Positions 1 to 64,000 of a stretch of 64,000 bases of DNA are shown here, in pieces. The notes below the pieces were generated by a model. The model did not search any database and had not been told where the DNA came from. It saw only the letters and a list, made by a program, of their open reading frames with translations. The position numbers and the translations under genes were made by a program. The stretch comes from an uncultured Alphaproteobacteria bacterium (lineage in GTDB: Bacteria; Pseudomonadota; Alphaproteobacteria; Rs-D84), in contig CALXMC010000004.1 of assembly GCA_944389385.1 (NCBI GenBank), positions 8,254 to 72,253 on the forward strand, written 5' to 3'. How positions within the stretch are numbered: position 1 is the stretch's first letter; each line of letters starts with the position of its first letter.

Positions 1-128
1 TCATTTTGTGGATTATGCGCGTCATCGCGACTTGTTCAAATTGGCGGCGTCTGCGGCGCGTGATATGGACGCGCCAGATTCTTGGACACGTGATTTAATG
101 TTTATATTTGACCGCGGGGTGACAATCA

Positions 129-1421
129 GTGCGTAAAGTATTGTTTATTATTTTATGTGTAATATTTGCGACGCCTGGATACGCGGCATCGCTGATAAAC
201 GATACAGAAACCGAACGTGTAATAACCGACTTGATTGCACCATTGGCGGCCGCGGCCGATATACCGGATGGACGCCTGAGGGTGCATATTGTTGGCGACA
301 ACCAATTCAACGCATTCGTTATGGGGGGCGAAGACGTATATGTTTATACTGGATTGCTGACACAAATTAAATCGCCCGATGCGTTACAGGCCGTTGTCGC
401 GCACGAATTGGGGCACACGATTGGTGGCCACATGACGCAAATGTCCGACCGAATGAGTGCTGAAATGTTGCGGACTATGATAATCCAGGCATTGGGGATT
501 GGACTTATGGCGGTCGGGGGCGATCCATCGCTGGGGGCGGGCGTGTTGGCCGGTTCCAGTGGTGTTGCCCAGCAATCTATGTTGGCATTCACGCGTGACG
601 AAGAACGCATCGCCGACGATATGGGATTAAAACTGATGATACGCGCGGGATTAAATCCCGACGGATTTGTCCAGGTATTTGAACAAATGGGGCACATGAC
701 CGGCGCGTTGGAATCGCGTATAAATCCAAATCGAATAAACCATCCGCTTACGGCGGAAAGATTAAATAACGTGCGCGCCCAAATTGAAAAAATGGATTCA
801 GATTACATACCAACCAACGCGCCAACGGATGCCCAACGCTCAGAATTTGAATTGGTTCGGGCAAAGTTAATTGGGTATTTGGATTCGGCTGAAAATGTCG
901 CGACGGCATATCCAAAATCAGATACATCCGACGCGTCATTATACGCGCATGCAATTGCATATATGCGCGGTGGCAATTTGGATGCTGCGCGTACGACAAC
1001 ATTGGCACTGATTGACCGCGCGCCGGACAATCCTTATTTTTATGAATTGTTGGGCGATGTTGAATACCAGTTGGGACATTATGACGACAGCGTTTCCGCA
1101 TACGAAAAATCATTGGAATTAACCGATAATGCCCCCCAGATAGAAACCGCATTGGCATTGGTATTATCCGAACGGAATAAATCAGGCGATCGTGCGCGTG
1201 CGATTGAATTGTGCAAACGTGCATTGCTGACGTCGCCAATGCCATTGACGTATTGGGTATTGGCGCGCGCATACGACGACGGCCGTGCAGATTGGGCACG
1301 TGCAGAATACTATCACATGATGGGGAAAAAAGAATTGGCGCGCGAATACGCACGCCGTGCGCGAAAATCGTTAAAACCAAACACCCCCGAATATATTAAA
1401 TCAGGCGATATTTTGGGATAA
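129..1421 (+). CDS. M48-family zinc metalloprotease with TPR-like C-terminal half (BepA-like), secreted
   Basis: 430-aa ORF. Hydrophobic N-terminal signal-like segment. HExxH zinc motif in VVAHELGHTIGGHM. Repetitive helical C-terminal half consistent with TPR. Confidence 0.65.
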   Translation: MRKVLFIILCVIFATPGYAASLINDTETERVITDLIAPLAAAADIPDGRLRVHIVGDNQFNAFVMGGEDVYVYTGLLTQIKSPDALQAVVAHELGHTIGGHMTQMSDRMSAEMLRTMIIQALGIGLMAVGGDPSLGAGVLAGSSGVAQQSMLAFTRDEERIADDMGLKLMIRAGLNPDGFVQVFEQMGHMTGALESRINPNRINHPLTAERLNNVRAQIEKMDSDYIPTNAPTDAQRSEFELVRAKLIGYLDSAENVATAYPKSDTSDASLYAHAIAYMRGGNLDAARTTTLALIDRAPDNPYFYELLGDVEYQLGHYDDSVSAYEKSLELTDNAPQIETALALVLSERNKSGDRARAIELCKRALLTSPMPLTYWVLARAYDDGRADWARAEYYHMMGKKELAREYARRARKSLKPNTPEYIKSGDILG

Positions 1422-1425
1422 CCAC

Positions 1426-3765
1426 CTACGCAGCCATGCCGTACTTTTTCAAATAATTCGCATAATACGCCTGGAATTTTATCTGGGATTCTTTCATATT
1501 TTTTTCTTTACCGAACGCATCGGCGGCTTTACGCATTTTGTCGGCTTTTTTCTGTTTTGCTGCTTTACTTAGTGGCGAACGAGAATCCATTTTTCCACTG
1601 ATTAAAAAATCCCAGTAAGCCATCAGTTCATGGTATTTGTGTTCGTCAGAGTTATCAAGTTCTTCTTTTCTTTTTTCTTCGTTTTCTATTAAATTATCAT
1701 ATTCTTTTAATGCCTCGGCTTGGTCTTCCAGTTCCTGTTTTTTGCGCCGTTTTTCTTGTATATTATCAGAAAGGTTTGCGATGACAGATTGCAAATCACG
1801 CATTCTGGTCAGTTTTTCACGTACGTCATCTTCTGTAATGTCTTTCAAATAATCATCATCAACAGTGTATCCAATGGATATATATGTCATGGCATCTTCA
1901 ATATAGTCGTGCAGCGCGTGACCACTGTTTTTCTTTAACCATATACGAAGTTCTTCGGATAATTTGTCATATTCAGGTTGTAATTTTTCATCGCGCAGTT
2001 TGGTTCTGCTTTCTATATTTGAATCCAAATATCCTTCTGGATCGTAACGGTTGCGCAATTCTTCCAGTTTCTTTTCTTGAATTTCTTTGTCTTTTGTGAA
2101 AGCTTCGATATTCTTCTCGATTTCGGTACGTGTCTTTTCAGCCGCTTCCGTTTTTGCTTTTGCGGCATTGCCCAAACGTCCATACTGACCCTTGAATTTC
2201 GCGCCAGATAATCTGACCGCATTTCCAACCGCTGTAATTCCATAACCAATTGCGTTAAAGGCAAATTTTATCGTATTATCCATGGCGCTGGTCAAGAAAC
2301 GCATAGCTTCGCCGCCTTTTTGATTCCATGAAAAATCTTTATCTGAAAATATGGTCAAGTCAGATTTTCTGAAAGTTTCCATAACCTTGCTGGTGGTATA
2401 ACCAAATCTGATAACGGCCAATACCTCCATCGCGGTTCTGGCTTCTTCGACCTTGTTTTCGCGTATGGCACGTATAATCATGTGCGATACAATTGTACGC
2501 AGGCGACGCCCGTCTTTTAATGCACTGGCAAACGCCTTGGGTTCTTGGTCTTTCAGATCGTTAAGTACGGTTACGCACCAATCGAAATGCCCGGGTGCAT
2601 TTTTTGATTCAGCCAAACGCTTTTTTATGGCATCTTTGCTTTCAAGAATTTTTATCAGTCCATCGGTGGGTTTGATTTTTTCTTTATCAATTGCCTTGCA
2701 AATAGACTTGGCATAGGGTGACATAAATACATGGTCGCCACGGAATCGCGAATATTTTTCAAAATAATTTTCATACGTATCATCCCACCACTTGGATATA
2801 CGCTGTGGCAAAGTTAAATCGTCTTTTAACTTTGGTGGCACATAACTTTTGCTTTCTTTGTTGTTGTAACTTAAAAATTCCTTGGCGTCTTCCAATGATT
2901 TTGAAATTTTGCTGGAATCATGCGCCTGGAATACTTCAAAGACTTTTGGTTTATCAAGTAACGTCGTTAATAATTCGCGGTAATACTGTTTTAATAAAGA
3001 AATCTTATCTGCACGGACTGCTTTATTTTCAAATCCCTGGGCGATTGTGCTGAAATCCAGTCGGGATTCGGGACCAACAATTTTGCGTACGACACTGTCG
3101 CTATGTTGCAAATCATTATCCAGCGCGCCGGCAACATCAATCATTCGCTGTCTGAATTTCGGATCTTTATTGTACTTTTGATCTTCCAATCCCTTGATTA
3201 AATCTTCCCAAGAAAACTCGTCATTAAAATATTGTCCGCGATTTCCCGACGAATTAAACCATTGTTTCAAACGTTCGCCGTGTGGCCCACTTAATAACTT
3301 ATGCAATTCTTGTATTTTTTCTTCTGCTTCGCGCGATGCAGTCGTATATGCAAACAATTTCACTTTGGCGTCGGGGCCGAAAAAGCGCTCTAAAAATGCC
3401 TTGGCTTTGTCATTTGGGTTGGGATATTCCAGTGATTTTTTCTTGCTGTACATCGACTGGAACGCGTCATTAAACGCGTTGTACATTTTTTCCCATTCTG
3501 CGTCGGTTAATTGCCAATCGTCACCGGGCGTTTCTTCAACAGGGTCGGGAACTTCTTTACGTACATATAATTTTGTTGCAGGATCTTTAACGTATTCGTC
3601 GCCATCTTTGCGCAACAATTGATTGCGCCAATACTTCATATTGCCGCCCAAATCATCCTTATCCACGTATTCACAGAAACGAACAAATTGTTCATCCGGC
3701 ATATTCAAAAATATCATCCGCTTGAAATACTCGGATACAAAATCAACCATTGACTTATCAGACAC
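1426..3765 (-). CDS. Large hypothetical protein, K/E-rich with predicted coiled-coil; no recognisable catalytic motif
   Basis: Uninterrupted 779-aa ORF. Highly charged low-complexity segments (EEKRKEELD..., QEKRRKKQELEDQAEALKEYDNL). No family motif recognised by eye. Confidence 0.5.
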   Translation of the reverse strand: MSDKSMVDFVSEYFKRMIFLNMPDEQFVRFCEYVDKDDLGGNMKYWRNQLLRKDGDEYVKDPATKLYVRKEVPDPVEETPGDDWQLTDAEWEKMYNAFNDAFQSMYSKKKSLEYPNPNDKAKAFLERFFGPDAKVKLFAYTTASREAEEKIQELHKLLSGPHGERLKQWFNSSGNRGQYFNDEFSWEDLIKGLEDQKYNKDPKFRQRMIDVAGALDNDLQHSDSVVRKIVGPESRLDFSTIAQGFENKAVRADKISLLKQYYRELLTTLLDKPKVFEVFQAHDSSKISKSLEDAKEFLSYNNKESKSYVPPKLKDDLTLPQRISKWWDDTYENYFEKYSRFRGDHVFMSPYAKSICKAIDKEKIKPTDGLIKILESKDAIKKRLAESKNAPGHFDWCVTVLNDLKDQEPKAFASALKDGRRLRTIVSHMIIRAIRENKVEEARTAMEVLAVIRFGYTTSKVMETFRKSDLTIFSDKDFSWNQKGGEAMRFLTSAMDNTIKFAFNAIGYGITAVGNAVRLSGAKFKGQYGRLGNAAKAKTEAAEKTRTEIEKNIEAFTKDKEIQEKKLEELRNRYDPEGYLDSNIESRTKLRDEKLQPEYDKLSEELRIWLKKNSGHALHDYIEDAMTYISIGYTVDDDYLKDITEDDVREKLTRMRDLQSVIANLSDNIQEKRRKKQELEDQAEALKEYDNLIENEEKRKEELDNSDEHKYHELMAYWDFLISGKMDSRSPLSKAAKQKKADKMRKAADAFGKEKNMKESQIKFQAYYANYLKKYGMAA

Positions 3766-3892
3766 GATGAACCCCTTTTAATCTGTCCCTGCTATTATAG
3801 TCTTTTTTGGGCGAAATTTCAAGTTTGTCGGGCGGTGTTGTGGGGATACGTTCCTGTCGCTTTGGCGGCTTGTTTCGGGCACAATAGGGCAC

Positions 3893-4573
3893 ATGAAGTT
3901 CCGTTTGCACGATTTTTTGCTGAAAATGATACCCTATGTACTGTCTATCGCGGGCGGATTGGTGTTATTTATCGTTACAAAAGACGACATTCATGACCCA
4001 AATATGACTGATTTGATAAATAACATTGCGGCATCGTTGCTGTCCATACCGTTGGTGTTTTTGCTGTACGATTATTCGAATTACCGCGTATCAAAGCAAT
4101 TACAAAAGACCATGGCGGACAGCGTCGGCGACAAAATCAACGTTATATTGCTGCGCGTGGCAATAGTCATTCGTGGTATTATCGGCATGCGTAAAAAATT
4201 GACATTTATGACGTTGAATAATATGAGTGACATCAGTGTATCCCGAATATCGACGCGGTTAAAAATCACGCCATCGGCATTGTCTGAATTACACAGTCTG
4301 CACGACCAGTTATATGATTTTATTTACCATGGCGCGAATACAAATGTTTTGTCTGTGGATCAAATTCAGTCTTTGTCGGGATTATTGCGTGAAATATCCC
4401 AGTTAATAAACGAACACGAATTCCGCCGCAATCGCCGCATTGCCGCCCGATACATCAAAAACATAATGGGGCATATCGCGGATTGGATGGATTCAGACGC
4501 ATTCGCATCGTTGCACTTTGACAAATTACTTGGCACAGCCCAGTTGAACGGGAAAAACAATTTGCTGAATTAA
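3893..4573 (+). CDS. Hypothetical membrane-anchored protein
   Basis: 226-aa ORF with one N-terminal hydrophobic helix (IPYVLSIAGGLVLFIV) and a second hydrophobic stretch. Confidence 0.45.
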   Translation: MKFRLHDFLLKMIPYVLSIAGGLVLFIVTKDDIHDPNMTDLINNIAASLLSIPLVFLLYDYSNYRVSKQLQKTMADSVGDKINVILLRVAIVIRGIIGMRKKLTFMTLNNMSDISVSRISTRLKITPSALSELHSLHDQLYDFIYHGANTNVLSVDQIQSLSGLLREISQLINEHEFRRNRRIAARYIKNIMGHIADWMDSDAFASLHFDKLLGTAQLNGKNNLLN

Positions 4574-4662
4574 AATTCGCGTATTTTCCCATTGACGTGG
4601 GCAGTTGAATTTAACTATACTGCCCATCGGGAAATCTTTGGTACAAGTGTAAAGGTGGTAAA

Positions 4663-5385
4663 ATGTTGGATTTGGTACACATGTACAAAGACAGGGTTAT
4701 TAACAAACCTGATAATAATTATGCGTTGCAATGCGTTTATTCTATTGACGGGATATCGGATTTAATAAATCAGTGTTACCCGAACATAGTCGCATTTCTT
4801 GATATGAATATGGATAAAGATAATGCGGAAAATCCGTGTATTAAACTTGTGTTAACGGATGTTGGATATCCTGTATCTTTTATTGACACAAAGAAATATA
4901 ATTCCGGTGGTGCGTGGTGGCTTAATTTTTTATCGCGCCAACCGGTAAAAAACGTGCATATTAACGGCGAAAAATTGCAGAAAAACATCGCTATTCGTCT
5001 GGAAACACCGGCCTTGGCGGATGATGTTTCGTTGGGCGTGCCGACTTTGTTATACACCACTGCACGCATAGGCAACAATTGTCATTTTGAATCTTTGGAT
5101 GCACGCGGTGTGCAAAGCATAGGCGATAATTTTTCCGCAAATACCTTAATCGCGCCGCAATTAACCACAGTTGGTCGTGGATTTAATGTAAAAAAATTGG
5201 ATGCGCCGGCGTTGCCACATCCGGCCAATGTTCAGTTATTTGATGCACGTATTCGCGACCAAGATGCAAAAATTGCTGCGGCCATGGACGAAATGGAAAA
5301 AATGAAATTAAAGGTGGCTGAAATGCGTAATGCGCGTGAAAAATTGGTGGCTCAACGCGCAATGTGTATGCAAAATACAAAATAA
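4663..5385 (+). CDS. Hypothetical protein
   Basis: 240-aa ORF followed immediately by a hairpin terminator. No recognisable motifs. Confidence 0.45.
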   Translation: MLDLVHMYKDRVINKPDNNYALQCVYSIDGISDLINQCYPNIVAFLDMNMDKDNAENPCIKLVLTDVGYPVSFIDTKKYNSGGAWWLNFLSRQPVKNVHINGEKLQKNIAIRLETPALADDVSLGVPTLLYTTARIGNNCHFESLDARGVQSIGDNFSANTLIAPQLTTVGRGFNVKKLDAPALPHPANVQLFDARIRDQDAKIAAAMDEMEKMKLKVAEMRNAREKLVAQRAMCMQNTK

Positions 5386-5387
5386 TA

Positions 5388-5413
5388 AAAACCGCCGCAA
5401 TGGCGGTTTTTAT
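5388..5413. terminator. Bidirectional rho-independent terminator between convergent genes
   Basis: AAAACCGCCGCAATGGCGGTTTTTAT: GC hairpin with U/A-runs on both sides, between 4663..5385(+) and 5413..6162(-). Confidence 0.55.
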
Positions 5414-6162
5414 CAGTCGTTTAAGCAGCGGACTATTTTTGCATGTATCACGTTAAATAACTTATCCATGTGCTGCTTGCGGATTTTTTTCATATTTGCA
5501 TCGTACGCCGACCAATCGGATGAACGCATCATTTGGACCATGTTCAGGCCATACATCATGCTTTGATTGCCAAATGTAAAAAATTGTCTTTTTGCTTGTT
5601 CCAAATTTGGCGACCGCAACAGCATTTCAGGTGCGGTTTCATACACCACATTTTGCAAAACCATAACTTTCAGACCGCCCTGACGAATAGTATTGTCAAT
5701 ATCGTCAGATATAAAATCGACAAAGGTTTTGAAATAAGGACGTGTTTGATATGCGTCTGATGCGTCACGCAAAGCCCGCGCAACCGCGTTCGGCGTTGGG
5801 TTGGGTTCTGCATACATGTATCCGGCCGCAGTTGCGGTTATTTCGTCCAAAACCTGCAATTCCATTTTTTCGTAATGATTATGTGCATTATTGTAATACG
5901 TATGCGGCGCGTTTTGTATGTGATGCAATTCATGCGCCAATGTTTCAGGGACTTTGTCATTTAATATTTTGACGTCATGTTGCAGTGCAGCCATCAAATC
6001 ATCTGGCAAGCGCATTTTTTCATCGATTTTGAATTTGTATATTACCACGTCGCCGGTGCGTGTGTTTGTCTGGCCACTGCAAACGGAACGATTTGTTCGT
6101 ATTTTGTCCAAAGTCTCGTACGTCAATATAACAGTTTCATAACGAATTTTTGGTGTTATCAT
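5413..6162 (-). CDS. Hypothetical protein with HExxH-type motif (possible zinc metallopeptidase-like)
   Basis: 249-aa ORF. Motif AHELHHIQ (HExxH) followed ~20 aa later by E/H-rich segment (HNHYEKME). Confidence 0.4.
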   Translation of the reverse strand: MITPKIRYETVILTYETLDKIRTNRSVCSGQTNTRTGDVVIYKFKIDEKMRLPDDLMAALQHDVKILNDKVPETLAHELHHIQNAPHTYYNNAHNHYEKMELQVLDEITATAAGYMYAEPNPTPNAVARALRDASDAYQTRPYFKTFVDFISDDIDNTIRQGGLKVMVLQNVVYETAPEMLLRSPNLEQAKRQFFTFGNQSMMYGLNMVQMMRSSDWSAYDANMKKIRKQHMDKLFNVIHAKIVRCLND

Positions 6163-6289
6163 TTATAAACAATCCCTTTGTTTTGTTGACAAAAATAACA
6201 ATCTTTGTATAATTTGTCAAGGCTTTTGGTGCAAAAAAAAGCGCCCAAACTTGACCAAGGGCGCAGAAACTGATGTCTGATTTTTCAAA

Positions 6290-7210
6290 TTAACGACTGC
6301 CAACGCTTTTGAATACAGGTATAAAATCAAACAAATAGATTTTGTAACAAGACGAATTTTGTACGTCGCGATAAATCGTTATCAGCGGTATTGAAAACAC
6401 AGTTAATCTGTAAATTTTTTTATATTCCTTGTATCCTGTAAATTTTGTACCGATGCGCTGTATATTTGCCTGGATATCTTCAACAATACTTGGAACCGCC
6501 ACCTGGTACAGACGGTTAATATCCATGACCTGGTGTATTGCCTGTTTCTTTATAAACGGGATGCCAGATTCCAATACATACACCGGTGCTTCATATACAT
6601 CGTGGCGCACATCACCATCTTTTGTATTAAATTTTGTGTACATTTGATAACCGTGCTGCATAATCGTTCTGGATAAACCAACTTCGTATTTAAGTATGAT
6701 TAAATCTTTGGTTGGTTGGCCGGATATGCGTCGCATAAAATCGCGTAAAAAATCCGACGTTGCAACCCGTTGTGACATGCCCACAAACCAAGATTGCACA
6801 TGATGTAATGTAACACTGTTACGGTAAGATGCGGGGCCGACCAAGTCCGCACCACTTGATTCCAGTTCCGTCAAAAGTGGTTCCACATTAAATAATGGAC
6901 CATACACACTGTCATTTACCAGATATATCCAATCGTAATTTTTAATCAAACCATTATCGTCCGCCCATTGGTATGCGCGCTTGTATGATCCAAAATCGTA
7001 TTCGCCATGACGCTTGGCCGATGCGTATAATACATGCGGAATTTGTTTAATCTTGTCCAATTCAGAATCATTTGCATCCGAGTCCATAATAAAAACTATA
7101 TCGCCCAAATCTGACAAGCAACGTAAATAATGCAACAAAGTTTTATCAACAAAACCGTATTTATCGTATCCTGCAAATAAAAATAGCCGTTTAACCATAT
7201 TATTCTCCAT
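6290..7210 (-). CDS. Putative polysaccharide-biosynthesis glycosyltransferase (family uncertain)
   Basis: 306-aa ORF. D-S-D acidic motif (IMDSDANDSE). YLVNDSVYGP segment reminiscent of sugar-transferase folds. Call is weak. Confidence 0.3.
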   Translation of the reverse strand: MENNMVKRLFLFAGYDKYGFVDKTLLHYLRCLSDLGDIVFIMDSDANDSELDKIKQIPHVLYASAKRHGEYDFGSYKRAYQWADDNGLIKNYDWIYLVNDSVYGPLFNVEPLLTELESSGADLVGPASYRNSVTLHHVQSWFVGMSQRVATSDFLRDFMRRISGQPTKDLIILKYEVGLSRTIMQHGYQMYTKFNTKDGDVRHDVYEAPVYVLESGIPFIKKQAIHQVMDINRLYQVAVPSIVEDIQANIQRIGTKFTGYKEYKKIYRLTVFSIPLITIYRDVQNSSCYKIYLFDFIPVFKSVGSR

Positions 7211-7265
7211 TTATTGTATATGTCAGCGATGCTGATACTATTCTATAAACAAACCGAAATCAAGC

Positions 7266-7289
7266 GATAAAAACGCCCCGATTGGGGCG
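7266..7289 (-). terminator. Rho-independent terminator downstream of DUF378 gene
   Basis: Minus strand reads CGCCCCAATCGGGGCG followed by TTTTTAT, 24 nt after the stop of 7313..7528. Confidence 0.45.
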
Positions 7290-7312
7290 GATGACATGAA
7301 ATTGCTGATTTT

Positions 7313-7528
7313 TTATCGTTCGTCGCGTTTTTGTGATTTTTCGATAATCATCCAAATAACCCATGCCAAAGCCGCAATGCCAATTATGGCATATACAATG
7401 CTGCTGGCGATGCTCATCGGGCCAAAGATAAACGCAACCAAGTCAAAACCAAAGATTCCAATCAGACCCCAGTTCAAGGCGCCCAAAATTGTCAATGGCA
7501 TTAACACGTATGTTGTCAGTCCTCTCAT
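7313..7528 (-). CDS. Small membrane protein, DUF378 family
   Basis: MRGLTTYVLMPLTILGALNWGLIGIFGFDLVAFIFG... matches the DUF378 signature (LTILGALNWGLIG). Start moved to the internal Met of the longer tracked ORF. Confidence 0.6.
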   Translation of the reverse strand: MRGLTTYVLMPLTILGALNWGLIGIFGFDLVAFIFGPMSIASSIVYAIIGIAALAWVIWMIIEKSQKRDER

Positions 7529-7693
7529 CTTTTTTCTCCTTTTGACTGTTATGTATCTTGGTGATACCCAAGACAATGCCATTATAATCATTTTTGAATG
7601 TGTTCGCAATCATAATAAAAGGATTGGGAAAACGTTCCTGTACCCGTAAATCTGGGCTTTTATTCATACGTGCGGGTTTGTGTTGCCGCAATT

Positions 7694-8374
7694 TTACATA
7701 TCGTTTATGATGTGCCAAATTGCATAATTTGCGGCCATCAAACCAAATGTTCCCGTTACAGTTATGATCGATCCGAAAACGCGCGCGTCATCCGTCGGTG
7801 TGGCGGGTTCAGTTGAATACACCACATCAAAATCAGGCAAATTCTCTGCGCGTACCAACTTTCTGATTTTTGCGGCCAATGGACAAACGGTTGTTTTTGA
7901 TATTTTTGCAATTTTTATATATCTGGGGTTGGTTTTGCGTGCCGCGCCCATACTGGAAATAAACGGGACGTTTCGTGCCAAGCACCATTTGTACAGCGCG
8001 ATTTTTGACGGAACCGTATCTATGGCGTCAATTACAAAATCGGGCGTCACATTTAATTCTGTTGCGTCGTCAAAAAAAGCCTTTATCGCGGTGACATGCG
8101 TGTCTGGATTTATGTCATGGATGCGCGCACTGGCAACATCGACCTTTGCTTTGCCAATGGTGGCGTCGGTTGCAAAAATTTGTCGGTTGATATTTGATTC
8201 TTCGATTGCGTCTGAATCAACAATGATGATATTACCGACGCCTGTACGGGCCAATGCCTCGATGGCGAAAGAACCGACCGCACCGCATCCGACAACCATA
8301 ACGGTCGCCTTTTGCAATTTTTCTATGCCGGTATCGCCAAATAATAAACGGGTTCTGTGTAATCTGTCACTCAT
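7694..8374 (-). CDS. tcdA: tRNA threonylcarbamoyladenosine dehydratase (ThiF/MoeB E1-like, TcdA/CsdL)
   Basis: Rossmann GxGxxG (VVGCGAVGS). ThiF-family body (DSDAIEESNINRQI...). 4-nt overlap with upstream tatD. Confidence 0.7.
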   Translation of the reverse strand: MSDRLHRTRLLFGDTGIEKLQKATVMVVGCGAVGSFAIEALARTGVGNIIIVDSDAIEESNINRQIFATDATIGKAKVDVASARIHDINPDTHVTAIKAFFDDATELNVTPDFVIDAIDTVPSKIALYKWCLARNVPFISSMGAARKTNPRYIKIAKISKTTVCPLAAKIRKLVRAENLPDFDVVYSTEPATPTDDARVFGSIITVTGTFGLMAANYAIWHIINDM

Positions 8375-9147
8375 TTCAAAATCCCAATGGTGTTTTTATA
8401 AATTGTATTGGTAACTTCATCCAAATCAACAGATTTTATTTCTGCCACGCGTCGCGCCACAGACATTACTTCAACCGGATTGGCGTCGTCACTTTCGATT
8501 AAAATACGCGACATTGGCGTTTGACGAACGGTGTCGATTAAACGGCCACGGCGACCGTCCATAATCATCGGCGAATAAGAAAAATAAAAACCGTACCCGT
8601 CCGCTAAAGTACGCATAATATCGATCGAGCCTGCAAACGCATGCGCAACCATCGCGCGCGGCAATCGGTTGCGACGCGATTTTAATATTTGCAATACGCG
8701 GTTCCACGCGCCAACGCAGTGTATAAACGCGGGGCGTGAAAATTCAGCCGCCATATCCAAACAATCGATAAAAATATTTTCCTGTAATTCTGGGGCAGGG
8801 CGATATTTATCCAAACCGATTTCACCAACCATAATGTCGGGGAATTCAGTCAAAATTTCGCGCATACGTGTTGCCCAATTGGACGCAATATTTTGAACAT
8901 ACCACGGATGAACGCCAACCGCACCATAAACACCGGGAACATTACGCGCAATGCGCAACACATCCGCCCAATCCGCCGGATTTGTTCCGTTGCATACCGC
9001 GCCACATACGCCAACATCCGCGGCGCGCGCCATTACATACGCCACATTGGACACATTTTGTAAATGACAATGTGCATCAAAGTATTTCTGCATGTAAACA
9101 TTATCCACCCCCGCATACAAAAAATCAAGCCCGCAAAACTGTATCAA
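8371..9147 (-). CDS. tatD: TatD-family metal-dependent hydrolase/DNase
   Basis: N-terminal FDAHCHL motif. TatD-like histidine/aspartate pattern throughout. 258 aa. Confidence 0.7.
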   Translation of the reverse strand: MIQFCGLDFLYAGVDNVYMQKYFDAHCHLQNVSNVAYVMARAADVGVCGAVCNGTNPADWADVLRIARNVPGVYGAVGVHPWYVQNIASNWATRMREILTEFPDIMVGEIGLDKYRPAPELQENIFIDCLDMAAEFSRPAFIHCVGAWNRVLQILKSRRNRLPRAMVAHAFAGSIDIMRTLADGYGFYFSYSPMIMDGRRGRLIDTVRQTPMSRILIESDDANPVEVMSVARRVAEIKSVDLDEVTNTIYKNTIGILK

Positions 9148-9175
9148 AGAATGTCGTTGTATATGTAAATATAAC

Positions 9176-9226
9176 TTGACACAGTGTCAGGTCGCGTGAT
9201 ATTCTGACATCGTGTCAGAACAGTGG
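9176..9226 (+). promoter_or_regulatory. Sigma70-like promoter overlapped by two palindromic operators upstream of the TetR gene
   Basis: TTGACA (9176-9181), 16-nt spacer, GATATT (9198-9203). Palindromes TGACACAGTGTCA (9177-9189) and CTGACATCGTGTCAG (9204-9218). Confidence 0.5.
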
Positions 9227-9240
9227 GGAAGGGAATCAAA

Positions 9241-9876
9241 ATGCCAAACGTTACACATGGTGATAAACGCAGGGCTGAAATCGTACGCGCATGTCGCGAA
9301 TTGTATCAAACGATGTCGTTCAAAGACATTACAATCAAAGAAATCAGCAAATACACCAGTTTTTCCAGACCATCCATTTATAATTATTTTACAACCAAAG
9401 AAAGCATTTTTCTGGAAATATTCCGTGAAGAATACGCCCTTTGGTGTGATGATATGGACGCCATAATAACAAAATACAAAAAACTTAGTGTAAAAAAAAT
9501 TGCGGACAAATTGGCGCAAACACTGGAAAACCGCCCCGTGTTATTAAAATTGCTGTCTATGAATCTGTATGATTTGGAAGAAAATTGTTCGTTATCCGAC
9601 TTAACAACGTTCAAGCGTGAATACCGGCGTGCTTTGGATACAGTCGAACGTTTATTGACGGTATATTTCCCGCGTATGCACAAATCGGACAGGGAACGTT
9701 TTATATACATATTCTTTCCGTTTATGTTCGGGCTTTATCCATACGCGAATGTTACGCCAAAGCAAAAACAAGCGATGATTGCGTCTGGGATAAAATTCCC
9801 AACCAAACGTGTTTATGATTTTGCATATCAAACAATATTTTCATTGTTAATCAACCAAGGGGAAACAAATGAATAG
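9241..9876 (+). CDS. TetR-family transcriptional regulator
   Basis: N-terminal HTH (FKDITIKEISKYTSFSRPSIYNYFTTKESIF) typical of TetR. RBS GGGAAGGGAA upstream of ATG at 9241. Confidence 0.75.
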   Translation: MPNVTHGDKRRAEIVRACRELYQTMSFKDITIKEISKYTSFSRPSIYNYFTTKESIFLEIFREEYALWCDDMDAIITKYKKLSVKKIADKLAQTLENRPVLLKLLSMNLYDLEENCSLSDLTTFKREYRRALDTVERLLTVYFPRMHKSDRERFIYIFFPFMFGLYPYANVTPKQKQAMIASGIKFPTKRVYDFAYQTIFSLLINQGETNE

Positions 9877-10360
9877 TATTTTATCTTCTGTTCTTATTGC
9901 GTATTTTTCTGCAACGGGCACAACGGCAAATGTTGCGCAAAAATTGGCGTCGGCACTGGATGCGCCCATTTATGAAATCCAGCCCGCCCAACCATATACA
10001 GATGCGGATTTGGATTGGAACGATGAATCCAGTCGTTCATCTTTGGAAATGGATGGGAAAATACCGTATCCTGAATTGGCGGATTTGGATGCGCCGGTAA
10101 AGGATTACGACACGATATTTTTGGGATTCCCGATATGGTGGGGCACATCGCCCAAAATTGTAAATCAGTTTGTAAAGACCTATGACCTGACGGGCAAGAA
10201 AGTGATTTTATTTGCGACGTCTGGTTCCAGTGGTCTGGGCGATACCGCATCTGATTTATCGCAAGACGCCACCGGCACCCCCGAAATTATAAACGGCCGG
10301 CGTTTCCCGGCCAGTGTCAGCACAACCGAACTGAAAACCTGGGCTGAAAGCATAAAATAG
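9869..10360 (+). CDS. Flavodoxin
   Basis: IAYFSATGTTANVAQKLA FMN-binding N-terminus. ~160-aa flavodoxin fold with a W-rich loop (FPIWWG). Confidence 0.7.
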   Translation: MNSILSSVLIAYFSATGTTANVAQKLASALDAPIYEIQPAQPYTDADLDWNDESSRSSLEMDGKIPYPELADLDAPVKDYDTIFLGFPIWWGTSPKIVNQFVKTYDLTGKKVILFATSGSSGLGDTASDLSQDATGTPEIINGRRFPASVSTTELKTWAESIK

Positions 10361-10375
10361 CAAAGGGGGCAACAA

Positions 10376-11371
10376 ATGAAAACGGCAACAGCAATAGTTT
10401 TAACTTTAATCGGAATCACAGCAATCGCATTTGGCATACACAAGTATTATGAAACAAAAATGAAATCGGAGGATAAAATGAAAAACACACCTGCCAAGGT
10501 ATATTATGTCAAAGAAATCACACCGGAAAATCTGATAAAAATCTATGACGCGTTGGGCGTTGAATTAAAGGGCAACGTCGGCGTCAAAGTATCCACCGGC
10601 GAAGCCGGATCACGCGGTTATTTGAAACCTGATTTAATCGGGCCATTGGTGCAAAAGTTAAATGGCACGATTATAGAATGCAATACTGCATACGCCGGGC
10701 AGCGTAACACTGCGGCCGATCACTTGCGGGTTGCCGCGGAACACGGTTTCACAAAAATCGCAAACGTCGATATTATGGACGCAGATGGCGAAATGAAAAT
10801 TCCCGTCAATAATGGAAAGCACTTGAAATACAACCTGGTCGGGACGCATTTGGATAACTATGATTCTATCTTGAACCTGGCGCATGGCAAAGGACACGCG
10901 ATGGGCGGATTTGGTGCAAATTTGAAAAACCAATCTATTGGTATCGCGTCCAGAAATGGCAAAGCGTACATCCATTCTGCTGGATTCACAGCGGATCCAG
11001 ATGCCGCTTGGTCTAATTTACCACAGCAACAGGCGTTTATAGAATCTATGGCCGAGGCCGCAAAATCAGTCAGCGATTATTTCGCTTCACAAAACAAGCA
11101 GATAGTTTATATAACTGTGATGAACTTTTTATCTGTGGATTGCGATTGTGACGCGCATCAGACAGATCCTGTTATGGCGGACTTGGGCATTGTTGCATCC
11201 ACTGACCCGGTTGCAAACGACCAAGCGTTTGTGGATATGATATACGCATCCACCGACCCAGGCGCCAAGAAATTACAAGAACGTATCGACCGGCAAATGG
11301 GACGGCACATATTGCCGTACGCAGAATCAATTGGATTGGGAACAACAAAATACGAACTGATAGAATTATAA
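10376..11371 (+). CDS. DUF362-domain protein with N-terminal membrane anchor
   Basis: Conserved core (GNVGVKVSTGEAGSRGYLKPDLIGPLVQKL...) resembles DUF362. N-terminal TM helix. Co-oriented with flavodoxin and TetR. Confidence 0.5.
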   Translation: MKTATAIVLTLIGITAIAFGIHKYYETKMKSEDKMKNTPAKVYYVKEITPENLIKIYDALGVELKGNVGVKVSTGEAGSRGYLKPDLIGPLVQKLNGTIIECNTAYAGQRNTAADHLRVAAEHGFTKIANVDIMDADGEMKIPVNNGKHLKYNLVGTHLDNYDSILNLAHGKGHAMGGFGANLKNQSIGIASRNGKAYIHSAGFTADPDAAWSNLPQQQAFIESMAEAAKSVSDYFASQNKQIVYITVMNFLSVDCDCDAHQTDPVMADLGIVASTDPVANDQAFVDMIYASTDPGAKKLQERIDRQMGRHILPYAESIGLGTTKYELIEL

Positions 11372-11375
11372 AACA

Positions 11376-11402
11376 AAAACCGCCCCACCGGCGGTTTTAT
11401 AA
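11376..11402 (+). terminator. Rho-independent terminator
   Basis: AAACCGCCCCACCGGCGGTTTTAT immediately after the stop at 11371. Confidence 0.6.
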
Positions 11403-11487
11403 TTGTTGCATGACCTGATTCTTTTTTCAACAGCATCGCTGCCCAGACAATTTACCTGTTTGCTGTTAAAAAGCGGGACGGGGCGCC

Positions 11488-12750
11488 ATGGTAAATCTGA
11501 TAGATATTTCTGAAAAAGATGTTGTATACTTTGCGATAAAGGAATGCGATATGTCGGGAATTATACAACAAAAACAGTTGAAAAAATTAAATCGTATAAC
11601 AGACGCTGATTTTCATTTTGTTCCTGCGAATAAAAATCAGTTTGGGGTAAAATATTACGAACACGCATGTGCAAATGATGAAGAGTTTCAGCGAATTGCC
11701 GGCGATTTAAACCAGCGTCAAAATGTTTTCTATACATGCCTGGAATATCCGGGGGGTAATATCTCGATTGCCGTTGTGCAAAACGAACTGGATAAAAATC
11801 GCATAGAAAATATAATGTGGGGACGCGTACCAGATCTGGCGGACACCAAACCAATTGGCAAGATTCATGGTAACGATGTTTATCTGGAATTAATTACGAC
11901 CCAGTCTGGCAAAGCCTCGGGCGTTGTCATGCGCCACGGTCGTGCAATTGCTGTTGTTGTTATTAATGGTCATCGTTTGCCTTTTTATGTATCGTCTGGA
12001 CTGGCCGGCAAGGAAGCGGAATACGGTATTGCATCTGGTAAATGGTACCCATTGCAGGGAATTTCTGACAGTGGTTGGTTGAACAAAATGCCGGACATGA
12101 ACAAAAATCCATATCCAGAACTGGATCAGGTTTGTGCAATGCTAGAGAAAAAATATCCCGCGGCGATATTGAAACAACGCGCATTGAATAATGAATTGCC
12201 CGCCGCGGATAGAGATGCGTTGTTAAAAACTGCCAACAGCGAATTTGTCGAAGGAACCCCGTACAATGAACGCAGCCTATATCAGTATTACAGAAATCAT
12301 ATAATATATTTGCCGGCGGTAATTGATGCGTGGCGGACCGCACCAAAAGATTTTCTGGAAATTACGGGCGGGGCATTACAGATTCACGAACTTAATACAT
12401 TAGAAAAAATTCGAAAAACGGATTTAATGGCTAATTCAACCCTAGAAGATAATGTCGTTTGGCTTACCCCTGTCCCCAGCCAGCTAGCGACCCAAACCGG
12501 TGCAGAAACAACCCAGGGAATACAAAGACAGCTGGATAAACTTGGTCTAAGCGGTGCGTTTTTTTATTCGGATAATAATGACGGGATTGGCCTGCCTGTT
12601 GAAACATTTGATAATTATTTCTATGCCAACCAGGTACAAAACCTGGTCGCGGCAACAAAAAGAATCAATGCCCAGCCACGAAAGCAAGGTAAACAAGACT
12701 CTGTTATACAAATTGCCCTGGACAAGGTAAAAAAGATGTTTAACGGCTAA
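11488..12750 (+). CDS. Hypothetical protein (420 aa)
   Basis: Long ORF with non-repetitive composition. No motif recognised. Confidence 0.45.
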   Translation: MVNLIDISEKDVVYFAIKECDMSGIIQQKQLKKLNRITDADFHFVPANKNQFGVKYYEHACANDEEFQRIAGDLNQRQNVFYTCLEYPGGNISIAVVQNELDKNRIENIMWGRVPDLADTKPIGKIHGNDVYLELITTQSGKASGVVMRHGRAIAVVVINGHRLPFYVSSGLAGKEAEYGIASGKWYPLQGISDSGWLNKMPDMNKNPYPELDQVCAMLEKKYPAAILKQRALNNELPAADRDALLKTANSEFVEGTPYNERSLYQYYRNHIIYLPAVIDAWRTAPKDFLEITGGALQIHELNTLEKIRKTDLMANSTLEDNVVWLTPVPSQLATQTGAETTQGIQRQLDKLGLSGAFFYSDNNDGIGLPVETFDNYFYANQVQNLVAATKRINAQPRKQGKQDSVIQIALDKVKKMFNG

Positions 12751-12821
12751 CCCGGCATATTTGCGGCACAAGAAATTAGAAAAGCACAAGCGGTTCAATC
12801 AATGGTTGAATTTTACCCCGT

Positions 12822-15480
12822 GTTTTTTGCCCGAACGAAAACATGTGTATATTGCTATTAAAGAACAATATTTGCTATACCGGCCGCATATTCAACTCTG
12901 GGTTGAATCTCGGGTCAGGTTTGTGCGGACTTCGAAACATAGACGAAGATTTTTACAGCACGACATATTTTCGCACGCGCCAAAAAAACCGCAAGTGAAT
13001 TCAACCTGTGGTTGTATTGTGTTGTAAATATAACATAATTATGCGAATTTAGACTAAAATACAACTCATACTAGAATCCAATCTTGTTTTTTAGCGGTTT
13101 TACCAATATCATCCAAACGTACTCCAAAACCGAAGTACAGCCCGTGGTTGTCTTGGACACAGTGCTTCAAGATTTTATGTGATAGTCTATTAGGTTGTAA
13201 AACATGATAAAATTCAACCTACGGTTGTATTTTGGGTCGGTTTTGTGCGGGTGGAGAAATGCAAACAAATGTTTTTTACGCCCCGACATGTCTTCGTATG
13301 CGCCAGAAAACAGCGACTATATTCAACCACAAGTTGTATTATGTTGTAAATACAACGTCACGATGCGAATTTATACTAAAATACAACTTATACTAGAATC
13401 TAATCTTGATTTTCAGGGCTTTATCAACGTCATCCAAACGCACCCGAACCCCGAAGTACAACCTATGGTTGAATTTCGGGTTAGTTTTATACGGGTAACA
13501 AAGCGCGGACAAATATTTTTACGCCCCGACATGTCTTCGCACGCGTCAGAAAACCGCAAGTGAATTCAACCTGTGGTTGTATTTTGTTGTAAATATAACA
13601 TAATTATGCGAATTTATAATAAAATACAACTTTTGGTTGAATTGAATCTTGTTTTTTTGCGGGTTTACAAACATCGTCCAAACACACTCCAAAAAATGAA
13701 GCGCAACCTGTGGTTGAATTTCGGGTCAGTTTTATGCAGGTGACAAAGCGTGGACAAATGTTTTTACAAGCCGATATATTTTGTACACATCAGAAAACAA
13801 CGGTCATATTCAACCACAGGTTGTATTATTGTGTGAACACAACACCATAATGCGAATTTATACTAAAATACAACTTATACTAGAATCTAATCTTGATTTT
13901 CAGGGCTTTATCAACATAGACCAAACGCACCCAAAAAACGAAGTACAGCCCGTGGTTGTCTTGGACACGGTGCTTCAAGATTCAATGTGATAGTCTATCA
14001 GGTTGTAAATCATGATAAATTCAACCCACGGTTGTATTTTAGGTCGGTTTTGTGTGGATGACGAAAGGCGGACAAATGTTTTTGCAAGCCGACATATCTT
14101 CGTACGCAGCAGAAAACAACAACTGAATTCAACTTGTGGTTGTATTTTGGTTCAAACACAACATCAAAATGCGAAATTAGACTAAAATACAACTTATGGT
14201 TGAATTTCGGGTCAGTTTTATGCAGGTGACAAAGCGTGGACAAATGTTTTTACAAGCCGATATATTTTGTACACATCAGAAAACAGCGGCCACGTTCAAC
14301 CATAGGTTGTATTATTGTGTGAACATAACATCATAATGCGAATTTTAAATAAAATACAACTTATGATTGAATTTCGGGTCAGTTTTATGCAGGTGACAAA
14401 GCGTGAAAAAATGTTTTTACAAACCGGCACATCTTCATACATGCCGGAAAATCGCAAGTGAATTCAACCTGTGGTTGTATTTTGTTGCAAAAATAACGTC
14501 ACGATGCGAAATTTGACCAAAATACAACCTATACTAGAATCTAATCTTGATTTTCAGGGCTTTATCAACGTCATCCAAACGCACCCGAACCCCGGAGTAC
14601 AACCTATGGTTGAATTTCGGGTTAGTTTTATACGGGTAACAAAGCGCGGACAAATGTTTTTACAACCCGATATATTTTCGCACACACCAGAAAACAACGG
14701 TCATATTCAATCACAGGTTGTATTATTGTGTGAACACAACACCATAATGCGAATTTAGACTAAAATACAACCTATACTAGAATCTAATCTTGATTTTCAG
14801 GGCTTTATCAACGTCATCCAAACACATCCGAAAACCGAAGTACAGCCCGTGGTTGTCTTGGGCACGGTGTTTCAAGTTTTAACATGATGGTCTATCAGGT
14901 TGTAAAACACAGCAAGATTCAACCCATGATTGAATCCTGGGGCAATTTTGTGCGGGTAGCAGAATACGGACAAATATTTTTACGCCCCGACATGTCTTCG
15001 CATGCGGCAGAAAACAGCGACCATGTTCAACCATAGGTTGTATTATCTTGCAAACACAACATCACAATGCGAAATTAGACTAAAATACAACCTATGCTAG
15101 AATTGTATCTTGATTTTCAGGGCTTTATCAACATAGCCCAAACGCAACATATGGCTGAATCCTGGGTCAATTTTGTGCGGGTAGCAGAATACGGACAAAT
15201 ATTTTTACGCCCCGACATGTCTTCGCACGCGTCAGAAAACCGCAAGTGAATTCAACCACGGGTTGTATTGCGTCGTTAATATAACATCATTATGCGAAAT
15301 TTGACCAAAATACAACTTATAGTTGAATTTAATCTTGATTTTCAGGGCTTTATCAACATCATCCAAACGCACCCCGAAATACAACCCGCAGTTGAATCAG
15401 GCCCGAGATTTTTGATACTTGTAACGCCTTGAATGCAAGCCATATCACAATTCGTGTCTGTCTTGGGCGCGGCGTTTTGA
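12822..15480 (+). repeat. Non-coding tandem array of >=10 degenerate 165-330-bp units rich in short palindromes
   Basis: Box ATTCAACC-NNN-GGTTGTATT starts at 13028, 13321, 13564, 13808, 14127, 14294, 14462, 14705, 15025, 15249. Each unit also carries GTTGTAAATACAAC-like palindrome, ATGCGAATTTAGACTAAAATACAAC, optional ~78-bp insert (CTTGATTTTCAGGGCTTTATCAAC...) and a second oppositely oriented box (ACAACCTATGGTTGAAT). Units are ~85-90% identical with indels. Confidence 0.8.
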
Positions 15481-15565
15481 TTCTTTTCCACGGATGTTAA
15501 TATTTTATTTTTATTCTGATTTGTTATTCAGTGACGCGCCATGTTGCCAATCCTTAATAAAATTA

Positions 15566-15593
15566 TTGACAATCTGTTTTTTTTTTCTAGGAT
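15566..15593 (+). promoter_or_regulatory. Sigma70-like promoter for the 123-aa ORF
   Basis: TTGACA (15566-15571), 16-nt T-rich spacer, TAGGAT (15588-15593). Followed by RBS AAGGTG 7 nt before ATG at 15623. Confidence 0.45.
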
Positions 15594-15622
15594 TACAAAA
15601 AAACTGATACAAAAGGTGTAAT

Positions 15623-15994
15623 ATGTTTTTGCGATTAAGATATTATTTCAAAACAGACCGCAAAATACGCGTCCAGGACAAACAAGAATATGCCGACCAG
15701 CGTAAAAAGTTAAAAAATTTAGACGACATACTGGAATACCGGTGCGAAGAGATAACGTTCCCATTTGATGATCCGGCTTTCTACAGTTGGTGGGGATGTA
15801 TTAAACGTTCTACGACCGGGGCAGAATACTATTGTCCTGGGTTTAGTTTTGATGTTCCTTGCGAACATGAACGCAGTTGTGTACGAGGACCTGATAATAG
15901 TAAATTTGTTAGGGCGCGACAAGAATATTTTAGACAAAAGCAACTTGTTCGTGATTTTTGGCGCAATCGTATGCGCGAACGTGTAAAAGGATAA
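15623..15994 (+). CDS. Small basic Cys-containing hypothetical protein embedded between repeat arrays
   Basis: 123-aa ORF with good RBS and upstream promoter. Five Cys (C..C..C..C..C). Highly basic termini. No family recognised. Confidence 0.45.
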   Translation: MFLRLRYYFKTDRKIRVQDKQEYADQRKKLKNLDDILEYRCEEITFPFDDPAFYSWWGCIKRSTTGAEYYCPGFSFDVPCEHERSCVRGPDNSKFVRARQEYFRQKQLVRDFWRNRMRERVKG

Positions 15995-16249
15995 AATATC
16001 ACGGGCATAAATGCGCCAGTGATACTGAACCGCAACGACCCGCGGGCGAATTAAGCCAATCAAACTATTTTCTGTACATGCCGTGAATGTCTGGCCGGCT
16101 GTGTGCGGTAGCGGGCGGTTGCCGTTTCGCAGAAGAATCAGGTGTCTTGCCGTAATTTGCGACATATTTACGTATTCTTACATATTGTAATTTTTGCGCC
16201 CTCGCGGGGGCAGCGTTCAGCGCGTTACAAGCATCAAAAAACTCGGACA

Positions 16250-16640
16250 CGCTTCAACCGCGGGTTATATTTCGGGATTTTGGTTCGTTGGGGTGATATT
16301 GCCCCCCCGAAAATCAAGATTGGATTCAACCATAAGTTGTATTTTAGTCTAAATTCGCATTATGACGTTGTGGTTGCGACACAATACAACCTCTGGTTGA
16401 TTTCACCCACCGTTTCCTGACGGTTATAAAAACATACCGGGTTGTAAAAACTTGTCCGCATTTCGTCATCCGCACAAAATGGGCTGTGCATTTAATCGTG
16501 GGGTGTATTTGTTGTGTAATACAACCTCTGGTTGAATTCTGGTGTCGTTTTCTGGGGGGTATTGTGGACTTAAAATGTATATCTGTGCCTCGTTTTTTTT
16601 GCCGCGTTCCGTCACAAAATTCAACCTGTGGCTAACAATC
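16250..16640 (-). repeat. Inverted-orientation copies of the same repeat unit
   Basis: 16330-16415 reads ATTCAACCATAAGTTGTATTTTAGTCTAAATTCGCATTATGACG...AATACAACCTCTGGTTGA, the reverse complement of the unit. 16465-16500 matches RC of TTTTGTGCGGATGACGAAA-GGCGGACAAAT. Confidence 0.65.
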
Positions 16641-16754
16641 GCGTGTTTTTAATAAAAGTCTTTTTTGGAATAGCGGTATTTAATTCACTTTTGACAATAT
16701 AAATCACAAAAAATCAACCATCGCGGCAATGTGCGCACAATGTGTTGTGTTCCG

Positions 16755-16780
16755 AAATAAAAACTGGGGCAGTGCCCCAA
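16755..16780 (-). terminator. Rho-independent terminator for 16785..17201 gene
   Basis: Minus strand reads GTTGGGGCACTGCCCCAG followed by TTTTTATTT. Confidence 0.5.
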
Positions 16781-16784
16781 CTTT

Positions 16785-17201
16785 TTATATCGACCCCAGG
16801 AATTTTTCGAACTCTTCCTTGTTCTTGTATCCCAGGTGATAAAGCGAAGAAGGCATTATGGCCAAGGATGTTATTTTTCCGTCCAGGTTTGATTTTACGT
16901 CAAAGCACCCAAGCCCACCGTCTGGGGTTTTAGAACCTATCAACAAAAACGGCTTTCCGGTTCCCTGTTCGTACATCATGAAGAATTTGTTGATAGTATT
17001 CAGTTCTTTCATAGTTGCCAGTTTGCCGACAATATATTTGGTGTATTCATCTTTGGTCAAATCTGGCGCGGTTACCCAAAATGAAGAATATCCAAAATCG
17101 TCCGCCAAAAACGGTAAAATATATTTTGCGTCATATTCTGTGTATGCTTTGACCAGATTTTTCAAAAATAATTCTTCGTTTTCAAATGATTGTTCTGACA
17201 T
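16785..17201 (-). CDS. Hypothetical protein (138 aa)
   Basis: Protein-like composition. Overlapping plus-strand ORF is low complexity and disfavoured. Confidence 0.4.
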   Translation of the reverse strand: MSEQSFENEELFLKNLVKAYTEYDAKYILPFLADDFGYSSFWVTAPDLTKDEYTKYIVGKLATMKELNTINKFFMMYEQGTGKPFLLIGSKTPDGGLGCFDVKSNLDGKITSLAIMPSSLYHLGYKNKEEFEKFLGSI

Positions 17202-17343
17202 GATCGGTTCCTTTTTTTTAGGTTTCCAAACAATACGGGATTACAAAGTTATAAAAAGACAATAAAAAACTTGGTTTGTGCGCGCAAATGGCGAGAAGAA
17301 AATACCGAGAAAAATTCTCGGTATTTTTTCAAAAATAATGATA

Positions 17344-18081
17344 CTAATCTCTTTCTTGTGTTTTTGCTTGTATTGGATTCAGGTAATAAACATTTTTATT
17401 TGGTTGACTGGTTATGGTTGATATTTTGCCGTTATCAAATATAATTGCTGCACAATTATCTAACGCATATCCTGTAACACCACGTTTTTCTAATAACGCA
17501 TTAAAATACATTCTGTCAGATTCCGATTTTGTATCATAGTGTGGTACGCAGAAACCTTTTATAAAACCAAGACCAGGCAAAAAATCTAATTTTTCCCAAT
17601 CAGTTTTACCTGTTTCATCTTTTATATAATCGTTATTGTCATAATACTCGAACCAACATATTGCCCCAGCAGACAGTCCAGACAGAATAACACCTTTGTC
17701 GCCATATTCTTTTAATAATTTATCGAACCCGGTTCTGCGCCAACAATTTATCATCAGCAATGTGTCGCCCCCACCAACATATATGATATCAGTGTTATCT
17801 AAAATTTTTCGAATACTATCTATGGTCGGGGGATTGTTGATTAAACGCAGTTCTGAAACATTAGCCCCCAAGGATTGAAAATGTGTTATCAGAAAATCTG
17901 TATAAGACGGCAAATCATTGCCGGCAGTCCCCAGAATTAGTATATTAGGATTCTTTTTACCAGATAATTCGATAATTTTTTTGTTAATTGGTGTATTCTC
18001 GAAAGGGTATTGTTTTATTGTACCATCTGGCAGTATTTTGGTGCGCCCATTTTCACCGCCGCCTATCGCAACAATTCTCAT
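17344..18081 (-). CDS. Peptidase S51 family protein (dipeptidase E/PepE-like)
   Basis: MRIVAIGGG...IIYVGGGDT...LSGLSAGAICW pattern typical of S51/class-I glutaminase-like fold. Confidence 0.6.
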   Translation of the reverse strand: MRIVAIGGGENGRTKILPDGTIKQYPFENTPINKKIIELSGKKNPNILILGTAGNDLPSYTDFLITHFQSLGANVSELRLINNPPTIDSIRKILDNTDIIYVGGGDTLLMINCWRRTGFDKLLKEYGDKGVILSGLSAGAICWFEYYDNNDYIKDETGKTDWEKLDFLPGLGFIKGFCVPHYDTKSESDRMYFNALLEKRGVTGYALDNCAAIIFDNGKISTITSQPNKNVYYLNPIQAKTQERD

Positions 18082-18253
18082 ATTTTATCCTTTTGGGGTA
18101 TGCGTTGTAATTATACGATTTGGGTTAAAAACATTCAAGACGAATTCGATAATTTATACAAAAGGGTAATAATTCTCATAAAAAATATCAAAGTGTGTGG
18201 AATTTTAAGTATAGTAAAACAAACCCGCCTTGACAGCGGCAGGTTGAAATCTT

Positions 18254-18298
18254 TGGCTCGGGCAACTGGACTCGAACCAGTGACATACGGATTAACAG
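18254..18298 (-). other. 45-bp fragment identical to the 3' part of tRNA-Asn, starting in the anticodon loop (att site direct repeat)
   Basis: TGGCTCGGGCAACTGGACTCGAACCAGTGACATACGGATTAACAG is identical to 36220-36264. Similarity extends ~8 bp further (GAAAT-CTT). Confidence 0.85.
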
Positions 18299-18958
18299 CA
18301 AGTTCTTGATTTCAGGGCTTTTTTTACGATGTGTCGTGTTAGCCCAGATTTCCGCCACTTTTTGCACATATCTGTGTATGCGCCGTATAGCTGTTTTTTA
18401 GTATGTAGCAAAAAAATTGCACCCCCGTATACCCACAAGTGTCTAAATCATACAAAAATGACGTCCGCCAAAATGAAATTACGGAATGCGTTTATCGGGC
18501 AATAATCATACCTTGAATGCGGGTGCCATACGGTTGATTTCTGTTTTGTCAAATTTATTATACCACAAATCGCACTAAAAAGAAAGAGGTATCACATCGG
18601 ATATAAAAATAAGAGGTTTATTATTGGTATTAGCACCCTAAAAAACATGAAAAATCCCAAAATTCGATTCGGGGCAAAAGTTTGATTTTTTTGTCGGGTG
18701 CCGTCGATGAGCCGTTGTTTCAAAAACTGACAAAATATGATTTAATACTATTTAGACGTGTTTTAATGTAGGTTTGATACATTGTGATACAAATTTTTTT
18801 AGTAAAAACAGGACGTTTTTTGCTAGTTTTGCCAGACTTTTACTTTTTTATGTGCTATAAATTATATGTACAGATATAAAAAGTTGTTGTGATATCAGAT
18901 TGTATAAAGCGACCTTTTTATATCCTACAAACCATATTGAAACCCAAAGGAGAATAAC

Positions 18959-19168
18959 ATGGATTACCAATTCATGAACCATGGGGGACAAGAGAGAGAT
19001 ACAAGACAATACGCCCTGAACAAGGAAGCGTTTAAAGACAGACTGTTTACACCGAAACAATTAGCTGACTATCTTTGTTCGTCTGTTTCGGCATTAAGCC
19101 AATATCGTGCACTGGGGATTGGACCTGCGTACTTCAAGATCGTCAAAATGGTACGTTACCCCAAATAA
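18959..19168 (+). CDS. AlpA/Xis-like HTH excisionase-regulator
   Basis: 69 aa. FTPKQLADYLCSSVSALSQYRALGIGPAYFKI resembles the AlpA-family HTH. Immediately upstream of the integrase. Confidence 0.55.
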   Translation: MDYQFMNHGGQERDTRQYALNKEAFKDRLFTPKQLADYLCSSVSALSQYRALGIGPAYFKIVKMVRYPK

Positions 19169-19266
19169 GTGGCTGGAACAAAAAAAGAAGCGATAAAAAA
19201 TAGCTGTTTCTGCTGGATATTATGTTTTTATCGTGCATTGTGTGTTTGTAATAAAGGAGTGCACAC

Positions 19267-20475
19267 ATGGCAGAACAATGGAAATGCTATACAAAGCCGT
19301 TTCGGGACACTTGGATACATCTGTTGCATTCAGATGTTAACCTGCAGGTCAGCGACGGCACCATCCCAGGATTATTCCTGCGATATTCTGCGGCAACACG
19401 CAATATTCGGTTTTTCCTGGGGTGTAAAATAGATAACAAGAAATGCAATATTTTTATAGGTCGCTACAGAGATTATTCTATCAAAGATATTCGTGACATG
19501 GCGTGGAATATGCGGCATCAAATTGCCCAAGGCGAAGACCCACGCAGAAAAAGAATAGAAGAACAACTGAAAGAAAAAGAAACGCTGGGCGAACAGGTAA
19601 AAGTACTGTTCCCACAATATATGGACAAATATTCCAAAATATACAAGAAGCCACGAACCCAGGATTCTAATTGGGGGCAATATAGATTATATTTAGCGCC
19701 TATGTTTGATAAGCTGTACATACGCCAAATAGAAGAAAAGCATGTAATGGACGCCTATGCCAAGTGGGTAAAGAAAACCTCATTCTCAACCGCGAACAAA
19801 GCGCTGTCTCTGTTCTCTAATTTCTGGGATTGGTGCGAAATGTATAAATACGTAGACCGCAATACAAACCCATGCAAGTATGTCCGCAAAGGTTCAAACA
19901 AAGTTTATAAGCCACAAATACTGGACCAAGACGGTTATCGTGCATTATCGCATGCGCTGGATGTTGGGCCCCAGGTATCTAAAATGCACCCACGGTTATT
20001 CAATGCGTTGCGGGTGCTGATGCTGACTGGGGGTCGTGCGTCTGAAATAACCGGGCTAGAGGTAGAAGAACTTGCGCTTATGCACAAGGTAATACACCTG
20101 AAAGACAGCAAGACCGGCGCCCGGGATGTAAAACTGTCTGACGCAGTTATACCATACTTGCAGGCTGCGCTGGATGAAGCAACCGCACTGGGCAGCAAAT
20201 ATGTATTCCCAGGTGTTGGGAACGAGCACAGACCAATAAACAACATCCGCAAGCCATTTGAATGGGCACTGTCATATGCCAAGCTGCCACATATGCGAAT
20301 ACACGACCTGCGACATTCGTTTATCAGTATGGGTGCAAATATCGGTGAAAATATAGCTGCCATGAAAGAAGCAGCCGGCCATTCCCGTATAACCACCACC
20401 GAAGGATATACCCACATCATGGACAGCAGCACCTATCGTGCCATCAATAACGTTGCAAATGCAATATGTGCCTAA
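19267..20475 (+). CDS. int: Tyrosine site-specific integrase
   Basis: C-terminal catalytic region with R (GGRASE), HDLRHSF, HSRITTTEGYTH (H-x-x-R...Y). 402 aa; true start may be downstream. Confidence 0.8.
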   Translation: MAEQWKCYTKPFRDTWIHLLHSDVNLQVSDGTIPGLFLRYSAATRNIRFFLGCKIDNKKCNIFIGRYRDYSIKDIRDMAWNMRHQIAQGEDPRRKRIEEQLKEKETLGEQVKVLFPQYMDKYSKIYKKPRTQDSNWGQYRLYLAPMFDKLYIRQIEEKHVMDAYAKWVKKTSFSTANKALSLFSNFWDWCEMYKYVDRNTNPCKYVRKGSNKVYKPQILDQDGYRALSHALDVGPQVSKMHPRLFNALRVLMLTGGRASEITGLEVEELALMHKVIHLKDSKTGARDVKLSDAVIPYLQAALDEATALGSKYVFPGVGNEHRPINNIRKPFEWALSYAKLPHMRIHDLRHSFISMGANIGENIAAMKEAAGHSRITTTEGYTHIMDSSTYRAINNVANAICA

Positions 20476-20535
20476 ATGGTGCATGTTGCATTTCAGTAAA
20501 ATAAAAATAGGTTCTGTAAAACCTCTTTTGATTGG

Positions 20536-20569
20536 GGGGAACGGCGACCTCGAGACCTTGTTACACACA
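20536..20569 (+). repeat. ~34-bp imperfect direct repeat flanking the Fic gene (copy A)
   Basis: GGGGAACGGCGACCTCGAGACCTTGTTACACACA versus copy B GGGTAACGGCGACCCCGCCACCTTGCTACACAC (~85% identity). Confidence 0.6.
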
Positions 20570-20692
20570 GGTTTGAAAAATTGGTTCGCAGGTTCGCACT
20601 TTGGGTGTTTTAATAGTAATTACAATATGATAAGTGCGAACCTGGGGTGCGAACCTGGTTCGCACCTAAGAACATATTTCCTTATAAATCGA

Positions 20693-21799
20693 TTATCGTT
20701 TTTCTGGCAAACTATATTTGCGGCCTTTGTTTTGACCGGTGGCAACCAAGAAACCTTTGTTAACCAATGCGACAAATAGTTGGCGTACGCGCTGTGGCGA
20801 CTTGCCCGTTATAGAAATTGCATCCGCAGCAGTAACATAACCCAGCGTGCATAACTTTTCAGCCATAGCGATAAAGAACGTCCGTTCTGTTTTGTTCAGG
20901 TCGTCTATATTCAAATCGCTACATTTATCGCTAGTTATATCGCTAGTTTTTATTTCAGGATTAGCGATATTTATAACCATGTCGTCACCTTTCAGCGAAT
21001 TGTTTTCGCCCAGCAACAGATTTCCAAAGAACAAGTTCAGGTATTTATAGGTCCGTTTGATACCGCGCGGTATATTTTCATAGTTGGCACGAACCAAGGC
21101 ATTGCGAAAATATTCTGCATAATCCTTGAATAATTCGTTATCAGCAGCAAAGCCTTTATTGTGCAGATACTTGATTGCAAATACGGCGATTGTGCGCGTA
21201 TTGCCTTCGCGAAATGGATGAATTTGCCACAGGCCAGACACGAATTGCGCGATATGTTCAACTTGCGCACGTGTGTTAAGCGTACTGTAATCAAAACGTT
21301 CTTCGCGGTCAAAGTCGTATTCCAGCGTTGGCATAATGTCCATATGGCTGGCATAGTGCACAGTATCCCCCATCAGCACGTTTTCTGCCTTGATAATATC
21401 CTTGGTACGAAGATTCCCAACCCAGTGTTCAGGCAATGCCGCATTAAACAAATACTTGTGAATAGACAGCAAAGTAGTCGGCGCAAAGGTAAAAGACGAA
21501 TTGCTTAACAGTTCTGCAATACGGTTGGAAACGGTGTCGGCCTCCCAGTATTCAATACCCAGTTCGTCACCCTCTGGGGTGCGGTAATACTGGCGCAGCG
21601 ACTGATGAACTTCGTCATGACTCAGCTTGCCTTCGATATTATCACGCGCCACCTGGTACAGATAACGCGATGGTGTCAACCCATCAACCTGTTGCAGGCC
21701 AATGGCGATATCCCAATTACGTGCCTTTTCTTGTTTAGATGGCTCTTGGGCTGTTTTGTATTCGCTGATAAAATCTGAAAACTTTGCCATATCTTTCAT
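20693..21799 (-). CDS. Fic/Doc-family protein (AMPylator-like) with C-terminal winged-helix domain
   Basis: Fic motif HPFREGNTRT (HPFx[DE]GNxR). 368 aa. C-terminal wHTH-like segment (LVALVNKGFLVATGQNKGRKYSL). Confidence 0.75.
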   Translation of the reverse strand: MKDMAKFSDFISEYKTAQEPSKQEKARNWDIAIGLQQVDGLTPSRYLYQVARDNIEGKLSHDEVHQSLRQYYRTPEGDELGIEYWEADTVSNRIAELLSNSSFTFAPTTLLSIHKYLFNAALPEHWVGNLRTKDIIKAENVLMGDTVHYASHMDIMPTLEYDFDREERFDYSTLNTRAQVEHIAQFVSGLWQIHPFREGNTRTIAVFAIKYLHNKGFAADNELFKDYAEYFRNALVRANYENIPRGIKRTYKYLNLFFGNLLLGENNSLKGDDMVINIANPEIKTSDITSDKCSDLNIDDLNKTERTFFIAMAEKLCTLGYVTAADAISITGKSPQRVRQLFVALVNKGFLVATGQNKGRKYSLPEKR

Positions 21800-21877
21800 G
21801 CCTTACACTATTGATTATATCCAAGAAATACAAAAATTCCAGTTATTTAATGGGTCCTGTGACGGGCGTTTCATATA

Positions 21878-21911
21878 CGGGTAACGGCGACCCCGCCACC
21901 TTGCTACACAC
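21878..21911 (+). repeat. ~34-bp imperfect direct repeat flanking the Fic gene (copy B)
   Basis: See copy A. The two copies bracket 20693..21799. Confidence 0.6.
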
Positions 21912-21962
21912 TGATAAAAAAACAAGACCGCATGCCGCACTGTCTAATTTCATAAATCAGAA

Positions 21963-21996
21963 TTGATTTCATGTTGATTTCAATATTGATTTCATA
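21963..21996 (+). promoter_or_regulatory. Three tandem TTGATTTCA repeats at ~12-bp spacing in the divergent Fic/Nudix intergenic region
   Basis: ATTGATTTCATGTTGATTTCAATATTGATTTCATAGG. Followed by (AGT)5 microsatellite and a purine-rich tract. Confidence 0.4.
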
Positions 21997-22277
21997 GGTA
22001 AGGAAAGTAGTAGTAGTAGTAAAGAAAAGCAAAAGATAATAAAAATAAAAGATAAAGAAAAGGTAGTGAAAGAAGAAATGCACAAAAAATTGTTGAAAAC
22101 TTACGTAAAACTGTTGATATGTTGTTAGTTATGTCTAAATCATAAAATATCGCAAAATTTAACCTTAAATGTATCGTGGTGTATCTCTATGTATAAACGC
22201 TAAAATCCGCAGAAAATAAGGACTTTACAAACCCAAAAAAACAGTGCAAGATGGTGTTGTAAAGGAAAGGATTCAGT

Positions 22278-22664
22278 GTGAAAGTAACAGCTGCGATTTT
22301 TAGAAATGAGGACCGGGTTCTGCTTATGCGACGGGCGGCTGATCAGCCGTTGGCGGGCGAATGGGAATACCCCGGTGGCAAGTTTGAAGATGGCGAAGAC
22401 GGCCCAACATGCCTGCGCCGGGAACTGGCCGAAGAGTTGGGAATCGATGCGCAAATTGGCGACCTGATTACCATCGCAAAACATACAACAGATTCTGGCA
22501 AGGTTATCGAACTGCACACATACGAAATCAAATCCTTCACCGGCGAAATTCAACTGCGCGTCCACGATGATATGCATTGGGTGCCAGTCCAGGACTTGCC
22601 ATTCCACCCACAACTCCCCGCCGACCAAATCGTATCTAAAACATTACAAGCCAAAGGAAAGTAA
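22278..22664 (+). CDS. Nudix hydrolase (MutT-like)
   Basis: Nudix box GGKFEDGEDGPTCLRRELAEELGI (Gx5Ex7REUxEExGU). 128 aa. Stop 1 nt before next start. Confidence 0.8.
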   Translation: MKVTAAIFRNEDRVLLMRRAADQPLAGEWEYPGGKFEDGEDGPTCLRRELAEELGIDAQIGDLITIAKHTTDSGKVIELHTYEIKSFTGEIQLRVHDDMHWVPVQDLPFHPQLPADQIVSKTLQAKGK

Positions 22665-22665
22665 A

Positions 22666-24642
22666 ATGAGCGACGCTTTCTACAAAAACAGTATTCATAA
22701 CTTTTTGCGCCAAAGCGATGATGAAATCTTTGGTATTATCGCCGCAGGTGACAGATACGACACGGTTGCCGCACAAAAAGACGCCTGGATGGAACAAATT
22801 CGCGTGTTGAAATATGCGCTGGCATACGCGCCATCTGGCAGCATCCTGTTTGAATACACACTGCCACGTGTGGGCGGTCGCATAGATAACATCTTGCTGA
22901 TAAACAATACTGTTTTTGTTTTAGAGTTCAAGGTCGGCGCAGAAACATATGCCAGTGATGCAATCCGCCAGGTTCGCACATACGCATTTGATTTGCAAAA
23001 CTATCATGAAGAAAGTCGTCAGTGTAAAATCGTTCCTATCTTGGTGGCAACAGGTGTACCGGATGACTACCGCAAACACGATATGCCAGAAGATGTAATC
23101 CTGACTGACGGTGATGAATTGCGTAATATATTCATTCGCAACACAGATACTTCGTGCACAACAATCAATATGGACAAATGGGCAACTTCCAGATATGTCC
23201 CAACCCCAACGATTATCGAAGCCGCGGAAATTTTATACAGCAATCACTCTGTTGCGGATATTGCGCAAAATACGGCGGCTGAAAACCTGACCAAAACATC
23301 AGACGCAGTTCAGCGTATAATTGAACATTCAAAGCAGAATAAACAAAAATCTATTTGCTTTATCACCGGTGTGCCTGGCGCGGGTAAAACCTTGGCGGGT
23401 CTGAATATCGCAATTGAAAATCAGAAAACAACAGGGCAAAGTTATTCGTGTTTCTTAACGGGTAATCAGCCACTGGTATCCGTTTTACGCGAAGCGTTGG
23501 CCGCAGACGATCATCGGCAAAACGGTACGCAAATCACAGAAGCCCGCAATAAAGTAAAATCCTTTATCCAGATAATCCACCATTTTCGTGACGCGTCATT
23601 GGAAAATGTGGATGTGCCACCAATCGACAATGTTGTTATATTTGATGAGGCGCAACGCGCATGGGTTCAATCAATGCTATCTGGTTTTATGCAAGAGAAG
23701 AAGGTTGCTGTTCTTAATCGACTGACCAACGAACAGCGGGCACATTTCTTGTCTATGAGTGAACCAGAAATGTTAATTGACTATATGAACCGACACCAAG
23801 ATTGGGCCGTAATCGTCTGTCTTGTTGGCGGTGGTCAGGACATTAACACTGGTGAAGCTGGTATCCAGGAATGGTTCGCGTCATTAAAACGTTCTTTCCC
23901 AGATTGGAATGTTTACGTGTCTGGCGACATAACATCCAATGAATACCTGGGCGATCAATCGTTTACAGAACTGACCGATGGATTGAAATGCGAAACGATT
24001 AAAGAACTGCACCTGTCCGTATCATTGCGTGCACACAGAACATCCGATGTTGCGGGTTTTGTGGATTCTTTGCTGGATAACGATGCCGCAGCCGCCGCAG
24101 AAAAATATAAGCACCTGTCCGGAATTTACCCGATTTATATGACCCGCGACTTGGCGCGCGCCAAACAATGGGTGCGCGAACAGACCGCCGGCAAGGCATT
24201 GCGTCATGGTCTGATTGCCAGTTCAAATGGTCGCAGATTGCGTGCAGATGGTATTTGGATAGAAAGTAAGTGCAAGCCGGAAAAGTGGTTCCTGGGTGAA
24301 CGTGATGATATCAAGTCTTCATACTTTATGGAAGAAGCGGCCAGTGAATTTGATATCCAGGGCCTGGAAATAGATTATGCGGTTGTTGGCTGGGATGCAG
24401 ACTATAGATATGTAAACGGTGAATTCGAATGTTTTAAACCAAGTGGTTCGCGCTGGTTAACAATAAATCAAGAATACAAGAAACGTTATCTGAAAAACGC
24501 ATATCGCGTTTTACTGACACGTGCCCGTGAAGGTTTTGTAATATTCGTCCCACGCGGCGACGCGTCCGACACCACCCGTCAACCAGAATTCTACGACGCC
24601 CTATGGCAATACCTAACCGATATTGGGGTGGAGGAGTTATAA
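22666..24642 (+). CDS. DUF2075-family protein: N-terminal nuclease-like region plus P-loop ATPase/helicase-like domain
   Basis: Start set at ATG 22666 (RBS GGAAAG). Walker A FITGVPGAGKTLAG mid-protein. Walker B-like VVIFDEAQRAW. Overall order matches DUF2075 as I recall it. Confidence 0.6.
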   Translation: MSDAFYKNSIHNFLRQSDDEIFGIIAAGDRYDTVAAQKDAWMEQIRVLKYALAYAPSGSILFEYTLPRVGGRIDNILLINNTVFVLEFKVGAETYASDAIRQVRTYAFDLQNYHEESRQCKIVPILVATGVPDDYRKHDMPEDVILTDGDELRNIFIRNTDTSCTTINMDKWATSRYVPTPTIIEAAEILYSNHSVADIAQNTAAENLTKTSDAVQRIIEHSKQNKQKSICFITGVPGAGKTLAGLNIAIENQKTTGQSYSCFLTGNQPLVSVLREALAADDHRQNGTQITEARNKVKSFIQIIHHFRDASLENVDVPPIDNVVIFDEAQRAWVQSMLSGFMQEKKVAVLNRLTNEQRAHFLSMSEPEMLIDYMNRHQDWAVIVCLVGGGQDINTGEAGIQEWFASLKRSFPDWNVYVSGDITSNEYLGDQSFTELTDGLKCETIKELHLSVSLRAHRTSDVAGFVDSLLDNDAAAAAEKYKHLSGIYPIYMTRDLARAKQWVREQTAGKALRHGLIASSNGRRLRADGIWIESKCKPEKWFLGERDDIKSSYFMEEAASEFDIQGLEIDYAVVGWDADYRYVNGEFECFKPSGSRWLTINQEYKKRYLKNAYRVLLTRAREGFVIFVPRGDASDTTRQPEFYDALWQYLTDIGVEEL

Positions 24643-24646
24643 CCAT

Positions 24647-25480
24647 ATGATTAAAGAATATCCATTGCCACATCCGTTAAAGAATGATGACGTAGACACC
24701 TTAATGAAAAAAATAAGGATGATGGTTCGCACCATGGAATCATTTCACCCTCAGGCTACAAAAGACAAGGCTCTTATGGGGCTACATAGTTTGGTGGGGG
24801 CTATTATTTCTCTGTCGGCAGAGGTTTATGATGCTTTGCAAAATAACAGAGTTTTTGTGGCCAGTTCCATTACGTGCCAAATTTTAGAAGCTGAAATACA
24901 ACTGCTATGGTTAAACAAGCATTTTAATACCAGGGGTAAAGATTTTATAGATTTTGGATATGTTGAACAAATAGAAATGTTATGTGTACACCCAGATCGT
25001 AAAGATAGGGTTTTAGAATTACTGAAGCAAAATAATTGCGACAGATTCTTACGTAAAGGCCTTAAGAATCCAAATAGACTAGATCGTAACAGTTACAACA
25101 AAAAGTGGTATGGTGATACGATACAAAACATATCAGAAGATTATTTCAATCCTGTTTTGGAATCGATTCAAGACACACCAGAGTTGGTTGCATATTATGA
25201 AAACAAAGATATAAACTACGAAAATTATCAACTGTTTTGTGGCTACAAACACTTTTCACCATATTTAGTAAGAAGATTTTTCGCAACAAGTCAATCTTTT
25301 CAAGAAGATGAAAGCAAATATGCTAGGGTGGCGGTTTTGCAAACTGTTTTGAATTCATTACTAAATGTCTGTTTCGTTCTTGAACAACATGGCGATCCAA
25401 TATTGCATATCAAGCCACTCGCAACAGAAGGGTTGGCGCCCGCATCCGCCAAACAAAAAATACAGGAAGAACGCAATTAA
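24647..25480 (+). CDS. Hypothetical protein (operon member)
   Basis: 277-aa ORF starting 4 nt after the DUF2075 stop with RBS GGAGGAG. No recognised motif. Confidence 0.45.
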   Translation: MIKEYPLPHPLKNDDVDTLMKKIRMMVRTMESFHPQATKDKALMGLHSLVGAIISLSAEVYDALQNNRVFVASSITCQILEAEIQLLWLNKHFNTRGKDFIDFGYVEQIEMLCVHPDRKDRVLELLKQNNCDRFLRKGLKNPNRLDRNSYNKKWYGDTIQNISEDYFNPVLESIQDTPELVAYYENKDINYENYQLFCGYKHFSPYLVRRFFATSQSFQEDESKYARVAVLQTVLNSLLNVCFVLEQHGDPILHIKPLATEGLAPASAKQKIQEERN

Positions 25481-25548
25481 CATATTGTTCCCTTGACTTT
25501 ATGGTTTGTTTTGGTCTAACTTTCTTACTGAGGAAAGGTTCAAGAACA

Positions 25549-26529
25549 ATGGAATATGAAATTGATATCAGAGAAAATATGATATTGAGAAAGTGGCCAG
25601 TTTTACTGGATATTCTGTTGTATGATCATACGACAAAAAAAAATATTTTCTGGGCTACAGATTTATATGAAAACCATTATGGTAATAGATACTCATTTAG
25701 GTCTCAAATAAAACCGGAACTTATTACTGGTATAAACGATGGCATAATCAAACCTCGTGTAGCGAAGACTAAGAAAGCACAGCAAGATCGCGTTAAGGAT
25801 AAAGCAGAGGTTTTTACGCCCTCCTGGATATGTAACAAACAAAATAATTTGATAGATAATGATTGGTTTGGTTATGAAGGGGTTTTCAACAAAGAAAAAG
25901 ATGACAACACCTGGATCCCCACTAAGAAGCCTGTTGTGTTTCCAGAGGGGAAAAACTGGGTTGATTATGTTCGTGAATTGCGGTTAGAGGTTGCGTGTGG
26001 TGAGGCACCGTATTTAGTAAGTCGATACGATATTACAACTGGAAAAAAGATAAAAATACCTAATAGAATTGGTTTGCTGGATCGGAAACTCCGCATTATA
26101 AATGAAAATGCAGCCAGTGATAGCGAATGGTTTGCGATGGCAAAATGGGCATTCAAAAGCACATATGGTTATGAATGGCAGGGGGATAATTTATTGCTGG
26201 CTCGAGAAAACTTGTTGTTCACGTTTATTGAGTACTATCAGGATAGATTTGACGAAGAACCGGGATTAGAAATTTTAATGGAGATCGCAGAAATTATTTC
26301 TTGGAATATATGGCAAATGGATGGAATTCGTGGTGTTTTACCGTGTTCTTGCTGTAATTCAAAACATATAGACTTATTCGGTGAAAAAACTAGGGGGGGG
26401 TGTCTTGGTTGTAAAACCGGCGATATTCATAGTCATAACGGTATATATTGCAAGATTCGTGATTGGAATAGCAAAACAAAACGTCCAAAAACATTAACTT
26501 TTGTATCATTGTTAAAGGATATAAAATGA
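25549..26529 (+). CDS. Methyltransferase-like protein with degenerate gamma-class motifs X and I, no NPPY, and a C-terminal Cys cluster
   Basis: EVFTPSWICNKQNNLI resembles motif X of N6-adenine MTases and is near-identical in pattern to EVPTPINVCDNIINLI in the next gene. LEVACGEAPYLV resembles motif I (DPACGxGxFL). No NPPY. C-terminal CSCCN...CLGCK...C cluster. Confidence 0.45.
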   Translation: MEYEIDIRENMILRKWPVLLDILLYDHTTKKNIFWATDLYENHYGNRYSFRSQIKPELITGINDGIIKPRVAKTKKAQQDRVKDKAEVFTPSWICNKQNNLIDNDWFGYEGVFNKEKDDNTWIPTKKPVVFPEGKNWVDYVRELRLEVACGEAPYLVSRYDITTGKKIKIPNRIGLLDRKLRIINENAASDSEWFAMAKWAFKSTYGYEWQGDNLLLARENLLFTFIEYYQDRFDEEPGLEILMEIAEIISWNIWQMDGIRGVLPCSCCNSKHIDLFGEKTRGGCLGCKTGDIHSHNGIYCKIRDWNSKTKRPKTLTFVSLLKDIK

Positions 26530-29500
26530 AAGATTTAAATCTTGATGAAGTTATAGTAGGTAGAGTAGAACCACATATATACGCCTTTACAACGAATACC
26601 ATACCGAACTATTTAAAGGTTGGAGATACATATCGTACTGTCAAAAGTAGATTGGAGGAATGGAAAAAATATTTTCCGAACCTAAAAGCAGAGTTTGATG
26701 GAAGTGCAAAAATATCTGATGGAGTTTTTGTTAGAGATTATTCTGTGCATCAATATTTGGAAGGCGGTATACATAGAGATAGGTTAACGCCAGAGATTTT
26801 AAAGCAAATTTCGCCAGCAGCTTATTTTTCTAAAGAATTTTTTAAAAATGCCACTGCACAAGATGTTAGTGATGCGTTGACTGATATTCGGGAATCGTTT
26901 GCTAATAACGATAACAGGTATAGTTTTTATAATTTAGATCGTATGCCTGTAGTTCACCAGTATGCCTCAACAGGATTCTGGAAGCCTCGTCCAAATCAAC
27001 AAGATACGATAGATAAAATTAAGGAGGCTGTTGAGAAAGGTAGAACCAATTTGCTAATGTATGCAGTAATGCGCTTTGGAAAATCTTTTACAGCCCTATG
27101 TTGCGCAAAGGAAATAAACGCTGAAATCGTATTGGTTGTTTCTGCAAAAGCTGATGTTAAGGAAGAATGGCGTAAAAATGTTCAAAGTGCAGATAATTTC
27201 AGAGACGATTATATTTTTGCAGATGCAAAACAATTGCGAGATGAGGAAGGTTTAATCAAAAACACGCTGGATAATAAAAAAAAGGTGGTTTTGTTTTTGA
27301 CTTTGCAAGATTTGCAAGGAACAGATATTAAAGAAAAACACAAAGAAGTTTTTGATAACAAAATAGATCTGTTAATTGTTGACGAAACTCATTACGGGGC
27401 TAGGGCCGAAAAATATGGTGCTGTTTTGCGTCAAACAAAGGATATAAAGCAAGACTATTCAACAGAAGGTTTTGTAGATATAGAAGAGGCTGATAAACAG
27501 ATAAAGACCCTTAAGGCCAAGATAACGCTACACCTATCAGGAACACCGTATCGCATATTGATGGGCAGCGAATTTACCAAAGATGACATAATTGCTTTTT
27601 ATCAGTTTACAGACATTGTAAAGGCGCAGGAGAATTGGGATAAAGAAAACCTATTAAAGGACGAAGCAGAACCAGAATGGGACAACCCTTATTTTGGTTT
27701 TCCGCAAATGATACGATTTGCGTTTCACCCAAGTACAGTCGCTAAAGCAAAGCTAGACGAGTTAAGGAAGAATGGTGTTAGTTATGCATTTTCTGAGTTG
27801 TTTAAACCAAAATCGATCTATCGTGCAGGTGACGAAAGTCATAAAATGTTTGTCCATGAGTCCGAGATTTTAGATTTGTTCACAGTGATAGATGGCAGTA
27901 AGAACGATAAAAATGTTCTTGGTTTTCTTAATCATGACAAAATCCAATCAGGAAATATGTGTCGCCACATAGTTTGTGTGTTGCCATATTGTGCTTCTTG
28001 TGATGCGCTGGAAAAACTTATACAAGACAATGCAGATAAATTTAAAAACTTGCGGGACTACGAAGTAATAAATATCTCAGGTGTTGATGCTGCTAGAACC
28101 TATAGAGATGTTAATGCTGTGAAGAGAAAGATTAAGGAATGCGAAGCCGATAACAAGAAAACTTTAACTTTGACAGTGAATCGTATGCTTACGGGTAGCA
28201 CGGTTGAAGAATGGGATACAATGATTTTTTTGAAGGATACCGCATCCCCACAAGATTATGACCAGGCTGTTTTTCGTCTGCAAAATCAATATGTTAGAAA
28301 ATATGTTGATCCTAAAACAGGGCAGGAAATCAAATATAACATGAAACCGCAAACATTATTGGTCGATTTCGATCCAAATCGTATGTTTATGATGCAGGAA
28401 TCTAAATCACAGATATATAATGTAAATACGGAAGTAAACGGAAATTCTAAATTACAAGACAGAATCCAAGAAGAATTGCGTATTTCGCCGATTATAACCA
28501 TAAATCAAGACAAAATAAGTCAGGTTGATGCGTCGGATATTATTGATGCAGTTAGCGAATATTCGAGTAAACGCGGTGTCTGGGACGAATCAAAAAGCAT
28601 TCCTGTAGATTTTGAATTATTAAAAGATCAACAGATATTTGATGTAATAAATAGTCAGGGGGAAATTGGATCTAACCAGGGATTGAAGGTCGAAGGAAAT
28701 GTCGGTGATGATGTTGATATTGATGTGCCACCGGTAGAACTTCCGGAACCTCCTGTTGAGCCAAAAGATCCGGCGCCAGTGGTTGCTGTTGAAAAAGACG
28801 ATATGAAAAGTTTGGAAAATAAATTCAAAACTTATTATTCCAGAATATTATTTTTCGCCTTTTTAACAAACAATAAAGTTACATCATTGGATGATGTATT
28901 AAATTGCATCACAAAAGAAGATAATGTGCGTATAGCAAAGAATTTAGGTTTAAAATATCAGATATTGGTTAGCATAAGAAATAAAATCAACAGTTATATT
29001 TTGCAACAGCTGGATTACAAAATATATGATATCAGTAAATTGGCACACGATACAGAGGTTGAGCCTATAAATCGTGCGGAAACGGCATTGATAAAGTTTG
29101 GGCGTTTTTCAGAATCCGAAGTCCCAACGCCAATCAATGTTTGTGACAATATAATAAATTTAATACCAGATGACGCATTTCTGTCACTCAAGAAACAGAA
29201 TAATGCAATGTTGGATATAGCAAGCAAGGCCGGTGAATTTGCGATCGCTATTTGTAAAAGATGTGAAAAGATAGGCATCGATATAGAATCAATAAAAGAT
29301 TCCGTGCTGGCTATACCCACATCATCGGTTGCGTATGAATTTACGCGCAAAGTTTATGAATTTCTTGGTTTGAATATCAATGCGATAGCAGCAGAATTTA
29401 ATAGTTATGATTTGTTGGATGTTAAGATGTTGGACAGACGTGGCAGACCAACAAAGAACATAGATTATGCACGTGTTGCTGCTATATTAAAACAAACTAA

Positions 29501-30593
29501 GCCACTGGATAAAATTAAATTAAATGATAATATTGAAGAAGCAGGAGAAAATAAAATGCAGTTTCAAGCAGTTGTTGGAAATCCGCCATACCAAGAAGCG
29601 CGCCAGAATACTAGTGATAATCCTATATATCATTTATTTATGAATGTAGCATTTCTGCTGAGTAATAAAGCATCATTTATTACGCCTGCTAGGTTTTTAT
29701 TTAATGCCGGTAAAACCCCAAAAGAATGGAACAGGAAGATGCTTGACGATGAGCATGTTAAGGTTTCATCTTATGAAAGAGAATCTAAAAAGTATTTCCC
29801 TCATACCAGTATAAATGGCGGAATTGCAATAACTTATAGAGATACTTCAAAAAAATATGGTGCAATTAAATTTTTTCGACCATATAAAGAAATGGGGAGT
29901 GTTGCAGATAAAATATTGAATTACAAAAACTTTGAAAGCATCAAAGATATGGTTTATCTCCAAAATAAATTTAATTTAGAGGCGCTATATAAAGATTATT
30001 CTAAAGCTAAAACAAAAATTAGCTCTGCTGGTAGCGAAAAGCGAATAGTGTCATCTGCTTTTGAGAACCTTACTGAAGTTTTTTCAGATGTGATGCACAC
30101 AAAAAGTAGTGTTCCTATTTGTGGATTATTCAAGAGAAGAAGGATAGTCAAATACATTGAGGAAAAATATTTAGAACGTGGATCAAATATAGATCATTAT
30201 AAAGTTTTACTTTCTTCCGCTGATGGGGCGAGTGGTACCATAGGCAACCCTGTACCAGCAAGGGTGATTGGAGAGCCAGTTGTGTTGGATGCTGGTGTTG
30301 GATACACTCAGACATTTATTTCAATTGGAGCTTTTAAACGTAAAAAAGAAGCGGATAATTTACAGAAATATTTAAAAACTAGATTTGTTCGTTTCATGGT
30401 GGGGACTCTAAAGGCAACAAATGGGCTTAAGATAGAAGTTTGGTCAAATGTGCCAAAACAGGATTTTTCTGACGCGTCTGACATAGATTGGTCAAAATCC
30501 ATTGCTGAAATAGATAAGCAGTTATACAAGAAGTATGGGCTGGATAAGAAAGAAATTGATTTCATTGAATCTATGATCAAACCAATGGAGTAA
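26526..30593 (+). CDS. Fused GIY-YIG nuclease / SF2 helicase-ATPase / gamma-class N6-adenine methyltransferase / C-terminal putative TRD (Type ISP/IIG-like RM enzyme)
   Basis: N-terminus HIYAF-(9)-YLKVGDTYRTVKSRLEEW fits GIY-(9-11)-YIG...R...E. Helicase motifs I RFGKSFTAL, II LLIVDETHYGA, III LSGTPYRI, VI QAVFRLQN. MTase motifs X EVPTPINVCDNIINLI, I LDIASKAGEFA, IV VVGNPPYQ. ~450 aa after NPPY for target recognition. ATGA overlap with upstream gene. Confidence 0.7.
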   Translation: MKDLNLDEVIVGRVEPHIYAFTTNTIPNYLKVGDTYRTVKSRLEEWKKYFPNLKAEFDGSAKISDGVFVRDYSVHQYLEGGIHRDRLTPEILKQISPAAYFSKEFFKNATAQDVSDALTDIRESFANNDNRYSFYNLDRMPVVHQYASTGFWKPRPNQQDTIDKIKEAVEKGRTNLLMYAVMRFGKSFTALCCAKEINAEIVLVVSAKADVKEEWRKNVQSADNFRDDYIFADAKQLRDEEGLIKNTLDNKKKVVLFLTLQDLQGTDIKEKHKEVFDNKIDLLIVDETHYGARAEKYGAVLRQTKDIKQDYSTEGFVDIEEADKQIKTLKAKITLHLSGTPYRILMGSEFTKDDIIAFYQFTDIVKAQENWDKENLLKDEAEPEWDNPYFGFPQMIRFAFHPSTVAKAKLDELRKNGVSYAFSELFKPKSIYRAGDESHKMFVHESEILDLFTVIDGSKNDKNVLGFLNHDKIQSGNMCRHIVCVLPYCASCDALEKLIQDNADKFKNLRDYEVINISGVDAARTYRDVNAVKRKIKECEADNKKTLTLTVNRMLTGSTVEEWDTMIFLKDTASPQDYDQAVFRLQNQYVRKYVDPKTGQEIKYNMKPQTLLVDFDPNRMFMMQESKSQIYNVNTEVNGNSKLQDRIQEELRISPIITINQDKISQVDASDIIDAVSEYSSKRGVWDESKSIPVDFELLKDQQIFDVINSQGEIGSNQGLKVEGNVGDDVDIDVPPVELPEPPVEPKDPAPVVAVEKDDMKSLENKFKTYYSRILFFAFLTNNKVTSLDDVLNCITKEDNVRIAKNLGLKYQILVSIRNKINSYILQQLDYKIYDISKLAHDTEVEPINRAETALIKFGRFSESEVPTPINVCDNIINLIPDDAFLSLKKQNNAMLDIASKAGEFAIAICKRCEKIGIDIESIKDSVLAIPTSSVAYEFTRKVYEFLGLNINAIAAEFNSYDLLDVKMLDRRGRPTKNIDYARVAAILKQTKPLDKIKLNDNIEEAGENKMQFQAVVGNPPYQEARQNTSDNPIYHLFMNVAFLLSNKASFITPARFLFNAGKTPKEWNRKMLDDEHVKVSSYERESKKYFPHTSINGGIAITYRDTSKKYGAIKFFRPYKEMGSVADKILNYKNFESIKDMVYLQNKFNLEALYKDYSKAKTKISSAGSEKRIVSSAFENLTEVFSDVMHTKSSVPICGLFKRRRIVKYIEEKYLERGSNIDHYKVLLSSADGASGTIGNPVPARVIGEPVVLDAGVGYTQTFISIGAFKRKKEADNLQKYLKTRFVRFMVGTLKATNGLKIEVWSNVPKQDFSDASDIDWSKSIAEIDKQLYKKYGLDKKEIDFIESMIKPME

Positions 30594-30597
30594 CGGT

Positions 30598-30942
30598 ATG
30601 AAAATGTTGCACATTTTTATATTACTTGTATTTCCACTTGCGCTGGTTGGATGTTCTGAACCTGCACCGGAATGCTGGTCGCCTTCTGTAAAAAGCTTAC
30701 TAAAAGATATAGCGAAAGAAAGCTATAACAAGGAAATAGTAGGGTTTGAAGAAGTTGTGGAGATGGAAGTGTTTAATAATGTTACTCCACAAAGACGTGC
30801 TTGCTCAGCCAAACTGGTAACCAAATACAATGAAAAAGAAGCTACATACCAGTATTTTGAGGTAGATTATGTCGTTAGAACCATCCGTGGCGAAAATAAT
30901 ATGTACTACACTTCAGTAACCGATATGCATCGAAAATTATAA
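30598..30942 (+). CDS. Small lipoprotein, hypothetical
   Basis: Signal peptide with lipobox LALVGC. 114 aa. Confidence 0.5.
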   Translation: MKMLHIFILLVFPLALVGCSEPAPECWSPSVKSLLKDIAKESYNKEIVGFEEVVEMEVFNNVTPQRRACSAKLVTKYNEKEATYQYFEVDYVVRTIRGENNMYYTSVTDMHRKL

Positions 30943-30962
30943 GATATAGGATAAGATGAAAA

Positions 30963-31676
30963 ATGGATACATGTAATATTTTGGAATATATTGGCATGGG
31001 AGGCGATTATGTTATTAAAAATATAGTCAAACTTCTTACTAGCTGGCCTTTTATTGTACTGGTTGTGTTTTTTGCGCTCAGAAAATACTTTGTCGCAATT
31101 TTGAAAAAAATAAAAGAAGATTTGCGAGTAAAAGACAACAAATTTTCACTTGGTGACTCAAATCAGCCAGATATTCAAAATAGCACACAAGACAAATTAT
31201 TTGATATTCCTGCAACTACTTCTGATAAGAAGTTAAAAAAGCGTAAGGCAGAATACGATCTTCCAGAATTGCCTGATACGGGCTTGAAGGCTTATACATT
31301 AGAAATAGAAAATAAGTTAAAGAAAGATTTAGCGGAATCGCCGTATAAAAAAATAGATATAATGGTTAGGGATTCGACAAATTATAGGATAGCAACGGAG
31401 TTTGAACGTATATATAGAATTATCTTTGGAAGCCAAATACGATTGTTACGTCATTTGGAAGCAGCAAAAACACTAACAAAAAATGAAGTAGCTAAGTTTT
31501 TCAAACAAGAAAAACGTAAAATGCCGGATAGCAATATTGAATTAGAACCTTGGACCAAATTTGTGCAATCTCAGGGACTGATGGAGTACAAAGATGGGGA
31601 ATATACAATTACAAATAAAGGGTTAGCTTTTATAGCCTATTTAGCCCTTTTCAATTATGAGGATAGGCTGTGGTAA
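30963..31676 (+). CDS. Hypothetical membrane-anchored protein
   Basis: N-terminal TM (WPFIVLVVFFAL). K/E-rich soluble domain. 237 aa. Confidence 0.45.
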   Translation: MDTCNILEYIGMGGDYVIKNIVKLLTSWPFIVLVVFFALRKYFVAILKKIKEDLRVKDNKFSLGDSNQPDIQNSTQDKLFDIPATTSDKKLKKRKAEYDLPELPDTGLKAYTLEIENKLKKDLAESPYKKIDIMVRDSTNYRIATEFERIYRIIFGSQIRLLRHLEAAKTLTKNEVAKFFKQEKRKMPDSNIELEPWTKFVQSQGLMEYKDGEYTITNKGLAFIAYLALFNYEDRLW

Positions 31677-31728
31677 AAATAAAAAGAAAAAATAATGAAT
31701 AAATAGCCAAGTATCATTTTAAATAATG

Positions 31729-32247
31729 TTATATATTAAAAGTAGTAAAAAAATTTTGTAGTTCTTTATCTGAAACAGTGTGTGACAATATATCACTTAC
31801 ATTTTTCAAATTTGTTTTTTCTTTTGGATTTAATCTTTGGTGTCTTAAATTTTCAAAACATTTGCGTATAAGATGCTGTTTGGTGTCCGGTAAATAGGCG
31901 ATGCATGCTAAATGATTATTTTTTCTTTTGTTCATTAAATCAGATTCATTTTCAGTGCAGATTTTTCTGATGTCAAAATGAGAACATCCGGATAAATATT
32001 GTGTAGGTCTGGATGTTAATGAATCTTTTATCAAACATAACCATTCTTTTTCTGTTACAGAAAACGTTAAGCTATGATTTGTATAGTCTTTTGATGTAGA
32101 AACAAAAAAATACAGTACTTCCCGAATAAGAGGCATCCGGTTTATAAATAATTTATATTTACGTTTGCAAACATTTGTGGTTTCTTCTACAGATTGTTCA
32201 TCAACGTAACACCAAAACGGTTGAAAATATTCCATTTTAAGCAGCAT
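31729..32247 (-). CDS. Putative toxin partnered with a Panacea-domain antitoxin (no recognisable family)
   Basis: 172-aa ORF. 11-nt overlap with upstream Panacea gene in operon arrangement. No known toxin motif seen. Confidence 0.4.
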   Translation of the reverse strand: MLLKMEYFQPFWCYVDEQSVEETTNVCKRKYKLFINRMPLIREVLYFFVSTSKDYTNHSLTFSVTEKEWLCLIKDSLTSRPTQYLSGCSHFDIRKICTENESDLMNKRKNNHLACIAYLPDTKQHLIRKCFENLRHQRLNPKEKTNLKNVSDILSHTVSDKELQNFFTTFNI

Positions 32248-32725
32248 ACATATTTAAAACTTCACCCATATGCTCTGTGCCGCCAAGAGTCGCACCAATT
32301 AAAACCATAGGTTTTGTGTTATAGGCTATTTCTGTTAAAGTTTTAGCTCCGTATCCCTGCACATGTTCCAGCATAGTAGAAACAATGTTCAGTTCATCTG
32401 GTGACAAAGAATCTGTTTCTACTGATGTAGGATCGGTAAGATTGTAAACTACGTGCTCGTCGCTTCCAAAGAAACAGGATTCTGCAGATATCGTTCCTTC
32501 TTCGCGCATGTTTTCAAGGTTTTTGTAAATAGTACTATCAAAAGGACCAAAATTCCAACGGATATATTTAAATTCGGATATAGGTTTCCCAATATTGCGA
32601 ATTGCGGCCAAGTCAATCAAGTATGATATTTTTAGCAAACTAGTAACTCCGCGTGGGCCATCACGCAAAATGAGCGCCAAAAGCTGTTTCGTTTTCTGAC
32701 ACATAAAATTTCTCTTTGAGTTCAA
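32237..32725 (-). CDS. Panacea-domain (DUF4065, GepA/SocA-like) putative antitoxin
   Basis: KQLLALILRDGPRGVTSLLKISYLIDLAA...ISEFKYIRWNFGPFDSTIYKNLENM fits the DUF4065 pattern (LQKLLYLAD...W.YGPV...Y). Confidence 0.5.
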   Translation of the reverse strand: MNSKRNFMCQKTKQLLALILRDGPRGVTSLLKISYLIDLAAIRNIGKPISEFKYIRWNFGPFDSTIYKNLENMREEGTISAESCFFGSDEHVVYNLTDPTSVETDSLSPDELNIVSTMLEHVQGYGAKTLTEIAYNTKPMVLIGATLGGTEHMGEVLNMYAA

Positions 32726-33216
32726 TGCAATTATAACACATTATGTTAAAATTATAAAAGCATAAAATTAGGTTTTTAGAAAAATAGGACTAAAAAATAA
32801 AAAAAGCAACAAAAATATCTCGTTGCTCATGCTGACAATTATACCATAATTTGCTTAAAAAGTCAATAATAACTAGTTGTTGGTCACGAAAATATGGACT
32901 TGTAATAACTTGACATCTGTGTCAACTTGTGCTGGATGCGGCGGGGCAACCATGTCTGCCGGCATGTTAGGTTGCCGTTGTTTGTTCTGCGGATAGCTCC
33001 AACTCGTGTAATGATCGGCATGCTGCGAAATAAAGCATAATAAAATCCGTCTTATTACTGGGCTCAATTTCTCGAAAATGTTTGTACTTCATAGACAATC
33101 CTTTTAAGGTTGTCGTATTTGGCATAATCTTTCGTCACTTGCCCAGTCATTTGTTGTAACTAAAGGATATTGCTTGTTTTTCAATTTTTTGGTAATTTGG
33201 AACAAAAGGGGACAAA

Positions 33217-34017
33217 ATGGCAGATTATAAGGAATATCTGGATAAAATAAGAAATTCGCAGTTGTTATATTTTGATTCATTTCCATTGGATATGACGTCT
33301 TGTGAATATAATGTGCATTTGTTGTTGAATAAAATGGCGGAAGCAAGAAAGTCATACCTTTTGCTAATGGATAATGAACGATTTACGGATGCTATGTTGG
33401 TGGCAGGACATTTGCTAGAGAATGCAGCGGTGATCAATTATCTTTCTGCTAGCTTGCAAGAAGCTAATACAAAACAAATAAGCAAATATCTGGCACGAGA
33501 AACGGTACAAACTCTATGTGATTTATTCAAATTTGTAGGCGATGATAATGTGGATGCGGAAACTCAAGAAAATATAGATTTTATAATGGATGATTTTAAG
33601 AATAGATGCGACATAGTTGTATCGAAAAAAGCGGAACAAAGTCACGAAGAATTGGTCCAGACTATATTGATGGCTATGACAAATTCGGAAAAATTAAGAA
33701 TTATAAAAAATAATTACGAATTTCCGGTGGTTGAAGATTATTTGAGGCCGTTTAGGAAAGATTTATCAAATTTTTATGGTTTTTCCGGTATTGATAAAAA
33801 GCTTGTGTTGTTTTATTCGTCATATTGCAAAATAAAACACTGCGGGGCGGCTATGTATGTGCCAGTTCTATGCAAAGATATGGTTGTTATGAATAAAAAT
33901 CAGTACAGAGGCCTTAGCCCTATAGTTGTCTGGATGTGTTTGGAATACACAGAAAAGAATATAAAAAATATATTGTCAAAAATAAAACCAGAATTAGGAT
34001 TAACAGCCAAAAACTAG
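33217..34017 (+). CDS. Hypothetical protein (266 aa), convergent with reverse transcriptase
   Basis: Clean ORF. No recognised motif. Confidence 0.4.
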   Translation: MADYKEYLDKIRNSQLLYFDSFPLDMTSCEYNVHLLLNKMAEARKSYLLLMDNERFTDAMLVAGHLLENAAVINYLSASLQEANTKQISKYLARETVQTLCDLFKFVGDDNVDAETQENIDFIMDDFKNRCDIVVSKKAEQSHEELVQTILMAMTNSEKLRIIKNNYEFPVVEDYLRPFRKDLSNFYGFSGIDKKLVLFYSSYCKIKHCGAAMYVPVLCKDMVVMNKNQYRGLSPIVVWMCLEYTEKNIKNILSKIKPELGLTAKN

Positions 34018-34034
34018 ATGTTTTTTATAACGTT

Positions 34035-35576
34035 TTAATTTATTGGTTTATTGATAAGTGTTGTTATAAATTTGTTAAGTTCCACATCTTCTGAGTCTAT
34101 AATCTTTTTAACGCGTTCAAAATGTTTTCGCATTTGTTTTTTCAATGTGATATCGCCCATATCGTCAAAGGCTCTATTGACATAGGCCCAGAAAGTTCTT
34201 TTGCCTAGGTGTGTGTAATTCCTATATAAACTTCTCCTGTATAGTTTGGTTTTGATTTGTTTGGGGGCTTGGCCAGCTTCGACCAATCGTTTAATTTTGT
34301 TTTGTGTTGCTAAGCGCATGGATCTAATACCACGTTTGGATTTCCGTAAATATCTTGCCATACTAGAACCACGAATTTTTATGTCTTTGCCATCAAACGT
34401 GAATCCTAAATATTGTAAAGGGTCTTCGATTATTCTGTCAGAAGTAAAATCATAACATTTGCTTTTAGATTTTTTATTATCTTCGATTTGATGTATTGAT
34501 AAATATTTTCCTTGTTCTTTGATGGTTGTCATAATATGTCGGCATATATCTTCTTTTGAATCTTTATCGCATATAATCAAAATATCATCAGAATAACGTC
34601 TGTATACGGCACCATGGTTATTACAAAATTCATTCATGGATTTATCAAATGGCAGCATATAAATATTCGCTAATAACGCCGAAAGGGGAGAACCTTGCGG
34701 AATACCATATGGTGCATCTGTACCTTGAACACCAGGGTTAACATCAAATGTATGATTGTTGATTTTTTCTTTATTACAGATTTTTTGGTGTTGTTTATAC
34801 CATTGTCTAAATTTATGGAAATCGGACATATTGTTAAATAATTTTTGCGGTAATTTATATCCCCTTCGCAACGGGCAGTTTAAACAGGTTTTTGCAGTTG
34901 GAATACAATGCATACATTGCAAATACATTTTTATGATGTCAATATCGATGAAACTGTATTTAGTCAGTGTTTTATAAATATTGAAATGATCTGGTGGTAG
35001 GGTGTCGCAAGCGTCATCTCTACTAAGGAGCGCAGCCCATTGTTTTTTTAGGTTTTTATGGTCAATATAGTCATAAAAACTTTTTATATCGAATGCGAGA
35101 GCTAAGCAGTTGTTTTTTCTGCTTTTTATTATATCAAATACTTCTCGTGCAAAAGTAATATTATTTGCGACTTTTTGCATGTGTTTGGACTTACGGTATG
35201 CTAATACCACATCACCGAGCCCCAATTTTGAGAGCTTTTTTTCATATAAATCATACAATATAGTTGCATAATATGAAAAAATCATTGAATCAAAATGGGC
35301 GGCATATCTGATTGGACGTTTTTTTACAATAGATTGTTGTTGGTCTCTTGGCGTGGTTTTATCTATTTTAGATACGCGCCGTTCTTCAATGTCATACCCA
35401 ATAAAAGGCAGAAAGGGATGTTGGGCTATTTTATTGGCATTGGTTATATACTCGATAATGTTCTTAGCTGCGCTAGATATTGTGCCGTTTGGTAATCTGT
35501 ACGCGTTGATTGGAGCATCAATATGTTTATATTTTTTTCTATTATTATAAAAAAAAGATTCCCAATCAAATTCCAT
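34035..35576 (-). CDS. Stand-alone reverse transcriptase (defence-associated/Abi-like or retron-like; unclassified)
   Basis: RT motifs: motif 1 KKRPIRYAAHFDSMI, motif 2 LALAFDIKSFYDYIDH, motif 4 GIPQGSPLSALLANIYM, motif 5 YRRYSDDILI (YxDD), motif 6/thumb LQYLGFTF. ~90-aa insertion with CxxC...CxxC between motifs 2 and 4. No maturase or endonuclease domain. Confidence 0.75.
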   Translation of the reverse strand: MEFDWESFFYNNRKKYKHIDAPINAYRLPNGTISSAAKNIIEYITNANKIAQHPFLPFIGYDIEERRVSKIDKTTPRDQQQSIVKKRPIRYAAHFDSMIFSYYATILYDLYEKKLSKLGLGDVVLAYRKSKHMQKVANNITFAREVFDIIKSRKNNCLALAFDIKSFYDYIDHKNLKKQWAALLSRDDACDTLPPDHFNIYKTLTKYSFIDIDIIKMYLQCMHCIPTAKTCLNCPLRRGYKLPQKLFNNMSDFHKFRQWYKQHQKICNKEKINNHTFDVNPGVQGTDAPYGIPQGSPLSALLANIYMLPFDKSMNEFCNNHGAVYRRYSDDILIICDKDSKEDICRHIMTTIKEQGKYLSIHQIEDNKKSKSKCYDFTSDRIIEDPLQYLGFTFDGKDIKIRGSSMARYLRKSKRGIRSMRLATQNKIKRLVEAGQAPKQIKTKLYRRSLYRNYTHLGKRTFWAYVNRAFDDMGDITLKKQMRKHFERVKKIIDSEDVELNKFITTLINKPIN

Positions 35577-36219
35577 TGTTATAACCCAACAGCAAAATAC
35601 CCGGGAGACGCCAGGTTTGCGCTAACCATTTGAGACGTCTCTCGTAAACCTTGATTCTACTAAGCTGTGCTCAGTTTGGCTGGTCATCCTTGCTGTTCAC
35701 GCAAAAGTACACGCATAAATTATCAAAGGTTCTATATTTGTCGTAATGAACGTTATTATGAACCAAGGGAGGTCTTGATGATATTCGCACAAATCTTGTT
35801 TAAATGCTTCAATATTCAAGTTTGCCAAGATTCACTGGTCATAGTATTCTTTGCGTTGCAATGGATACTTGACTTCGTTTATTCGATCCCCCTGAACCTA
35901 AAGAACAGGGCAAATTAAATATAATTTTCTTTGGCAGGATTTCAAGTGGTTGAAATGATTTTTTTACGGTATTTGGTTTAGTTTTTTGTAACATAAATAT
36001 AAAACTTGCATTATGTTCAAAATATGTAGACAATCTTACTGATTGAAAAAGCATAAGTTATTCATAAGACGACGGATAGGTTACGGATCCTGTGTAGCTA
36101 TTGTGTAGCCAGAGGGGTGTTTTATGGCGTATTTTGGTGTATCGTAGTATGCGTAAATACAGAAGTGTTAATTTAAGAAAAATGCCGCAAACCTGCGGGG
36201 TTTACGGCGGAAATTCTTG

Positions 36220-36295
36220 GCTCGGGCAACTGGACTCGAACCAGTGACATACGGATTAACAGTCCGTTGTTCTACCGACTGAACTATGCCCGAAC
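36220..36295 (-). tRNA. tRNA-Asn (anticodon GTT), CCA encoded
   Basis: 76 nt: TCGGGCA TA GTTC AGTCGGTA GAAC A ACGGA CTGTTAA TCCGT ATGTC ACTGG TTCGAGT CCAGT TGCCCGA G CCA. Cloverleaf folds with GTT anticodon. Confidence 0.85.
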
Positions 36296-36413
36296 AGCCC
36301 GCATATCATATAATCTTTTTTATCCGATTTCAAGTACTTTTTTTATCCGTTGCGATTTTACTTTTTTAGTGCTATATTTTTACCCGTCCAATAAAAAACA
36401 TAGAGGAAGCAAA

Positions 36414-37238
36414 ATGTTATTAAAAGGAAAAAAGATTTTAATTACTGGTGTCGCAAATGATTGGTCTATGGCGTGGGCTATTGCCCGCCGCGCGCATGAC
36501 GAAGGCGCAGAAATCGCCATGCCGTATGCTATGCCAAATTTGGAAAAGCGCGTACGTCCGTTGGCTGAATCCATTGGCGCGAAATTTGTCCAGGAATGCA
36601 ACGTTCAAAACGATGAACAAATGGACGATTTGTTTAACAAAATTGAACAAGAATGGGGCAGGTTGGACGGCATGCTGCACGCGATTGCGTTTTCTGATAA
36701 AAACGAATTGACCGGGCGTTATGCAGACACCACACGTGCGAATTTCAAAAATACCATGGACGTGTCAGTATATTCTTTGGTTGATTTGACGCGTCGTGCA
36801 TCCAAACTGATGACAGACGGCGGCAGTATCGTTACATTAACATACTATGGCGGTGAAAAATCAGTACCAAATTATAATGTAATGGGTGTTGCAAAATCCG
36901 CCCTGGACAGCAGTGTTCGTTATCTGGCGTCTGACCTGGGGCGTGATAGAATTCGCATCAACGCAATCAGTGCGGGTCCGATTATGACTCTGGCGTCGTC
37001 TGGTGTTGGTGGAATGAAATCCATGCTGCGCCTGAATGCGGAACAAACTCCGCTGCGTCGCAATATGACGTTGGACGATGTGTCTGGTGCTGCGATTTAT
37101 TTGTTCAGCGATTTATCCAGTGCGGTTACCGGCGAAGTGCATCATGTTGACTGTGGATATTCTACAACTGGCATGATTCCAAACGATTTGAAAGATGTTT
37201 TATTGCGCGGCTTGGACGAGCAAAACGAACAAAAATAA
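36414..37238 (+). CDS. fabI: Enoyl-[acyl-carrier-protein] reductase (NADH), FabI
   Basis: MLLKGKKILITGVANDWSMAWAIA N-terminus (Rossmann). Catalytic Y...K context (YNVMGVAKSALDSSVRYLA). RBS GAGGAAG before ATG 36414. Upstream part of the tracked ORF overlaps the tRNA and is excluded. Confidence 0.8.
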   Translation: MLLKGKKILITGVANDWSMAWAIARRAHDEGAEIAMPYAMPNLEKRVRPLAESIGAKFVQECNVQNDEQMDDLFNKIEQEWGRLDGMLHAIAFSDKNELTGRYADTTRANFKNTMDVSVYSLVDLTRRASKLMTDGGSIVTLTYYGGEKSVPNYNVMGVAKSALDSSVRYLASDLGRDRIRINAISAGPIMTLASSGVGGMKSMLRLNAEQTPLRRNMTLDDVSGAAIYLFSDLSSAVTGEVHHVDCGYSTTGMIPNDLKDVLLRGLDEQNEQK

Positions 37239-37254
37239 AATCGTTTGTACTGAA

Positions 37255-37287
37255 AAAAAGTCCCGCAATTCTGCGGGATTTTTTATG
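37255..37287 (+). terminator. Rho-independent terminator after fabI
   Basis: AAAAAAGTCCCGCAATTCTGCGGGATTTTTTAT. Confidence 0.6.
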
Positions 37288-37468
37288 CTTTGATATTTTT
37301 TGAAACAAATGGCAAAGCCCACAATACTTACAAAAACGACAGGGTAAGAGTTTTGTTGGATTATTCCAATCATTTGAATTTTCCAAAATATCCCCGACCC
37401 AAGGATTTTTTTCTTAGTTCAACCAAACATCAAACCTTAGTTCGCCCAGCGACAAATAATCATCCACA

Positions 37469-37826
37469 ACACATCGTGGTTAATTTTTGGGGTTGGTTGT
37501 TTTGCGGATTATTCGACCAAATTCTTCTGGGGATATGTGGGCAAACGATATAATTTTGGCTATTGTTATGCACGAAGGCCAATGCAATTTACCATATTTG
37601 TCTATGCGTTTGCTTTTATTAAACGCGGTTGCGTCCAAACCACACGCACGTGCCAATCCTGACCGGCTTAGTCCATTTGATGCGGCGATATAATCAACCG
37701 CAGCCCAAATGCTTGCATGATTCATAATCCTTCCTTTTAGGTATAAATCCAGGAACAAATTCAAGGATAGGTTGTATTTTACCATATAATTCGCGTCTTG
37801 TATAATGGTTATTATTCCTATTGTTT
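37469..37826. repeat. Left copy of a ~360-bp perfect inverted repeat carrying an 81-aa HTH gene
   Basis: Reverse complement of 42391-42758. Encoded 101-aa tracked ORFs are identical. Confidence 0.8.
37480..37725 (-). CDS. Small XRE/phage-repressor-like HTH DNA-binding protein (copy 1)
   Basis: MNHASIWAAVDYIAASNGLSRSGLARACGLDATAFNKSKR...GKLHWPS. Start set at internal Met with RBS AGGAAGGA. 81 aa, same length as the paralog at 42951. Confidence 0.55.
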   Translation of the reverse strand: MNHASIWAAVDYIAASNGLSRSGLARACGLDATAFNKSKRIDKYGKLHWPSCITIAKIISFAHISPEEFGRIIRKTTNPKN

Positions 37827-37917
37827 TTTGAATGTTACACGAACAGAACTTGAATAATTGTTTGATTTTTTTTGGTTTGGGACTTAAAGTATCATTAAAG
37901 GTACATCAGGGTGATAT

Positions 37918-38703
37918 ATGATAAAAGAAATCAGTTATTCTGTGTATATTTTCCCAGTACGTAACGGCCGCGTGGCACTGTTAAAGTACGGTGATGATGG
38001 ATATGGTCCAATCGGCGGTCGTTTGGATGATTGCGAAAAATTCAACGATGCCCTGGGGCGCGAATTGGTGGAAGAATTGGGTGTCGGCGCTGATGTTTTA
38101 TTAAAAGACGCATTTGAAATACCTGTGTCGTATAAATTCAAACATTCATTGCCGGAACAGGCTGAAAAACGTGGCGCATGGGCCGAAGAGCATCATTTTT
38201 ATATCGCGCAAATACCAGATGACTTTGATATTGAATTTTGCGAGTCGCGCCCAGAAAAAGTTTCTGTGGTATGGGTTTCGCCAGATGAACTGGTTTCGCC
38301 AAACATCATACCATTTGATGATATGCGCGTATTTTATGCAACGCATATTGTGCCGAACCTGGCGTGCAGATTTTCTATGAATTTACAACACCAATACTAT
38401 GAAATGATAAAGTCGGGCGAAAAAGATATAGAATTACGCCTGTATGATGAAAAGCGGCGCAAAATGCGCAATGGCGATATGCTGTTGATTTATGACGCAC
38501 AAAATCCGTCGGATTATATTCGTTGCATAATATCACGTTTGCATATCGCCAAAAGTTTTGCGGATTTATCAACCAAAATCAGTATGCCACGAACTGGTTT
38601 CCCAACATTAAACGCATTGTTGGGCGCTGTGTCGAAATTTTATTCCCCCGACATGGAAACTAAACATGGCATCGTGGGCATAGAACTGATGTTCGCGGAA
38701 TAA
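37918..38703 (+). CDS. Nudix hydrolase fused to C-terminal ASCH domain
   Basis: Nudix box GGRLDDCEKFNDALGRELVEELGV. C-terminal YYEMIKSGEKDIELRLYDEKRRKMRNGDML matches ASCH pattern. Confidence 0.6.
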   Translation: MIKEISYSVYIFPVRNGRVALLKYGDDGYGPIGGRLDDCEKFNDALGRELVEELGVGADVLLKDAFEIPVSYKFKHSLPEQAEKRGAWAEEHHFYIAQIPDDFDIEFCESRPEKVSVVWVSPDELVSPNIIPFDDMRVFYATHIVPNLACRFSMNLQHQYYEMIKSGEKDIELRLYDEKRRKMRNGDMLLIYDAQNPSDYIRCIISRLHIAKSFADLSTKISMPRTGFPTLNALLGAVSKFYSPDMETKHGIVGIELMFAE

Positions 38704-39703
38704 TTCCAGAAATACCAATGTCGCACAGATGTGTATAAATCGGCTTGTCCAATCCCAATGCTGCGATAAGCGTACTGGGGTTTTGTTTTGTCCATAAATT
38801 TTGGTATGACACAACATTATTTTTTATCGTTTTTATCAGACCGCTGGGTAATTCTGACCGCCCGATACAAGACGACATATATACAAAGCATTCGTCATTA
38901 TCTGCCAAATTCGCACATGCCAATATACGCGCGTATACGTTCAGTGTTACATCCGCCTTGGTTGGGTCTTTGGTCCATGGACTGCCGCCGCCGATGGGGC
39001 AAGCAGTCGAATAAAAATCGCACGCCAATTTACGCCCAGTTATACCGCAATCCGCCACAGATGAATGATATGTATATCGTCCTGTGCCGTTAACAATTAT
39101 ATTGTTTGGCGTCTGGCCCAATGTATCAACGATGAAATCAGTTAAATCGGCATCATGCAACATTGGAATTGCAACAATTGCGGTCTCGATTGAATCATCG
39201 TTCAGTGTAATCTGGGTTTTTATGTCCAATCCAAAATTATCAGATTTCCGTGCCATATCATACAATGCACGGTTTAATTTTTTTGCCAAGAATAATTCGC
39301 GGTTTATTTTTTGTTCGCCACGACATGCGTACCCGACAAATACACCTTGGTCGCCCCATCCGTCGGCAACAACGCCGCGGTTAATATCCGCAGATTGCAC
39401 CCCCAGTAAATTTACGATTTTTAATTTTTGGGGACAAATCGCAAAATCGCCCCAAATCGCAGAATACCTTTCATCATACCCAATTTCTGCCAATGCGGCA
39501 CTTACATATTCTGGTATACGTTCAAAATCTACGTTGCCAGTGATTTCTCCGCCCAGTACAACAGTGTTGTCTTTGATCATAACCTCGGTCGCATATTTTA
39601 CGTGCACATCTTGCGCAATCATGCGATCCAAAATGTAACAAGAAATATAGTCTGCAATTTTATCTGGATGTCCCAACGATACAGATTCAGCCGTTTTTTG
39701 CAT
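38660..39703 (-). CDS. metK: S-adenosylmethionine synthetase (MetK); C-terminus possibly aberrant
   Basis: GHPDKIADYIS, GDQG, GGGSPWTKDPTKAD motifs. Start set at ATG 39703. C-terminal ~30 aa do not match the expected TAAYGHFGR region. 44-nt convergent overlap with 37918..38703. Confidence 0.7.
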   Translation of the reverse strand: MQKTAESVSLGHPDKIADYISCYILDRMIAQDVHVKYATEVMIKDNTVVLGGEITGNVDFERIPEYVSAALAEIGYDERYSAIWGDFAICPQKLKIVNLLGVQSADINRGVVADGWGDQGVFVGYACRGEQKINRELFLAKKLNRALYDMARKSDNFGLDIKTQITLNDDSIETAIVAIPMLHDADLTDFIVDTLGQTPNNIIVNGTGRYTYHSSVADCGITGRKLACDFYSTACPIGGGSPWTKDPTKADVTLNVYARILACANLADNDECFVYMSSCIGRSELPSGLIKTIKNNVVSYQNLWTKQNPSTLIAALGLDKPIYTHLCDIGISGIIPRTSVLCPRCHV

Positions 39704-40062
39704 AATTTTCTCCTTTGGTTTTGCAAATAATATAACCAAAGGCGGATTTACACAACGTATCAAATACAGTACGCATAACATGTGCGCCAAGATACGTAAA
39801 ATTATGGGATTTTTTCACAATAACACCCCCATATTTAGTCCATTTATAAGGCAGGACAAGTCTGGTTAAATCCACCTAAGTTGGGGGTGATTGTAACATA
39901 ATTTCTGTGTCTTAATCAACAAAAAATATAATCGCCAACGGTAAAGACACAAAAATTGTGAAAATATGGTATTTTTTCTTGATTTTTTATTTTTTATATG
40001 GCAAAATTAGCCCCGAACTTTGGAAAATGTGATGCAAACGCATCCATTTCCAGTTCAGTTTT

Positions 40063-40138
40063 GGGGACATAGCTCAGTTGGTAGAGCAAATGACTTTTAA
40101 TCATTGGGTCCAGGGTTCGAGTCCCTGTGTCCCCACCA
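40063..40138 (+). tRNA. tRNA-Lys (anticodon TTT), CCA encoded
   Basis: GGGGACA TA GCTC AGTTGGTA GAGC A AATGA CTTTTAA TCATT GGGTC CAGGG TTCGAGT CCCTG TGTCCCC A CCA. Confidence 0.85.
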
Positions 40139-40141
40139 AGA

Positions 40142-40176
40142 AAACCCGCGGACACCCGCGGGATTTTTGTTTTTTG
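40142..40176. terminator. Rho-independent terminator after tRNA-Lys, possibly bidirectional for the DHFR-like gene
   Basis: AAACCCGCGGACACCCGCGGGATTTTTGTTTTTT. Confidence 0.6.
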
Positions 40177-40187
40177 ACGCCAATTAT

Positions 40188-40694
40188 TTATCTGGATTTT
40201 TTGCGTATCCAACGCGATATTTTTATATCGATGTCATTGTGTTCTGATGGCCAGTTCGCACCATTTACATTTAATACATCAGACAGAACATAATCCCGAC
40301 GAAAATCCGTCGGAAAATATGTATATTTGTCCGGATTATGTCGTACATCTGCCGCCAATGCGTCAGAATAAATTTCAGACACATACAATACGTCTGTAAT
40401 TTCTTTATCGATTACATATTTATAAATACTGCCCCCGCCACAGACAAATGTTGTTTTGTACGGATATGTTATGCGGCTGATTTTGATTGCGTTTTCTATC
40501 GAGTTTGTTTTTATATATTTTGTTCCACTATCGGTTGGCATCGGTTGGAATTTTGGGAAATTGCGACTGCATACAATATTTCCCCGACCGCGCAATGGGT
40601 AATGTGGCAAGTTATAAAAAGTTGTTGCCCCAAAAATACACGGATGGTTCACAGTTGCTTTTTTGAAAAAATAAAAATCTTTATCAGAATGCAA
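40188..40694 (-). CDS. Dihydrofolate reductase-like protein (non-ATG TTG start; N-terminal region short)
   Basis: [29 protein letters not shown] aligns with DHFR [34 protein letters not shown] matches the DHFR GGG motif. Minus-strand start codon reads TTG directly after an in-frame TAA. Lacks ~20 N-terminal residues of canonical FolA. Confidence 0.45.
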   Translation of the reverse strand: [168 protein letters not shown]

Positions 40695-40804
40695 TTATAT
40701 CAAATTGGAATTAGAAGTCTAGTCGCAACAAAAACATTTGTTGGCAACATTTTGAACAAATTATATCAAATTGGAATAACAGGTCAGTGGGTAACGAAGA
40801 ATAA

Positions 40805-40888
40805 AAGAAAAGACCCGGCGTCCCCAGAGTGCCGCTGCGAACTCGGCTTAAGCAGTTGAATTTTACCCCTCTGGTCATCGGGTCTTCA
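40805..40888 (-). terminator. Long interrupted hairpin plus U-tract downstream of 40936..41622
   Basis: Minus-strand RNA: AAGACCCG...CCAGAG...CUCUGG...CGGGUCUU then UUUUCUUUUAUU. Confidence 0.4.
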
Positions 40889-40935
40889 ACAAAAGTTATA
40901 AATCAGTCGGATTCCAAAGTCAAGCCTGTATCCCA

Positions 40936-41622
40936 TTATGAACGAATTAAGTAATTATTATCGGTATTAAAATCCTTTACCAATACACTTGGTGCTTTGT
41001 GCCCGGCGCACAACGCACCTGCAAACATTAACACCATTTCGGTCGGGATGCCGCCCAGTTCCACAGTTATGGATTTTTCATTAAATACAACTTCTTTTTC
41101 TGTATCTTTATAATTTCCGACGAAATTATTACCAATATTATATCCGCCAACATACAAAGAATCCAATTCAAGACTCGATTTCCATTTGTTTATTACTTTT
41201 TTGATTTTTTTGTCGTTGGACGCATTTATGAACCCGTATATTTTTTTTAACTCGGATTTAATATTCGATTTATCTGTATTGGTGCCGTTTGGGAACACAA
41301 CCATCCCGCCGCGATAATCAGAAAATCCGTATCGCGTGGTTTTCTTTGATTCGATATACGAATCCGTCATAGGATGGTTATTAAAACCGTTTTTATTTTT
41401 CCAAATTGTTTGTTCAATCCATCCGCGGGTCAATCCCGATGGGCGGGTATCCAATCCGTCTGATCTGAAATATTTTATTTTTTTAATTTTCATATTTGCC
41501 CCCATACCACTACTATTTTGTGTCGGATGTACCTCAACCGTGTCAAATTGAAAACGTCCGACATTTGAAGCGTTAACAACAAAACTAAGGCCGTTGGGTA
41601 ATTTTATTACCTTGTTCATCAT
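40936..41622 (-). CDS. Hypothetical protein (228 aa)
   Basis: Protein-like composition, N/K-rich. No motif recognised. Confidence 0.4.
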   Translation of the reverse strand: MMNKVIKLPNGLSFVVNASNVGRFQFDTVEVHPTQNSSGMGANMKIKKIKYFRSDGLDTRPSGLTRGWIEQTIWKNKNGFNNHPMTDSYIESKKTTRYGFSDYRGGMVVFPNGTNTDKSNIKSELKKIYGFINASNDKKIKKVINKWKSSLELDSLYVGGYNIGNNFVGNYKDTEKEVVFNEKSITVELGGIPTEMVLMFAGALCAGHKAPSVLVKDFNTDNNYLIRS

Positions 41623-42298
41623 AGTCTAAATAGTTCCATTTTTTATCTTCTTCAATGGTGGCAAAGCAGCATTTTATATCTGGTTCACAATTTTCTTCAT
41701 AAATTTTTTCGACGCATCCGAAACTGGGACCTGCGCAGTATGCGCGTGCAAAGGCTTTTGGATATCCGCGCGATATTTTATTTTCTATACATTCTTTGCG
41801 AACAACGTCTTCAATATCGTCCATGGTGCCGAATACTACTATACTTGCGCCGAAAAGAAACGCCCAAAAGCATAATACGCTGAACGATATCATAGTGGTA
41901 TTTTGTTGAGGCATCTTGCTTTTTGGGTTGGCAAACAAATAAATCAGGCAAAGAACAGATATTGCCGCACAAATCAAAACAATTACATCGTCAAATCTTG
42001 GGAAATCCCAAAAAACTCTGCCAAATTTTACCACATAATACAGCCACCACCCACAACAAAACAGTACAAATCCATGTGCAAATTTGCTGTTTTTTATTAT
42101 CAAGTATCCAACTGAAAACATCGTGGCGGCAAAAGTAAGCCCGACAAGTATCATCGACAATATACTGATCGTGGCCGCCACACCAATCCATACAAACGCA
42201 ATCGCGAATATAATGACGGCCTGGATGTATTTCATCCAATCGTACCAATTTAACATTTTTATACGATTAAAGATTTGTTTTTGCGGGTTCACAGGCAT
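41585..42298 (-). CDS. Hypothetical multi-pass membrane protein
   Basis: Several hydrophobic helices (AVIIFAIAFVWIGVAATISILSMILVGLTFAATMF...). Confidence 0.45.
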   Translation of the reverse strand: MPVNPQKQIFNRIKMLNWYDWMKYIQAVIIFAIAFVWIGVAATISILSMILVGLTFAATMFSVGYLIIKNSKFAHGFVLFCCGWWLYYVVKFGRVFWDFPRFDDVIVLICAAISVLCLIYLFANPKSKMPQQNTTMISFSVLCFWAFLFGASIVVFGTMDDIEDVVRKECIENKISRGYPKAFARAYCAGPSFGCVEKIYEENCEPDIKCCFATIEEDKKWNYLDYDEQGNKITQRP

Positions 42299-42390
42299 TC
42301 TCCTTTGTATGATAATACCCGATTTTTTACAAAAATCTATAAAATTACGACAAATAAAAGTCGGGTTAACGTTCTGTTACTTGGCGCTTG

Positions 42391-42758
42391 AAACAATAGG
42401 AATAATAACCATTATACAAGACGCGAATTATATGGTAAAATACAACCTATCCTTGAATTTGTTCCTGGATTTATACCTAAAAGGAAGGATTATGAATCAT
42501 GCAAGCATTTGGGCTGCGGTTGATTATATCGCCGCATCAAATGGACTAAGCCGGTCAGGATTGGCACGTGCGTGTGGTTTGGACGCAACCGCGTTTAATA
42601 AAAGCAAACGCATAGACAAATATGGTAAATTGCATTGGCCTTCGTGCATAACAATAGCCAAAATTATATCGTTTGCCCACATATCCCCAGAAGAATTTGG
42701 TCGAATAATCCGCAAAACAACCAACCCCAAAAATTAACCACGATGTGTTTTTATATAC
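42391..42758. repeat. Right copy of the ~360-bp inverted repeat
   Basis: Reverse complement of 37469-37826. Confidence 0.8.
42492..42737 (+). CDS. Small XRE/phage-repressor-like HTH DNA-binding protein (copy 2, identical to copy 1)
   Basis: Identical protein to 37480..37725. ATG at 42492 preceded by AGGAAGGA. Confidence 0.55.
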   Translation: MNHASIWAAVDYIAASNGLSRSGLARACGLDATAFNKSKRIDKYGKLHWPSCITIAKIISFAHISPEEFGRIIRKTTNPKN

Positions 42759-42950
42759 TGTGGTCTGCGGGGGTGTATGAATAAATAATTTTAACATCAG
42801 ATATTGCATGTTATACGTGTCAATTTCTGATGTTTTTTATTACGAATATATTCCTGTAATTTTTGGTTGATTTTTATACAAAATACAATCATAATAAGAA
42901 TATAGTCAAAGAAATCCTGGGGTTAACAGAATATTTGTTTAGGGGGAGTC

Positions 42951-43196
42951 ATGATAACAAATTCTATGTTTTGGCATGCGATAGATAACCTGGCGGCGTC
43001 ACGTAACATGTCTTGTTCGCGTATGGCGCAAATCAGTGGTATGGATATAACTGCACTGAATAAATGCAAGCGTCGCGGTGCAGATGGCAAACCACATTGG
43101 ATGTCGGTCGGCAGTTTAGTCAAAATCATGAATGCCACAAATACCACTTGGCGTGAATTTGCAGATTTTTTCCCACCCGACCGCGGCCGTGAATAA
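42951..43196 (+). CDS. Paralogous small HTH DNA-binding protein (81 aa)
   Basis: MFWHAIDNLAASRNMSCSRMAQISGMDITALNKCKRRGADGKPHWMSVGSLVKI shares the W..(V/I)D.(I/L)AAS...S.S..A...G(L/M)D.TA.NK.KR...GK.HW.S pattern. Confidence 0.5.
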   Translation: MITNSMFWHAIDNLAASRNMSCSRMAQISGMDITALNKCKRRGADGKPHWMSVGSLVKIMNATNTTWREFADFFPPDRGRE

Positions 43197-43218
43197 AATT
43201 ATATTTCCGTTGTGTTAA

Positions 43219-45249
<2,031 letters not shown>

Positions 45250-45252
45250 CGA

Positions 45253-45873
45253 TTACAACCCAAACTTATACGCCGCGCCGATATAGAATTCTGTTCCATC
45301 GACTTCGATATTGTAATGATTGCCTGCGGCGTCGGTCATTTCCAAATCGCCATAGTTTTGATACTTTACGCCCAAATTCAAATCGATGCGTTCGTTCAGT
45401 GCGAAATTGACACCAATCATCGCCGCCCAAGACATATCGGCCGTTGCATCAGACATATCCAGTGCGCCATCAACGCTGCCCCAGATGCCGGAAACACCAA
45501 CGCCCAATCCTGCATACGGTTCAACCGCGCCACCGAATTGTTTGTATAAATACACATTCAGCATATTCGACCAAACATCAAAATTATAATTGTTGCCGTT
45601 TTTGCTTTTATTTGCGTATGTGTATTCTGTTTCGAATTCCAATTTCAAAAAATCGGTCAAACGATTTCCAACAATTAACCCGAAACCAAAACTGTCATCG
45701 CGAACCTTGAACCCATCGCCATTTTCAGGCTCAACCCCAAACGCCAAATTGTCATTTTTGTGCAAACGCACGCCGACATAGTTGTCGCGCCGCGGCGTCT
45801 GGCCGCCGTATTCGTTCGCCATCGCGGGCACAGTCATAAATAACGCAGTCATAATTGCAAATAATTTTTTCAT
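45253..45873 (-). CDS. Outer-membrane beta-barrel protein (Omp25/OmpW-like)
   Basis: Signal peptide MKKLFAIMTALFMTVPAMA. Alternating amphipathic beta-strand pattern. Aromatic C-terminal region. Confidence 0.6.
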   Translation of the reverse strand: MKKLFAIMTALFMTVPAMANEYGGQTPRRDNYVGVRLHKNDNLAFGVEPENGDGFKVRDDSFGFGLIVGNRLTDFLKLEFETEYTYANKSKNGNNYNFDVWSNMLNVYLYKQFGGAVEPYAGLGVGVSGIWGSVDGALDMSDATADMSWAAMIGVNFALNERIDLNLGVKYQNYGDLEMTDAAGNHYNIEVDGTEFYIGAAYKFGL

Positions 45874-45966
45874 TCCCCATTCCTTTTATACAAAATGTAA
45901 CACGACGCATTATAGTTTTAATTTATGGAAAAACGCAAGTTGTTTGTGATATAATTCCATAAAACC

Positions 45967-47748
45967 ATGGGGAAAGATTTGCAGAAAAAAAATATCGCAT
46001 CACGAAAAAATCAGTCTGAACCGCGGACGTCCCGCGGATTGCGTATATTTGTTTGGTGTGTTGATTTATTTATGCTGTTGTTGGTTGGGGTTGCGATATA
46101 CGTTGTGATTGTGTTTTTGCAGATGCCGTCACTGGATGCGATTTTACACGAAACTCGTCCGGCGACCATTATTATTTTGGATCAAGACGGCAATGAAATT
46201 CGTGCGTCAAATCGCATAATGGGAACACCTGTGTCTGTCGAGTCTTTGCCCCCACACGTATGGCAATCGATTATCGCGATTGAAGACAAGCGTTTCTTTG
46301 AACACGGTCCGATTGAATTTCGCGCGATTGCACGTGCAATGATTTCAAATTTAATGCGCGGTCGTTTGGCTGCGGGCGGTTCAACAATTACACAACAAAC
46401 GGCCAAGAATATATTTTTATCGCGTGAAAAAAAGATTTCACGAAAAATCCAAGAACTGATTTTGTCATATTGGTTGGAAAACAGATTTACAAAAAATCAA
46501 ATACTGGATTTGTATATGAATCGTGTGTCTTTGGTTGGCGGGCTGCGTGGGATTGACGCGGCGGCGCGCATGTTGTTCCAACGTTCTGCAAAAGAATTAT
46601 CCATTGCCCAGGCTGCACAAATCGCCGCCATGTTAAAGGCCCCAACCGCATACAGTCCATTGGCAAATCCCGATAAAAACATTGCCCGCGCCCGCGTAAT
46701 ATTGCAAGAAATGGTGCGCCAGGGATATATCACATTGAACCAGGCGCGAATTGCTGCGCGACAATTGGCGCCCGCTGTGCCTGGGCATAACACAAATATT
46801 TATCGTTATTGGACAGACTTCGTCCTGGACGAGGTTAAATCAACCATCGGCACATTGGAATCTGATTTATATGTTTATACCACACTGGATATGAAATTAC
46901 AGGAACGTGTTGCCGATATTTTGCCGCGCCATGTTGGCGAATATCAGGGTGCGGCCGTTGCCATGGATACGGGTGGCGCGGTGCGTGCGATGGTTGGTGG
47001 AACTGATTATCAAGAAAGTCAATTTAATCGCGCGTTGGCACTGCGCCAACCCGGCAGTTCGTTTAAGCCCGTTGTATATCTGGTGGCGTTGGAAAATGGC
47101 ATGACGCCCGACAGTTATGTTAATGATTCTCCGTTTTCAATTGGCGATTATTCACCACAAAATTATAACAAGCGTTATTACGGTGATATAACTTTGGCGA
47201 CCGCATTTGCAAAGTCTGTTAATTCGGTGCCATTGAAATTAACCCAAGAATTTGGAATCGATAATGTATTGAATATGGCGGGTCGTTTGGGTGTGGGTAA
47301 TAAATTGCGGCGCGAATATTCAACCGTTTTGGGTGCGTCTGAAATGTCTTTGTTGGATTTGACGACAATATATGCGGTCATTTGGAACGACGGGTATTCT
47401 GTGCGCCCGTATTCAATCACAAAAATCACAGACGCGCATGGCAACATAATTTATGAACGCAATCCATCCGAACCGTTACAGGTTTTAATGCCACAAACTG
47501 TGGATTATATGACTGAATTATTGGCCGACGTGGTAAAGCCCGCCGGTACGGGTCACCGTGCAATGGCACCCGGTGTATTGGGCGGAAAAACAGGCACCAG
47601 TAATGATAACCGCGATGCTTGGTTTGTTGGCGCGTGGAATAATTTGATAATTGGGGTTTGGACGGGCAACGATAACTTTACCCCCATGTCGTCAAAAATA
47701 ACCGGCGGCACAATCCCCGCAACGATATTCCATGAAATTGTGAAATAA
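45967..47748 (+). CDS. Class A penicillin-binding protein (GT51 transglycosylase + transpeptidase)
   Basis: GT51 motifs EDKRFFEHGPIEF, GGSTITQQ. Transpeptidase SSFKP (SxxK), SVN (SxN), KTGT. N-terminal TM anchor. Confidence 0.8.
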   Translation: MGKDLQKKNIASRKNQSEPRTSRGLRIFVWCVDLFMLLLVGVAIYVVIVFLQMPSLDAILHETRPATIIILDQDGNEIRASNRIMGTPVSVESLPPHVWQSIIAIEDKRFFEHGPIEFRAIARAMISNLMRGRLAAGGSTITQQTAKNIFLSREKKISRKIQELILSYWLENRFTKNQILDLYMNRVSLVGGLRGIDAAARMLFQRSAKELSIAQAAQIAAMLKAPTAYSPLANPDKNIARARVILQEMVRQGYITLNQARIAARQLAPAVPGHNTNIYRYWTDFVLDEVKSTIGTLESDLYVYTTLDMKLQERVADILPRHVGEYQGAAVAMDTGGAVRAMVGGTDYQESQFNRALALRQPGSSFKPVVYLVALENGMTPDSYVNDSPFSIGDYSPQNYNKRYYGDITLATAFAKSVNSVPLKLTQEFGIDNVLNMAGRLGVGNKLRREYSTVLGASEMSLLDLTTIYAVIWNDGYSVRPYSITKITDAHGNIIYERNPSEPLQVLMPQTVDYMTELLADVVKPAGTGHRAMAPGVLGGKTGTSNDNRDAWFVGAWNNLIIGVWTGNDNFTPMSSKITGGTIPATIFHEIVK

Positions 47749-47781
47749 ATTGCTTGAATGAAAATTTCGGTTTTTGTATGA

Positions 47782-47967
47782 TTGGCGCGCGGGCGCACAA
47801 CTGTTGCTATTGCGCACAGATTATCCACTTTGCGTAATATGGATAAAATCGTGGTGTTAAACAATGGCGTGGTGGTGGAATACGGCACACACAATCAATT
47901 ACTGCGCCGTCGCGGCGAATATTGGCGGTTGTGGAATTTGCAATCCGGTGGATTTATCCAAGAATAA
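47782..47967 (+). pseudogene. Remnant of an ABC exporter ATPase C-terminus (MsbA-like)
   Basis: 61-aa [39 protein letters not shown]...[10 protein letters not shown] equals the H-loop and C-terminal tail of ABC ATPases. No upstream Walker A, signature or TMD. Confidence 0.6.
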
Positions 47968-48003
47968 TTTTGTTTTTATTATATCAAAATTTGTGATATA
48001 ATA

Positions 48004-48993
48004 ATGGGCATGAAGTGTAGGAAACTGTTTCTTTTACCGTTGTTGTCATGCCTGGTGGTGGGCGCGGCGCGTGCGAATTGGGAATATCCTGGTTACTATA
48101 TTGGCGAAGGCGCCTATACCGATGATGGCAGTCGATTTACGTTTTCATTCCGTGGCGGTATGTCATTTGGATTTGGCTCGATTCAGAACGATATCGGGGA
48201 ATTAACCCCACTGTATTACAGTGACGGTGTGTCTATATTGTCCGAATTGGCATATTTACAGGGAATAAATTCTGTAAACAGCACGGATTACGAAAATTTT
48301 ATGCCGATTGGATACGTTAATATCGGCGATTTATCGCCGACCAAGGATTATGATTCTTTCACATTTGCGGCGGGTGCCAGTATCGGTTGGACGGTTCCGA
48401 ATTCGCCGCAATGGCGCATAGAATTTGGTTGGGATCATATTTCCGAAAGTGAATACAACGCGTCGCCGTTTTTATCTGGCGATGCCACGTTGTTGGGCAC
48501 AGAACAAAGTGATGTTGTCGCGAATATATCCAGTGGTGCTGTGCAATCGTCTGTCATGACCGATATTTTCAGCATCATGGCATTTTATGATTTTTATTCT
48601 GGCATGCAAAAACCTGTACGCACGTTGATTCCATATTTTGGTTTTGGGGTCGGGTACGCAGATATTTTGACAACGCTGAACATGACGGATTTGTATGGTG
48701 ATTTGTCGTTAAGTACGGATTTGTTGCCGTATGGCGACAAGGCCGACGAATTAAGCCCAATACAGTTTTATCGTTCAGAACGTAATATTGCAAATATTGC
48801 GGGATTGTTGGCGTTGGGTGTGTCGTACGGCATAGATAAAAATACTTATTTTGATTTTGGTGTGCGCGCGGCGTATATTCCTGAAATTCGGTGGTCTTTG
48901 TCGAATGCGGATGGCACGCTGTACCGTGATTGGTTTTCGTCGCAAAATACATTTTACATAAACGCGATGATCGGTCTGCGGTTCGAGTTTTAA
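48004..48993 (+). CDS. Outer-membrane beta-barrel protein
   Basis: Signal peptide (LLPLLSCLVVGAARA). C-terminal GLRFEF with terminal Phe. Beta-strand periodicity. Confidence 0.6.
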   Translation: MGMKCRKLFLLPLLSCLVVGAARANWEYPGYYIGEGAYTDDGSRFTFSFRGGMSFGFGSIQNDIGELTPLYYSDGVSILSELAYLQGINSVNSTDYENFMPIGYVNIGDLSPTKDYDSFTFAAGASIGWTVPNSPQWRIEFGWDHISESEYNASPFLSGDATLLGTEQSDVVANISSGAVQSSVMTDIFSIMAFYDFYSGMQKPVRTLIPYFGFGVGYADILTTLNMTDLYGDLSLSTDLLPYGDKADELSPIQFYRSERNIANIAGLLALGVSYGIDKNTYFDFGVRAAYIPEIRWSLSNADGTLYRDWFSSQNTFYINAMIGLRFEF

Positions 48994-48997
48994 GTTA

Positions 48998-49030
48998 AAA
49001 AAAATCCGCCATTCGGCGGATTTTTATTTT
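48998..49030. terminator. Bidirectional rho-independent terminator
   Basis: AAAAAAAATCCGCCATTCGGCGGATTTTTATTTT between convergent OMP and comM genes. Confidence 0.6.
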
Positions 49031-50544
49031 ACCCCATATTTACCACGATTTATTGGTCGGTATGATAATGCCTCGGCCAAATCGGGCATTTCAATATTTT
49101 CCGCCCCGCGCAGATCCGCAATCGTTCGCGCAATGCGTTTTATACGATTGTACCCACGGGCAGACATTCCCATTTTTTCAGCGGCATTATTCAAAAATTC
49201 GGTTAATTCGGCCGATAATGGTGCGGCCGCATCCAAAGCCGCACCATCCAGGCGTGCGTTTGGCATTCCCTGACGCGCGATTTGGCGATTGCGTGCGGCA
49301 ACAACGCGCACGCGAATTTGCGCAGACGTTTCAACCGGCGCGTCGTCGTTTTTATTCATATCCCACGGATTAACCGCATCAACATCAACGTGTAAATCTA
49401 TTCTGTCCAATAATGGGCCGGAAATTTTGTTTTGATATGCCTCGGCACATCTGGGGGCACGTGAACAAGACAGCGCGGCATTCCCCAAATGCCCACACGG
49501 GCACGGATTCATTGCGGCAATCAACTGGAACCGTGCGGGATAGGTCGCGGTGCGCTTTGCACGCGCAACCATGATTTTGCCAGCCTCCATCGGTTGGCGT
49601 AAAATTTCCAAAGTTGCGCGATTAAATTCAGGCAACTCGTCCAAAAACAAAACGCCATTATGTGCCAACGATATTTCGCCTGGGCGCGCATCCGCACCGC
49701 CGCCCGCCAGTGATACTGCGCTGGACGTATGATGAACGCTGCGGAATGGGCGCGTGGTGATTAAAGATTTGCCGTTTAATTGACCTGCGATGGAATAAAT
49801 TATAGATGTTTCCAAAATTTCATCAGGCGTCATTTCGGGCAATATGGTCGGCAATCGCGATGCCAACATAGTTTTCCCAGACCCCGGCGGCCCAACCATT
49901 AACATCGCGTGTCCGCCGGCCGCGGCGATTTCCAAGGCGCGCTTTGCGGCGGCCTGGCCATGAACCTCGGCCATATCGATGTGCATGGCGGGCGTGGCGT
50001 CAATTGCCGACATCTGGGGCAGGGGTAAAATTTGAGTGCCTTTGAAATGATTTATTATTTCCAGCACGTGAAACGGCGCAAGTATATTGGTGTGTCCCGC
50101 CCATCGGGCCTCGGCCCCTTGATCGCCGGGACATATTATCCCAAGGTTATGTTGATTTGCCCAAACACTGGCGGGTAATACGCCGTCTGTTTTAACGATT
50201 GCGCCATTCAGACCGACTTCGCCAATAATGATATATTTTGCCAATTCGTCTTCGGGCAATACCCCCATCGCGCACAGAATGCCGCACAGTATCGGTAAAT
50301 CAAAATGAGATCCTGATTTTTCCACGTCCGCCGGCGATAAATTAACAGTCAATTTTTTCGGCGGCATAGATATGTTTAATGCGGCCAACACATTGCGAAT
50401 GCGCTCGGCGGATTCTTTGACCGCGCGATCCGCCAACCCGATTATGTTAAATTCAGGCTTGGCCAATCCGGCTGACAATTGCACCTGGACATCTATGGGT
50501 GTTGCGTCCATTCCATTAAATATGATTGAATTCAAAGAAATCAT
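49024..50544 (-). CDS. comM: YifB/ComM-family Mg-chelatase-like AAA+ ATPase
   Basis: N-terminal Lon-like domain. Walker A GPPGSGKT. Sensor and arginine-finger context typical of the YifB family. 506 aa. Confidence 0.8.
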   Translation of the reverse strand: MISLNSIIFNGMDATPIDVQVQLSAGLAKPEFNIIGLADRAVKESAERIRNVLAALNISMPPKKLTVNLSPADVEKSGSHFDLPILCGILCAMGVLPEDELAKYIIIGEVGLNGAIVKTDGVLPASVWANQHNLGIICPGDQGAEARWAGHTNILAPFHVLEIINHFKGTQILPLPQMSAIDATPAMHIDMAEVHGQAAAKRALEIAAAGGHAMLMVGPPGSGKTMLASRLPTILPEMTPDEILETSIIYSIAGQLNGKSLITTRPFRSVHHTSSAVSLAGGGADARPGEISLAHNGVLFLDELPEFNRATLEILRQPMEAGKIMVARAKRTATYPARFQLIAAMNPCPCGHLGNAALSCSRAPRCAEAYQNKISGPLLDRIDLHVDVDAVNPWDMNKNDDAPVETSAQIRVRVVAARNRQIARQGMPNARLDGAALDAAAPLSAELTEFLNNAAEKMGMSARGYNRIKRIARTIADLRGAENIEMPDLAEALSYRPINRGKYGVK

Positions 50545-50619
50545 ATTTGCATATTAAAACTTGCGCAACGTCAATTCAAGTTATAAAATACTGCGAACGA
50601 AAAGGGGATTAAATACACT

Positions 50620-51507
50620 ATGCCATTAAAAAAGAAGACAAATGTCGCGCGCGATTGGTTTAATACCATATTTTATGGTGTGCTGATTGCCATCGCGTTC
50701 CGCAGTTTTTTGCTGGAACCGTTTAATATTCCATCTGGGTCAATGATACCAACGTTGCATGTTGGCGATCATATTTTTGTGGAAAAATGGCCGTATGGAT
50801 ATTCGCGTTATTCGTTCCCATTTGGGTCGTGGCATTTGTGGAACGGGCGATTTTTTGGGCACGAACCTGAAATTGGCGACGTTATTGTTTTTCGTAATCC
50901 GATTAACGAATCCCAGGATTATGTTAAACGCTTAATCGGCAAACCGGGCGATACAATCCAGATGATGGACGGCCGCCTGTATATAAACGGCGAAATAGTG
51001 CCACGTGAAAATCCGCGCCCGTACGTAATCGCGACTTTGCCACGCGCATTGCGCAGTGCGGGCTATCATATCCCAGAAAAAAATATGGTGATAAAGGGTA
51101 ACAAAGTCTGGGTGGATAACAAGCCCGCTGAATTCGGATATACAATTGAATACAAAGACGATAAATTCTGTCGGGCAAACGAATGGGCGTGTGGTGTATT
51201 TATGGCAACTGAATACACAGAAACATTGCCGAACGGCGTTTCACACAGCATTGTTGAAATGGCGGATGATGCACCATTGGATAATACGATGTTATTTACA
51301 GTTCCTGAAAATCATTACTTTTTCATGGGCGATAACCGTGACAACAGTGGCGACAGCCGCGCTGACATTGGCTATGTTCCGCGTGATAATGTTTTGGGAC
51401 CTGTGTGGTTTATATGGTATTCGCACAATTATTATTCGTCTATGTGGGCCGTATGGAATTGGGGACACAAGATGCGCTGGGACAGAATTGGCATGGGGAT
51501 AGATTAA
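50620..51507 (+). CDS. lepB: Signal peptidase I
   Basis: SGSMIPTL (box B serine). GDNRDNSGDSR (box E). N-terminal TM. Confidence 0.85.
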   Translation: MPLKKKTNVARDWFNTIFYGVLIAIAFRSFLLEPFNIPSGSMIPTLHVGDHIFVEKWPYGYSRYSFPFGSWHLWNGRFFGHEPEIGDVIVFRNPINESQDYVKRLIGKPGDTIQMMDGRLYINGEIVPRENPRPYVIATLPRALRSAGYHIPEKNMVIKGNKVWVDNKPAEFGYTIEYKDDKFCRANEWACGVFMATEYTETLPNGVSHSIVEMADDAPLDNTMLFTVPENHYFFMGDNRDNSGDSRADIGYVPRDNVLGPVWFIWYSHNYYSSMWAVWNWGHKMRWDRIGMGID

Positions 51508-51508
51508 C

Positions 51509-52141
51509 GTGATGAAATTAAAATATGATTTCAAAAATCCAGAATTACTGGAATTGGCATTAACGCAAAGCGGCGCGGACGCGGTGCATAATAACGAGCG
51601 GTTGGAATTTGTTGGCGACCGCGTATTGGGGTTGTCTGTGGCGACGTTGCTGTACGATATGTTCCCGGCCGAGCACGAGGGCGAATTGGCGCGTCGTCAT
51701 GCTATGTTGGTATCGACGGATACATTGGCGCGTGTCGCGACCGAGTTGGGTTTGGATAAAAAAATTCATCATGGCCACATGACTGCAGGGCGCATGAAAC
51801 ATATTTGTGCCAACGCGATGGAGGCTGTCTTTGGTGCAATCTTTATCGACGGCGGGTTTGAAGTGGCACGGAAAATCATTGTTGATATATGGCGCGATTT
51901 GGCTGCGGCCGACGTTGTTGCACCCAAAGATGCCAAAACTGCGTTACAGGAATATGTGCAAAAACATGCAGCCGGCGCATTACCGGAATACGAATATTTG
52001 GCGCAAACCGGCGCATCGCACAAACCAACATTTAACGTGCGTGTGACGGCCATGGGGCAAAGCGCGGATGGGTGTGGTACATCCAAAAAGACGGCCAGTA
52101 TTGCCGCCGCAGACGCGTTGCTGAAAAAACTTGCAATTTAG
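51509..52141 (+). CDS. rnc: Ribonuclease III
   Basis: RNase III signature ERLEFVGDRVLG. C-terminal dsRBD. Adjacent to lepB as in many bacteria. Confidence 0.85.
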   Translation: MMKLKYDFKNPELLELALTQSGADAVHNNERLEFVGDRVLGLSVATLLYDMFPAEHEGELARRHAMLVSTDTLARVATELGLDKKIHHGHMTAGRMKHICANAMEAVFGAIFIDGGFEVARKIIVDIWRDLAAADVVAPKDAKTALQEYVQKHAAGALPEYEYLAQTGASHKPTFNVRVTAMGQSADGCGTSKKTASIAAADALLKKLAI

Positions 52142-52183
52142 GCTTTTGGTATATAAAATAGTCGCAAATTAAAGGGTTATTAT

Positions 52184-52549
52184 ATGTTTACAATTTTATT
52201 GGTTTTGTTAATCATCGTCGCGATTTTGATGACGGGCATCATTTTGTTACAAAAGTCCGAGGGCAGCGGTATGTCCGGTTCGTCCGCGGCATCTATGTTT
52301 GGTGGTGTGCTGACTGGTGCGGCGGCTGGGAATTTTTTAACACGTGCGACGGCATGGTTGGCGACAATATTTTTCGTGTTGTGCGCATTGTTGGCGTTGG
52401 TGTCGGCAAAATCAGACATGGCAACCCAACAAAGCGGTCTGCGTGACGAATTGGTACAGCAGGCCGGCGCCCCCGTGCAATCTGCAATACCGGCCGCGAC
52501 AACGGAATCAGAACCTGTGCCAACACCGGTGGAATCTGAAAATCAGTAA
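52184..52549 (+). CDS. secG: Preprotein translocase subunit SecG
   Basis: MFTILLVLLIIVAILMTGIILLQKSEGSGMSGSS...FGG matches the SecG N-terminal helix and Gly-rich loop. Confidence 0.75.
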   Translation: MFTILLVLLIIVAILMTGIILLQKSEGSGMSGSSAASMFGGVLTGAAAGNFLTRATAWLATIFFVLCALLALVSAKSDMATQQSGLRDELVQQAGAPVQSAIPAATTESEPVPTPVESENQ

Positions 52550-52550
52550 T

Positions 52551-52583
52551 AAAAAATCCCGCAATCGCGGGATTTTTTTATTT
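52551..52583 (+). terminator. Rho-independent terminator after secG
   Basis: AAAAAATCCCGCAATCGCGGGATTTTTTTATTT. Confidence 0.6.
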
Positions 52584-52593
52584 ACCAAATTAT

Positions 52594-52863
52594 TTATTTC
52601 TTGGATGTTTTTTTGGATGCTGTCTTTTTCGCAGGCGATTTTTTTACCGTTGCACTTACCGTGCGTTTGCCGGAAAAAACATCGCGAAATGCGCGATACA
52701 ATGCCGCGCCACACGCGTATGCAACCAATGCGCTTAATGCCGTAATCAGACCGGGAATCAACCCGTCTGAAAAATATGCAAAGAATATCACGGCAACAAT
52801 CAGCACGATTGTATAGCCCAGATTTTTACCAAAAACATTCAAGATTTTTTCAAAAGTTGTCAT
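52594..52863 (-). CDS. Small membrane protein with lysine-rich C-terminal tail
   Basis: 89 aa. Two hydrophobic helices. KKSPAKKTASKKTSKK tail. Confidence 0.4.
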   Translation of the reverse strand: MTTFEKILNVFGKNLGYTIVLIVAVIFFAYFSDGLIPGLITALSALVAYACGAALYRAFRDVFSGKRTVSATVKKSPAKKTASKKTSKK

Positions 52864-52975
52864 ATTTTATCCCTCTCGCTTGGATGGTTGTATTATACCA
52901 TATTTGTGATAAAAAGTCCATAAAAAACGGCTGTATAAATACAACCGTTTTTATTTTCAGGGGAAACTGGTAAAA

Positions 52976-53707
52976 TTATAAAATCACTTGGCCGCCAATA
53001 CGTGCGTTGCGCGGAATTGGGCCAAACGATGAATCTGGCGTAACATATATATTGCCTGTTACTGTAAATTCGCCTGCGAATTGCAACATGCCCAAATTAC
53101 GCAAGAACAAGTTACCGCGTACGACAACGCCACGTGGCAATATGAATTTGCGAATATGTTGAATATATAAATTTCCATTAACAACGTCGCCCGCGCGTAA
53201 TATCGGCGCAGCGCCATCGCTGTCGATGATAATGTCGCCATACATATTGCGGCCAACACGTGCCGTTTGACGTTCAACCACAGGATCGATTTTTTGCGAC
53301 TTAATGATTACAGGTTCGTTAATTAAACCACCGTGTATGTCGCGTTCCATTGGCAAAGACACAACTTTTTTAACTGAACGAACGATGTTTTTTTGTTCGT
53401 GATTATCGGCGCATACGTTGATTTCAGGTACTGGATTTTGTTTAATAATAACAACAGGTTTTTTATTATATCCGACAAAATCCATAATCAGCATAGAAAA
53501 TAAAACAATGATTGCGCACAACAGGGTAATATTAACCAATCCAATTAAATCTATGCAACAAATCCAACGCCATACCGCACAAAATGGTGCGCAAATGACG
53601 TGCCAAACACGTCCAAAAAATGATGCCCCGCCACCAGCCGTGCGTTTTTTTTCGTTGCGACGTTCCATTTTACGGGCCGCCGCCTTTACTTTCAGTGCAT
53701 TGAACAT
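52976..53707 (-). CDS. Hypothetical membrane-anchored protein with beta-helix-like repeats
   Basis: 243 aa. Internal TM. C-terminal repetitive hydrophobic/Gly/Asn pattern (GNLYIQ...GNLFLRNLG...GNIYVT). Confidence 0.4.
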   Translation of the reverse strand: MFNALKVKAAARKMERRNEKKRTAGGGASFFGRVWHVICAPFCAVWRWICCIDLIGLVNITLLCAIIVLFSMLIMDFVGYNKKPVVIIKQNPVPEINVCADNHEQKNIVRSVKKVVSLPMERDIHGGLINEPVIIKSQKIDPVVERQTARVGRNMYGDIIIDSDGAAPILRAGDVVNGNLYIQHIRKFILPRGVVVRGNLFLRNLGMLQFAGEFTVTGNIYVTPDSSFGPIPRNARIGGQVIL

Positions 53708-53834
53708 AAATTAACCCTTTTTTTGTTTATATTATGTCCCAAAAAATACATTTGTCAAGTATTTTTGTCAATTATTTTGTCAATTTGATATAGTTTGACT
53801 GGCATTTCGGATTGAATTATGATGTACAGATACA

Positions 53835-54569
53835 ATGCGGTTAAAATACGTTGTTTGTTTATTGGTTTTGTCGGGATGTGCGGGCGCAAATTGGCGTGCG
53901 CCTGCGGATTTTATGCCGATAACAATTAACGCCGGTATTTTTGAAATTGCCACATTGCAAAAAACGACCAACCAATCCGATCCAATACATATTTATTTAG
54001 AGGGTGATGGCCACGCGTTTGATGGGCGTGGTGTGCCAACCCGCGACCCAACACCGCGCGAGACATTTTTGCGCGAATTGGCGACATCTGATGCGTCGGC
54101 AAATGTTGTGTATATGGCGCGCCCGTGTCAGTATATAATGTCGCCCGCGTGCGATGTATCTGATTGGACAGACGGGCGATTTTCGCCACAAGTAATCGAA
54201 TCCGCCGCCACGGCAATCAAGCAAATTGCCGGCACGCGCCCGATAATTTTGGTTGGATATTCAGGTGGCGCATTATTATCTGGATTGGTAATTGAAAAAT
54301 ACCCAGAATTAAACGTAAAAAAATGGATTACAATTGCAGGGGTTTTGAATCACAGTGATTGGACGGATTTTTTCGGCGACAGCCCGCTGACACATTCGAT
54401 AAACATGAATGTATTGCCGCGTGTGCATCAGTTGCATTATGCGGCCGAAAACGACAAAACAGTGCCAAATTCATTAACAATGCAATGGACGGGCGGGGCG
54501 GATACGATAATCATTCCGAACGCCACACACGATGATTTTGAAGATTTAATATTGGATTTTTCATATTAA
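53835..54569 (+). CDS. Lipoprotein, alpha/beta-hydrolase-like (GxSxG)
   Basis: Lipobox LVLSGC. GYSGG nucleophile elbow. 244 aa. Confidence 0.5.
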   Translation: MRLKYVVCLLVLSGCAGANWRAPADFMPITINAGIFEIATLQKTTNQSDPIHIYLEGDGHAFDGRGVPTRDPTPRETFLRELATSDASANVVYMARPCQYIMSPACDVSDWTDGRFSPQVIESAATAIKQIAGTRPIILVGYSGGALLSGLVIEKYPELNVKKWITIAGVLNHSDWTDFFGDSPLTHSINMNVLPRVHQLHYAAENDKTVPNSLTMQWTGGADTIIIPNATHDDFEDLILDFSY

Positions 54570-54580
54570 GTTATGTAATA

Positions 54581-54615
54581 AAAAAAAAACGGGGCGAATG
54601 CCCCGTTTTTTTACA
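54581..54615. terminator. Bidirectional rho-independent terminator
   Basis: AAAAAAAAAACGGGGCGAATGCCCCGTTTTTTTAC between the hydrolase gene and the groEL stop. Confidence 0.6.
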
Positions 54616-56227
54616 TCATTCCCGGCATGCCGCCACCCATTTGCGGTGCGGGTTTTTCTTCTGGGATTTCAGACATAACCGCGCCCGTGGTCAATAACAC
54701 GCCCGCGGTGCTGGCCGCAGCCTGGATAGCTGTTTTAACAACCTTGGCCGGGTCGATAATGCCTGATTTCATCATATCGACATATTCGCCGGTCTGGGCG
54801 TTATAACCCATGTTGTAATCTTTTGCTTCCATAACTTTGCCAACAACAATTTCGCCGGACACGCCCGCGTTTTCAGCAATTTGGGCGCACGGTGCAACCA
54901 AAGCACGACGTACGATGTCGATACCGACGTCTTGGTCTGCATTTGTGCCGTGTAATTTTTCCAACGCAGCCGTCGCACGAACTAACGCGATACCACCGCC
55001 GGCAACGATACCTTCGGCCACAGCCGCACGTGTTGCCGCCAAAGCGTCATCAACGCGGTCTTTCTTTTCTTTAACTTCGACTTCGGTCATGCCGCCGACT
55101 TTGATAACTGCGACACCACCGACCAATTTAGCCAACCGTTCTGCCAATTTTTCACGGTCATAATCGCTGGTTGATGTTGAAATCAGTTTGCGAATTTCGT
55201 CTGCACGGGCCGCAATTGCGGATTTGTCGCCACCGCCCTGAGCCAACAGAGTTGAATCTTTTGTAATAACGATTTTTTTCGCAGTCCCCAAAACATCAGT
55301 TGTGATATTTTCGAACGTCATACCCATATCATCGGATACAACCGTCGCGCCGGTAACGGCCGCGATATCCTTTAACATTTCTTTGCGTCTGTCGCCGAAA
55401 CCTGGGGCTTTGACCGCGCAAACTTTTAATCCGCCACGCAGTTTATTCAAAACCAAAGTTGCCAATGCTTCGGATTCAACATCTTCGGCAATAATCAACA
55501 ACGGTCGACCAGATTGCGCAACGGGCTCTAAAATCGGCAATAATGCTTGCAGCCCGGAAATTTTCTTTTCAGAAACCAAGATTTGTGCGCCATCCAATTC
55601 AGCCAACATTTTTTCACTGTTGGTAACGAAATAGGGCGACATAAAACCTTGGTCGAATTGCATACCTTCGACGACGTCGATTTCAGTATCCAATCCTTTG
55701 GCTTCTTCGACGGTGATAACGCCTTCTTTGCCGACTTTTTCCATCGCGCCCGCGATTTTTTCGCCAATATCAGCATCACTGTTTGCGGATATGGTCGCAA
55801 CCTGGGCAATTTCAGCACTGTCTTTGACTGGGCGGGCATGCTTTTCAATGTCGGCCACAACCGCAGCAGTTGCCATATCTATACCGCGTTTGACATCCAT
55901 CGGATTCATACCTGCGGCGATAACACGGCGACCCTCACGGATGATTTTTTGCGCCAACACAGTCGCGGTTGTCGTACCATCGCCTGCATCATCGCCGGCC
56001 TTTTTTGCGACTTCTTGGATCATACGTGCGCCAATATTTTCCTGGGGGTCTTTCAGTGACACAGCCTTGGCCACGGTGACGCCGTCTTTGGTTGCAGTCG
56101 GCGCGCCGTATGATTTGTCAATTACCACTGTGCGACCCTTGGGCCCCATTGTAATTTTGACGGCATTGGCCAGTTTATCGACACCTGCCGCCAGTTTATC
56201 TGTATCAAAAACAATTTCTTTTGCCAT
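54611..56227 (-). CDS. groEL: Chaperonin GroEL
   Basis: MAKEIVFD... N-terminus. [12 protein letters not shown]-terminal GGM repeats (MGGGMPGMM). Confidence 0.95.
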
Positions 56228-56242
56228 AATCAAATCCTTTTG

Positions 56243-56530
56243 TTATTCCAAAATTCCCAAAATATCAGTTTCTTTGATTAACACATAATCTTTGCCATCG
56301 ATTTTAACTTCGTTCGCAGAAGATGCCCATTTCGCAAACAGCACCACATCACCGACTTTGACCGTCATGGGCACGCGATCATCGCCATCAAATGCGCCGT
56401 CGCCCACCGCGATAACACGTCCGCGTGATGGTTTTTCTTTCGCATTATCAGGAATAATAATTCCGCCGGCTGTTTTATTTTCTTCTTCCATACGTTCCAA
56501 CAGAACATAGTTATGCAAAGGTTTGAACAT
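56243..56530 (-). CDS. groES: Co-chaperonin GroES
   Basis: 95 aa. [17 protein letters not shown]...GIIIPD mobile-loop region. Directly upstream of groEL. Confidence 0.9.
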
Positions 56531-56569
56531 TTTTTATTCTCCTTTTTATGTCTTAAAACTTTGTCAGGT

Positions 56570-56601
56570 GTGTATATAGTGCGGTGCATCGGCATTTCAA
56601 G
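56570..56601 (-). promoter_or_regulatory. Sigma32-like heat-shock promoter upstream of groES
   Basis: Minus strand: CTTGAAA, 15 nt, CTATATAC. Compared with the alphaproteobacterial RpoH consensus CTTGAA-N16-CCCCATNT as I recall it. No CIRCE element seen. Confidence 0.35.
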
Positions 56602-56658
56602 TGCTTGATTTTATGCCTTGGTTGTAATACGCTTGGGCATACAGACAGGGGGTAAATT

Positions 56659-57006
56659 ATGTACGATAAAGACAATATTTTTGCAAAAATCATCCGTGGC
56701 GATGCGCCATCAACACAAATCTATGCCGATGATTACGCCATCGCTTTCCAAAACATTGCGCCGCGTGCGAAAACGCATGTTTTGGTTGTGCCACGTGGCG
56801 AATATACCGATATATACGATTTTACCGCGAACGCGCCCGCCGATGCCCAGGCCGGTTTTTGGAACGCGGTGCGTAAAACTGTGGAAAAATTGGGGATTGA
56901 AAATAATTTCCGCGCGGTTGCAAACACAGGTGCCGGCGCGGGTCAAAGCGTGTTTCATTTTCATGTACATATTATGAGTGATGAACGATTCAAAACGGAC
57001 TTTTAA
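56659..57006 (+). CDS. HIT-family (histidine triad) protein
   Basis: HFHVHIM histidine-triad motif near the C-terminus. 115 aa. Confidence 0.8.
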   Translation: MYDKDNIFAKIIRGDAPSTQIYADDYAIAFQNIAPRAKTHVLVVPRGEYTDIYDFTANAPADAQAGFWNAVRKTVEKLGIENNFRAVANTGAGAGQSVFHFHVHIMSDERFKTDF

Positions 57007-57211
57007 TATTCGCGTAATACCGCGTGCGCGCAGGGATGAAATAACCGTTGATGAAAACGGCACTTTGCGCGTTCATACAACCGCCGCCCCAACAGACGGG
57101 GCGGCGAACGCGGCTGTAATAAAAATGCTGGCGAAATACTTTGACGTACCCAAATCCAGCATTCAAATTATTCGCGGCGCTGCGTCGCGTGATAAAGTCA
57201 TTCAATTTTGA
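56978..57211 (+). CDS. DUF167 (YggU-family) protein
   Basis: FNIRVIPRARRDEI...LRVHTTAAPTDGAANAAVIKMLAKYFDVPKSSIQIIRGAASRDK matches the YggU pattern. Confidence 0.6.
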   Translation: MMNDSKRTFNIRVIPRARRDEITVDENGTLRVHTTAAPTDGAANAAVIKMLAKYFDVPKSSIQIIRGAASRDKVIQF

Positions 57212-57759
57212 TATTTAATGATACGGTGGATTAAATCATTGGCTGTATTTGCGCCATGAATGTTATAATCATGGATGCTTTCGATAAATCCGTTGTTTTT
57301 CATGTGAATAAACAGACGCACAAACGGAATCCAGAACCCGGCTGTATTCAAGAAAAACAGCGGTTTTTTGGATTCGCCAATTTGCTGCATTGTCATAATA
57401 TCGGTTAATTCGTTTAATGTACCAATTCCGCCCGGCAAAATAATAAACGCGTCGGATAATTCAAACATTTTTTGTTTGCGTTCATTTACGCCATCCACGA
57501 TTTCGACCTGGACACCATTGTGCACAGGTTCTTGCTTTTCAATAACATTTGCGGTTGAAACGCCAACGACTTCGCCGCCTGCATCCAACGCAGCCGTCGC
57601 AACCGTGCCCATCAGTCCAACATCGCCGCCACCAAAGACCATGCGAATATTGTTTTTTCCCAAAAATTCGCCTATTACCGCAGCCTCTCGCGCAAAGGCG
57701 GGATTGTATCCGAATTCATGTCCGCAATATACCGCAATAGATTTTAATTTATTTCCCAT
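57202..57759 (-). CDS. LOG-family nucleotide 5'-monophosphate nucleosidase (TIGR00730-type)
   Basis: VFGGGDVGLMGTVA and PGGIGTLNEL motifs. Confidence 0.75.
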   Translation of the reverse strand: MGNKLKSIAVYCGHEFGYNPAFAREAAVIGEFLGKNNIRMVFGGGDVGLMGTVATAALDAGGEVVGVSTANVIEKQEPVHNGVQVEIVDGVNERKQKMFELSDAFIILPGGIGTLNELTDIMTMQQIGESKKPLFFLNTAGFWIPFVRLFIHMKNNGFIESIHDYNIHGANTANDLIHRIIKYQN

Positions 57760-57808
57760 AATTTATTTTCCTTTATTTTTGGAAATTATAACATAAAATA
57801 TTTGTGTT

Positions 57809-58792
57809 ATGAATCAAAACTTTTTGGATTTTATCGCAGATTACAGGGCGCATCGCATGGCTGTCGCGGTCAGTGGCGGTGTGGATTCAGTATGTCTGCT
57901 GTGTTGGTTGGCGTCCGTTGGCGCGGACATTGTGTGTCTGCATGTAAATCACGGTCTGCGCAAAAATGCGGAAACAGAAACCGATTACGTGCGCGATTTA
58001 TGTAAAAAATTGGGTGTGCCATGTAAAATCTTTTATTGGACGGATGACAAGCCTGAAACCGGAATCGAGGCCGCCGCCCGCACCGCGCGATATAAATTTA
58101 TGACGGATTTTTGCCACGAAAATAATATTGAAATTTTATTAACTGCGCACCAGGCCGATGATCAAATCGAAACATTTTTGATGAATCTGGGGCGGGGCAG
58201 TGGCCTGTACGGTTTGGCGGCGATGCGGCGCGTTACATGGCGTGACGGGATTAAAATTGTGCGCCCATTACTGTATGTGCCACGCGCGGAATTAAAAAAA
58301 TATTGTGACGATAATGGCATTAAATATTTTATGGATGAAATGAATTCAGATCCGCACTATACCCGTGTGCGCATTCGTCAAAATCGGCATTTATTATCGG
58401 AACAATTGGGCATCAGCGATGCACGCATTTTATTGGCGGTTCAAAATCTGGGTCGTGTTCGCGATGCGTTGGACGATGAAATTGCGCAAATGACGGCGTC
58501 TGTGATGACGGATACGCGTCGCGCAGTGTTTGATGAAACATTTCTGTTTGACCCGGCACCCGATATTCGGTTAAAGTTGCTTGGGACGTTAATTCAAAAA
58601 ATCGGGGGGGATGAATATCAGCCACGCTTGAATTCGTTGTCAACTGCACTAGATAAATTGCAACACGATTGTAAATTTACGTTGGGGCATTGCACAATTC
58701 GCAGACTTGGCGCGCGTATTTTAATCGTTCCCGAAGGACAAAAAACAAGTTTCAGGACAAGACATGGAAAATCAAAACCAAAATCAAAATAA
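57809..58792 (+). CDS. tilS: tRNA(Ile)-lysidine synthetase
   Basis: PP-loop SGGVDS (AVAVSGGVDSVCLL). Located immediately upstream of ftsH as in many bacteria. Confidence 0.8.
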   Translation: MNQNFLDFIADYRAHRMAVAVSGGVDSVCLLCWLASVGADIVCLHVNHGLRKNAETETDYVRDLCKKLGVPCKIFYWTDDKPETGIEAAARTARYKFMTDFCHENNIEILLTAHQADDQIETFLMNLGRGSGLYGLAAMRRVTWRDGIKIVRPLLYVPRAELKKYCDDNGIKYFMDEMNSDPHYTRVRIRQNRHLLSEQLGISDARILLAVQNLGRVRDALDDEIAQMTASVMTDTRRAVFDETFLFDPAPDIRLKLLGTLIQKIGGDEYQPRLNSLSTALDKLQHDCKFTLGHCTIRRLGARILIVPEGQKTSFRTRHGKSKPKSK

Positions 58793-60683
58793 TAATATGA
58801 ATATTCGTAAAAAATCTCATCGTCGCGATGGTGGCAACATATTTATTATAATATTTGCTGCTTTATTTGTTGCGTTGATTGTGCGCAGTTTTACAGGCAC
58901 AATGACTGCGCCACAGTTGTTGCCCGATGGCACTTCTGCGCCCGCACCGGTGGAATTAACATTTTCAGATATATTGAATCGTGCGGACGAAATCAAAACG
59001 ATGGATGTACGCGGCAACGATGCGTCTGGGACTTTAACGGATGGCACGCCATATACTGCGACGATTACATACGATCCCGAAATGTTGGGAAAAATTGCAG
59101 AAAACGGGGCGACGATTTCGTTGGATGCGTCAAAAACGTGGGTTGATTATCTGGGGACATGGGTTCCAATTTTGATGGGCTTGTTCTTTATCTGGTGGAT
59201 TTTCCGCGGGTTTCGTGGTGGTGCATCTGGATTAACGCGCAGTTTGGCGCAGCAAAATCCGACCAAAATTACAACCGGCAAACCCAAAACAACTTTCAAA
59301 GATGTCGCCGGCATAGATTCTGAAAAGCAAGAGTTAATGGAGATAGTAGATTTTCTGCGTGATGGCAAAAAATTCCGTGATGTTGGTGCACGTGTGCCGC
59401 GCGGAATATTACTGTCCGGCGAACCGGGCACGGGTAAAACATTACTGGCGCGCGCCATAGCGGGTGAAGCAAATGTACCATTCTTTGCCGCATCTGGCAG
59501 TGATTTTTCAGGCATCATTGTCGGCCTGGGCGTTGCCAAGATAAAGGAAATATTCGACATGGCCAAGCGCAACGCGCCGTGTATATTGTTTATTGACGAA
59601 ATCGACGCGATTGGCCAACGCCGCAGTACTGCGTCTTATAATGACCAAGACCGCGAACAAACATTAAATCAGTTGTTGATTGAAATGGACGGTTTTTCAA
59701 ATGACACCGGCATCATAGTTATCGGTGCAACCAATCGTGCGGATATGTTGGATCCCGCATTATTACGTCCGGGTCGCTTTGACCGCCAGGTCTATATTGA
59801 ATTGCCCGATTTGGCGGGGCGTCGTGAAATCCTGGATTTATACGCGAAAAAGGTAAAAGTATCTGATGATGTTAATTTACAGGATTTGGCGCGTGGCACA
59901 ACCGGATTTTCGGGCGCAGATTTGGAAAATCTGTTGAACGAGGCCGCATTACACGCTGTGCGTAACGGCCGCAAAGAAATCACGTCTGTGGATGTGGAAG
60001 AGGCGCGTGATAAAATCCTGATGGGGCCACGCAAAGTGCGTAAAATGCGTCCCGAAGATATTAAATTAACCGCCTATCACGAGGCCGGCCACGCATTCGT
60101 AAGCATTATGTACGCCGACATCACCGACCCAATTCACAAGGCGACGATTATCCCGCGTGGGCGTGCGCTGGGCATGGTGCAACATTTGCCAATTGACGAC
60201 AAAGTTTCAATGACGATTGCCGAAGTTCGCGCAAATCTGGCCATATCATTGGCGGGACGCGCATCCGAAGAGGTTTTCTTTGGTGCCGATAAAATCACCA
60301 CTGGCGCAGAAAGCGACATCGCGATGGCAACGCGTTTGGCACGATATTCAATTACAACGGCCGGATTATCGGAAAAAGTCGGCCTGGCGGCGATTAAACA
60401 GGTTAATAATTTCGGCACGCGCAGTGCGTTGGAAAACGCGTCTGAAAAAACCGCAGAACTGGTCGATGCCGAGGTCAAGGCCTGGTTGGATGCGGCACAT
60501 GCAGATGCAACAAAATTGCTGTCTAAAAACAAAGAAACGGTTCGTAAATTGGCCGAAGAATTGTTGGCGCGCGAAACCCTGACTGGGGATGAAATTCGCG
60601 CGATTGTGAACGGCAAAAATGCTGCGAAAAAGGCGCCGAAAAAATCCACTGCGAAAAAGGTTAAAAAACATGCCGCAAAATAA
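58764..60683 (+). CDS. ftsH: ATP-dependent zinc metalloprotease FtsH
   Basis: Walker A GEPGTGKT. SRH region. HEAGHA zinc motif. N-terminal TM anchors. Confidence 0.95.
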   Translation: MENQNQNQNNNMNIRKKSHRRDGGNIFIIIFAALFVALIVRSFTGTMTAPQLLPDGTSAPAPVELTFSDILNRADEIKTMDVRGNDASGTLTDGTPYTATITYDPEMLGKIAENGATISLDASKTWVDYLGTWVPILMGLFFIWWIFRGFRGGASGLTRSLAQQNPTKITTGKPKTTFKDVAGIDSEKQELMEIVDFLRDGKKFRDVGARVPRGILLSGEPGTGKTLLARAIAGEANVPFFAASGSDFSGIIVGLGVAKIKEIFDMAKRNAPCILFIDEIDAIGQRRSTASYNDQDREQTLNQLLIEMDGFSNDTGIIVIGATNRADMLDPALLRPGRFDRQVYIELPDLAGRREILDLYAKKVKVSDDVNLQDLARGTTGFSGADLENLLNEAALHAVRNGRKEITSVDVEEARDKILMGPRKVRKMRPEDIKLTAYHEAGHAFVSIMYADITDPIHKATIIPRGRALGMVQHLPIDDKVSMTIAEVRANLAISLAGRASEEVFFGADKITTGAESDIAMATRLARYSITTAGLSEKVGLAAIKQVNNFGTRSALENASEKTAELVDAEVKAWLDAAHADATKLLSKNKETVRKLAEELLARETLTGDEIRAIVNGKNAAKKAPKKSTAKKVKKHAAK

Positions 60684-61317
60684 TGATGCACCGAATTTTG
60701 AAGTATTGCACATGCCGCCTGAAAATACCAATTCAGTCTTGGTGACACGTGGCAACGATGCGGTTATTTTTGACGCGTGGGGCCAGGTTGCCGATTGGGA
60801 AAAATTATTGACCGCGCGTGGATTGCGATTGCGTGCGATATATTCAACCCATGGCCATGGCGACCATATTGCCGCTGCACCGATGTTGGCTGAAAAATAT
60901 AACATTCCATGGTTCTTGAACAGTGAAGATGATGTTTTAATTTCTTGGTCAAATAATTTACTGAAATATTTCGGGTTGCCGGAAATTGAAAACGATTATC
61001 GTCGGCCGACAGATTTGGAATCGGGTACGATTGAAATTTTACCGGGTGTTTTTGCAGATGTTATTGAATCACCGGGGCATACACCGGGCGGGGTTATGTA
61101 TTATTTTCCTGAATTTGGAATTTTGCTGACGGGTGATACTTTGTTCCGTGATTCTTGTGGTCGATATGATTTGCCGGGTGGCGACGCAAACGCGTTGATG
61201 CAGTCCATTTCAAAGTTGTACGAAATGAATTTACCGGATGAAACGTATGTCGTACATGGACACGGTGTGGATTCAACAATCGGGATGATGAAAACCGAAA
61301 ATCCTTATTTCAAATAA
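60670..61317 (+). CDS. MBL-fold metallo-hydrolase (glyoxalase II-like)
   Basis: THGHGDHIAAAP (HxHxDH). Downstream His/Asp ligands (ESPGHTPGG, HGHG). Confidence 0.7.
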   Translation: MPQNNDAPNFEVLHMPPENTNSVLVTRGNDAVIFDAWGQVADWEKLLTARGLRLRAIYSTHGHGDHIAAAPMLAEKYNIPWFLNSEDDVLISWSNNLLKYFGLPEIENDYRRPTDLESGTIEILPGVFADVIESPGHTPGGVMYYFPEFGILLTGDTLFRDSCGRYDLPGGDANALMQSISKLYEMNLPDETYVVHGHGVDSTIGMMKTENPYFK

Positions 61318-61319
61318 TT

Positions 61320-62090
61320 TTATTTTTCGAACACCAATACGCGCACAATGCCTGTCAAATCACGTTCAGCGCGATTGAATTGCCAACCATTATTTGTAAA
61401 TATATCGCGAACATCAGCGGACATGCCGTCGCCAATTTCAACATAAATCCGCCCGCCGTCGCGTATCCAGTCCCGTGCGTTTTTTGCAATCGCCATATAT
61501 GCCGCCAATCCGTTGTTTTTTGCATACAGCGCGCGTCGCGGATCATGCGTTGCGCCGATATTTACACGTGCATCGCCCGCCGATATATATGGTGGATTGG
61601 AAACAATTACATCGAATTTTTCGCGTACCAATCGCGGATTCTGAAAGTTTCCCCGCATAACACGCACGCGCGCGCCAATTCCCAAATTGTGTATATTACG
61701 CCGCGCCACACGCAGCGCGCCACGCGACGTATCAACCGCCACCCCGTGCATGCCATGAATATTTTTAACCAATGCCGCAATTATACATCCCGTCCCAGTC
61801 CCCAAATCCAACACTCGCCGCGGGGCGTCGGTTTCGCAATCTGCAATCACGGCGGCGATCAAAGTTTCGGTATCAGGCCGCGGGTCCAAAGTATGTTTAT
61901 TTGTATAAAATTTTAATCCATAAAACCATTTTTGATGGATTATTTTCGCAACAGGCACACCACGCCGCAACGCCCGCGCCATACGCCAAATTTTTATTCG
62001 CGAAAAATTTTGTGTGTTTTCAATAATAACCCGCGCATCATGGGAATTTGATGCGCGTGCCAGAATTTCAAACGCTTGATTTATTGTCAT
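61320..62090 (-). CDS. prmC: Release-factor glutamine N5-methyltransferase PrmC (HemK)
   Basis: VLDLGTGTGCIIAAL (motif I). IVSNPPY (motif IV). Confidence 0.8.
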   Translation of the reverse strand: MTINQAFEILARASNSHDARVIIENTQNFSRIKIWRMARALRRGVPVAKIIHQKWFYGLKFYTNKHTLDPRPDTETLIAAVIADCETDAPRRVLDLGTGTGCIIAALVKNIHGMHGVAVDTSRGALRVARRNIHNLGIGARVRVMRGNFQNPRLVREKFDVIVSNPPYISAGDARVNIGATHDPRRALYAKNNGLAAYMAIAKNARDWIRDGGRIYVEIGDGMSADVRDIFTNNGWQFNRAERDLTGIVRVLVFEK

Positions 62091-62111
62091 GAAGCCATTA
62101 TAATCGCCGGT

Positions 62112-63371
62112 ATGAAAAAAGCAAAAGATATTCTGAAATTAAATAATATTGCATGGACGGTTATTGGCTGCGCGTTGGCGTTGGTACTGGTTGCGATAAT
62201 ATTGGTGTTTACGCGCGGTGGCGATGGCGGTACAGTATTTTCATCGGATGACGAACATCGTTCTGTTGTGGTTGTATCATCTGGGGACACGCTGTCAAAA
62301 TTATTAACGGACCAAGGCCTCACCAATGCCCAGGCATTGGAAATCGCAAAAATATTAAAGGACGACGCCGATGTAACGAACCTGCGCGCCGACCGTGACA
62401 GAATCGAATTCGTGCGTGCCGATGCGGATGCGCCAATATCCAAAATTGTAATAGTTCCATCCCCCTGGCGTCAAATTCAGGTCAGTCCAACCGCGGACGG
62501 TGGGTGGTCTTGTGAAACGATTGAAATAACGCCTGATACGCGTGCGGTATACCGTGCCGGCGAAATTCTGGATGGCGACAGTTTTTATCTGGCGGGCGCG
62601 CGTGCCGGCATCCCGGATGGTATACTGGCCAATGTCTATGATTTGCTTGCGTTCGAGATGGACTTTGAACGCGATGTTCGTGCGGGTCAACATTTTGCCG
62701 TGCTGTACGAAGAAAACTTTTCTAATGGGAAAAAGGTTGAAAACGGCGATGTTTTGGCCGTCAGTTTCGAAGCCCTGCGCGGCAACGTAAAAATGTACAG
62801 ATTCAAAAAGTCAGATGGAAAAATTGGATACTATGACGAAAATGGTAATGGCGCGATTAAATCATTAAAACGTACGCCAATTAACAATGCCAAGGTAACC
62901 AGCAGTTTTTCAAATCGCCGAAAACATCCTGTTTTGGGATATACACGCGCACACAAAGGCGTTGATTTTCGCGCATCAACCGGCACCCCAATTCCGGCCG
63001 CTGGTGCGGGTCGCGTGGTTGCGCGCGGTTATAACAACGGCCACGGTAATTACATCAAATTGCGTCACAACGCGTCATTTGAAACACTGTATGCGCACAT
63101 GTCTCGTTTTGCCAAAGGTGTGGTTGTTGGTACAACTGTAAAGCAGGGTCAAACAATCGGATACGTTGGATCGACGGGTCTGTCAACGGGTCCGCATTTG
63201 CATTATGAAATTATCAAGGATGGTAAACATGTAAATCCTATGACGGTGAAATTACCGGCAATCAGTAATTTGAGTGCGGCGGACAAGGAAAAATTTATCG
63301 AATACCGTAAAACATTGGATACCAGTATGGATTTTCTGTCCAAACACCCCGACGCCTTTATCCAACTGTAA
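62112..63371 (+). CDS. M23-family metalloendopeptidase (murein hydrolase activator/EnvC-like)
   Basis: HKGVDFRA (HxxxD). HLHYE (HxH). N-terminal TM. Start set at ATG 62112. Confidence 0.75.
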   Translation: MKKAKDILKLNNIAWTVIGCALALVLVAIILVFTRGGDGGTVFSSDDEHRSVVVVSSGDTLSKLLTDQGLTNAQALEIAKILKDDADVTNLRADRDRIEFVRADADAPISKIVIVPSPWRQIQVSPTADGGWSCETIEITPDTRAVYRAGEILDGDSFYLAGARAGIPDGILANVYDLLAFEMDFERDVRAGQHFAVLYEENFSNGKKVENGDVLAVSFEALRGNVKMYRFKKSDGKIGYYDENGNGAIKSLKRTPINNAKVTSSFSNRRKHPVLGYTRAHKGVDFRASTGTPIPAAGAGRVVARGYNNGHGNYIKLRHNASFETLYAHMSRFAKGVVVGTTVKQGQTIGYVGSTGLSTGPHLHYEIIKDGKHVNPMTVKLPAISNLSAADKEKFIEYRKTLDTSMDFLSKHPDAFIQL

Positions 63372-63375
63372 AATA

Positions 63376-63400
63376 CCTGCGGGCGTCCGCCCGCTTTTAA
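63376..63400 (+). terminator. Rho-independent terminator after M23 peptidase gene
   Basis: CCTGCGGGCGTCCGCCCGCTTTTAATT. Confidence 0.6.
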
Positions 63401-63642
63401 TTACTCGTGACTCGTATTTCCCCCGTCGCGGTCTAAGTTCCCCCTTTACGACGGATGGGGCTGCTACCCCAGTACTGTCGCGGTCCGGGTTCCCCTCTGC
63501 GGAGGGGTGGCACGCGTCAGCGTGCCGGGGTGGTCTACCACAAGTAACCAGTAACTAGCAACTCCACCGCTGTCATTGCGAAGGAGTACGATCAACGTTG
63601 AAAACGTTGTCGTACGACTGCGGCAATCAAGGTTATAATATG

Positions 63643-63674
63643 TCTGCGGGCGAATGCCCGCAGTGCTTTTTTAT
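63643..63674 (+). terminator. Second hairpin plus T-run with the same stem sequence
   Basis: TCTGCGGGCGAATGCCCGCAGTGCTTTTTTATT. Stem CTGCGGGC is shared with the terminator at 63376. Confidence 0.5.
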
Positions 63675-63689
63675 TTACTGGATCGCCAC

Positions 63690-64000
63690 GGTCGTTTCAC
63701 TCCCTCGCGATGACAAAGGGGACTAAGTGCTCAAGCCCGCACCACTCTTGTCATTCCCGCGCAGGCGGGAATAGGGTCTATTAAATTCATATCGCGGATT
63801 GCGGGTGAATAAAAAATATAACGCTGAATTATTCCCAAAATTAAATAATTATTAACAACCCAAGCCCTATTCCCGCCTTAACCACCCCACAAATACATTC
63901 GTATTTGCGGGGACCCTGGGCGCGGGAATGACAAGGGATTAAGTGGATAATTCCGTACTCTCTAACCACCCCGGGCTTGACCACTCACGCGACACATCGC
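63690..64000. repeat. Cluster of short GC-rich palindromic (REP/MITE-like) elements
   Basis: Repeated motifs CGCGATGACAAAGGGGACTAAGTG / GGGAATGACAAGGGATTAAGTGG. Palindrome GTCATTCCCGCGCAGGCGGGAATAGGGTC and its partner AGCCCTATTCCCGCC. Confidence 0.5.

What the first reader, a model, noticed from the sequence alone, without database searches (positions are those of the whole stretch)
12822..15480. 2.7-kb tandem array of palindrome-rich 165–330-bp units (not CRISPR, not coding)
Ten or more degenerate units each contain TTCAACC-NNN-GGTTGTATT, GTTGTA-AA-TACAAC, ATGCGAATTTAGACTAAAATACAAC and an oppositely oriented ACAACCTATGGTTGAAT. This gives about 40 copies of an AATACAAC-type half-site in both orientations. 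Long and short unit variants differ by a discrete ~78-bp module. The density of phased palindromes suggests a protein-binding array (centromere, iteron or titration site) or tandem small-RNA genes rather than random decay.
Basis: seen in the sequence. Interest (0 to 1): 0.7.

Follow-up and report, generated by a model that had tools for sequence, protein, structure and literature searches.

The report
Strain-variable array of repressor-operator palindromes
A 2.6-kb non-coding stretch in an uncultured gut Alphaproteobacterium consists of about ten diverged tandem copies of the promoter/operator region of a small Cro-like repressor gene, giving about 30 palindromic sites that probably bind that repressor; the number of copies differs greatly between strains, and no natural operator array of this size has been described as far as I know.

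Summary
Window 12794-15396 holds 10 tandem units of 167-322 bp, and one inverted unit lies at 16253-16536. The units are built from four modules (A, B, C, D). Every module junction is a 17-bp palindrome, WWCAAC-N5-GTTGWW (core CAACC-YRY-GGTTG). There are 30 such sites in 4 kb against 0.34 expected by chance.

It is not coding, not CRISPR, not in Rfam, and not an integron: there is no IntI, the stems have no extrahelical bases, and the arrays occur as inverted arms. I found no support for structured sRNAs.

Only the palindromes are conserved in related species: 11 sites in L003 and about 49 sites over 5.8 kb in L005. Site number runs from about 2-5 to 59 between strains. In L155 the arrays form inverted arms around a 123-aa gene, and that gene is inverted in L143.

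The best reading is an amplified operator array that binds the HTH repressor, acting as a sink or a higher-order complex, and that changes by recombination between units. Binding and function are inferred, not shown.

The parts
12794..15396 (+). Main tandem array. Two leader palindromes (12794-12810, 12891-12907) and a D-like leader are followed by 10 units. About 33 palindromic sites of the form WWCAAC-N5-GTTGWW.
13000..13321 (+). Unit 1, modules A-B-C-D (322 bp)
13322..13564 (+). Unit 2, modules A-B-D (243 bp)
13565..13808 (+). Unit 3, modules A-B(variant)-D (244 bp)
13809..14127 (+). Unit 4, modules A-B-C-D (319 bp)
14128..14294 (+). Unit 5, modules A-D (167 bp, the minimal unit). A is a 77-bp element: TTCAAC-N5-GTTGTA, then 43 nt, then TACAAC-N5-GTTGAA.
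14295..14462 (+). Unit 6, modules A-D (168 bp)
14463..14705 (+). Unit 7, modules A-B-D (243 bp)
14706..15025 (+). Unit 8, modules A-B-C-D (320 bp)
15026..15250 (+). Unit 9, modules A-B(short)-D (225 bp)
15251..15396 (+). Unit 10, modules A-B (terminal). This corresponds to the single unit present in most related assemblies.
15397..16252 (.). Central unique segment between oppositely oriented units. It is found in the opposite orientation in strain L143.
15623..15994 (+). ORF123: a Cys-rich basic 123-aa protein with no family assignment. It is 100% identical in more than 100 assemblies. A promoter-like TTGACA-16-TAGGAT lies at 15566-15593.
16253..16536 (-). Inverted unit (modules b-a plus a D-like part). 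It is the short right arm; in L155 this arm is about 3 kb long with 23 sites.
11551..12750 (+). 399-aa protein of unknown fold that neighbours the arrays in the window, L003 and L005. It is not part of the repeat, and distant orthologs lack sites.
37480..37722 (-). HTH1' gene (XRE/Cro-type, about 80 aa). Its operator-position palindrome TACAAC-CTATC-CTTGAA is at 37760-37776.
42441..42457 (+). Solitary palindrome TACAACCTATCCTTGAA, 36 bp upstream of the HTH1 start codon. Its flanks are homologous to module A and the start of B/D.
42493..42737 (+). HTH1 gene, identical to the copy at 37480-37722 but inverted
42951..43196 (+). HTH2 paralog upstream of ligA. Its ortholog in L003 lies 2.7 kb from that genome's array.

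Best explanation
The array is a tandem amplification, variable between strains, of the promoter/operator segment of a small XRE/Cro-type HTH regulator.

Each unit carries 2-4 copies of a 17-bp two-fold-symmetric site: half-sites aaTTCAAC or aaTACAAC, 5-bp spacing, and a centre biased to alternating pyrimidine/purine. The same site lies in operator position upstream of the HTH genes. At the A|B junctions the right arm reads CTAGAAT. That overlaps a TAGAAT -10-like hexamer, exactly as in the ortholog's promoter.

The most likely mechanism (inferred) is that HTH dimers occupy the roughly 30 sites here and up to 59 in another strain. The locus would then be a high-capacity sink or higher-order repressor-DNA complex around the small gene ORF123. 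Array length would set how much free repressor remains for its own promoter and other targets.

The arrays grow, shrink, reshuffle modules and invert the central segment by recombination between units. The breakpoints fall on the palindromes.

Shown: the repeat anatomy, the site enrichment, the homology to the HTH upstream region, the HTH fold, conservation of the sites only between species, and the copy-number and orientation polymorphism.

Inferred: that the HTH binds these sites, that binding has a titration or regulatory effect, and the recombination mechanism.
For: Anatomy and enrichment.

Only the palindromes are conserved in orthologous loci. L003 has 11 sites in 1.15 kb with no TRF repeat, and L005 has about 49 sites in 5.8 kb, while the inter-site DNA is not alignable.

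The arms are the best-conserved columns across 44 unit copies from 3 strains: 1.70 against 1.12 bits, with 19 of 5000 random placements as good.

The centre is YRY or RYR in 70 of 92 sites against a 27% background. This preference is symmetric under reverse complement, as expected for a duplex site bent at its centre.

The two solitary sites in the other 60 kb both lie 36-39 bp upstream of HTH start codons.

The HTH upstream regions from this window and from a 67% ortholog (L162) each hit 12-13 array units at E 1e-3 to 6e-6, against 0.03-0.10 hits for shuffled queries. The shared block is GCGAAWT-N5/6-YAAAATWCAAC-N5-NTWGAAT.

Synteny: the HTH genes sit next to the site in L007 and 2.7 kb from the array in L003. 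In the window the nearest copy is about 3 kb away once the tRNA-Asn island is discounted.

Promoter-like TTTAGA/TAGACT-N16-18-TAGAAT hits occur at six A|B junctions, all on the + strand pointing towards ORF123.

Polymorphism: one unit in L001, L149, L154, L156 and L157; 10 units here; a different module order in L143, whose flanks are 97% identical; 36 + 23 sites in inverted arms in L155; ORF123 inverted in L143.
Against: No binding data exist, and the operator assignment rests on position and homology only.

The HTH operators have an imperfect right arm (CTTGAA, CTAGAA, TTAGAA), whereas most array sites are perfect palindromes.

No HTH gene was found within the 17 kb held for L005. The link between P0199 and that species rests only on a shared sample.

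L005 and L003 units share only the palindrome with the HTH promoter, not the GCGAATT...TAAAAT part.

Copy number varies from about 2-5 to 59 sites, and single-unit strains are common. That is equally what a neutral, recombination-prone satellite would show.

Promoter-like hits overall are only about 2 sd above shuffles.

Copy numbers come from metagenome assemblies, which can mis-assemble repeats, although the units are 65-85% identical and three independent assemblies agree on multi-kb arrays.
Confidence: 0.55

Rival explanations
1. A lineage-specific intergenic mosaic repeat, like REP/BIME in enterobacteria or RIME in rhizobia. In this reading a selfish or neutral palindromic element with modular linkers has piled up at one recombination-prone locus. 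The resemblance to the HTH upstream region would exist because a copy of the element sits there, and the array would have no binding-related function.
For: The array is a mosaic of modules joined at palindromes, with alternating site polarity. Module D is itself dyad-symmetric. Copy number and module order are hypervariable, and there are inversions. Small extra site clusters occur at other intergenic positions near the locus in L157, L150 and L007. Rearrangement breakpoints fall at sites or half-sites.
Against: The element is not dispersed. In the other 60 kb of the window the only copies are the two at HTH genes. No RAYT or Y1 transposase, or any other transposase, is nearby. The HTH upstream architecture is kept in a 67% ortholog in a different genomic context, so it is part of that gene rather than an inserted element. 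The palindrome persists across species while everything else decays.
Confidence: 0.22
2. Recombination sites of a site-specific (tyrosine) recombinase. This would be an integron-like array of attC sites with micro-cassettes (a CALIN), or a shufflon- or pdif-like set of modules bounded by sites.
For: The boxes fit the integron consensus: ATTCAAC matches RYYYAAC and GTTGAAT matches GTTRRRY, in 7-5-7 geometry. Module A folds as R stem, 5x5 internal loop, L stem and variable tip. Every module boundary and several gene-block boundaries lie at sites or half-sites. The central segment inverts between strains. A 1.14-kb unit made of sites, ORF123 and more sites occurs in an unrelated context, L151.
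Against: There is no IntI. The only integrase in 64 kb is a P4-type enzyme with an arm-binding domain, and it belongs to the tRNA-Asn island. The stems have no extrahelical bases. The 'cassettes' are 91 bp with no ORFs. The arrays occur as inverted arms. L005 units are a single site plus a third half-site rather than attC-like pairs. The central triplets vary, which would block tyrosine-recombinase exchange between most site pairs. All the rearrangements seen can also arise by homologous recombination between units that are 65-95% identical.
Confidence: 0.1
3. Tandem small-RNA genes: each unit has a promoter (right half of A), a transcript of about 130 nt (module D), and a weak hairpin plus U-run (the next R-L site).
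For: There are promoter-like hits at the A|B junctions, and the R-L sites are followed by TATTTT. The units derive from a real promoter region.
Against: There is no Rfam match even at E up to 10. The putative transcripts fold no better than shuffles, with z from -0.45 to +0.75. The would-be terminator stems are only 5-7 bp. The transcribed part is not conserved in L003 or L005, and only the palindromes are.
Confidence: 0.06
4. A cis-acting chromosomal site such as a centromere or partition site, a replication origin, a titration locus, or a polar fork barrier, bound by a protein other than the HTH. One candidate would be the adjacent 399-aa protein of unknown fold.
For: The 399-aa gene is adjacent to arrays in three species despite different surroundings. 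The arrays have arms of opposite polarity. Gene orientation and cumulative GC skew switch near 9-10 kb in the window.
Against: There is no DnaA-box cluster and there are no par or rep genes. Orthologs of the 399-aa protein below 50% identity have no sites nearby. Several assemblies have the sites and ORF123 without that gene. The model shows no recognisable DNA-binding fold. A chromosomal cis-site would not be expected to vary from about 2-5 to 59 copies.
Confidence: 0.07

Closest known systems
Operators of Cro/C1-XRE repressors and of restriction-modification controller (C) proteins, such as the phage 434 ACAA-N6-TTGT operators and the C.Esp1396I and C.AhdI C-boxes
   Same: A small dimeric HTH protein whose fold matches these proteins. 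A two-fold-symmetric 13-17-bp site in its own promoter. A centre that is not a fixed sequence but is biased to flexible YR steps. The half-site ACAAC/GTTGT resembles the 434 ACAA half-site; that comparison is from my own knowledge and was not tested here.
   Different: Known systems have 1-6 operators in one promoter. Here the operator-bearing segment is repeated 10-20 times, giving 30-59 sites over 2.6-8 kb, away from the regulator gene, and the number varies between strains.
Repeated decoy or titration sites for DNA-binding proteins: plasmid P1 incA iterons, E. coli datA, and synthetic or eukaryotic tandem decoy arrays (PMC3322331, PMC8599769, PMC7826281)
   Same: Many copies of a regulator's binding site outside its target promoters, so that copy number would set the level of free regulator.
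   Different: The natural bacterial examples I know of have about 5-10 sites and are tied to replication initiators. Here the presumed ligand is an XRE regulator, the sites are embedded in 167-322-bp mosaic units, and titration is unproven.
REP/BIME (enterobacteria) and RIME (rhizobia) intergenic mosaic elements
   Same: Imperfect palindromes in alternating orientation, joined by a small set of linker modules, in non-coding DNA that is prone to recombination.
   Different: Those elements are dispersed at hundreds of loci in clusters of about a dozen palindromes or fewer, and REPs have a cognate RAYT transposase. Here there is essentially one locus with up to 59 sites and no transposase, and the unit is homologous to a gene's promoter.
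Integron attC sites and CALIN cassette arrays
   Same: RYYYAAC and GTTRRRY boxes, 7-5-7 spacing, a hairpin with an unpaired central spacer, a length of 79 bp, and an array arrangement.
   Different: There is no IntI, there are no extrahelical bases and no ORF cassettes, the arms are inverted, and the paired architecture is not conserved in relatives.
Plasmid centromeres made of tandem repeats (F sopC with 12 x 43 bp; R1 parC)
   Same: A tandem array of short palindromic protein-binding sites.
   Different: No partition genes are nearby, the location is chromosomal, the units are much longer and mosaic, and copy number is hypervariable.

Membership tests
Integron attC / CALIN | R'' (RYYYAAC) and R' (GTTRRRY) boxes, with L''/L' boxes 5-6 nt inside them | tested here: met
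   ATTCAAC-N5-GTTGTAT ... ATACAAC-N5-GTTGAAT, always exactly 60 bp apart, in 11 copies
Integron attC / CALIN | A single-strand hairpin with an unpaired central spacer and extrahelical bases that mark the recombinogenic strand | tested here: not met
   The hairpin and the 5x5 internal loop are predicted, but the R and L stems are perfect with no bulged bases, and both strands fold alike
Integron attC / CALIN | An IntI-type integrase nearby (needed for a complete integron, though not for a CALIN) | tested here: not met
   The only tyrosine recombinase in 64 kb is P4-type with Arm-DNA-bind_3, and it belongs to the tRNA-Asn island
Integron attC / CALIN | Co-oriented sites separated by gene cassettes | tested here: not met
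   The spacers are 91-250 bp, have no ORFs and are homologous to each other. The arms are inverted in L155 and in the window
CRISPR array | Short identical repeats separated by unique spacers, with cas genes or a leader | tested here: not met
   The 'spacers' are 65-96% identical to each other, spacing runs from 60 to 135 bp, and there are no cas genes
REP/BIME-like mosaic element | Imperfect palindromes in alternating orientation with a limited set of linkers | tested here: met
   Modules A, B, C and D are joined at polar palindromes
REP/BIME-like mosaic element | Dispersal over many intergenic regions of the genome | tested here: not met
   Outside the locus there are 2 copies in 60 kb, both at HTH genes. 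The whole genome was not available.
REP/BIME-like mosaic element | A cognate RAYT (Y1 HUH) transposase | tested here: inconclusive
   None is present in the window or the fetched loci. The rest of the genome was not searched.
Operator of an XRE/Cro-type repressor | A two-fold-symmetric site of 13-18 bp in the regulator's own promoter region | tested here: met
   The site lies 36-39 bp upstream of the ATG in two window copies, about 93 bp upstream in L007, and in the equivalent position in the 67% ortholog
Operator of an XRE/Cro-type repressor | The regulator has the Cro/C1 HTH fold | tested here: met
   [not shown]
Operator of an XRE/Cro-type repressor | Demonstrated specific binding of the regulator to the site | not testable with these tools
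   This needs EMSA, footprinting or ChIP
Iteron or centromere array | An adjacent rep or par gene whose product binds the repeats | tested here: not met
   The neighbours are DUF362, the 399-aa unknown protein, ORF123 and an S51 peptidase. There is no Rep, ParA or ParB. There is no match in the plasmid or phage collections.
Tandem sRNA genes | A promoter, a terminator, and a conserved or stable RNA structure in each unit | tested here: not met
   There is no Rfam hit. Fold z-scores are -0.45 to +0.75. The sequence is not conserved between species. Promoter-like hits are only marginally enriched.

The most novel reading that the evidence does not exclude
The locus is a natural 'operator sponge' that can be tuned by copy number. 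In this reading, inverted arrays of up to about 60 high-affinity operators for an XRE repressor surround a tiny conserved gene. Recombination-driven expansion, contraction and inversion of the arrays would give heritable strain-to-strain, or even cell-to-cell, changes in free repressor level. Those changes would alter expression of the repressor's regulon, including ORF123 and the 399-aa protein of unknown fold. This would be a form of phase or dosage variation not described in bacteria.
Probability: 0.2. Interest if true: 0.8.

Novelty: new variant of a known kind. Interest (0 to 1): 0.6.

Why it matters
Bacterial regulators are usually pictured with a handful of operators. A chromosomal locus holding 30-60 copies of an operator-like palindrome, amplified from the regulator's own promoter and differing ten-fold or more between strains of one species, would be a natural counterpart of the synthetic decoy arrays used to tune gene expression. 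It would also be a new source of heritable regulatory variation in a gut bacterium.

Even if the array has no function, it documents a bacterial 'satellite' with inverted arms that drives inversions and gene-block shuffling and breaks metagenome assemblies. It also points to three uncharacterised proteins worth testing: the HTH regulator, ORF123 and the 399-aa protein of unknown fold.

Tried and rejected
Rfam, at gathering threshold and at E up to 10: nothing in the region.

Integron reading: the boxes fit, but the defining features fail.

Replication origin: no perfect DnaA box and no cluster. The GC-skew minimum near 10 kb rests on too short a left arm.

ORF123 as the universal partner: it is absent from L003 and L005, and divergent orthologs have no arrays.

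Collection scans. The genome scan for the 25-mer found only one relative, L001, plus one chance hit. The metagenome and viral scans for site pairs returned mostly unrelated coding repeats, with spacings in multiples of 3 and a constant centre. Only L139 and L118 are loosely similar.

Arm covariation as a test for hairpins: weak and confounded by shared ancestry of the copies. The flanking T/A position anti-covaries, which gives the sites their polarity.

Literature searches for the motif, and for integrons in Alphaproteobacteria, gave nothing relevant.

The first D-module conservation analysis mixed both strands and was redone strand-specifically.
Full report

Yes. Tandem Repeats Finder reports overlapping arrays with periods of 167, 225 and 243 bp between 13265 and 15371. 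The repeat finder gives a family of eight 198-nt copies. The most regular landmark is a pair of 17-bp sites, TTCAAC-N5-GTTGTA and TACAAC-N5-GTTGAA, always exactly 60 bp apart. This pair occurs ten times on the + strand (13000 to 15251) and once inverted (16325-16401).

Cutting at these landmarks gives units of 322, 243, 244, 319, 167, 168, 243, 320, 225 and about 146 bp. The 25-mer occurs 11 times in the window and never in shuffles. The core palindrome occurs 30 times in 4 kb, against 0.34 in shuffles and 2 in the other 60 kb. No ORF is conserved, and the longest stop-free stretch is 120 aa.

Four corrections apply:
- The array starts at 12794 and ends at 15396.
- A complete inverted unit lies outside the reported range, at 16253-16536.
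- GTTGTA-AA-TACAAC is exact only once.
- There are two optional modules, not one.

**2. Anatomy**

The alignment of the units resolves four modules:
- A: a 77-bp element bounded by the two sites.
- B: about 75 bp, optional.
- C: about 77 bp, optional.
- D: about 105 bp.

Units are AD, ABD or ABCD. Every junction is a 17-bp site, WWCAAC-N5-GTTGWW, with the core CAACC-NNN-GGTTG.

Most sites are polar. They combine an aaTTCAAC half with an aaTACAAC half, and the two polarities alternate. The central triplet is alternating pyrimidine/purine (TGT, ACA, TAT, ATA, GTA) in 70 of 92 sites, against a 27% background. That preference is symmetric under reverse complement.

Across 44 unit copies from three strains, the site arms are the best-conserved columns: 1.70 against 1.12 bits, and only 19 of 5000 random placements do as well. 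Module D is itself dyad-symmetric.

**3. What it is not**

- Known RNA family: no Rfam family matches, even at E up to 10.
- CRISPR: the 'spacers' are homologous to each other and there are no cas genes.
- Structured sRNA: putative unit transcripts fold no better than shuffles, with z from -0.45 to +0.75. Promoter-like hits are only about 2 sd above shuffles, and the 'terminators' reported are the palindromes themselves.
- Replication origin: there is no DnaA-box cluster.
- Known plasmid or phage feature: nothing similar is in the plasmid or phage collections.

The integron reading deserved a real test. ATTCAAC and GTTGAAT fit RYYYAAC and GTTRRRY, the spacing is 7-5-7, and module A folds as R stem, 5x5 loop, L stem and tip. 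But the reading fails on several counts:
- The stems have no extrahelical bases.
- The only integrase in 64 kb is a P4-type enzyme belonging to a tRNA-Asn island.
- The 'cassettes' are 91 bp with no ORFs.
- The arrays occur as inverted arms.
- The paired-site architecture is not kept in relatives.

**4. Relatives**

A scan of 185,579 species genomes for the 25-mer found one relative, L001, an 'uncultured Alphaproteobacteria' MAG. It has one unit where the window has ten.

Its orthologs led to further arrays:
- L003 (89% identity) has 11 sites in 1.15 kb right after the gene, yet TRF finds no tandem repeat there.
- L005 (77% identity) has about 49 sites in 5.8 kb of gene-free DNA in front of the gene. 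Many are spaced about 105 bp apart, in two arms of opposite polarity.

The inter-site DNA of the three species cannot be aligned; only the palindromes are shared. Orthologs below 50% identity have no sites nearby. Several assemblies carry the sites without the 399-aa gene. So this protein is a frequent neighbour, not an obligatory partner.

**5. Variation within the species**

The 123-aa ORF downstream of the array (15623-15994) is 100% identical in more than 100 assemblies. The usual state is a single A-B unit between the 399-aa gene and ORF123 (L149, L154, L156, L157).

Three assemblies carry large arrays:
- The window itself, with 10 units.
- L143. Its flanks are 97% identical to the window, but its module order is entirely different, and ORF123 lies on the opposite strand.
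- L155. There ORF123 sits between a 4.9-kb direct array with 36 sites and a 3-kb inverted array with 23 sites.

The window's inverted unit at 16253-16536 is therefore a short right arm.

A 1,142-bp block made of sites, ORF123 and more sites also occurs, 98% identical, in an unrelated island-like context, L151. Breakpoints between assemblies fall at sites or half-sites; the homology between the window and L001 begins at TTTTCAAC. Contigs often end just after the 399-aa gene, as expected if the repeat breaks short-read assembly. Exact copy numbers should therefore be confirmed with long reads.

**6. The link to a regulator**

Outside the locus, the only two near-perfect sites in the window are at 37760 and 42441. 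They lie in a pair of identical inverted duplications. Each sits 36-39 bp upstream of the start codon of a gene of about 80 aa. A third paralog precedes ligA at 42951.

The same family occurs in related genomes:
- It flanks the lone site beside the 399-aa gene in L007.
- It lies 2.7 kb from the array in L003.
- In the window, the nearest copy is about 3 kb from the array once the 18-kb tRNA-Asn island is discounted.

The DNA flanking the solitary site is homologous to the array units. The shared block is GCGAAWT-N5/6-YAAAATWCAAC-N5-NTWGAAT-YTA.TC, which corresponds to the right half of A plus the start of B or D.

Used as BLAST queries, the 98-bp upstream region of the window's HTH1 and the 95-bp upstream region of a 67%-identical ortholog from another context (L162-167) each hit 12-13 array units at E 1e-3 to 6e-6. 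Shuffled queries give 0.03-0.10 hits.

The ortholog's site reads TTCAAC-TATGT-CTAGAAT. CTAGAAT is the 'degenerate' arm found at every A|B junction in the array, where it coincides with a TAGAAT -10-like hexamer.

**7. Interpretation**

The array is best read as an amplified promoter/operator segment of this XRE regulator. Its common currency is the regulator's palindromic operator.

The conserved arms, the flexible YR-rich centre and the two-fold symmetry are what one expects for a duplex site bound and bent by an HTH dimer. The 434 operators and the C-protein boxes are the textbook analogues; that comparison is from my own knowledge and was not tested here.

I therefore propose that HTH dimers load onto the roughly 30 sites here, and up to 59 in L155. 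This would create a repressor sink or a higher-order complex around ORF123. Array length would set how much repressor is free, as shown for synthetic or engineered decoy arrays (PMC3322331, PMC7826281, PMC8599769). Expansion, contraction, module shuffling and inversion follow from recombination between the units.

Binding, titration and the recombination mechanism are inferences. A neutral, recombination-prone mosaic repeat of the BIME/RIME type remains a serious rival. A site-specific recombination system is a weaker one.

**8. Novelty and score**

I found no described family or system that matches this: Rfam, Pfam, PADLOC, the plasmid and phage collections and the literature searches all came up empty. 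The closest concepts are operator or decoy arrays and intergenic mosaic elements.

I rate it a new variant of a known kind. Interest is 0.6. The anatomy and the population variation are striking, and the HTH link makes the hypothesis directly testable, but function is unproven and a neutral explanation is not excluded.

Noticed in passing
window 18246-36293: An 18-kb genomic island integrated at tRNA-Asn. It is bounded by a 46-bp identical direct repeat of the tRNA 3' half (18246-18298 and 36212-36266). Its cargo is an AlpA-like gene, a P4-type integrase (19267-20475), Fic, a Schlafen-type helicase, DUF5677 and an Eco57I/ResIII fusion.
   Followed up: partly
window 34035-35576 (-): The island's reverse transcriptase is a clear DRT2 defence RT (PADLOC Drt2, E = 6e-126). 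Its associated non-coding RNA was not looked for.
   Followed up: partly
window 37480-37822 and 42395-42737: Identical inverted duplicates of the HTH1 gene plus its operator bracket a 4.6-kb segment holding NUDIX-ASCH, a MetK gene, tRNA-Lys and two unknown ORFs. The arrangement looks like a possible invertible segment.
   Followed up: no
[not shown]
   Followed up: partly
window 15623-15994 (+); L151 5581-6721: ORF123 is Cys-rich and basic, has only 7 homolog clusters, and is 100% identical in more than 100 assemblies. A 1,142-bp block made of sites, ORF123 and more sites is also found, 98% identical, in an unrelated island-like context. It has no terminal inverted repeats, so it may be a mobile cassette.
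   Followed up: partly
L005 1990-7790 (and L006): A related species has a 5.8-kb gene-free array of about 49 palindromes with a period of about 105 bp (roughly 10 helical turns), in two arms of opposite polarity. GC skew changes sign where the polarity flips. Each unit has a third half-site, GGTTGAAT, about 10 bp before the next full site.
   Followed up: partly
window 13200-15250 (module D copies): Module D is dyad-symmetric: its consensus is 62% identical to its own reverse complement. It carries extra conserved blocks, GGACAAATNTTTTTAC and CAGAAAAC, that the operator model does not explain.
   Followed up: no
L139 2138-5221 (IMG/VR contig); L118 1150-1290: A viral contig carries about ten similar (C/T)ACAACC-N3-GGTTG(T/C)A palindromes in non-coding spacing. 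A GC-rich metagenome contig has five TTCAAC-N5-GTTGAA palindromes clustered upstream of an unrelated small gene. So the palindrome type is used elsewhere as an apparent operator.
   Followed up: partly
L012 12649, 13151, 13652: Downstream of a distant ortholog of the 399-aa gene, ATCAAGCCACGGTTGAT recurs three times at 501-502-bp spacing inside called ORFs. This looks like a tandem duplication of a coding segment.
   Followed up: no
window 8172-12814 compared with L001, L003, L157 and L160: The gene blocks around the locus (TatD-ThiF-DUF378, TetR-flavodoxin-DUF362/PETase, the 399-aa gene, ORF123, MetK) are present, absent, reordered or inverted from one assembly to the next. Site clusters often lie at the block boundaries, so the locus is a hotspot of rearrangement.
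   Followed up: partly

Follow-up and report, generated by a model that had tools for sequence, protein, structure and literature searches.

In P4-like elements such as CP4-57 of E. coli (IntA and AlpA at ssrA), a P4-family integrase is accompanied by a small HTH protein of the AlpA type, which promotes excision. Defence-island hotspots are found in E. coli and P. aeruginosa; the tycheposons of Prochlorococcus are cargo-carrying integrative elements. In the tDNA-integrating islands of Islander (PMC4383910), insertion by a tyrosine integrase interrupts a tRNA gene, which the island makes whole again. An anticodon-loop class of sublocation is given in a preprint (bioRxiv 10.1101/2020.11.02.365908, citing Williams 2002). 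The asn-tRNA islands of Enterobacteriaceae (HPI / ICEKp / EhGI1 hotspot; PMC2801613) have a 17-bp repeat at the tRNA 3′ end. KpnDRT2 comprises a Drt2 reverse transcriptase (RT), a non-coding RNA (ncRNA) and a neo gene (PMC11100668, PMC12039810).

The locus described here lies in a 64-kb stretch of DNA (the window) from an uncultured 'Candidatus Enterousia' alphaproteobacterium of the ruminant gut. The DNA bounded by the repeat is 17.9 kb long and holds a P4-type tyrosine integrase. It is read as an integrative genomic island that arose by P4-type integrase recombination at tRNA-Asn and consists of a backbone with exchanged defence cargo (probability about 0.85). This kind of element is well understood; a broken excision gene and an unusual long-form DRT2 are particular to this copy.

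Junctions at tRNA-Asn and position of the crossover

A repeat search of the window returned the pair 18246-18307 / 36210-36271, within which a perfect 46-bp direct repeat (18253-18298 = 36217-36262) is read from the sequence. An exact repeat of this length in 64 kb cannot be due to chance. Forty-five of its bases (18254-18298) equal tRNA-Asn positions 32-76, the stretch that opens with the anticodon loop (CTGTTAA) and closes with the encoded CCA, as the sequence-only reading had stated for a 45-bp repeat. Outside it, 7 further bases are imperfectly alike (GAAATCT vs GAAATTC).

The left copy (18253..18298) is the fragment-side att junction and contains the displaced tRNA-Asn 3′ part, positions 76 back to 32. 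Its outer flank, GAAATCT, is that of the island-free intact tRNAs of four related loci (L002, L005, L008, L053). The native intrinsic terminator of tRNA-Asn (18222..18245, minus strand; terminator-like hairpin and T-run) is stranded with the fragment, and the pepE promoter lies further left. The same left flank also precedes decayed fragments in L066, L069 and L071. The intact tRNA-Asn(GTT) (36218-36293, minus strand) is found by ARAGORN and Rfam (74 bits); its 3′ 45 nt (36218-36262) form the other copy of the repeat, which the island presumably brought in. The outer flank of this rebuilt gene, GAAATTC, is of the island type, not the native type, and its terminator differs from the native one of the fragment.

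Conserved arms adjoin both junctions. The tRNA-side arm (36006..36217), which includes the island-supplied tRNA terminator (36184-36208, minus strand; terminator-like hairpin), has 82% identity in L043 and 75% in L042, where it adjoins their tRNA-Asn; in contigs of the same species with other cargo, homology ends at 36207. The integrase-side (P) arm (18299..18457) is 84-93% identical where the integrase is near-identical and about 70-76% identical where the integrase is 87-92% identical.

Under the proposed mechanism, the P4-type integrase would recombine the island attP with the chromosomal tRNA-Asn, strands being exchanged in the anticodon stem-loop region. Since the island would bring its own tRNA positions 32-76 and terminator, the tRNA gene would be rebuilt on the fabI side, and the original 3′ part with the native terminator would be pushed 18 kb off, beside pepE. 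As in the Islander islands, the ends are marked by the restored tRNA gene and by the fragment displaced from it, and the attB identity runs from anticodon loop to CCA; unlike them, this island resides in an uncultured alphaproteobacterium and has, at the fragment end, an integrase to which no characterised one is close (phage integrases reach 27% identity at most). The Enterobacteriaceae islands likewise target tRNA-Asn with a phage/P4-type integrase, but the 45-bp identity reaching the anticodon loop is a different sublocation from theirs.

The anticodon-loop crossover of the sequence-only reading agrees with a T-stem polymorphism. Seven MAG loci have a fragment with a compensatory T-stem variant (GT..AC, core positions 12-13 / 27-28) joined to an identical island arm, which places the exchange within core positions 29-45. 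The comparison thus supports a crossover within the anticodon-side 17 nt of the repeat, not mapped to a single base, provided that the island-borne core of the seven loci has the window-type T stem (their intact tRNAs lie beyond the 10 kb compared). At least five unrelated arms all begin directly after ...ATTAACAG.

Mobility of the family and of the window copy

The integrase (19267..20475, plus strand) has Arm-DNA-bind_3, Phage_int_M and catalytic domains (Pfam) and a complete catalytic set (R257, H346-x-x-R349, H372, Y381). Compared with 13 relatives, it is 98.4-99.1% identical in nucleotides with only 1-2 amino acid changes, which indicates purifying selection. C256G, adjoining the catalytic R257, is private to the window copy. 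None of 50,697 phage records holds an integrase above 27% identity, no relative was found in IMG/VR, and no arm-type repeat motifs were detectable.

An integrase at the fragment end is a less common layout than one beside the rebuilt tRNA, a point against the proposed integration. AlpA and the integrase had both been placed at this end by the sequence-only reading; the location and the integrase stand, but the alpA/xis-like gene (18959..19168, plus strand) is a frameshifted pseudogene without Pfam match. Relative to four relatives, it has an 11-bp deletion and one extra A, leading to a stop after 69 aa (84 aa in the relatives). The intact 84-aa form matches HTH_17 (33 bits) and phrog_66, 'excisionase and transcriptional regulator'; the 69-aa ORF matches nothing in Pfam or NCBIfam. 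As the C-terminus of this excisionase-like protein is lost, the window copy is probably slow or unable to excise, and with C256G it may have lost its mobility altogether. A P4-family integrase paired with an AlpA-type HTH gene recalls CP4-57 and P4-like elements; unlike there, the alpA-like gene is directly upstream of int and is a pseudogene in the window, and P4 replication or satellite genes are absent.

Relatives of the integrase occur in 35 species-level genomes. The alpA-int-fic backbone and the arms flanking att recur at 98-99% nucleotide identity in no fewer than 13 further species-level MAGs with different cargo, a count of species that is weaker for short contigs because binning can misplace mobile ones. 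The same island arm follows the fragment beside nine different left flanks. One island (L018) is 97.1% identical across 2.9 kb, yet its host's fabI is only 79% identical, which indicates horizontal movement. By these sequence comparisons, the family is shown to spread horizontally across species. The relatives give independent evidence for the claimed tyrosine-integrase insertion in tRNA-Asn and for mobility.

The comparisons show the pepE-tRNA-Asn-fabI interval to be a hotspot in which no fewer than five unrelated families of elements start at the same base. Contigs of the same species differ in what lies between pepE and the tRNA; one such alternative, repeat-bounded and 26.5 kb long, is on a single contig (L071 and L010). 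L007 has a repeat-bounded segment without integrase at the same site. Decayed fragments adjoin pepE at the same position in other strains. Fragments beside other elements are decayed by 2 nt, whereas that of the window is perfect (45/45), which points to a comparatively recent event. The fragment of L012 agrees with that of the window over just 8 nt and is a degenerate remnant (~13 nt) of the tRNA end. The asn-tRNA hotspot of Enterobacteriaceae also has several repeat-bounded modules, some without integrase, and combinatorial content. As in the E. coli, P. aeruginosa and Prochlorococcus cases, alternative defence gene sets occupy a conserved tRNA-adjacent site according to the strain, with tandem and decayed elements; the integrase family and host differ, and one alpA-int-fic-NUDIX backbone with two cargo slots is traceable here across more than 13 species-level genomes.

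The excised circle and the empty attB, proposed as checks by the sequence-only reading, were not recovered. No attP junction was found in IMG/VR or JGI metagenomes, and no contig in the data joins pepE straight to an intact tRNA-Asn as a clean pepE|tRNA-Asn|fabI site; the island-free copies of tRNA-Asn that do exist all have another left-hand neighbourhood. Both excision and integration are thus deduced, not observed.

These absences favour the most durable alternative, a fixed variable locus in which an old integration is now immobile and homologous recombination in pepE, fabI and the repeat, swapping segments, generates most of the pepE/tRNA-Asn diversity. This is a serious but minority possibility. 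It would suit the alpA frameshift, the private change beside the catalytic Arg, the frameshifted copy recurring unchanged in several metagenomes, the integrase-less segment of L007, the decayed fragments beside pepE and the 8-nt match of L012. Against it, the family is clearly mobile (backbone 98-99% identical by nine flanks, hosts' fabI 79%), synonymous-only divergence places the integrase under selection, and the window fragment is perfect where others are decayed by 2 nt. It also touches only the present state of the window copy and leaves its origin undisputed.

Backbone, cargo and composition

In this family the backbone is constant and comprises an att arm, alpA/xis, int, fic and NUDIX; a DUF2075 helicase often comes next. 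Fic (20693..21799, minus strand; Pfam Fic 5.8e-11, PADLOC PDC-S72 6e-97) is 98-100% identical beside int across 14 loci and has a non-canonical motif, HPFREGNTRTIA. The NUDIX hydrolase (22278..22664, plus strand; Pfam NUDIX 2.4e-20), kept in relatives at 87-95% identity, is immediately upstream of the DUF2075 / Schlafen-group-3 (SLFN-g3) helicase (22666..24642, plus strand; Pfam PF09848 2e-72), a candidate defence gene (PADLOC PDC-S41 3e-250) also present in five related islands. Fic, an RM-like operon, DUF2075, a Panacea pair and an RT had been listed as cargo: all are present, but Fic and NUDIX belong to the backbone that accompanies the integrase, as does the helicase in five relatives.

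Defence modules are exchanged in two slots. The first is the gap between att arm and alpA, where inserts of 0.4-4.9 kb interrupt the integrase-side arm of relatives (in L043, the insert encodes AbiEii). The second is downstream of the backbone, which ends in relatives near 22.7-24.6 kb with differing content beyond. Two relatives are complete and repeat-bounded: L043 (15.9 kb) carries AbiEii, Mrr, PLD and DUF488, and L042 (14.3 kb) carries M78, Beta_protein and an RM system.

In the window, a DUF5677-like protein (24623..25480, plus strand; weak Pfam match, 25.3 bits, cutoff 27.1 bits) precedes an RM operon. This comprises a stand-alone DNA methyltransferase (25501..26529, plus strand; PADLOC MTase_II 4.5e-112) and a type IIG enzyme (26526..30593, plus strand; PADLOC REase_MTase_IIG, 1281 bits, full length), a single polypeptide with T5orf172-like N-terminus, ResIII helicase domain and Eco57I-type methylase domain (Pfam: ResIII, Eco57I, weak T5orf172). 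Two ORFs of 114 aa (lipoprotein-like N-terminus) and 237 aa follow (30598..31676, plus strand), without match in Pfam, NCBIfam, PADLOC or PHROGs. A two-gene operon (31729..32725, minus strand) encodes a Panacea-domain antitoxin (32237-32725; SocA_Panacea 3.3e-13) and then, with an 11-nt overlap, a 172-aa protein (31729-32247). This second protein matches no family (Pfam, PADLOC, PHROGs) and is a candidate toxin by inference. A 266-aa ORF (33217..34017, plus strand) without significant family match is convergent with the RT. It is kept in relatives: the gene is also convergent to the RT in L054 and L055 and has a 93% homologue in L029. The methyltransferase and type IIG enzyme, the Panacea pair and the long-form DRT2 with its ncRNA would have been gained by slot exchange. 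Their presence within an integrase-bearing island bears out the idea of a mobile defence island. The cargo is defensive, not of the siderophore/virulence type of the Enterobacteriaceae islands, and there is no conjugation module.

The GC comparison proposed by the sequence-only reading gave 0.377 for the island and 0.414 and 0.448 for its flanks. Within the island, GC is 0.42 at 18299-25480 and 0.346 in the right 10.7 kb (25481-36217). This step would fit a composite, either a collapsed tandem array or a backbone with separately gained low-GC cassettes (RM, TA, DRT2) that no longer move jointly, as would the variable content beyond the backbone, the DRT2 and 266-aa gene beside a different integrase in L054, and the internal fragments of L026 and L046, which have island-type cargo on their left, suggestive of tandem arrangements. 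Such a composite is judged rather unlikely: no third core copy or remnant was found inside the island (up to 6 mismatches allowed), the conserved arms lie exactly at both ends, which delimits the present unit as a single element, and islands of this sort normally have a mosaic interior.

A prophage, a phage satellite (P4/PICI-like) or a conjugative or mobilisable element is very improbable. The P4-type integrase, AlpA-like regulator, small size and tRNA integration would be compatible, but no capsid, terminase, primase/replicase, relaxase or type IV secretion domain occurs in any ORF scanned, the integrase is distant from phage integrases, and neither relatives nor the att junction are present in IMG/VR. 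Partial duplication of the tRNA gene, unrelated to site-specific recombination, could yield such a copy, and no empty site was recovered, but this reading is effectively refuted by a copy that begins exactly at the anticodon loop and ends at CCA, an adjoining arm conserved in all integrase-bearing relatives, a boundary common to at least five different elements, and native and island flank types that segregate as in the att model.

Long-form DRT2 and its leader

The RT (34035..35576, minus strand) lies next to the tRNA-Asn side, as the sequence-only reading had it. It is a Drt2 in PADLOC (6e-126) and falls 2 bits short of the NCBIfam Drt2 cutoff (387.9 bits, cutoff 390). Being 33-37% identical to canonical Drt2 of ~425 aa and belonging to a clade of 513-580-aa homologues, it is classed from its sequence as a divergent, unusual long-form Drt2 with an upstream putative ncRNA.

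The leader or putative ncRNA (about 35911 to 35577) and a promoter-like site (35945-35918; TTGAAA-16-TATATT) occupy 35577..35945 on the minus strand. Upstream of eight homologues, the leader is conserved in both sequence and stem-loops, with compensatory change in 29 of the 71 predicted pairs. Two UGACCAG motifs are found (35840-35835 and 35685-35680). Antisense to the leader, in the cDNA sense, a candidate neo-type coding template (35767..35918, plus strand) has a Shine-Dalgarno sequence GGGAGG (35767-35772), an ATG (35778) and a stop-free frame. The Shine-Dalgarno sequence and an ATG or GTG are at the homologous place in all eight homologues, each time in frame with motif 1, read Leu-Val. 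The genomic stop of the frame (35916-35918) is inside the -10 box, beyond the predicted RNA. This arrangement would be the one expected of a neo-type gene.

KpnDRT2 similarly has a single Drt2-family RT gene after a promoter and a structured leader (roughly 330 nt), an antisense ribosome-binding site, start codon and stop-free frame, and a template (in the window, a candidate one) with a short repeated motif at each end. The window RT differs in being about 90 aa longer, at 33-37% identity, and its repeated motif is UGAC(C/A)AG instead of ACA, with copies 137-161 nt apart instead of 120. The motif spacing is 2 mod 3 in six of the eight homologues, so that a continuous frame would need one extra base per jump.

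Boundaries and attachment site of the tRNA-Asn island

The DNA between pepE (peptidase S51, 17344-18081) and fabI (36414-37238) is a defence island of an already known kind, one that integrates into a tRNA gene at the anticodon-loop sublocation and encodes a P4-type integrase. At its fabI side lies an intact tRNA-Asn(GTT) (36218-36293, minus strand; ARAGORN; Rfam 74 bits). A repeat finder paired 18246-18307 with 36210-36271. Bases read directly are perfectly identical over 46 positions (18253-18298 and 36217-36262), beyond which come 7 bases that are similar without being identical (GAAATCT on the fragment side, GAAATTC on the tRNA side). The displaced fragment (18254-18298) matches tRNA positions 32-76 at 45/45 bases, beginning at the first position of the anticodon loop (CTGTTAA...), as the sequence-only reading had described the repeat, and ending with CCA, which is encoded. 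The DNA enclosed is 17,919 bp long. Among the features used in Islander-type definitions, the island has an intact target tRNA at one end, a displaced fragment at the other and a tyrosine integrase inside. The comparison of GC content proposed in that reading gave 0.377 for the island (left 7 kb, 0.422; right 10.7 kb, 0.346), lower than 0.414 and 0.448 in the flanks. The original observation is real, and its interpretation stands with the refinements given here.

The stretches just inside both ends are conserved. The fragment-side stretch (18299-18457) is found in all relatives, at about 70% (distant) to 93% (close) identity; the tRNA-side stretch (36006-36217) is 82% identical in L043 and 75% in L042, two related islands. 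They are the two arms of the attachment site of the element. No arm-type integrase binding repeats were found, the two arms sharing nothing beyond chance 9-mers. A second conserved block runs from about 18537/18660 to alpA; between this block and the fragment-side arm, relatives have inserts of 0.4-4.9 kb, so that the place is a second cargo slot.

In same-species contigs that have other content, homology to the window extends ten bases beyond the end of the tRNA and stops at 36207. The island-free intact tRNA-Asn of four contigs (L002, L005, L008, L053) is followed by GAAATCT and the native terminator. The window fragment retains this flank type (GAAATCT; terminator 18245-18222), and after the rebuilt tRNA come GAAATTC, which is the flank type of the island, and another terminator (36208-36184). 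Such a split between fragment and rebuilt tRNA is a prediction of the standard tRNA-island model (Islander, PMC4383910).

The position of the crossover can be narrowed. Beside nine left flanks that differ from one another, the fragment continues into one and the same island arm, CAAGTTCTTGATTTCAGGGC. In seven MAG loci, whose intact tRNAs lie outside the retrieved DNA, this arm is joined to a fragment with a compensatory T-stem variant (GT at core positions 12-13, AC at 27-28). Up to at least core position 28 the fragment is therefore host DNA, and the exchange falls in the last 17 nt of the core (variable loop, anticodon stem and loop). The other sublocations used by tRNA integrases, T-loop and 3'-end (summarised in bioRxiv 10.1101/2020.11.02.365908), are thereby excluded, in favour of the anticodon-loop crossover proposed earlier. 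The predicted attP junction would read ...GGCGGAAATTCT + 45-bp core + CAAGTTCTTGATTTCAGGGC..., and the repaired attB ...GGTTGAAATCTT + full tRNA.

Exact-protein look-ups in the same species returned 23 contigs for FabI, 18 for PepE and 22 for the neighbouring 138-aa protein. A direct junction of pepE with an intact tRNA-Asn is absent from all of them and from the scan of JGI metagenomes. Island-free intact tRNA-Asn genes with native flank and terminator occur in five contigs (L002, L005, L008, L009, L053), in a left context that differs from that of the window. A single pattern matching attB, attP, attL and attR was run on IMG/VR and on JGI metagenomes. It gave 0 matches in IMG/VR and 2 in JGI, neither of them attP; these are assembled contigs, in which circles are rarely captured. 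One match is a junction of another element (L052), the other an intact tRNA in another context (L053). In L052 (509-561), the same 45-bp core is joined to another arm, AGGCGGGTAAGTTGG..., so that a further element family is found at the same tRNA-Asn boundary. Three short Logan contigs (L014-L016) end within the repeat and are uninformative on junctions. Another contig, L039, contains a 133-bp copy of the tRNA-side arm; it adjoins no tRNA core and was rejected as an example of attP.

Gene content, spread and use of the integration site

From the fragment end, the island encodes a 69-aa ORF without family match, then a 402-aa tyrosine integrase (Arm-DNA-bind_3, PF13356; Phage_int_M, PF22022; catalytic domain PF00589, 7e-20) in which the catalytic R, HxxR, H and Y are all present. 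The Fic protein follows (20693-21799; PADLOC PDC-S72, 6e-97); its active-site motif HPFREGNTRTIA is degenerate or non-canonical compared with the canonical HxFx[DE]GNGRxxR. To its right are a NUDIX hydrolase, a DUF2075/Schlafen-group-3 helicase (PADLOC PDC-S41, 3e-250), a protein with a weak match to DUF5677 and a methyltransferase (MTase_II, PADLOC). The latter adjoins a gene for a 1355-aa type IIG enzyme (PADLOC REase_MTase_IIG, 1281 bits, full length; Pfam ResIII and Eco57I), a predicted restriction-modification system with nuclease/helicase and methylase parts in one polypeptide. Beyond it are two ORFs (114 aa and 237 aa), a Panacea-domain antitoxin gene (SocA_Panacea, 3.3e-13) that overlaps a downstream gene for a 172-aa partner, a 266-aa ORF (33217-34017) and, at the tRNA end, a 513-aa reverse transcriptase (RT) with Drt2 as its best match. 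The 114-, 237-, 172- and 266-aa ORFs have no significant match in Pfam, PADLOC or PHROGs; those run against NCBIfam likewise have none. No capsid, terminase, replicase, relaxase or secretion gene was found among the scanned island ORFs.

Every gene of the cargo named by the sequence-only reading (Fic, RM-like operon, DUF2075, Panacea gene, RT) was thus recovered by profile matches. Of the proposed Panacea toxin-antitoxin pair, the antitoxin domain and the overlapping partner are present, but the partner matches no toxin family in Pfam, PADLOC or PHROGs. The assignment of Fic and DUF2075 to the cargo holds as to presence only: in relatives, Fic, and in five loci also the helicase, accompanies the integrase.

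The 266-aa gene is convergent to the long-form Drt2 gene in the window and beside two RT relatives of 82% identity (L054:4560-5360; L055:3542-4342). It is also found at L029:20692-21204 and is absent beside more distant RT homologues. It is probably a co-travelling neighbour and not a system component.

A scan with the integrase, one genome per GTDB species, gave 35 loci, all from uncultured ruminant-gut Alphaproteobacteria, many of them named 'Candidatus Enterousia'. The integrase DNA is 98.4-99.1% identical in 13 of the 35, with just 1-2 amino acid changes per 11-20 substitutions; the gene is therefore under purifying selection. It is accompanied by an alpA-like gene and Fic (usually also NUDIX; the helicase in five loci), at 87-100% identity. 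Downstream of this backbone, all content varies among relatives. Two relatives are complete within the retrieved DNA and bounded by the same repeat. The island of L043 (15.9 kb; repeat 45/45 identical) carries AbiEii, Mrr, a PLD nuclease and DUF488; that of L042 (14.3 kb; integrase 78% identical) carries Fic-wHTH, NUDIX and helicase, M78 and Beta_protein, and two methylases with a PD-(D/E)XK nuclease. The C-terminal end of the L042 Fic homologue is a winged-helix DNA-binding domain. The Fic gene invariably accompanies the integrase, and its product may regulate or maintain the island instead of serving in defence.

Next to nine different flanks, the backbone keeps 98-99% nucleotide identity. 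Horizontal transfer is indicated by L018, where a 2.9-kb stretch of the island is 97.1% identical and fabI 79%. The same element is thus found in different genomic and host contexts, and its description as a mobile defence island in tRNA-Asn is supported. Turnover of a fixed locus by homologous recombination is plausible for the window copy as it now stands and for some of the diversity at the site; it leaves unexplained why the backbone is almost the same next to nine different flanks in hosts that have diverged. A composite origin, through several acquisitions, is compatible with the data: the GC step and the cargo mosaic fit it, but no internal att remnant is found in the island.

The excisionase gene is altered in the window. 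In relatives, L043 among them, an 84-aa protein is encoded upstream of int (HTH_17, 33 bits, cutoff 27; PHROG 66, phrog_66, 'excisionase and transcriptional regulator'). The window gene has an 11-bp deletion and one extra A, leading to a stop after 69 aa and to the loss of the domain end, including a conserved tryptophan; it also has a Gly-to-Val change, and the 69-aa ORF has no HTH_17 match. The AlpA gene expected beside the integrase at the fragment end is therefore at the right position and has its HTH_17 form in relatives, but is frameshifted here. The integrase has a private change, C256G, adjoining catalytic Arg257, the catalytic residues all being retained. Samples with the window contig include ERZ24773238 and ERZ28614048. 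Two contigs from different samples (L011 and L013) have this island arrangement, their alpA also being called at 69 aa, and in L011 both the alpA deletion and C256G are confirmed; both changes are thus real and fixed in the lineage. Since the role of AlpA/Xis-type factors is known, excision of the window copy is probably reduced or lost. The frameshifted gene would illustrate a first step of island fixation (early domestication).

The island arrangement is the commonest at this site (9/23 FabI contigs, 11/18 PepE contigs). Between pepE and the tRNA, other same-species contigs carry type I RM; MmeI-like and EcoO109I RM; a second RT; Dnd-like genes; RloB with AAA_21; KAP NTPase with a polysaccharide gene cluster; or a different HTH_17-integrase pair (407-aa integrase; L064). 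Three contigs (L066, L069, L071) keep the pepE-side flank and a tRNA fragment with 2 nt of decay; the arms that come next are unrelated, and each of them starts directly after ...ATTAACAG. L071 and L010 belong to one 30,328-bp contig, with a 26.5-kb repeat-bounded alternative that includes a resolvase, an MmeI-like enzyme and type I RM; the occupant of L066 and L069 is EcoO109I RM with a 494-aa RT. These occupants and that of L064 start at the same anticodon-loop base. A 9.7-kb segment at the same tRNA-Asn (L007:92-9880) is bounded by a direct repeat of about 76 bp (tRNA 3' part and terminator) and lacks an integrase; its genes are RloB with AAA_21, DUF2188, and a methyltransferase and type IIG pair 63-71% identical to that of the window. 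The segment may be a remnant; alternatively, it may be mobilised in trans. The asn-tRNA of Enterobacteriaceae (PMC2801613) is likewise a hotspot with integrase-less modules; unlike the one here, the repeat there measures 17 bp and lies at the 3' end of the tRNA. Where KAP NTPase and the polysaccharide cluster lie next to pepE (L012:9700-10000, L067, L068), about 13 nt of the tRNA 3' end are left at the junction, which suggests an old att scar, most of it deleted.

A prophage, satellite or conjugative element is ruled out by the gene content, by an integrase at most 27% identical to any phage integrase and by the absence of integrase relatives from IMG/VR. A partial tRNA duplication, which had been named as part of the outcome that would refute the island, is excluded by the conserved arms and by a boundary shared across several elements.

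As a tRNA-integrating defence island, the element brings little conceptual gain; its worth is that of a well-resolved example. In an uncultured ruminant-gut lineage, one integrase backbone and its two cargo slots can be traced through more than 13 species-level genomes, and they show the shuffling of restriction systems, toxin-antitoxin pairs and RT defences among bacteria not yet grown. The use of one tRNA-Asn anticodon-loop base by several unrelated elements is a natural experiment on site choice. These two points, the frameshifted excisionase gene and the leader of the long-form DRT2 gene are those of most interest.

Leader of the long-form DRT2 reverse transcriptase

Drt2 is the best of 62 RT models for the RT (PADLOC, 6e-126); the NCBIfam Drt2 score is 387.9 bits, below the cutoff of 390. 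The RT belongs to a clade of 513-580 aa whose identity to canonical Drt2 (about 425 aa) is 33-37%; with annotated plasmid Drt2 genes the RT shares 30-34% identity. The RT of KpnDRT2 uses an upstream ncRNA as template for rolling-circle reverse transcription. The product is repeat DNA, and the transcript of this DNA, called neo, is antisense to the ncRNA and contains a ribosome-binding site and a start codon but no stop (PMC11100668). According to Tang et al., ncRNAs are predictable for divergent DRT2 clades, Neo annotation being 'more challenging' (PMC11100668).

Eight leaders were compared: that of the window and those of seven non-redundant homologues (82-46% identity; L054, L056-L061). The eighth locus, L055, repeats the RT protein of L054 and was left out. 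In 8/8, a conserved non-coding leader of 250-360 nt follows a promoter-like site (35945-35918 in the window). Its stem-loops are conserved, with compensatory change in 29 of 71 predicted pairs (five-sequence alignment of closer homologues). These features indicate a putative structured ncRNA directly upstream of the RT gene and sharing its promoter. The leader has no match in Rfam, even with the threshold relaxed to E < 10.

Each of the eight leaders contains UGAC(C/A)AG twice, 137-161 nt apart (35840-35835 and 35685-35680 in the window). On the antisense strand, a Shine-Dalgarno sequence and an ATG or GTG lie at a homologous position in all eight (window GGGAGG, 35767-35772; ATG, 35778). The distance from the start codon to the end of motif 1, 57-66 nt, is always a multiple of three, and motif 1 always reads Leu-Val in frame. 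An antisense stop-free stretch of 69-101 codons is also found in 8/8; against single-sequence shuffles it lacks significance (P = 0.02-0.27; 0.09 for the window), and the stretch was dropped as stand-alone evidence. The motif-to-motif distance is 2 mod 3 in six of the eight, so that a continuous frame needs one added base per jump. With this added nucleotide, the unit is stop-free in four of these six; in the window it is 156 nt, i.e. 52 codons. The ACA-1/ACA-2 rule of KpnDRT2 was rejected for the clade: no in-frame ACA pair yields a stop-free unit in the window.

The gene is probably that of a Drt2-type RT with an ncRNA and neo-type coding capacity. The more specific joint reading, that the leader of the long-form clade templates a neo-type gene of different architecture, is tentative (probability of about 0.35). 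The unit would comprise about 46-54 codons (52 in the window), would be bounded by the two UGAC(C/A)AG motifs and not by ACA, and would have a conserved antisense ribosome-binding site and start codon. Its frame would be kept only with one extra base at each template jump, and its genomic stop would lie within the promoter, outside the RNA. If this holds, RNA-templated de novo gene synthesis has a second solution, which the window provides in a defined and testable form. The leader is a concrete case in which the generality of neo-type gene synthesis can be examined.

Region beside the island

A type II-C CRISPR-Cas system (Cas9, Cas1, Cas2) that is absent from the window is inserted right of fabI in the same-species contig L003 (14457-19071). 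In the window, a 359-bp perfect inverted repeat (37468-37826 and 42391-42749) flanks a 4.56-kb segment that carries NUDIX-ASCH, a divergent metK-like gene, tRNA-Lys and others. Right of 37826, four same-species contigs (L002, L005, L006, L008) are opposite in orientation to the window, L004 and L007; this segment, right beside the fabI flank of the island, looks like an invertible one.

A tandem array at about 12,900-16,500 (TRF rows 13265-15371) consists of 167-243-bp units with 76-84% matches, in DNA of low coding density. Its units each carry the palindrome TTCAACCAnAGGTTGTATT / AATACAACC, and a lone copy is found at 37740-37778. The array is also present in L012.

Follow-up and report, generated by a model that had tools for sequence, protein, structure and literature searches.

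Nhi is a single-protein nuclease-helicase defense system that combines PD-(D/E)xK and DUF2075 domains (10.1101/776245), and an "Nhi-like" protein of the same architecture has also been validated (10.1101/2022.05.11.491447). NUDIX hydrolases are modules that are swapped among defense systems (PMC9226505), and a DUF5677 protein from Enterococcus gave no protection against the six phages tested (PMC12632615). Among restriction-modification enzymes, those of Type ISP (LlaGI and LlaBIII) carry a nuclease, an SF2 motor, a gamma N6-adenine methyltransferase and a recognition region on one polypeptide that acts alone, and classical Type IIG enzymes (MmeI and Eco57I) lack a helicase motor. The three DnmA-YeeB-YeeC genes of Bacillus subtilis and Vibrio, found in a defense-island context, encode an N6A methyltransferase, an SF2 helicase and a T5orf172/GIY-YIG nuclease (PMC9973331). 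The B. subtilis study detected neither restriction nor phage protection, and saw no site avoidance (PMC9973331).

We compared these systems with a gene cluster in a 64,000-nucleotide window of DNA from a gut alphaproteobacterium (Candidatus Enterousia-like). As originally predicted, five co-oriented open reading frames (g1 to g5) lie on the + strand at 22278-30593. Reading the sequence gave a gap of 1 nt between g1 and g2 (TAA-A-ATG) and of 4 nt between g2 and g3 (TAA-CCAT-ATG); g3 and g4 are 68 nt apart, and g4 and g5 overlap by ATGA (26526-26529). Since conserved homologs exist for every one of the five, these are real genes. The integrase-bearing island in which they were said to reside is a tRNA-Asn integrative island of 18 kb (18253-36262). 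A k-mer search found a perfect 46-bp copy of the 3′ part of tRNA-Asn at its left boundary (18253-18298), identical to the direct repeat at the right boundary (36217-36262), within the tRNA-Asn gene (36218-36293, - strand). The island encodes a P4-like tyrosine integrase (19267-20475, + strand; Pfam Phage_integrase and Arm-DNA-bind_3) that is 99.5-99.8% identical to the integrases of two Candidatus Enterousia/Alphaproteobacteria MAGs (L010 and L020). It is a defense island, and a neighboring cargo gene encodes a Fic-domain protein (20693-21799, - strand; Pfam Fic; PADLOC PDC-S72, 6e-97). The domains proposed for the five proteins all agreed with Pfam and PADLOC matches. The combination, however, had been called unrecognized, and PADLOC already lists three of its components: PDC-S07, PDC-S41 and a Type IIG enzyme with an MTase_II partner.

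Judged from its sequence, the cluster splits at 25481-25485 into module A (g1 to g3) and module B (g4, g5 and a sixth gene, g6, which had been overlooked). DNA homology to a stand-alone g4-g5-g6 locus (L033) begins at 25485, 5 nt past the g3 stop codon, and extends to 30897, interrupted only at a variable region, and GC content falls from 0.43-0.44 at 22-25 kb to 0.34-0.37 at 25-31 kb. Pairs of g4-like and g5-like genes stand alone in Flavobacterium rhamnosiphilum (L029), in further loci (gut contigs L030-32, and L033/34) and on a Pediococcus plasmid, where the surrounding genes are unrelated or have housekeeping roles. More broadly, the pair occurs without module A in Bacteroidota and on plasmids of Bacillota and Actinomycetota, and Bifidobacterium has a split variant of the system. 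Loci encoding a Nudix-g3 fusion or g3 alone likewise lack g4-g5. Only one other lineage (L018) has a Nudix/DUF2075/g3 array, and in it the place of g4-g5 behind g3 is taken by Gabija. Both there and at a Nudix-g3 fusion locus (L020), g3 is followed by Gabija and then by a split T5orf172-helicase/MTase system; split T5orf172-helicase and Eco57I-MTase genes are present in the sister islands L018, L008, L009, L012 and L016.

These results bear on the original proposal that all five genes form one composite anti-phage module, in which the Nudix and DUF2075 proteins would act as sensor or effector and depend on g4-g5 for self/non-self marking. The tight spacing, the common strand and the lack of a convincing internal terminator fit such a system, and the arrangement was found unchanged in 23 contigs. 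Yet those contigs all belong to the same lineage and encode identical proteins. The five-gene order was found only within that lineage, and a lack of conserved synteny had been named at the outset as counting against the proposal. The array followed by Gabija, the occurrence of g4-g5 alone in other phyla, the break in GC content and homology, the separate upstream region of g4-g5 and the absence of g4 from 80 DUF2075 loci (below) also argue against one system, which we consider very improbable. Instead, the cluster is best explained as two defense modules, each mobile on its own, that lie head to tail in the tRNA-Asn island (probability about 0.7). Scans for promoters and terminators across the cluster gave scores no better than those of shuffled sequence; co-transcription of g1 to g5 from a promoter upstream of g1 is possible.

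Module A is predicted to comprise an Nhi-like nuclease-helicase (g2) with a Nudix accessory of the MutT type (g1); the gene for a stand-alone DUF5677-like protein (g3) follows directly. The 658-aa g2 protein (22666-24642, + strand) matches PF09848 (DUF2075/SLFN-g3_helicase, 2e-72) and, over its full length, PADLOC PDC-S41 (2e-250). Like Nhi and the Nhi-like protein, it has an N-terminal PD-(D/E)xK nuclease domain (D74, E87-x-K89) followed by a DUF2075 SF1 helicase (Walker A 235-242, DEAQ 327-330), with motifs that are invariant among 33 homologs. The catalytic motifs of g1 and g5 are intact as well. However, g2 scores only marginally on the PADLOC Nhi model (E 1e-3), grouping instead with PDC-S41, and differs from Nhi and the Nhi-like protein in that about one-sixth of its subfamily is coupled to a Nudix gene. 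A two-term literature search found no mention of Nudix coupling to Nhi-like proteins.

The Nudix gene itself (22278-22664, + strand) has a GTG start and encodes a 128-aa protein whose Nudix box is intact (PF00293, 2e-20; PADLOC PDC-S07, 6e-35). Among NCBIfam models, g1 comes closest to NudG and MutT, although it falls below the cut-off of these and of every other NCBIfam equivalog model. By HMM score, g1 and g2 are clear members of PDC-S07 and PDC-S41. In PADLOC these are separate single-gene candidates, whereas in the window the two genes are coupled translationally, and the PDC-S07-type Nudix is also found fused to the DUF5677-like protein.

Examination of 80 metagenomic DUF2075 loci, chosen by two peptide patterns, revealed a Nudix gene adjoining the DUF2075 gene on the same strand at 14 loci (a count that includes near-duplicate contigs). 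The Nudix gene may lie on either side of its partner; most pairs overlap by 4 nt or are at most 7 nt apart, and these Nudix proteins represent at least three lineages with 25-37% mutual identity. No other neighbor family at the 80 loci was both tightly coupled and recurrent across lineages, and neither g3 nor g4 was found near DUF2075 at any of them. Of the idea that Nudix, ATPase and fusion protein belong together, the functional link between Nudix and DUF2075 is supported, by evidence beyond that offered originally, while the tie to g4-g5 is not (g4 at 0 of 80 loci).

The third gene (g3; 24647-25480, + strand) encodes a rare all-alpha protein of 277 aa with a weak match to DUF5677; fold comparison gave no informative match. 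In related genomes it is either fused in frame to a g1-type Nudix or unaccompanied; at 10 or more loci the solitary gene has a start codon of its own, preceded by non-coding DNA. A distant relative is a moron in a prophage tail module. The fusions form nine protein clusters with a common junction, in which the g3 part is 62-95% identical to that in the window. Comparison by blastn revealed that homology between the window and the fusion loci stops at 22636 and restarts at 24653. The intervening 2016-bp segment (22637-24652, + strand), which is present in the window and L018 and missing from the fusion genes, contains the DUF2075 gene and the stop and start signals that separate Nudix from g3, such that the DUF2075 gene sits exactly at the fusion junction. 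The Nudix sequences of the fusions and of the three-gene arrays share 80-92% identity. Because the outgroup Nudix sequences (L035, 67-68%; L053, 61-64%) are both paired with DUF2075, the Nudix-DUF2075 pair must predate the three-gene array. By parsimony over a few lineages, the in-frame fusions most likely arose through deletion of DUF2075 from such an array.

A different reading is that five or six independent one- or two-gene systems have been compacted, with Nudix, DUF2075 and g3 not interacting and their fusions and adjacencies being by-products of deletion. PADLOC's treatment of PDC-S07 and PDC-S41 as single genes, the 66 of 80 DUF2075 loci without a Nudix neighbor and the many loci with g3 alone are consistent with this. 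However, retention of the in-frame fusion in nine clusters while the g3 part diverged to 62% identity points to selection acting on the fused protein. Adjacency of Nudix and DUF2075 across three or more distantly related Nudix lineages, in both orders and with overlapping stop and start codons, and the status of Nudix as the sole recurrent neighbor of that kind also speak against wholly independent genes, a reading we regard as possible though unlikely.

We favor the view that the Nudix is a portable helper that may serve either effector, g2 or g3. Most likely, it would hydrolyze nucleoside triphosphates, whether phage-specific modified dNTPs or dNTPs generally, and could thereby leave replicating phage DNA scarce or unmodified and exposed to attack. 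By analogy with Nhi, g2 may sense and degrade phage replication intermediates. The Nudix could instead be an antitoxin-like safety device that destroys a nucleotide activator or otherwise restrains g2 and g3 until infection. Its variable position around the effector, translational coupling as in toxin-antitoxin pairs and the recurrence of NUDIX domains in signaling-based systems (PMC9226505) fit this idea. Since 66 of 80 DUF2075 homologs and many g3 homologs lack a Nudix, however, these effectors are not obligately toxic; moreover, g1 resembles MutT/NudG rather than the ADP-ribose or cyclic-nucleotide types, and the module lacks a signal-producing enzyme. A safety device thus seems quite improbable.

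Module B is predicted to be a self-contained, ATP-dependent, single-chain restriction-modification system. Its upstream region (25485-25548, + strand) retains conserved blocks, a TTGACT box (~25493-25498) and the ribosome-binding site AGGAAAGG. The first gene, g4 (25549-26529, + strand; named "restriction endonuclease subunit M" by NCBI), has no Pfam match and a full-length match to PADLOC MTase_II (4e-112). As had been noticed, it is a catalytically degenerate methyltransferase-like protein: its fold resembles gamma N6A methyltransferases, with LlaBIII as the best structural match, while the family consensus lacks both NPPY and GxG. A zinc-type Cys/His cluster lies at its C terminus. It is an obligate partner, always beside g5.

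The 1355-aa g5 protein (26526-30593, + strand; Pfam T5orf172, ResIII and Eco57I) matches PADLOC REase_MTase_IIG over its full length (1281 bits). From N to C terminus it contains a T5orf172/GIY-YIG-like nuclease, an SF2 helicase (GKS 185-187, DETH 286-289), an N6A methyltransferase (NPPY 1019-1022) and a variable region, the presumed target-recognition domain. In DNA this region (29596-30323, + strand) is the sole gap in an 80%-identical match to L033; in the protein alignment, variable columns span ~aa 1025-1300. The third gene, g6 (30598-30942, + strand), encodes a lipoprotein-like protein of 114 aa with an LVGC lipobox. It accompanies g4-g5 in the closest relatives, starting 4 nt after g5 in the window, L033 and L034, with 77% identity in the latter two.

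Type ISP enzymes share with g5 both the set of domains on one polypeptide and their N-to-C order. However, their nuclease is Mrr/PD-(D/E)xK, whereas that of g5 is T5orf172/GIY-YIG-like, and g5 is always accompanied by the separate degenerate subunit. Neither g4 nor g5 has detectable sequence similarity to PDB chains, LlaBIII included, and the PDB holds no member of the family by sequence. The Type IIG label of REBASE and PADLOC, a sequence-cluster annotation, covers both proteins; unlike classical Type IIG enzymes, g5 has a helicase motor, and its "MTase_II" partner lacks catalytic motifs. DnmA-YeeB-YeeC resembles g4-g5 in domain set but is encoded by three genes with an MmeI-like methyltransferase first, in contrast to the nuclease-first single chain plus g4.

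We found no biochemical paper on this family, and the proposed restriction role rests on domain content. If restriction is its function, g5 would mark self DNA with m6A and may translocate along and cut unmarked DNA. The degenerate paralog could pair with the active g5 methyltransferase, perhaps as the two Mod protomers of Type III enzymes do, and aid DNA recognition or control. Alternatively, g4-g5 could be methylation-linked with a different or defunct function, not classical restriction. The B. subtilis results (PMC9973331), the missing catalytic motifs of g4 and our failure to find a solved or characterized family member are compatible with this. Yet the g5 nuclease, helicase and NPPY motifs are invariant among relatives 48-75% identical, and a hypervariable recognition region within an otherwise conserved protein fits the specificity diversification expected of active restriction-modification. 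In addition, the family has very many members, which are borne on plasmids and islands, and Vibrio homologs of the split system reportedly affect phage sensitivity (cited in PMC9973331). We therefore consider a non-restriction role unlikely.

Under the two-module explanation, the genes would be closely packed because the island is compacted and perhaps transcribed by read-through, and not because they build a five-part machine. What is new here is the repeated pairing of a small Nudix enzyme with two different defense proteins.

Five plus-strand open reading frames lie at the coordinates and with the spacings that the original prediction had read from the sequence, and profile searches (Pfam, PADLOC, and NCBIfam) confirmed its domain assignments for all five proteins. 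The Nudix gene (g1, 22278-22664) begins with GTG and ends in TAA, one base before the ATG of the DUF2075 gene (g2, 22666-24642). The TAA of g2 is followed by CCAT and then by the ATG of g3 (24647-25480), which encodes a DUF5677-like protein. After a 68-nt gap come the methyltransferase-like g4 (25549-26529) and, joined to it by an ATGA overlap, g5 (26526-30593), which encodes a nuclease/helicase/methyltransferase fusion. A sixth small gene on the same strand, g6 (30598-30942), starts 4 nt 3′ of g5. Its 114-aa product has a lipoprotein-type signal (LVGC), and it accompanies g4 and g5 in two comparison loci, L033 and L034. Farther 3′, g7 (30963-31676) encodes a 237-aa protein that matched no family and was observed in this lineage only.

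These genes did not prove to be the single novel five-gene system that had been proposed, as the set does not co-occur across independent lineages and its sub-modules are found separately. The neighborhood survey that had been suggested as a check found five-gene synteny confined to one lineage: the exact order occurs in 23 contigs, which do not constitute independent evidence because all encode identical proteins and belong to that lineage. Nor are the components unrecognized, since they are already cataloged as candidate or predicted systems (the PADLOC candidate defense models PDC-S07 and PDC-S41, and Type IIG with MTase_II).

Several features place a boundary just after g3. GC content is 0.43-0.44 across g1-g3 and 0.34-0.37 from 25 kb on. 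DNA homology of 80% to L033 and L034 begins at 25485, five bases past the g3 stop, and covers g4, g5, and most of g6; both loci contain g4-g5-g6 and lack the Nudix, DUF2075, and g3 genes. The 64 nt upstream of g4, conserved with L033, contain a TTGACT box and a ribosome-binding site (AGGAAAGG), so g4-g6 appear to bring their own putative expression signals. No upstream gene co-occurred with g4 in the contexts examined. In L020, a sister island, the same integrase and Fic gene are followed by a fused Nudix-g3 gene and then by convergent Gabija genes encoding GajA (AAA_15 and TOPRIM) and GajB (UvrD). In L018, a second sister island, Nudix, DUF2075, and g3 genes are followed by the same Gabija pair and by a split T5orf172-helicase and Eco57I methyltransferase. 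These differences between the sister islands and the window are cassette swapping at one island slot. We conclude that g1-g3 (module A) and g4-g5 with g6 (module B) are distinct modules that meet at 25481-25485, and that g4-g5 is autonomous. Tight spacing in defense islands is therefore no proof of a multi-gene machine, as here a cassette boundary lies inside the 68-nt gap.

The Gabija genes convergent to g3 in the sister islands encode a GajA of 667 aa and a GajB of 582 aa (L018, 10817-18734; L020, 6896-10622). The split system of L018, which sits where the window has g4-g5, comprises an 843-aa T5orf172-helicase and a 522-aa Eco57I methyltransferase that are 24-29% identical to g5.

The predicted setting, an integrase-bearing island, was upheld. 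A 46-bp perfect direct repeat matching the 3′ part of tRNA-Asn (18253-18298 and 36217-36262, with the right copy inside tRNA-Asn) delimits an 18-kb integrative island. Also encoded on the island, besides the two modules, are a P4-like integrase, a Fic protein, a SocA/Panacea pair, and a Drt2-type reverse transcriptase. The integrase is 99.5-99.8% identical to those on Candidatus Enterousia and Alphaproteobacteria MAG contigs, and because of this near-identity we assign the host to the gut alphaproteobacteria of the Candidatus Enterousia group. The integrase lies at the island end distant from the tRNA gene. The Fic-domain protein (20693-21799, minus strand) matches the PADLOC candidate PDC-S72 (6e-97), with a weak SoFic match, and a Fic gene beside the integrase is also present in L020, L046, and related loci. 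The reverse transcriptase (34035-35576, minus strand) matches PADLOC Drt2 (6e-126); the noncoding RNA expected of this type would be located upstream of it, from 35577 to the tRNA.

Two noncoding or poorly annotated segments were also noted. The intergenic region preceding the Nudix gene (21960-22100) is purine-rich and of low complexity (GTAGTAGTAGTAGTAAAGAAAAG...) and falls within a 94.6%-identical match to L020. A segment of ~230 bp (32924-33155), overlapping small minus-strand ORFs of 64-92 aa, is found again, 66-86% identical, in many related island loci (L001, L002, L005, L006, L010, L011, L013, L022-L024, L026, L033, and L034). Pfam gave no match for the small ORFs and Rfam none for the segment, which may represent a conserved small gene or an element of the island backbone. 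An Rfam search recovered two tRNAs and no other RNA family, and promoter and terminator scans performed no better than on shuffled sequence.

Within module B, g5 has the features of a single-chain restriction-modification enzyme. Its Pfam domains are T5orf172 (aa 17-62), ResIII (153-342), and Eco57I (948-1084), followed by a variable C-terminal region, and it matches the PADLOC model REase_MTase_IIG (PDLC03626) end to end (1281 bits, aa 6-1354). Protein alignment revealed an invariant N-terminal GIY-YIG/T5orf172-like block, a Walker A GKS (185-187), DETH (286-289), and N1019-P-P-Y1022. DNA homology to L033 is interrupted solely at 29596-30323, which coincides with the variable protein columns (~aa 1025-1300), while the remainder is highly conserved. 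This alignment pattern is that of an exchanged, putative target-recognition domain. Searches of the PDB with the g5 sequence and with a profile matched no chain, including 4xqk (LlaBIII). Long contigs of up to 969 kb encode truncated g5-like proteins (464-486 aa), which suggests that copies of the enzyme have decayed in other genomes.

The description of g4 as a degenerate methyltransferase-like paralog is a fair one. The protein matches the PADLOC MTase_II model over its full length (4e-112) and has the features of a methyltransferase fold, with no Pfam domain detected by profile search. A g4 profile run against the PDB likewise yielded nothing useful. Motif IV, (N/D)PP(Y/F), and the GxG of motif I are absent both from g4 and from the consensus of a 37-member family, leaving it without NPPY. 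Family members carry an invariant CGEAPY at the position of motif I and, close to the C-terminus, a Cys/His cluster that is likewise invariant. Resemblance to g5 is restricted to the motif-X stretch (BLAST, E 0.08). The family has >8000 homologs, is ~58% identical across Bacteroidota, and bears the NCBI name "restriction endonuclease subunit M". A g4-like gene precedes a g5-like gene in every context examined and in most is directly followed by the gene for a 1320-1410-aa ResIII and Eco57I protein. These contexts include Flavobacterium rhamnosiphilum, where the pair lies between housekeeping genes, three gut contigs with differing neighbors, L033/L034, and a Pediococcus plasmid; in Bifidobacterium, a variant of the pair is split and rearranged.

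Comparison with known systems places g5 nearest to two classes. It fits Type IIG as modeled in PADLOC and REBASE, by its full-length model match and NPPY motif. Like Type ISP enzymes, it combines nuclease, helicase-like ATPase, N6A methyltransferase, and recognition regions in one polypeptide, in the same order. However, the Type ISP nuclease is an Mrr-family PD-(D/E)xK enzyme, whereas that of g5 is T5orf172/GIY-YIG-like, and Type ISP enzymes act without an accessory subunit, whereas g5 has a g4-like partner. By domain order g5 would thus work like Type ISP, yet it lies outside that family, because its nuclease belongs to another superfamily, its sequence resembles neither LlaBIII nor any other solved structure, and its partner is obligatory. 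DnmA-YeeB-YeeC is a split relative with the same kinds of domains; no restriction was seen for this system in B. subtilis, while Vibrio homologs were reported to alter phage sensitivity (PMC9973331).

In module A, g1 matches PF00293 (2e-20) with an intact Nudix box (GX5EX7REUXEEXGU, reading GKFEDGEDGPTCLRRELAEELGI). Its nearest NCBIfam models, NudG (95.9 bits; cut-off 156) and MutT (73.7 bits; cut-off 97.9), both score below their cut-offs. The idea that g1 is a housekeeping MutT was rejected because the gene is located within the att-bounded island and its product fits the defense-island Nudix model PDC-S07 (6e-35). The g2 protein matches PF09848 (DUF2075/Schlafen-group-3 helicase; 2e-72) and, over its full length, PDC-S41 (2e-250). 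Invariant motifs are D74 and E87-x-K89 (PD-(D/E)xK), Walker A GKT (240-242), and DEAQ (327-330). This architecture, PD-(D/E)xK with a DUF2075 SF1 helicase, is that of Nhi and of a validated "Nhi-like" protein (10.1101/776245; 10.1101/2022.05.11.491447). The match of g2 to the PADLOC Nhi model is marginal (E 1e-3, aa 216-343), and a sequence search of the PDB returned nothing useful.

With 45 clusters at 90% identity and 38 profile matches among 1.84 billion representatives, g3 belongs to a small family that is nearly confined to these gut alphaproteobacteria. The g3 protein itself scores 25.3 bits against DUF5677 (PF18928), where the cut-off is 27.1, and matches at E≤0.01 (best, 4e-8) were obtained for 28 of 31 family members. 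It is predicted to be all-alpha (pLDDT 72), and the predicted structure gave no specific structural match. Assignment as a HEPN protein was rejected: two of the 31 members have weak HEPN_DZIP3 matches, and the family consensus has no conserved Rx4-6H motif. A scan of viral contigs found no relatives. A distant relative (profile E 3e-47, 255 aa) is present in prophage at L133 (5814-6581) and also at L134 and L135; at L133 it lies between the tape-measure gene and distal tail genes, a typical moron position, which fits an accessory, defense-type role. The papers we found list DUF5677 solely among candidates that were left untested or proved negative; in Enterococcus, a DUF5677 protein failed to protect against six phages (PMC12632615).

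The g3 gene takes three forms. It occurs alone, with its own start codon (MLN/KEYPL..., the slash marking the junction) and a noncoding upstream region; as an in-frame fusion to the same Nudix, of ~400 aa (nine protein clusters, about eight distinct contigs), with the junction ...HPQLPADKKVSEVLIKQKVELQ/KEYPLPHPL...; and in the three-gene array Nudix/DUF2075/g3, in the window and L018 only. A further homolog, P0010 (304 aa, on a 1.7-kb contig), is linked to the N-terminal portion of a sigma-70 region-2 protein at the same ELQ/KEYPL junction and may represent an assembly chimera or further recombination at this junction.

Homology of the window to the Nudix-g3 fusion genes ends at 22636 and resumes at 24653. 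Therefore, a 2016-bp segment with the DUF2075 gene and flanking stop and start signals lies exactly at the Nudix/g3 domain junction. Nudix and DUF2075 genes are also neighbors elsewhere. In a metagenome sample of 80 DUF2075 loci (44-81% identity), a Nudix gene adjoins the DUF2075 gene on the same strand in 14; it lies upstream in two and downstream in 12, and in most it overlaps the DUF2075 gene by 4 nt or is separated from it by ≤7 nt. These Nudix genes represent at least three lineages, 25-37% identical to each other, and no other neighbor family recurs across lineages in the sample as Nudix does. In a g2 relative at 77% identity, which lacks g3, a Nudix gene overlaps the start by 4 nt. Neither g3 nor g4 was found in any of the 80 loci, and most members of the large g2 family stand alone. 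Coupling of Nudix to DUF2075 is recurrent, and the Nudix-g3 fusion is real. The main rival explanation for module A treats its three genes as independent units brought together by compaction alone.

Among themselves, the Nudix sequences from the fusions and from the three-gene arrays share 80-92% identity. Because the outgroup Nudix sequences, from L035 (67-68%) and L053 (61-64%), are both paired with DUF2075, parsimony suggests that the Nudix-DUF2075 pair came first and landed before a stand-alone g3, with fusions arising by deletion of DUF2075. Derivation of the fusion linker VELQ from the DUF2075 C-terminus (VEEL and stop) was set aside, as the match is too short to serve as evidence. NUDIX hydrolases are described as modules exchanged among defense systems (PMC9226505), and our literature search found no paper linking DUF2075 with Nudix and none on PDC-S41.

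Catalytic motifs are intact in g1, g2, and g5. In the mechanism we propose, g5 and g4 would methylate self DNA and, following ATP-driven translocation, cleave DNA of foreign origin; g4 would pair with the g5 methyltransferase and, itself non-catalytic, serve in recognition or control. The g2 protein may degrade phage replication intermediates in the manner of Nhi. The MutT-like Nudix would be a portable helper that most likely hydrolyzes (modified) dNTPs, leaving phage DNA scarce or unmodified, and g3 could be a stand-alone effector or sensor, assisted by that helper too. The main rival to this helper function is an antitoxin-like safety role for the Nudix. A bolder, joint reading holds that the Nudix is a portable "booster" for effectors of unrelated folds, that Nudix, DUF2075, and DUF5677 form a genuine three-component system whose unfused state is ancestral, and that g4-g5 is an uncharacterized motor-driven restriction class, with a GIY-YIG-type nuclease and a dead-methyltransferase partner mimicking a Type III Mod dimer. 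We consider this combination unlikely as a whole, at roughly one chance in five. The Nhi-like protein would recruit the booster through operon coupling, whichever gene comes first, and the DUF5677-like protein through gene fusion; the booster could act by hydrolyzing phage-specific modified dNTPs or by draining dNTPs, exposing phage DNA to nucleases.

Two aspects go beyond existing catalogs: the partnership of Nudix with two effectors unrelated to each other, together with the relationship between the nested-gene arrangement and the fusion, and the g4-g5 family, for which we found no biochemically characterized member in the literature. The Nudix-DUF2075 partnership, together with the Rosetta-stone fusion to a rare DUF5677-like protein, could reveal how nucleotide-pool enzymes aid nucleic-acid-targeting immunity. 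The g4-g5 pair would represent a very large family of motor-driven, single-chain restriction-modification enzymes with an obligatory pseudo-methyltransferase subunit. Since this family is found in several gut phyla, it is relevant to phage resistance in the gut microbiome and to the interpretation of methylomes.

Follow-up and report, generated by a model that had tools for sequence, protein, structure and literature searches.

A GIY-YIG-like–helicase–methylase fusion protein and its conserved methylase-like partner gene on an integrative defence island

To our knowledge, every translocating, ATP-dependent restriction enzyme that has been studied (Types I, ISP and III) uses a PD-(D/E)xK nuclease. 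Type ISP enzymes such as LlaGI and LlaBIII function as single polypeptides without an accessory subunit. Type IIG/IIL enzymes carry a PD-ExK nuclease, lack an ATPase and cleave at a fixed distance. Another arrangement is the three-gene set YeeA (DnmA)-YeeB-YeeC, which comprises an MmeI-like methylase, an SF2 helicase and a T5orf172/GIY-YIG protein and has been predicted to be a helicase-assisted restriction-modification (RM) system (PMC2731913, PMC9973331). Of the systems that combine these three domain types, which are also those of the protein described here, DnmA-YeeB-YeeC of B. subtilis alone has been tested, and it gave no phage protection (PMC9973331). A 2012 paper on Type ISP enzymes touches on RM relatives that combine helicase domains with GIY-YIG nucleases (PMC3553950). 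In the literature that we searched, no biochemical study of a GIY-YIG-helicase-methylase fusion was found.

Here we analyze a fusion of this kind encoded in a 64,000-nucleotide stretch of DNA (the window) from an uncultured alphaproteobacterium. The features referred to below are as follows.

18253..36262, no strand assigned: integrative island of ~18 kb, with a 46-bp perfect direct repeat at both ends
25549..26529, + strand: small methylase-like partner gene, 326 aa from the ATG at 25549
26526..30593, + strand: large gene, ATG start, 1355 aa, translates without stops
26559..26903, + strand: T5orf172/GIY-YIG-like putative nuclease domain, about aa 12-126
26973..28625, + strand: SF2 helicase-like ATPase motor, about aa 150-700, with a ResIII match (E=6e-14) over residues 153-342
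28626..28805, + strand: Pro/Glu/Asp-rich hypervariable linker between motor and methylase modules, aa 701-760
28806..29825, + strand: gamma-class N6-adenine methylase, aa 761-1100; Pfam Eco57I E=1e-17, N6_Mtase E=5e-5
29826..30275, + strand: target-recognition domain, about aa 1101-1250, hypervariable
30276..30590, + strand: conserved C-terminal region, aa 1251-1355, which co-varies with the recognition domain

A gene pair on an integrative island

An earlier note had described the large gene as a 1355-aa open reading frame (26526-30593, +), and both the ORF list and the stop-free translation bear this out. The note took the product to be a self-contained single polypeptide and missed the small methylase-like gene just upstream, which is conserved and linked. 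The two genes are obligately paired: in 79 of the 80 loci whose upstream DNA is long enough, the partner precedes the large gene. The ATG of the large gene overlaps the TGA stop of the partner (ATGA), which suggests that the two are translationally coupled, and a longer partner ORF starting at 25501 is probably not used. A promoter/terminator scan of 25300-31900 was uninformative, because promoter-like sites were rarer than in shuffled sequence.

The pair lies on an integrative island bounded by the two repeat copies (18253-18298 and 36217-36262), the second of which is inside tRNA-Asn. The island carries an integrase and several defence genes, and within it the pair is flanked by Fic, a Schlafen-type helicase, a Panacea toxin-antitoxin pair and DRT2. 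The pairing, the ATGA overlap and the island neighbours support the reading of the two genes as an RM system. On balance, we favour a two-gene ATP-dependent RM system on a mobile defence island, most likely with collision-type cutting.

The gene pair is an ordinary member of a widespread, catalogued and uncharacterised family. Relatives are encoded in 526 species representatives, including gut Clostridia, Bacteroidota and Campylobacter, with distant relatives on Enterococcus plasmids; the presence of the family in many phyla is consistent with horizontal spread. The PADLOC model REase_MTase_IIG (PDLC03626) matches the large protein end to end (residues 6-1354 against model positions 12-1359 of 1359; 1281 bits, E=0), and NCBI already has names for both genes. 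With this REBASE-type model, these names, the 526 representatives, the allusion of 2012 (PMC3553950) and the YeeA/B/C set (PMC2731913), the earlier statement that such a layout had never been described does not stand. NCBIfam holds no family for the large protein, and the two-gene DNA gave no match to the E. coli genome. The large protein shares with Type IIG/IIL enzymes (Eco57I, MmeI, DrdV, BpuSI) a nuclease, an Eco57I-family gamma-methylase and a recognition domain on one chain, but it differs in having a ~550-residue SF2 motor and a GIY-YIG-like head. The Type IIG label that the family has in annotation resources probably gives a wrong picture of its mode of action.

Motor, methylase and exchanged recognition domain

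The domain order proposed earlier, in which a nuclease-like head is followed by an SF2 ATPase, a gamma-class m6A methylase and a recognition domain, was recovered in full. The helicase signatures are in place as Walker A (GKS, within RFGKSFT 183-189), DExH (DETH 286-289), motif III (SGTP 338-341) and a VI-like motif (QAVFRLQ 580-586), and so are the methylase motifs EVPTPINVCDNIINLI (865-880), DIASKAGEF (897-905) and NPPY (1019-1022). In a 28-sequence family alignment, the motif residues of the large protein are invariant or nearly so, and relatives with 51-76% identity show no variation at catalytic-type residues in any of the three enzymatic modules. Searches of Pfam with the whole protein returned ResIII (E=6e-14), Eco57I (E=1e-17) and T5orf172 (E=8e-4). 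As sequence signals, these domain matches are far above chance.

The earlier note likened this arrangement to a Type ISP layout with another nuclease. The functional order is indeed the same, with an N-terminal nuclease, an SF2 ATPase, a gamma-class N6-adenine methylase and a C-terminal recognition domain on one chain (PMC3874165), and carriage on mobile elements serving defence is also shared; the likeness fails in that the large protein has a conserved, coupled small methylase-like partner gene and hence is not a single self-contained polypeptide. A second difference lies in the nuclease, which is of the Mrr/PD-(D/E)xK kind in Type ISP (PMC3874165) and a T5orf172/GIY-YIG-like head here. Moreover, the full protein, and the motor and C-terminal profiles compared with the PDB, show no detectable sequence similarity to LlaBIII. 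Finally, the linker of the large protein is a disordered Pro/Glu-rich segment, whereas LlaBIII has a folded coupler at this position. Mean pairwise identity is 0.30 in the linker, versus 0.62-0.68 in the motor. The linker is probably flexible and, as these identities and the module-level correlations suggest, likely the recombination joint that links the motor and methylase modules.

Across the family, no variation is seen in ATPase motifs I, II, III and VI. A search of PDB sequences with the full-length large protein found nothing, LlaBIII (4xqk) included. The motor family profile retrieved no helicase from the PDB sequences, and the motor therefore represents a divergent SF2 lineage; Pfam has no family for the RecA2 half of the motor, nor for the linker. 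The ResIII match covers the RecA1-like part only and the PDB sequence searches gave no HsdR or Res match, so neither a Type I HsdR nor a Type III Res subunit aligns with the large protein over its full length. On unmodified DNA, the ATPase would spend ATP to move along the DNA or to remodel it. The case for translocation is one of analogy only, because no solved translocase, LlaBIII (4xqk) among them, detectably resembles the motor in sequence. By the same analogy to Type ISP, cutting would most likely occur away from the site, upon collision of two enzymes.

These motor data also bear on an ATP-dependent enzyme without long-range translocation, in which the helicase-like domain would be a switch (a Type III-like sliding trigger or CglI-like local remodelling) and the GIY-YIG-like domain would cut near the site or after one-dimensional diffusion. 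We regard this as unlikely. The sole Pfam family of the motor is ResIII, that is, the Type III Res family; the motor lacks detectable similarity to the solved Type I and Type ISP motors; and databases file the family under Type IIG, all of which would suit a switch. CglI likewise shows that a helicase-like ATPase of an RM system need not translocate (PMC5737866). Against this, the flexible linker and the N-terminal order of nuclease and motor resemble Type ISP and HsdR (definition in PMC3874165), and an Enterococcus relative also has a weak SNF2-related match, which is under the Pfam curated cut-off. The sequence features as such do not separate the switch mode from the translocation mode.

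The methylase consists of a helical N-terminal part followed by motif X (TP 868-869), a motif I (LDIASKAGEF) that is degenerate in lacking G-x-G, and motif IV (NPPY 1019-1022); residues G1018-Y1022, which include NPPY, are invariant in the family alignment. The family profile aligned weakly (E 0.14) to DrdV (7lo5), covering motifs X, I and IV at TP, ILDPATGTGTF and GNPPY. Among the points that advise caution in reading the pair as an RM system are the largely uncharacterised state of T5orf172 and the degenerate motif I of the large protein.

The earlier note had allotted ~450 aa to a recognition domain. A recognition domain is present, but this size was too generous: the methylase core extends to ~1100, residues ~1101-1250 are hypervariable, and 1251-1355 are conserved again. 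Mean pairwise identity in the hypervariable block is 0.32, with a minimum of 0.06. Two loci (L017 and L037) have motors that are 95% identical and partners that are 99% identical, with recognition domains of only 10% identity. We assign residues 1101-1250 as the target-recognition domain because they are hypervariable among relatives with ~95% identical motors; Pfam has no family for this domain. That the block is swappable supports the RM-system reading. The C-terminal region (1251-1355) may be an assembly or dimerisation surface. In the two-gene RM system that we favour, the variable domain would read the target DNA sequence, and the Eco57I-type gamma-methylase, with its NPPY, would put N6-methyladenine on host sites, probably on one strand.

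The N-terminal head

The GIY-YIG-like character of the N-terminus, claimed earlier, is upheld by a T5orf172 profile match and by conserved Tyr, Tyr, Arg and Glu positions. HIYAF (17-21), YLKVGDT (29-35) and YRTVKSRLEEW (36-46) are all present, although the gap between the first two is 7 residues and not 9 as had been given. T5orf172 is a member of the Pfam GIY-YIG clan. The head scores just above the Pfam curated cut-off of 20 bits (20.3 bits in the full protein; 23.8 bits, E=7e-5, on the isolated domain), and T5orf172 was matched by the N-terminal domains of 11 of 25 family members, with a best E of 1.9e-8. Candidate catalytic residues are Y19, Y29, R37 or R42, H75, E104 and D120. Across the family Y19, G33, R37, R42 and E104 are invariant and Y29 is nearly so, and the spacing from Tyr19 to Tyr29 is 10, the canonical GIY-to-YIG spacing. 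The N-terminus matched T5orf172 and not an Mrr or PD-(D/E)xK family. A Foldseek search of the PDB with the N-terminal model gave nothing significant, with GIY-YIG entries only at E above 1 (a weak fold match); the N-terminal family profile gave chance matches only among PDB sequences, and a PHROGs scan of 25 N-terminal domains gave no informative family. T5orf172 has been grouped with GIY-YIG, and such domains are largely uncharacterised and predicted to bind DNA (PMC9973331).

One may ask whether the head cleaves DNA at all. If it only binds DNA, the pair could be an orphan or regulatory methylase, a relic or a BREX-like non-cutting block. Consistent with this are the weak GIY-YIG fold match, the largely uncharacterised state of T5orf172 with its predicted DNA-binding roles (PMC9973331), and the precedent of DnmA-YeeB-YeeC, which has the same domain types, showed no defence and was judged a relic (PMC9973331). 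We nevertheless consider it very improbable, given that a family found in 526 species keeps the residues at the GIY, YIG, Arg and Glu positions with little or no variation, that ATPase motifs I, II, III and VI do not vary, that the location is a defence island, and that recognition domains are exchanged rapidly. Rapid exchange of recognition domains is expected in RM systems under selection from invading DNA. The YeeA (DnmA)-YeeB-YeeC set resembles our locus in its domain types: both combine an SF2 helicase and a T5orf172/GIY-YIG nuclease-like domain with a gamma-methylase that has a recognition domain. The two differ in that these are separate proteins in the Yee set, whereas here they are fused and accompanied by an extra small methylase-like subunit.

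In the ATP-dependent RM system that we prefer, the GIY-YIG/T5orf172-like head, tied to the methylase-recognition module by the flexible Pro/Glu-rich linker, would cleave DNA. GIY-YIG enzymes typically nick single strands in turn, and for this reason both the chemistry of cleavage and the order in which the strands are cut could be different. If such a motor does carry a GIY-YIG-type head, this would show that the nuclease module is interchangeable. The locus itself is an intact, typical family member and adds nothing further.

The small partner protein

The partner contains motif X (AEVFTP), an I-like motif (LEVACGEAPYL) and a II/III-like motif (YGYEWQGDNLLLARENLL). It has neither NPPY nor any (D/N/S)PP(Y/F/W), and an invariant SWN(I/L/V)WQMDG stands in that place. 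In a structural model the fold is gamma-methylase-like, the Rossmann-type strands number only about five, and a Cys-rich, low-confidence insert lies at residues ~261-300. Its best structural match is LlaBIII (PDB 4xqk), with HsdM also among the top matches; a partner-protein profile searched against PDB sequences gave nothing useful. In catalogues, the partner is PADLOC MTase_II (PDLC03390, E=4.5e-112) and bears the NCBI name 'subunit M'. Profile-profile comparison with the methylase region of the large protein aligned the motif X stretch alone, at 2.8% probability, so the small gene is no recent copy of that methylase. Identity between partners follows identity between motors (r about 0.8) and shows no such relation to the recognition domain (partial r -0.09); the link to the motor could reflect mere adjacency of the two coding regions on the DNA.

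Could the small protein be the true protective methyltransferase, with the large-protein methylase serving mainly for recognition or for one strand only, as in the Eco57I arrangement, where a fusion enzyme is accompanied by a separate methylase? Its PADLOC and NCBI labels (methylase, M subunit), its fold with plausible AdoMet-binding motifs I and II, and the degenerate motif I of the large protein would all fit. The small protein, though, lacks (D/N/S)PP(Y/F/W), with SWNxWQMDG invariant there, and has only ~five Rossmann-type strands in the model; it has no recognition domain, and 99%-identical partners go with 10%-identical recognition domains; its Enterococcus counterpart reaches no further than the N-terminal third of the N6_Mtase profile; and NPPY is invariant in the large protein. 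We therefore hold this to be highly unlikely. In the two-gene system as we favour it, the small upstream protein would be a constant methylase-fold subunit without sequence specificity of its own, which probably binds the large one and assists its methylase module, either structurally or by binding AdoMet.

A bolder reading, which we entertain only tentatively and think rather doubtful, is that the family represents a distinct heteromeric ATP-dependent class of restriction enzymes in which a divergent SF2 motor drives a GIY-YIG nuclease and activity requires an obligate NPPY-less methylase-fold subunit. The specificity-independent small subunit would then license methylation versus cleavage, either by association with the catalytic methylase domain or by sensing AdoMet. 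Analogies are the pairing of a catalytic methylase with a non-catalytic methylase-like partner and the division of labour in the Type III Mod dimer. If true, the mechanism and subunit plan would be unlike those of Types I, ISP, IIG and III. A constant NPPY-less partner combined with a freely exchanged methylase-recognition module behind a linker offers a tractable setting for the coupling of recognition, methylation and motor.

Similarities to Type I systems (HsdR/HsdM/HsdS) include a constant methylase-fold subunit, a swappable recognition module and a nuclease-motor module, as well as the HsdM fold matches of the small protein and Type I-style insert genes in some related operons. The locus differs from Type I in lacking a separate S subunit, in its nuclease, which is not PD-(D/E)xK, in the fusion of methylase and recognition domain to the motor, and in its small M-like protein, which is without the catalytic NPPY.

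Among candidate natural fusions of the small and large proteins, one (L050) proved to be two same-frame ORFs with a stop between them, and a 1754-aa representative protein showed no similarity to the small protein. An apparent 1632-aa product came from ORF extension and not from a traced locus, and neither lead was retained. At the one Enterococcus plasmid locus examined, whose relative is 32% identical, the partner is 248 aa long and matches only the N-terminal third of Pfam N6_Mtase. Other genes (RhuM-like, DUF1016-like, Fic) are inserted between the small and large gene at 6 related loci, and such kinds of gene have been reported between the core genes of Type I RM systems (PMC9881135).

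Gene content of the island

The large gene and the methylase-like partner gene directly upstream of it lie in an integrative island of ~18 kb bounded by a direct repeat. GC content drops to 0.33-0.36 in the portion of the island from ~26 to 36 kb. Because the pair shares the island with Fic, a Schlafen-type helicase, a SocA/Panacea pair and DRT2, the gene content fits a role in defence.

Features of the island and of the large protein
18253-18298 and 36217-36262: 46-bp perfect direct repeat, second copy inside tRNA-Asn
19267-20475, + strand: integrase
20693-21799, - strand: Fic (PADLOC PDC-S72)
22567-24642, + strand: Schlafen-group-3 helicase (PADLOC PDC-S41, E=2.6e-250)
24623-25480, + strand: ORF overlapping the Schlafen-type helicase; weak DUF5677 match, below Pfam's cut-off
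25549-26529, + strand: partner gene; its TGA overlaps the ATG of the large gene (ATGA)
26526-30593, + strand: large gene; ATG start, 1355 aa, stop-free translation
31729-32725, - strand: SocA/Panacea antitoxin-like gene with overlapping 172-aa ORF
34035-35576, - strand: DRT2 reverse transcriptase
36218-36293, - strand: tRNA-Asn(GTT)
Large protein, residues 17-62: T5orf172 (Pfam, E=8e-4)
Large protein, residues 153-342: ResIII (Pfam, E=6e-14)
Large protein, residues 948-1084: Eco57I methylase (Pfam, E=1e-17)

A 114-aa ORF (30598-30942, + strand) starts 5 nt past the large gene's stop and opens with a lipoprotein-type signal (MKMLHIFILLVFPLALVGC). Its conservation reaches no further than L001, the closest relative, so we rejected it as a component of the system.

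Architecture of the large protein

The coordinates, start codon and length claimed for the large gene in the earlier note are exact, and all the motifs quoted there occur in the translation. These are HIYAF (residues 17-21), YLKVGDT (29-35) and YRTVKSRLEEW (36-46) in the putative nuclease head; GKS within RFGKSFT (183-189), DETH (286-289), SGTP (338-341) and QAVFRLQ (580-586) in the motor; and EVPTPINVCDNIINLI (865-880), DIASKAGEF (897-905) and NPPY (1019-1022) in the methylase. HIYAF and YLKVGDT are separated by 7 residues rather than the 9 reported (Tyr-to-Tyr spacing 10). The observation is thus confirmed, while the interpretation attached to it is supported in part. The three Pfam domains follow the expected order, and N6_Mtase was also matched when the C-terminal piece was scanned alone; no NCBIfam family was found for the protein. 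A 28-sequence alignment of relatives at 51-76% identity shows little or no variation at GNPPY, at the GIY/YIG/Arg/Glu residues or in helicase motifs I, II, III and VI.

T5orf172, which we take to be a member of Pfam's GIY-YIG clan, was matched by 11 of 25 family N-terminal domains scanned singly (best E 1.9e-8). For YeeC, the third protein of the YeeA (DnmA)/YeeB/YeeC cluster, T5orf172 and GIY-YIG have been grouped together (PMC9973331), and the protein has been read as bearing GIY-YIG motifs (PMC2731913). In an AlphaFold model of residues 1-150, based on a 25-sequence alignment (mean pLDDT 89), strands span residues 17-22 and 29-35 and a helix spans 39-47; directly after E104 comes a further strand, then another helix. 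Foldseek returned no significant match to this model, and head-domain profile searches of PDB sequences and PHROGs were uninformative. Weighing these results together, we regard the GIY-YIG/T5orf172 assignment, whose GIY-YIG part the earlier note had already proposed, as well supported by sequence and only modestly by structure. Out of 1.84 billion representative proteins, the head-domain profile matched only 307 clusters. Nearly all of the best 150 listed are proteins of 1300-1450 residues that carry it N-terminally, or shorter, fragment-like sequences; the head subfamily is thus essentially confined to this fusion architecture.

Pairwise identity across the conserved motor (~150-700) averages 0.62-0.68. 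No helicase was matched when its profile was compared with PDB sequences, which points to a divergent SF2 lineage with no close kin among the LlaBIII, HsdR or Res motors. A hypervariable linker rich in Pro, Glu and Asp follows (residues 701-760; mean identity 0.30). The methylase region aligns weakly with DrdV (7lo5; E 0.14) over motif X (TP), motif I (LDIASKAGEF paired with ILDPATGTGTF) and GNPPY, and it is this weak alignment that fixes the predicted gamma-class order X-I-IV. Variability in the protein peaks at residues 1101-1250 (mean identity 0.32, minimum 0.06). Enzyme pairs with ~95% identical motors fall to as little as 10% identity here, the signature of a recognition domain that can be swapped. 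Conservation returns in residues 1251-1355, which vary in step with that domain. Hence the ~450-aa recognition domain proposed earlier is present but smaller, the stretch comprising methylase core, a recognition domain of ~150 aa and a conserved tail.

The partner and exchange of modules

We fetched 85 related loci, drawing on metagenomes and on a single genome for each species. Of these, 80 extend more than ~1 kb upstream of the large gene, and 79 of them have a partner homologue there; only L077 does not. The single polypeptide of the earlier note, which missed the overlapping partner, is thus not self-contained. The ORF list starts the partner at 25501; homologues and a ribosome-binding sequence, GAGGAAAGG, favour 25549. 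It is matched by PADLOC MTase_II (E=4.5e-112), its homologues are named 'restriction endonuclease subunit M' by NCBI, and no Pfam family was found for it. The partner retains motif X (AEVFTP), a motif I-like LEVACGEAPYL and a motif II/III-like YGYEWQGD..ARENLL, with an invariant SWN(I/L/V)WQMDG in the NPPY position. Its model contains only about five Rossmann-type strands, then a low-confidence Cys-rich insert. Universal and without NPPY, the partner is the least understood piece of the family.

Over 68 loci, the identity of the partner correlates with that of the GIY-YIG and motor modules (r 0.79-0.82) but not with that of the recognition domain, for which r is 0.25 and the partial r, controlled for the motor, is -0.09. 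Two related loci, L017 and L037, share 99% identity in the partner, 95% in the motor and 10% in the recognition domain; the corresponding values for the window's system and L001 are 85%, 87% and 16%. This independence argues against any specificity in the partner that would match the recognition domain. If so, host protection must be the work either of the large protein's NPPY methylase, guided by the recognition domain on the same chain, or of a complex that lends this domain to the partner. That the small protein is itself the true protective methylase seems improbable to us, since it lacks NPPY and does not co-vary with the recognition domain. The linkage of partner and motor may reflect mere adjacency of their coding regions on the DNA, with recombination in the linker. 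Swapping of the methylase-recognition module between otherwise near-identical systems (L017 and L037, and other pairs) implies frequent recombination near the Pro/Glu-rich linker or inside the methylase region.

In six loci an unrelated gene lies between partner and large gene (L010 989-2029, L024 3899-4972, L034 3638-4981, L053 3049-4889, L061 4163-4639, L082 3438-4976). Judged by eye, the inserts of two loci look AlbA_2/HATPase-like, and the others look RhuM-like, DUF1016-like, DUF3990-like and, as a pair of genes in L053, Fic. Of these kinds, RhuM, DUF1016 and Fic have been reported to lie between the core genes of Type I RM systems (PMC9881135). An 86-aa HTH_3/HTH_26 gene stands directly before the small gene in L003 (4263-4523), L004 (4810-5070) and L005 (2110-2370) and may encode a controller (C) protein as in RM operons; in the window, the ORF at that place (24623-25480) gave only its weak DUF5677 match and no HTH domain.

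Mechanism and relation to known systems

What the analysis shows directly is the genes and their pairing, the domains, the conservation of catalytic residues, the variable domain and the island. We infer, for every step, an ATP-dependent restriction-modification enzyme, and think this reading rather probable. The recognition domain would bind an asymmetric site, the adjacent gamma-methylase would methylate adenine in host DNA, and unmodified sites would license the SF2 motor. The GIY-YIG-like head would then cut, most likely at a distance from the site upon collision of two enzymes, in the manner of Type ISP enzymes (PMC3553950, PMC3874165). The small protein would act as a constant subunit of methylase fold, either aiding the methylase module or sensing AdoMet. 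In a rival mechanism that we consider unlikely, the motor would serve as an ATP switch and cleavage would be local or follow sliding, on the pattern of Type III enzymes or CglI. We give still less credence to a system that is a relic or does not cleave, on the model of B. subtilis DnmA-YeeB-YeeC, for which no phage defence was observed (PMC9973331). The YeeA/B/C clusters (Morgan et al., PMC2731913) have the three domain types in common with the large protein, where they are fused.

The Type ISP layout suggested earlier holds for the order of domains, and the large protein would work alike. It differs in three respects: there is no Mrr nuclease, the polypeptide is not self-sufficient, and sequence homology was not found among PDB sequences. 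Databases label the family Type IIG, a label that the conserved ATPase makes mechanistically doubtful. The earlier note knew of no GIY-YIG-headed translocating RM enzyme, yet PADLOC PDLC03626 aligns with the large protein end-to-end (residues 6-1354 on 12-1359 of 1359; 1281 bits), and GIY-YIG nucleases are mentioned among helicase-bearing RM relatives in a Type ISP paper (PMC3553950). Our literature search found no biochemical characterisation of the family. The window's locus is an intact, typical member of a catalogued, widespread family known from sequence alone. As a variation on translocating RM enzymes, it is the family as a whole that is of interest.

Family matches number 4683 among the candidates scored and occur in 526 of 185,579 species representatives, in Bacillota, Bacteroidota, Proteobacteria, Campylobacter, Mycoplasmopsis, Bifidobacterium, Spirochaetota and others. 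One distant relative of the large protein (1456 aa, 32% identity) is encoded, together with its partner, at 3217-8326 of L086, a locus from Enterococcus faecalis plasmid pL8 (NZ_CP072508). The 248-aa partner, annotated 'N-6 DNA methylase', covers only positions 23-120 of the 311 in Pfam N6_Mtase and likewise lacks NPPY, which suggests, from this single example, that the partial-methylase partner extends beyond the close family. The plasmid is a resistance plasmid on which the system adjoins erm(A) and ant(9)-Ia. In PLSDB, 89 plasmid records contain a match, 39 of them from Enterococcus.
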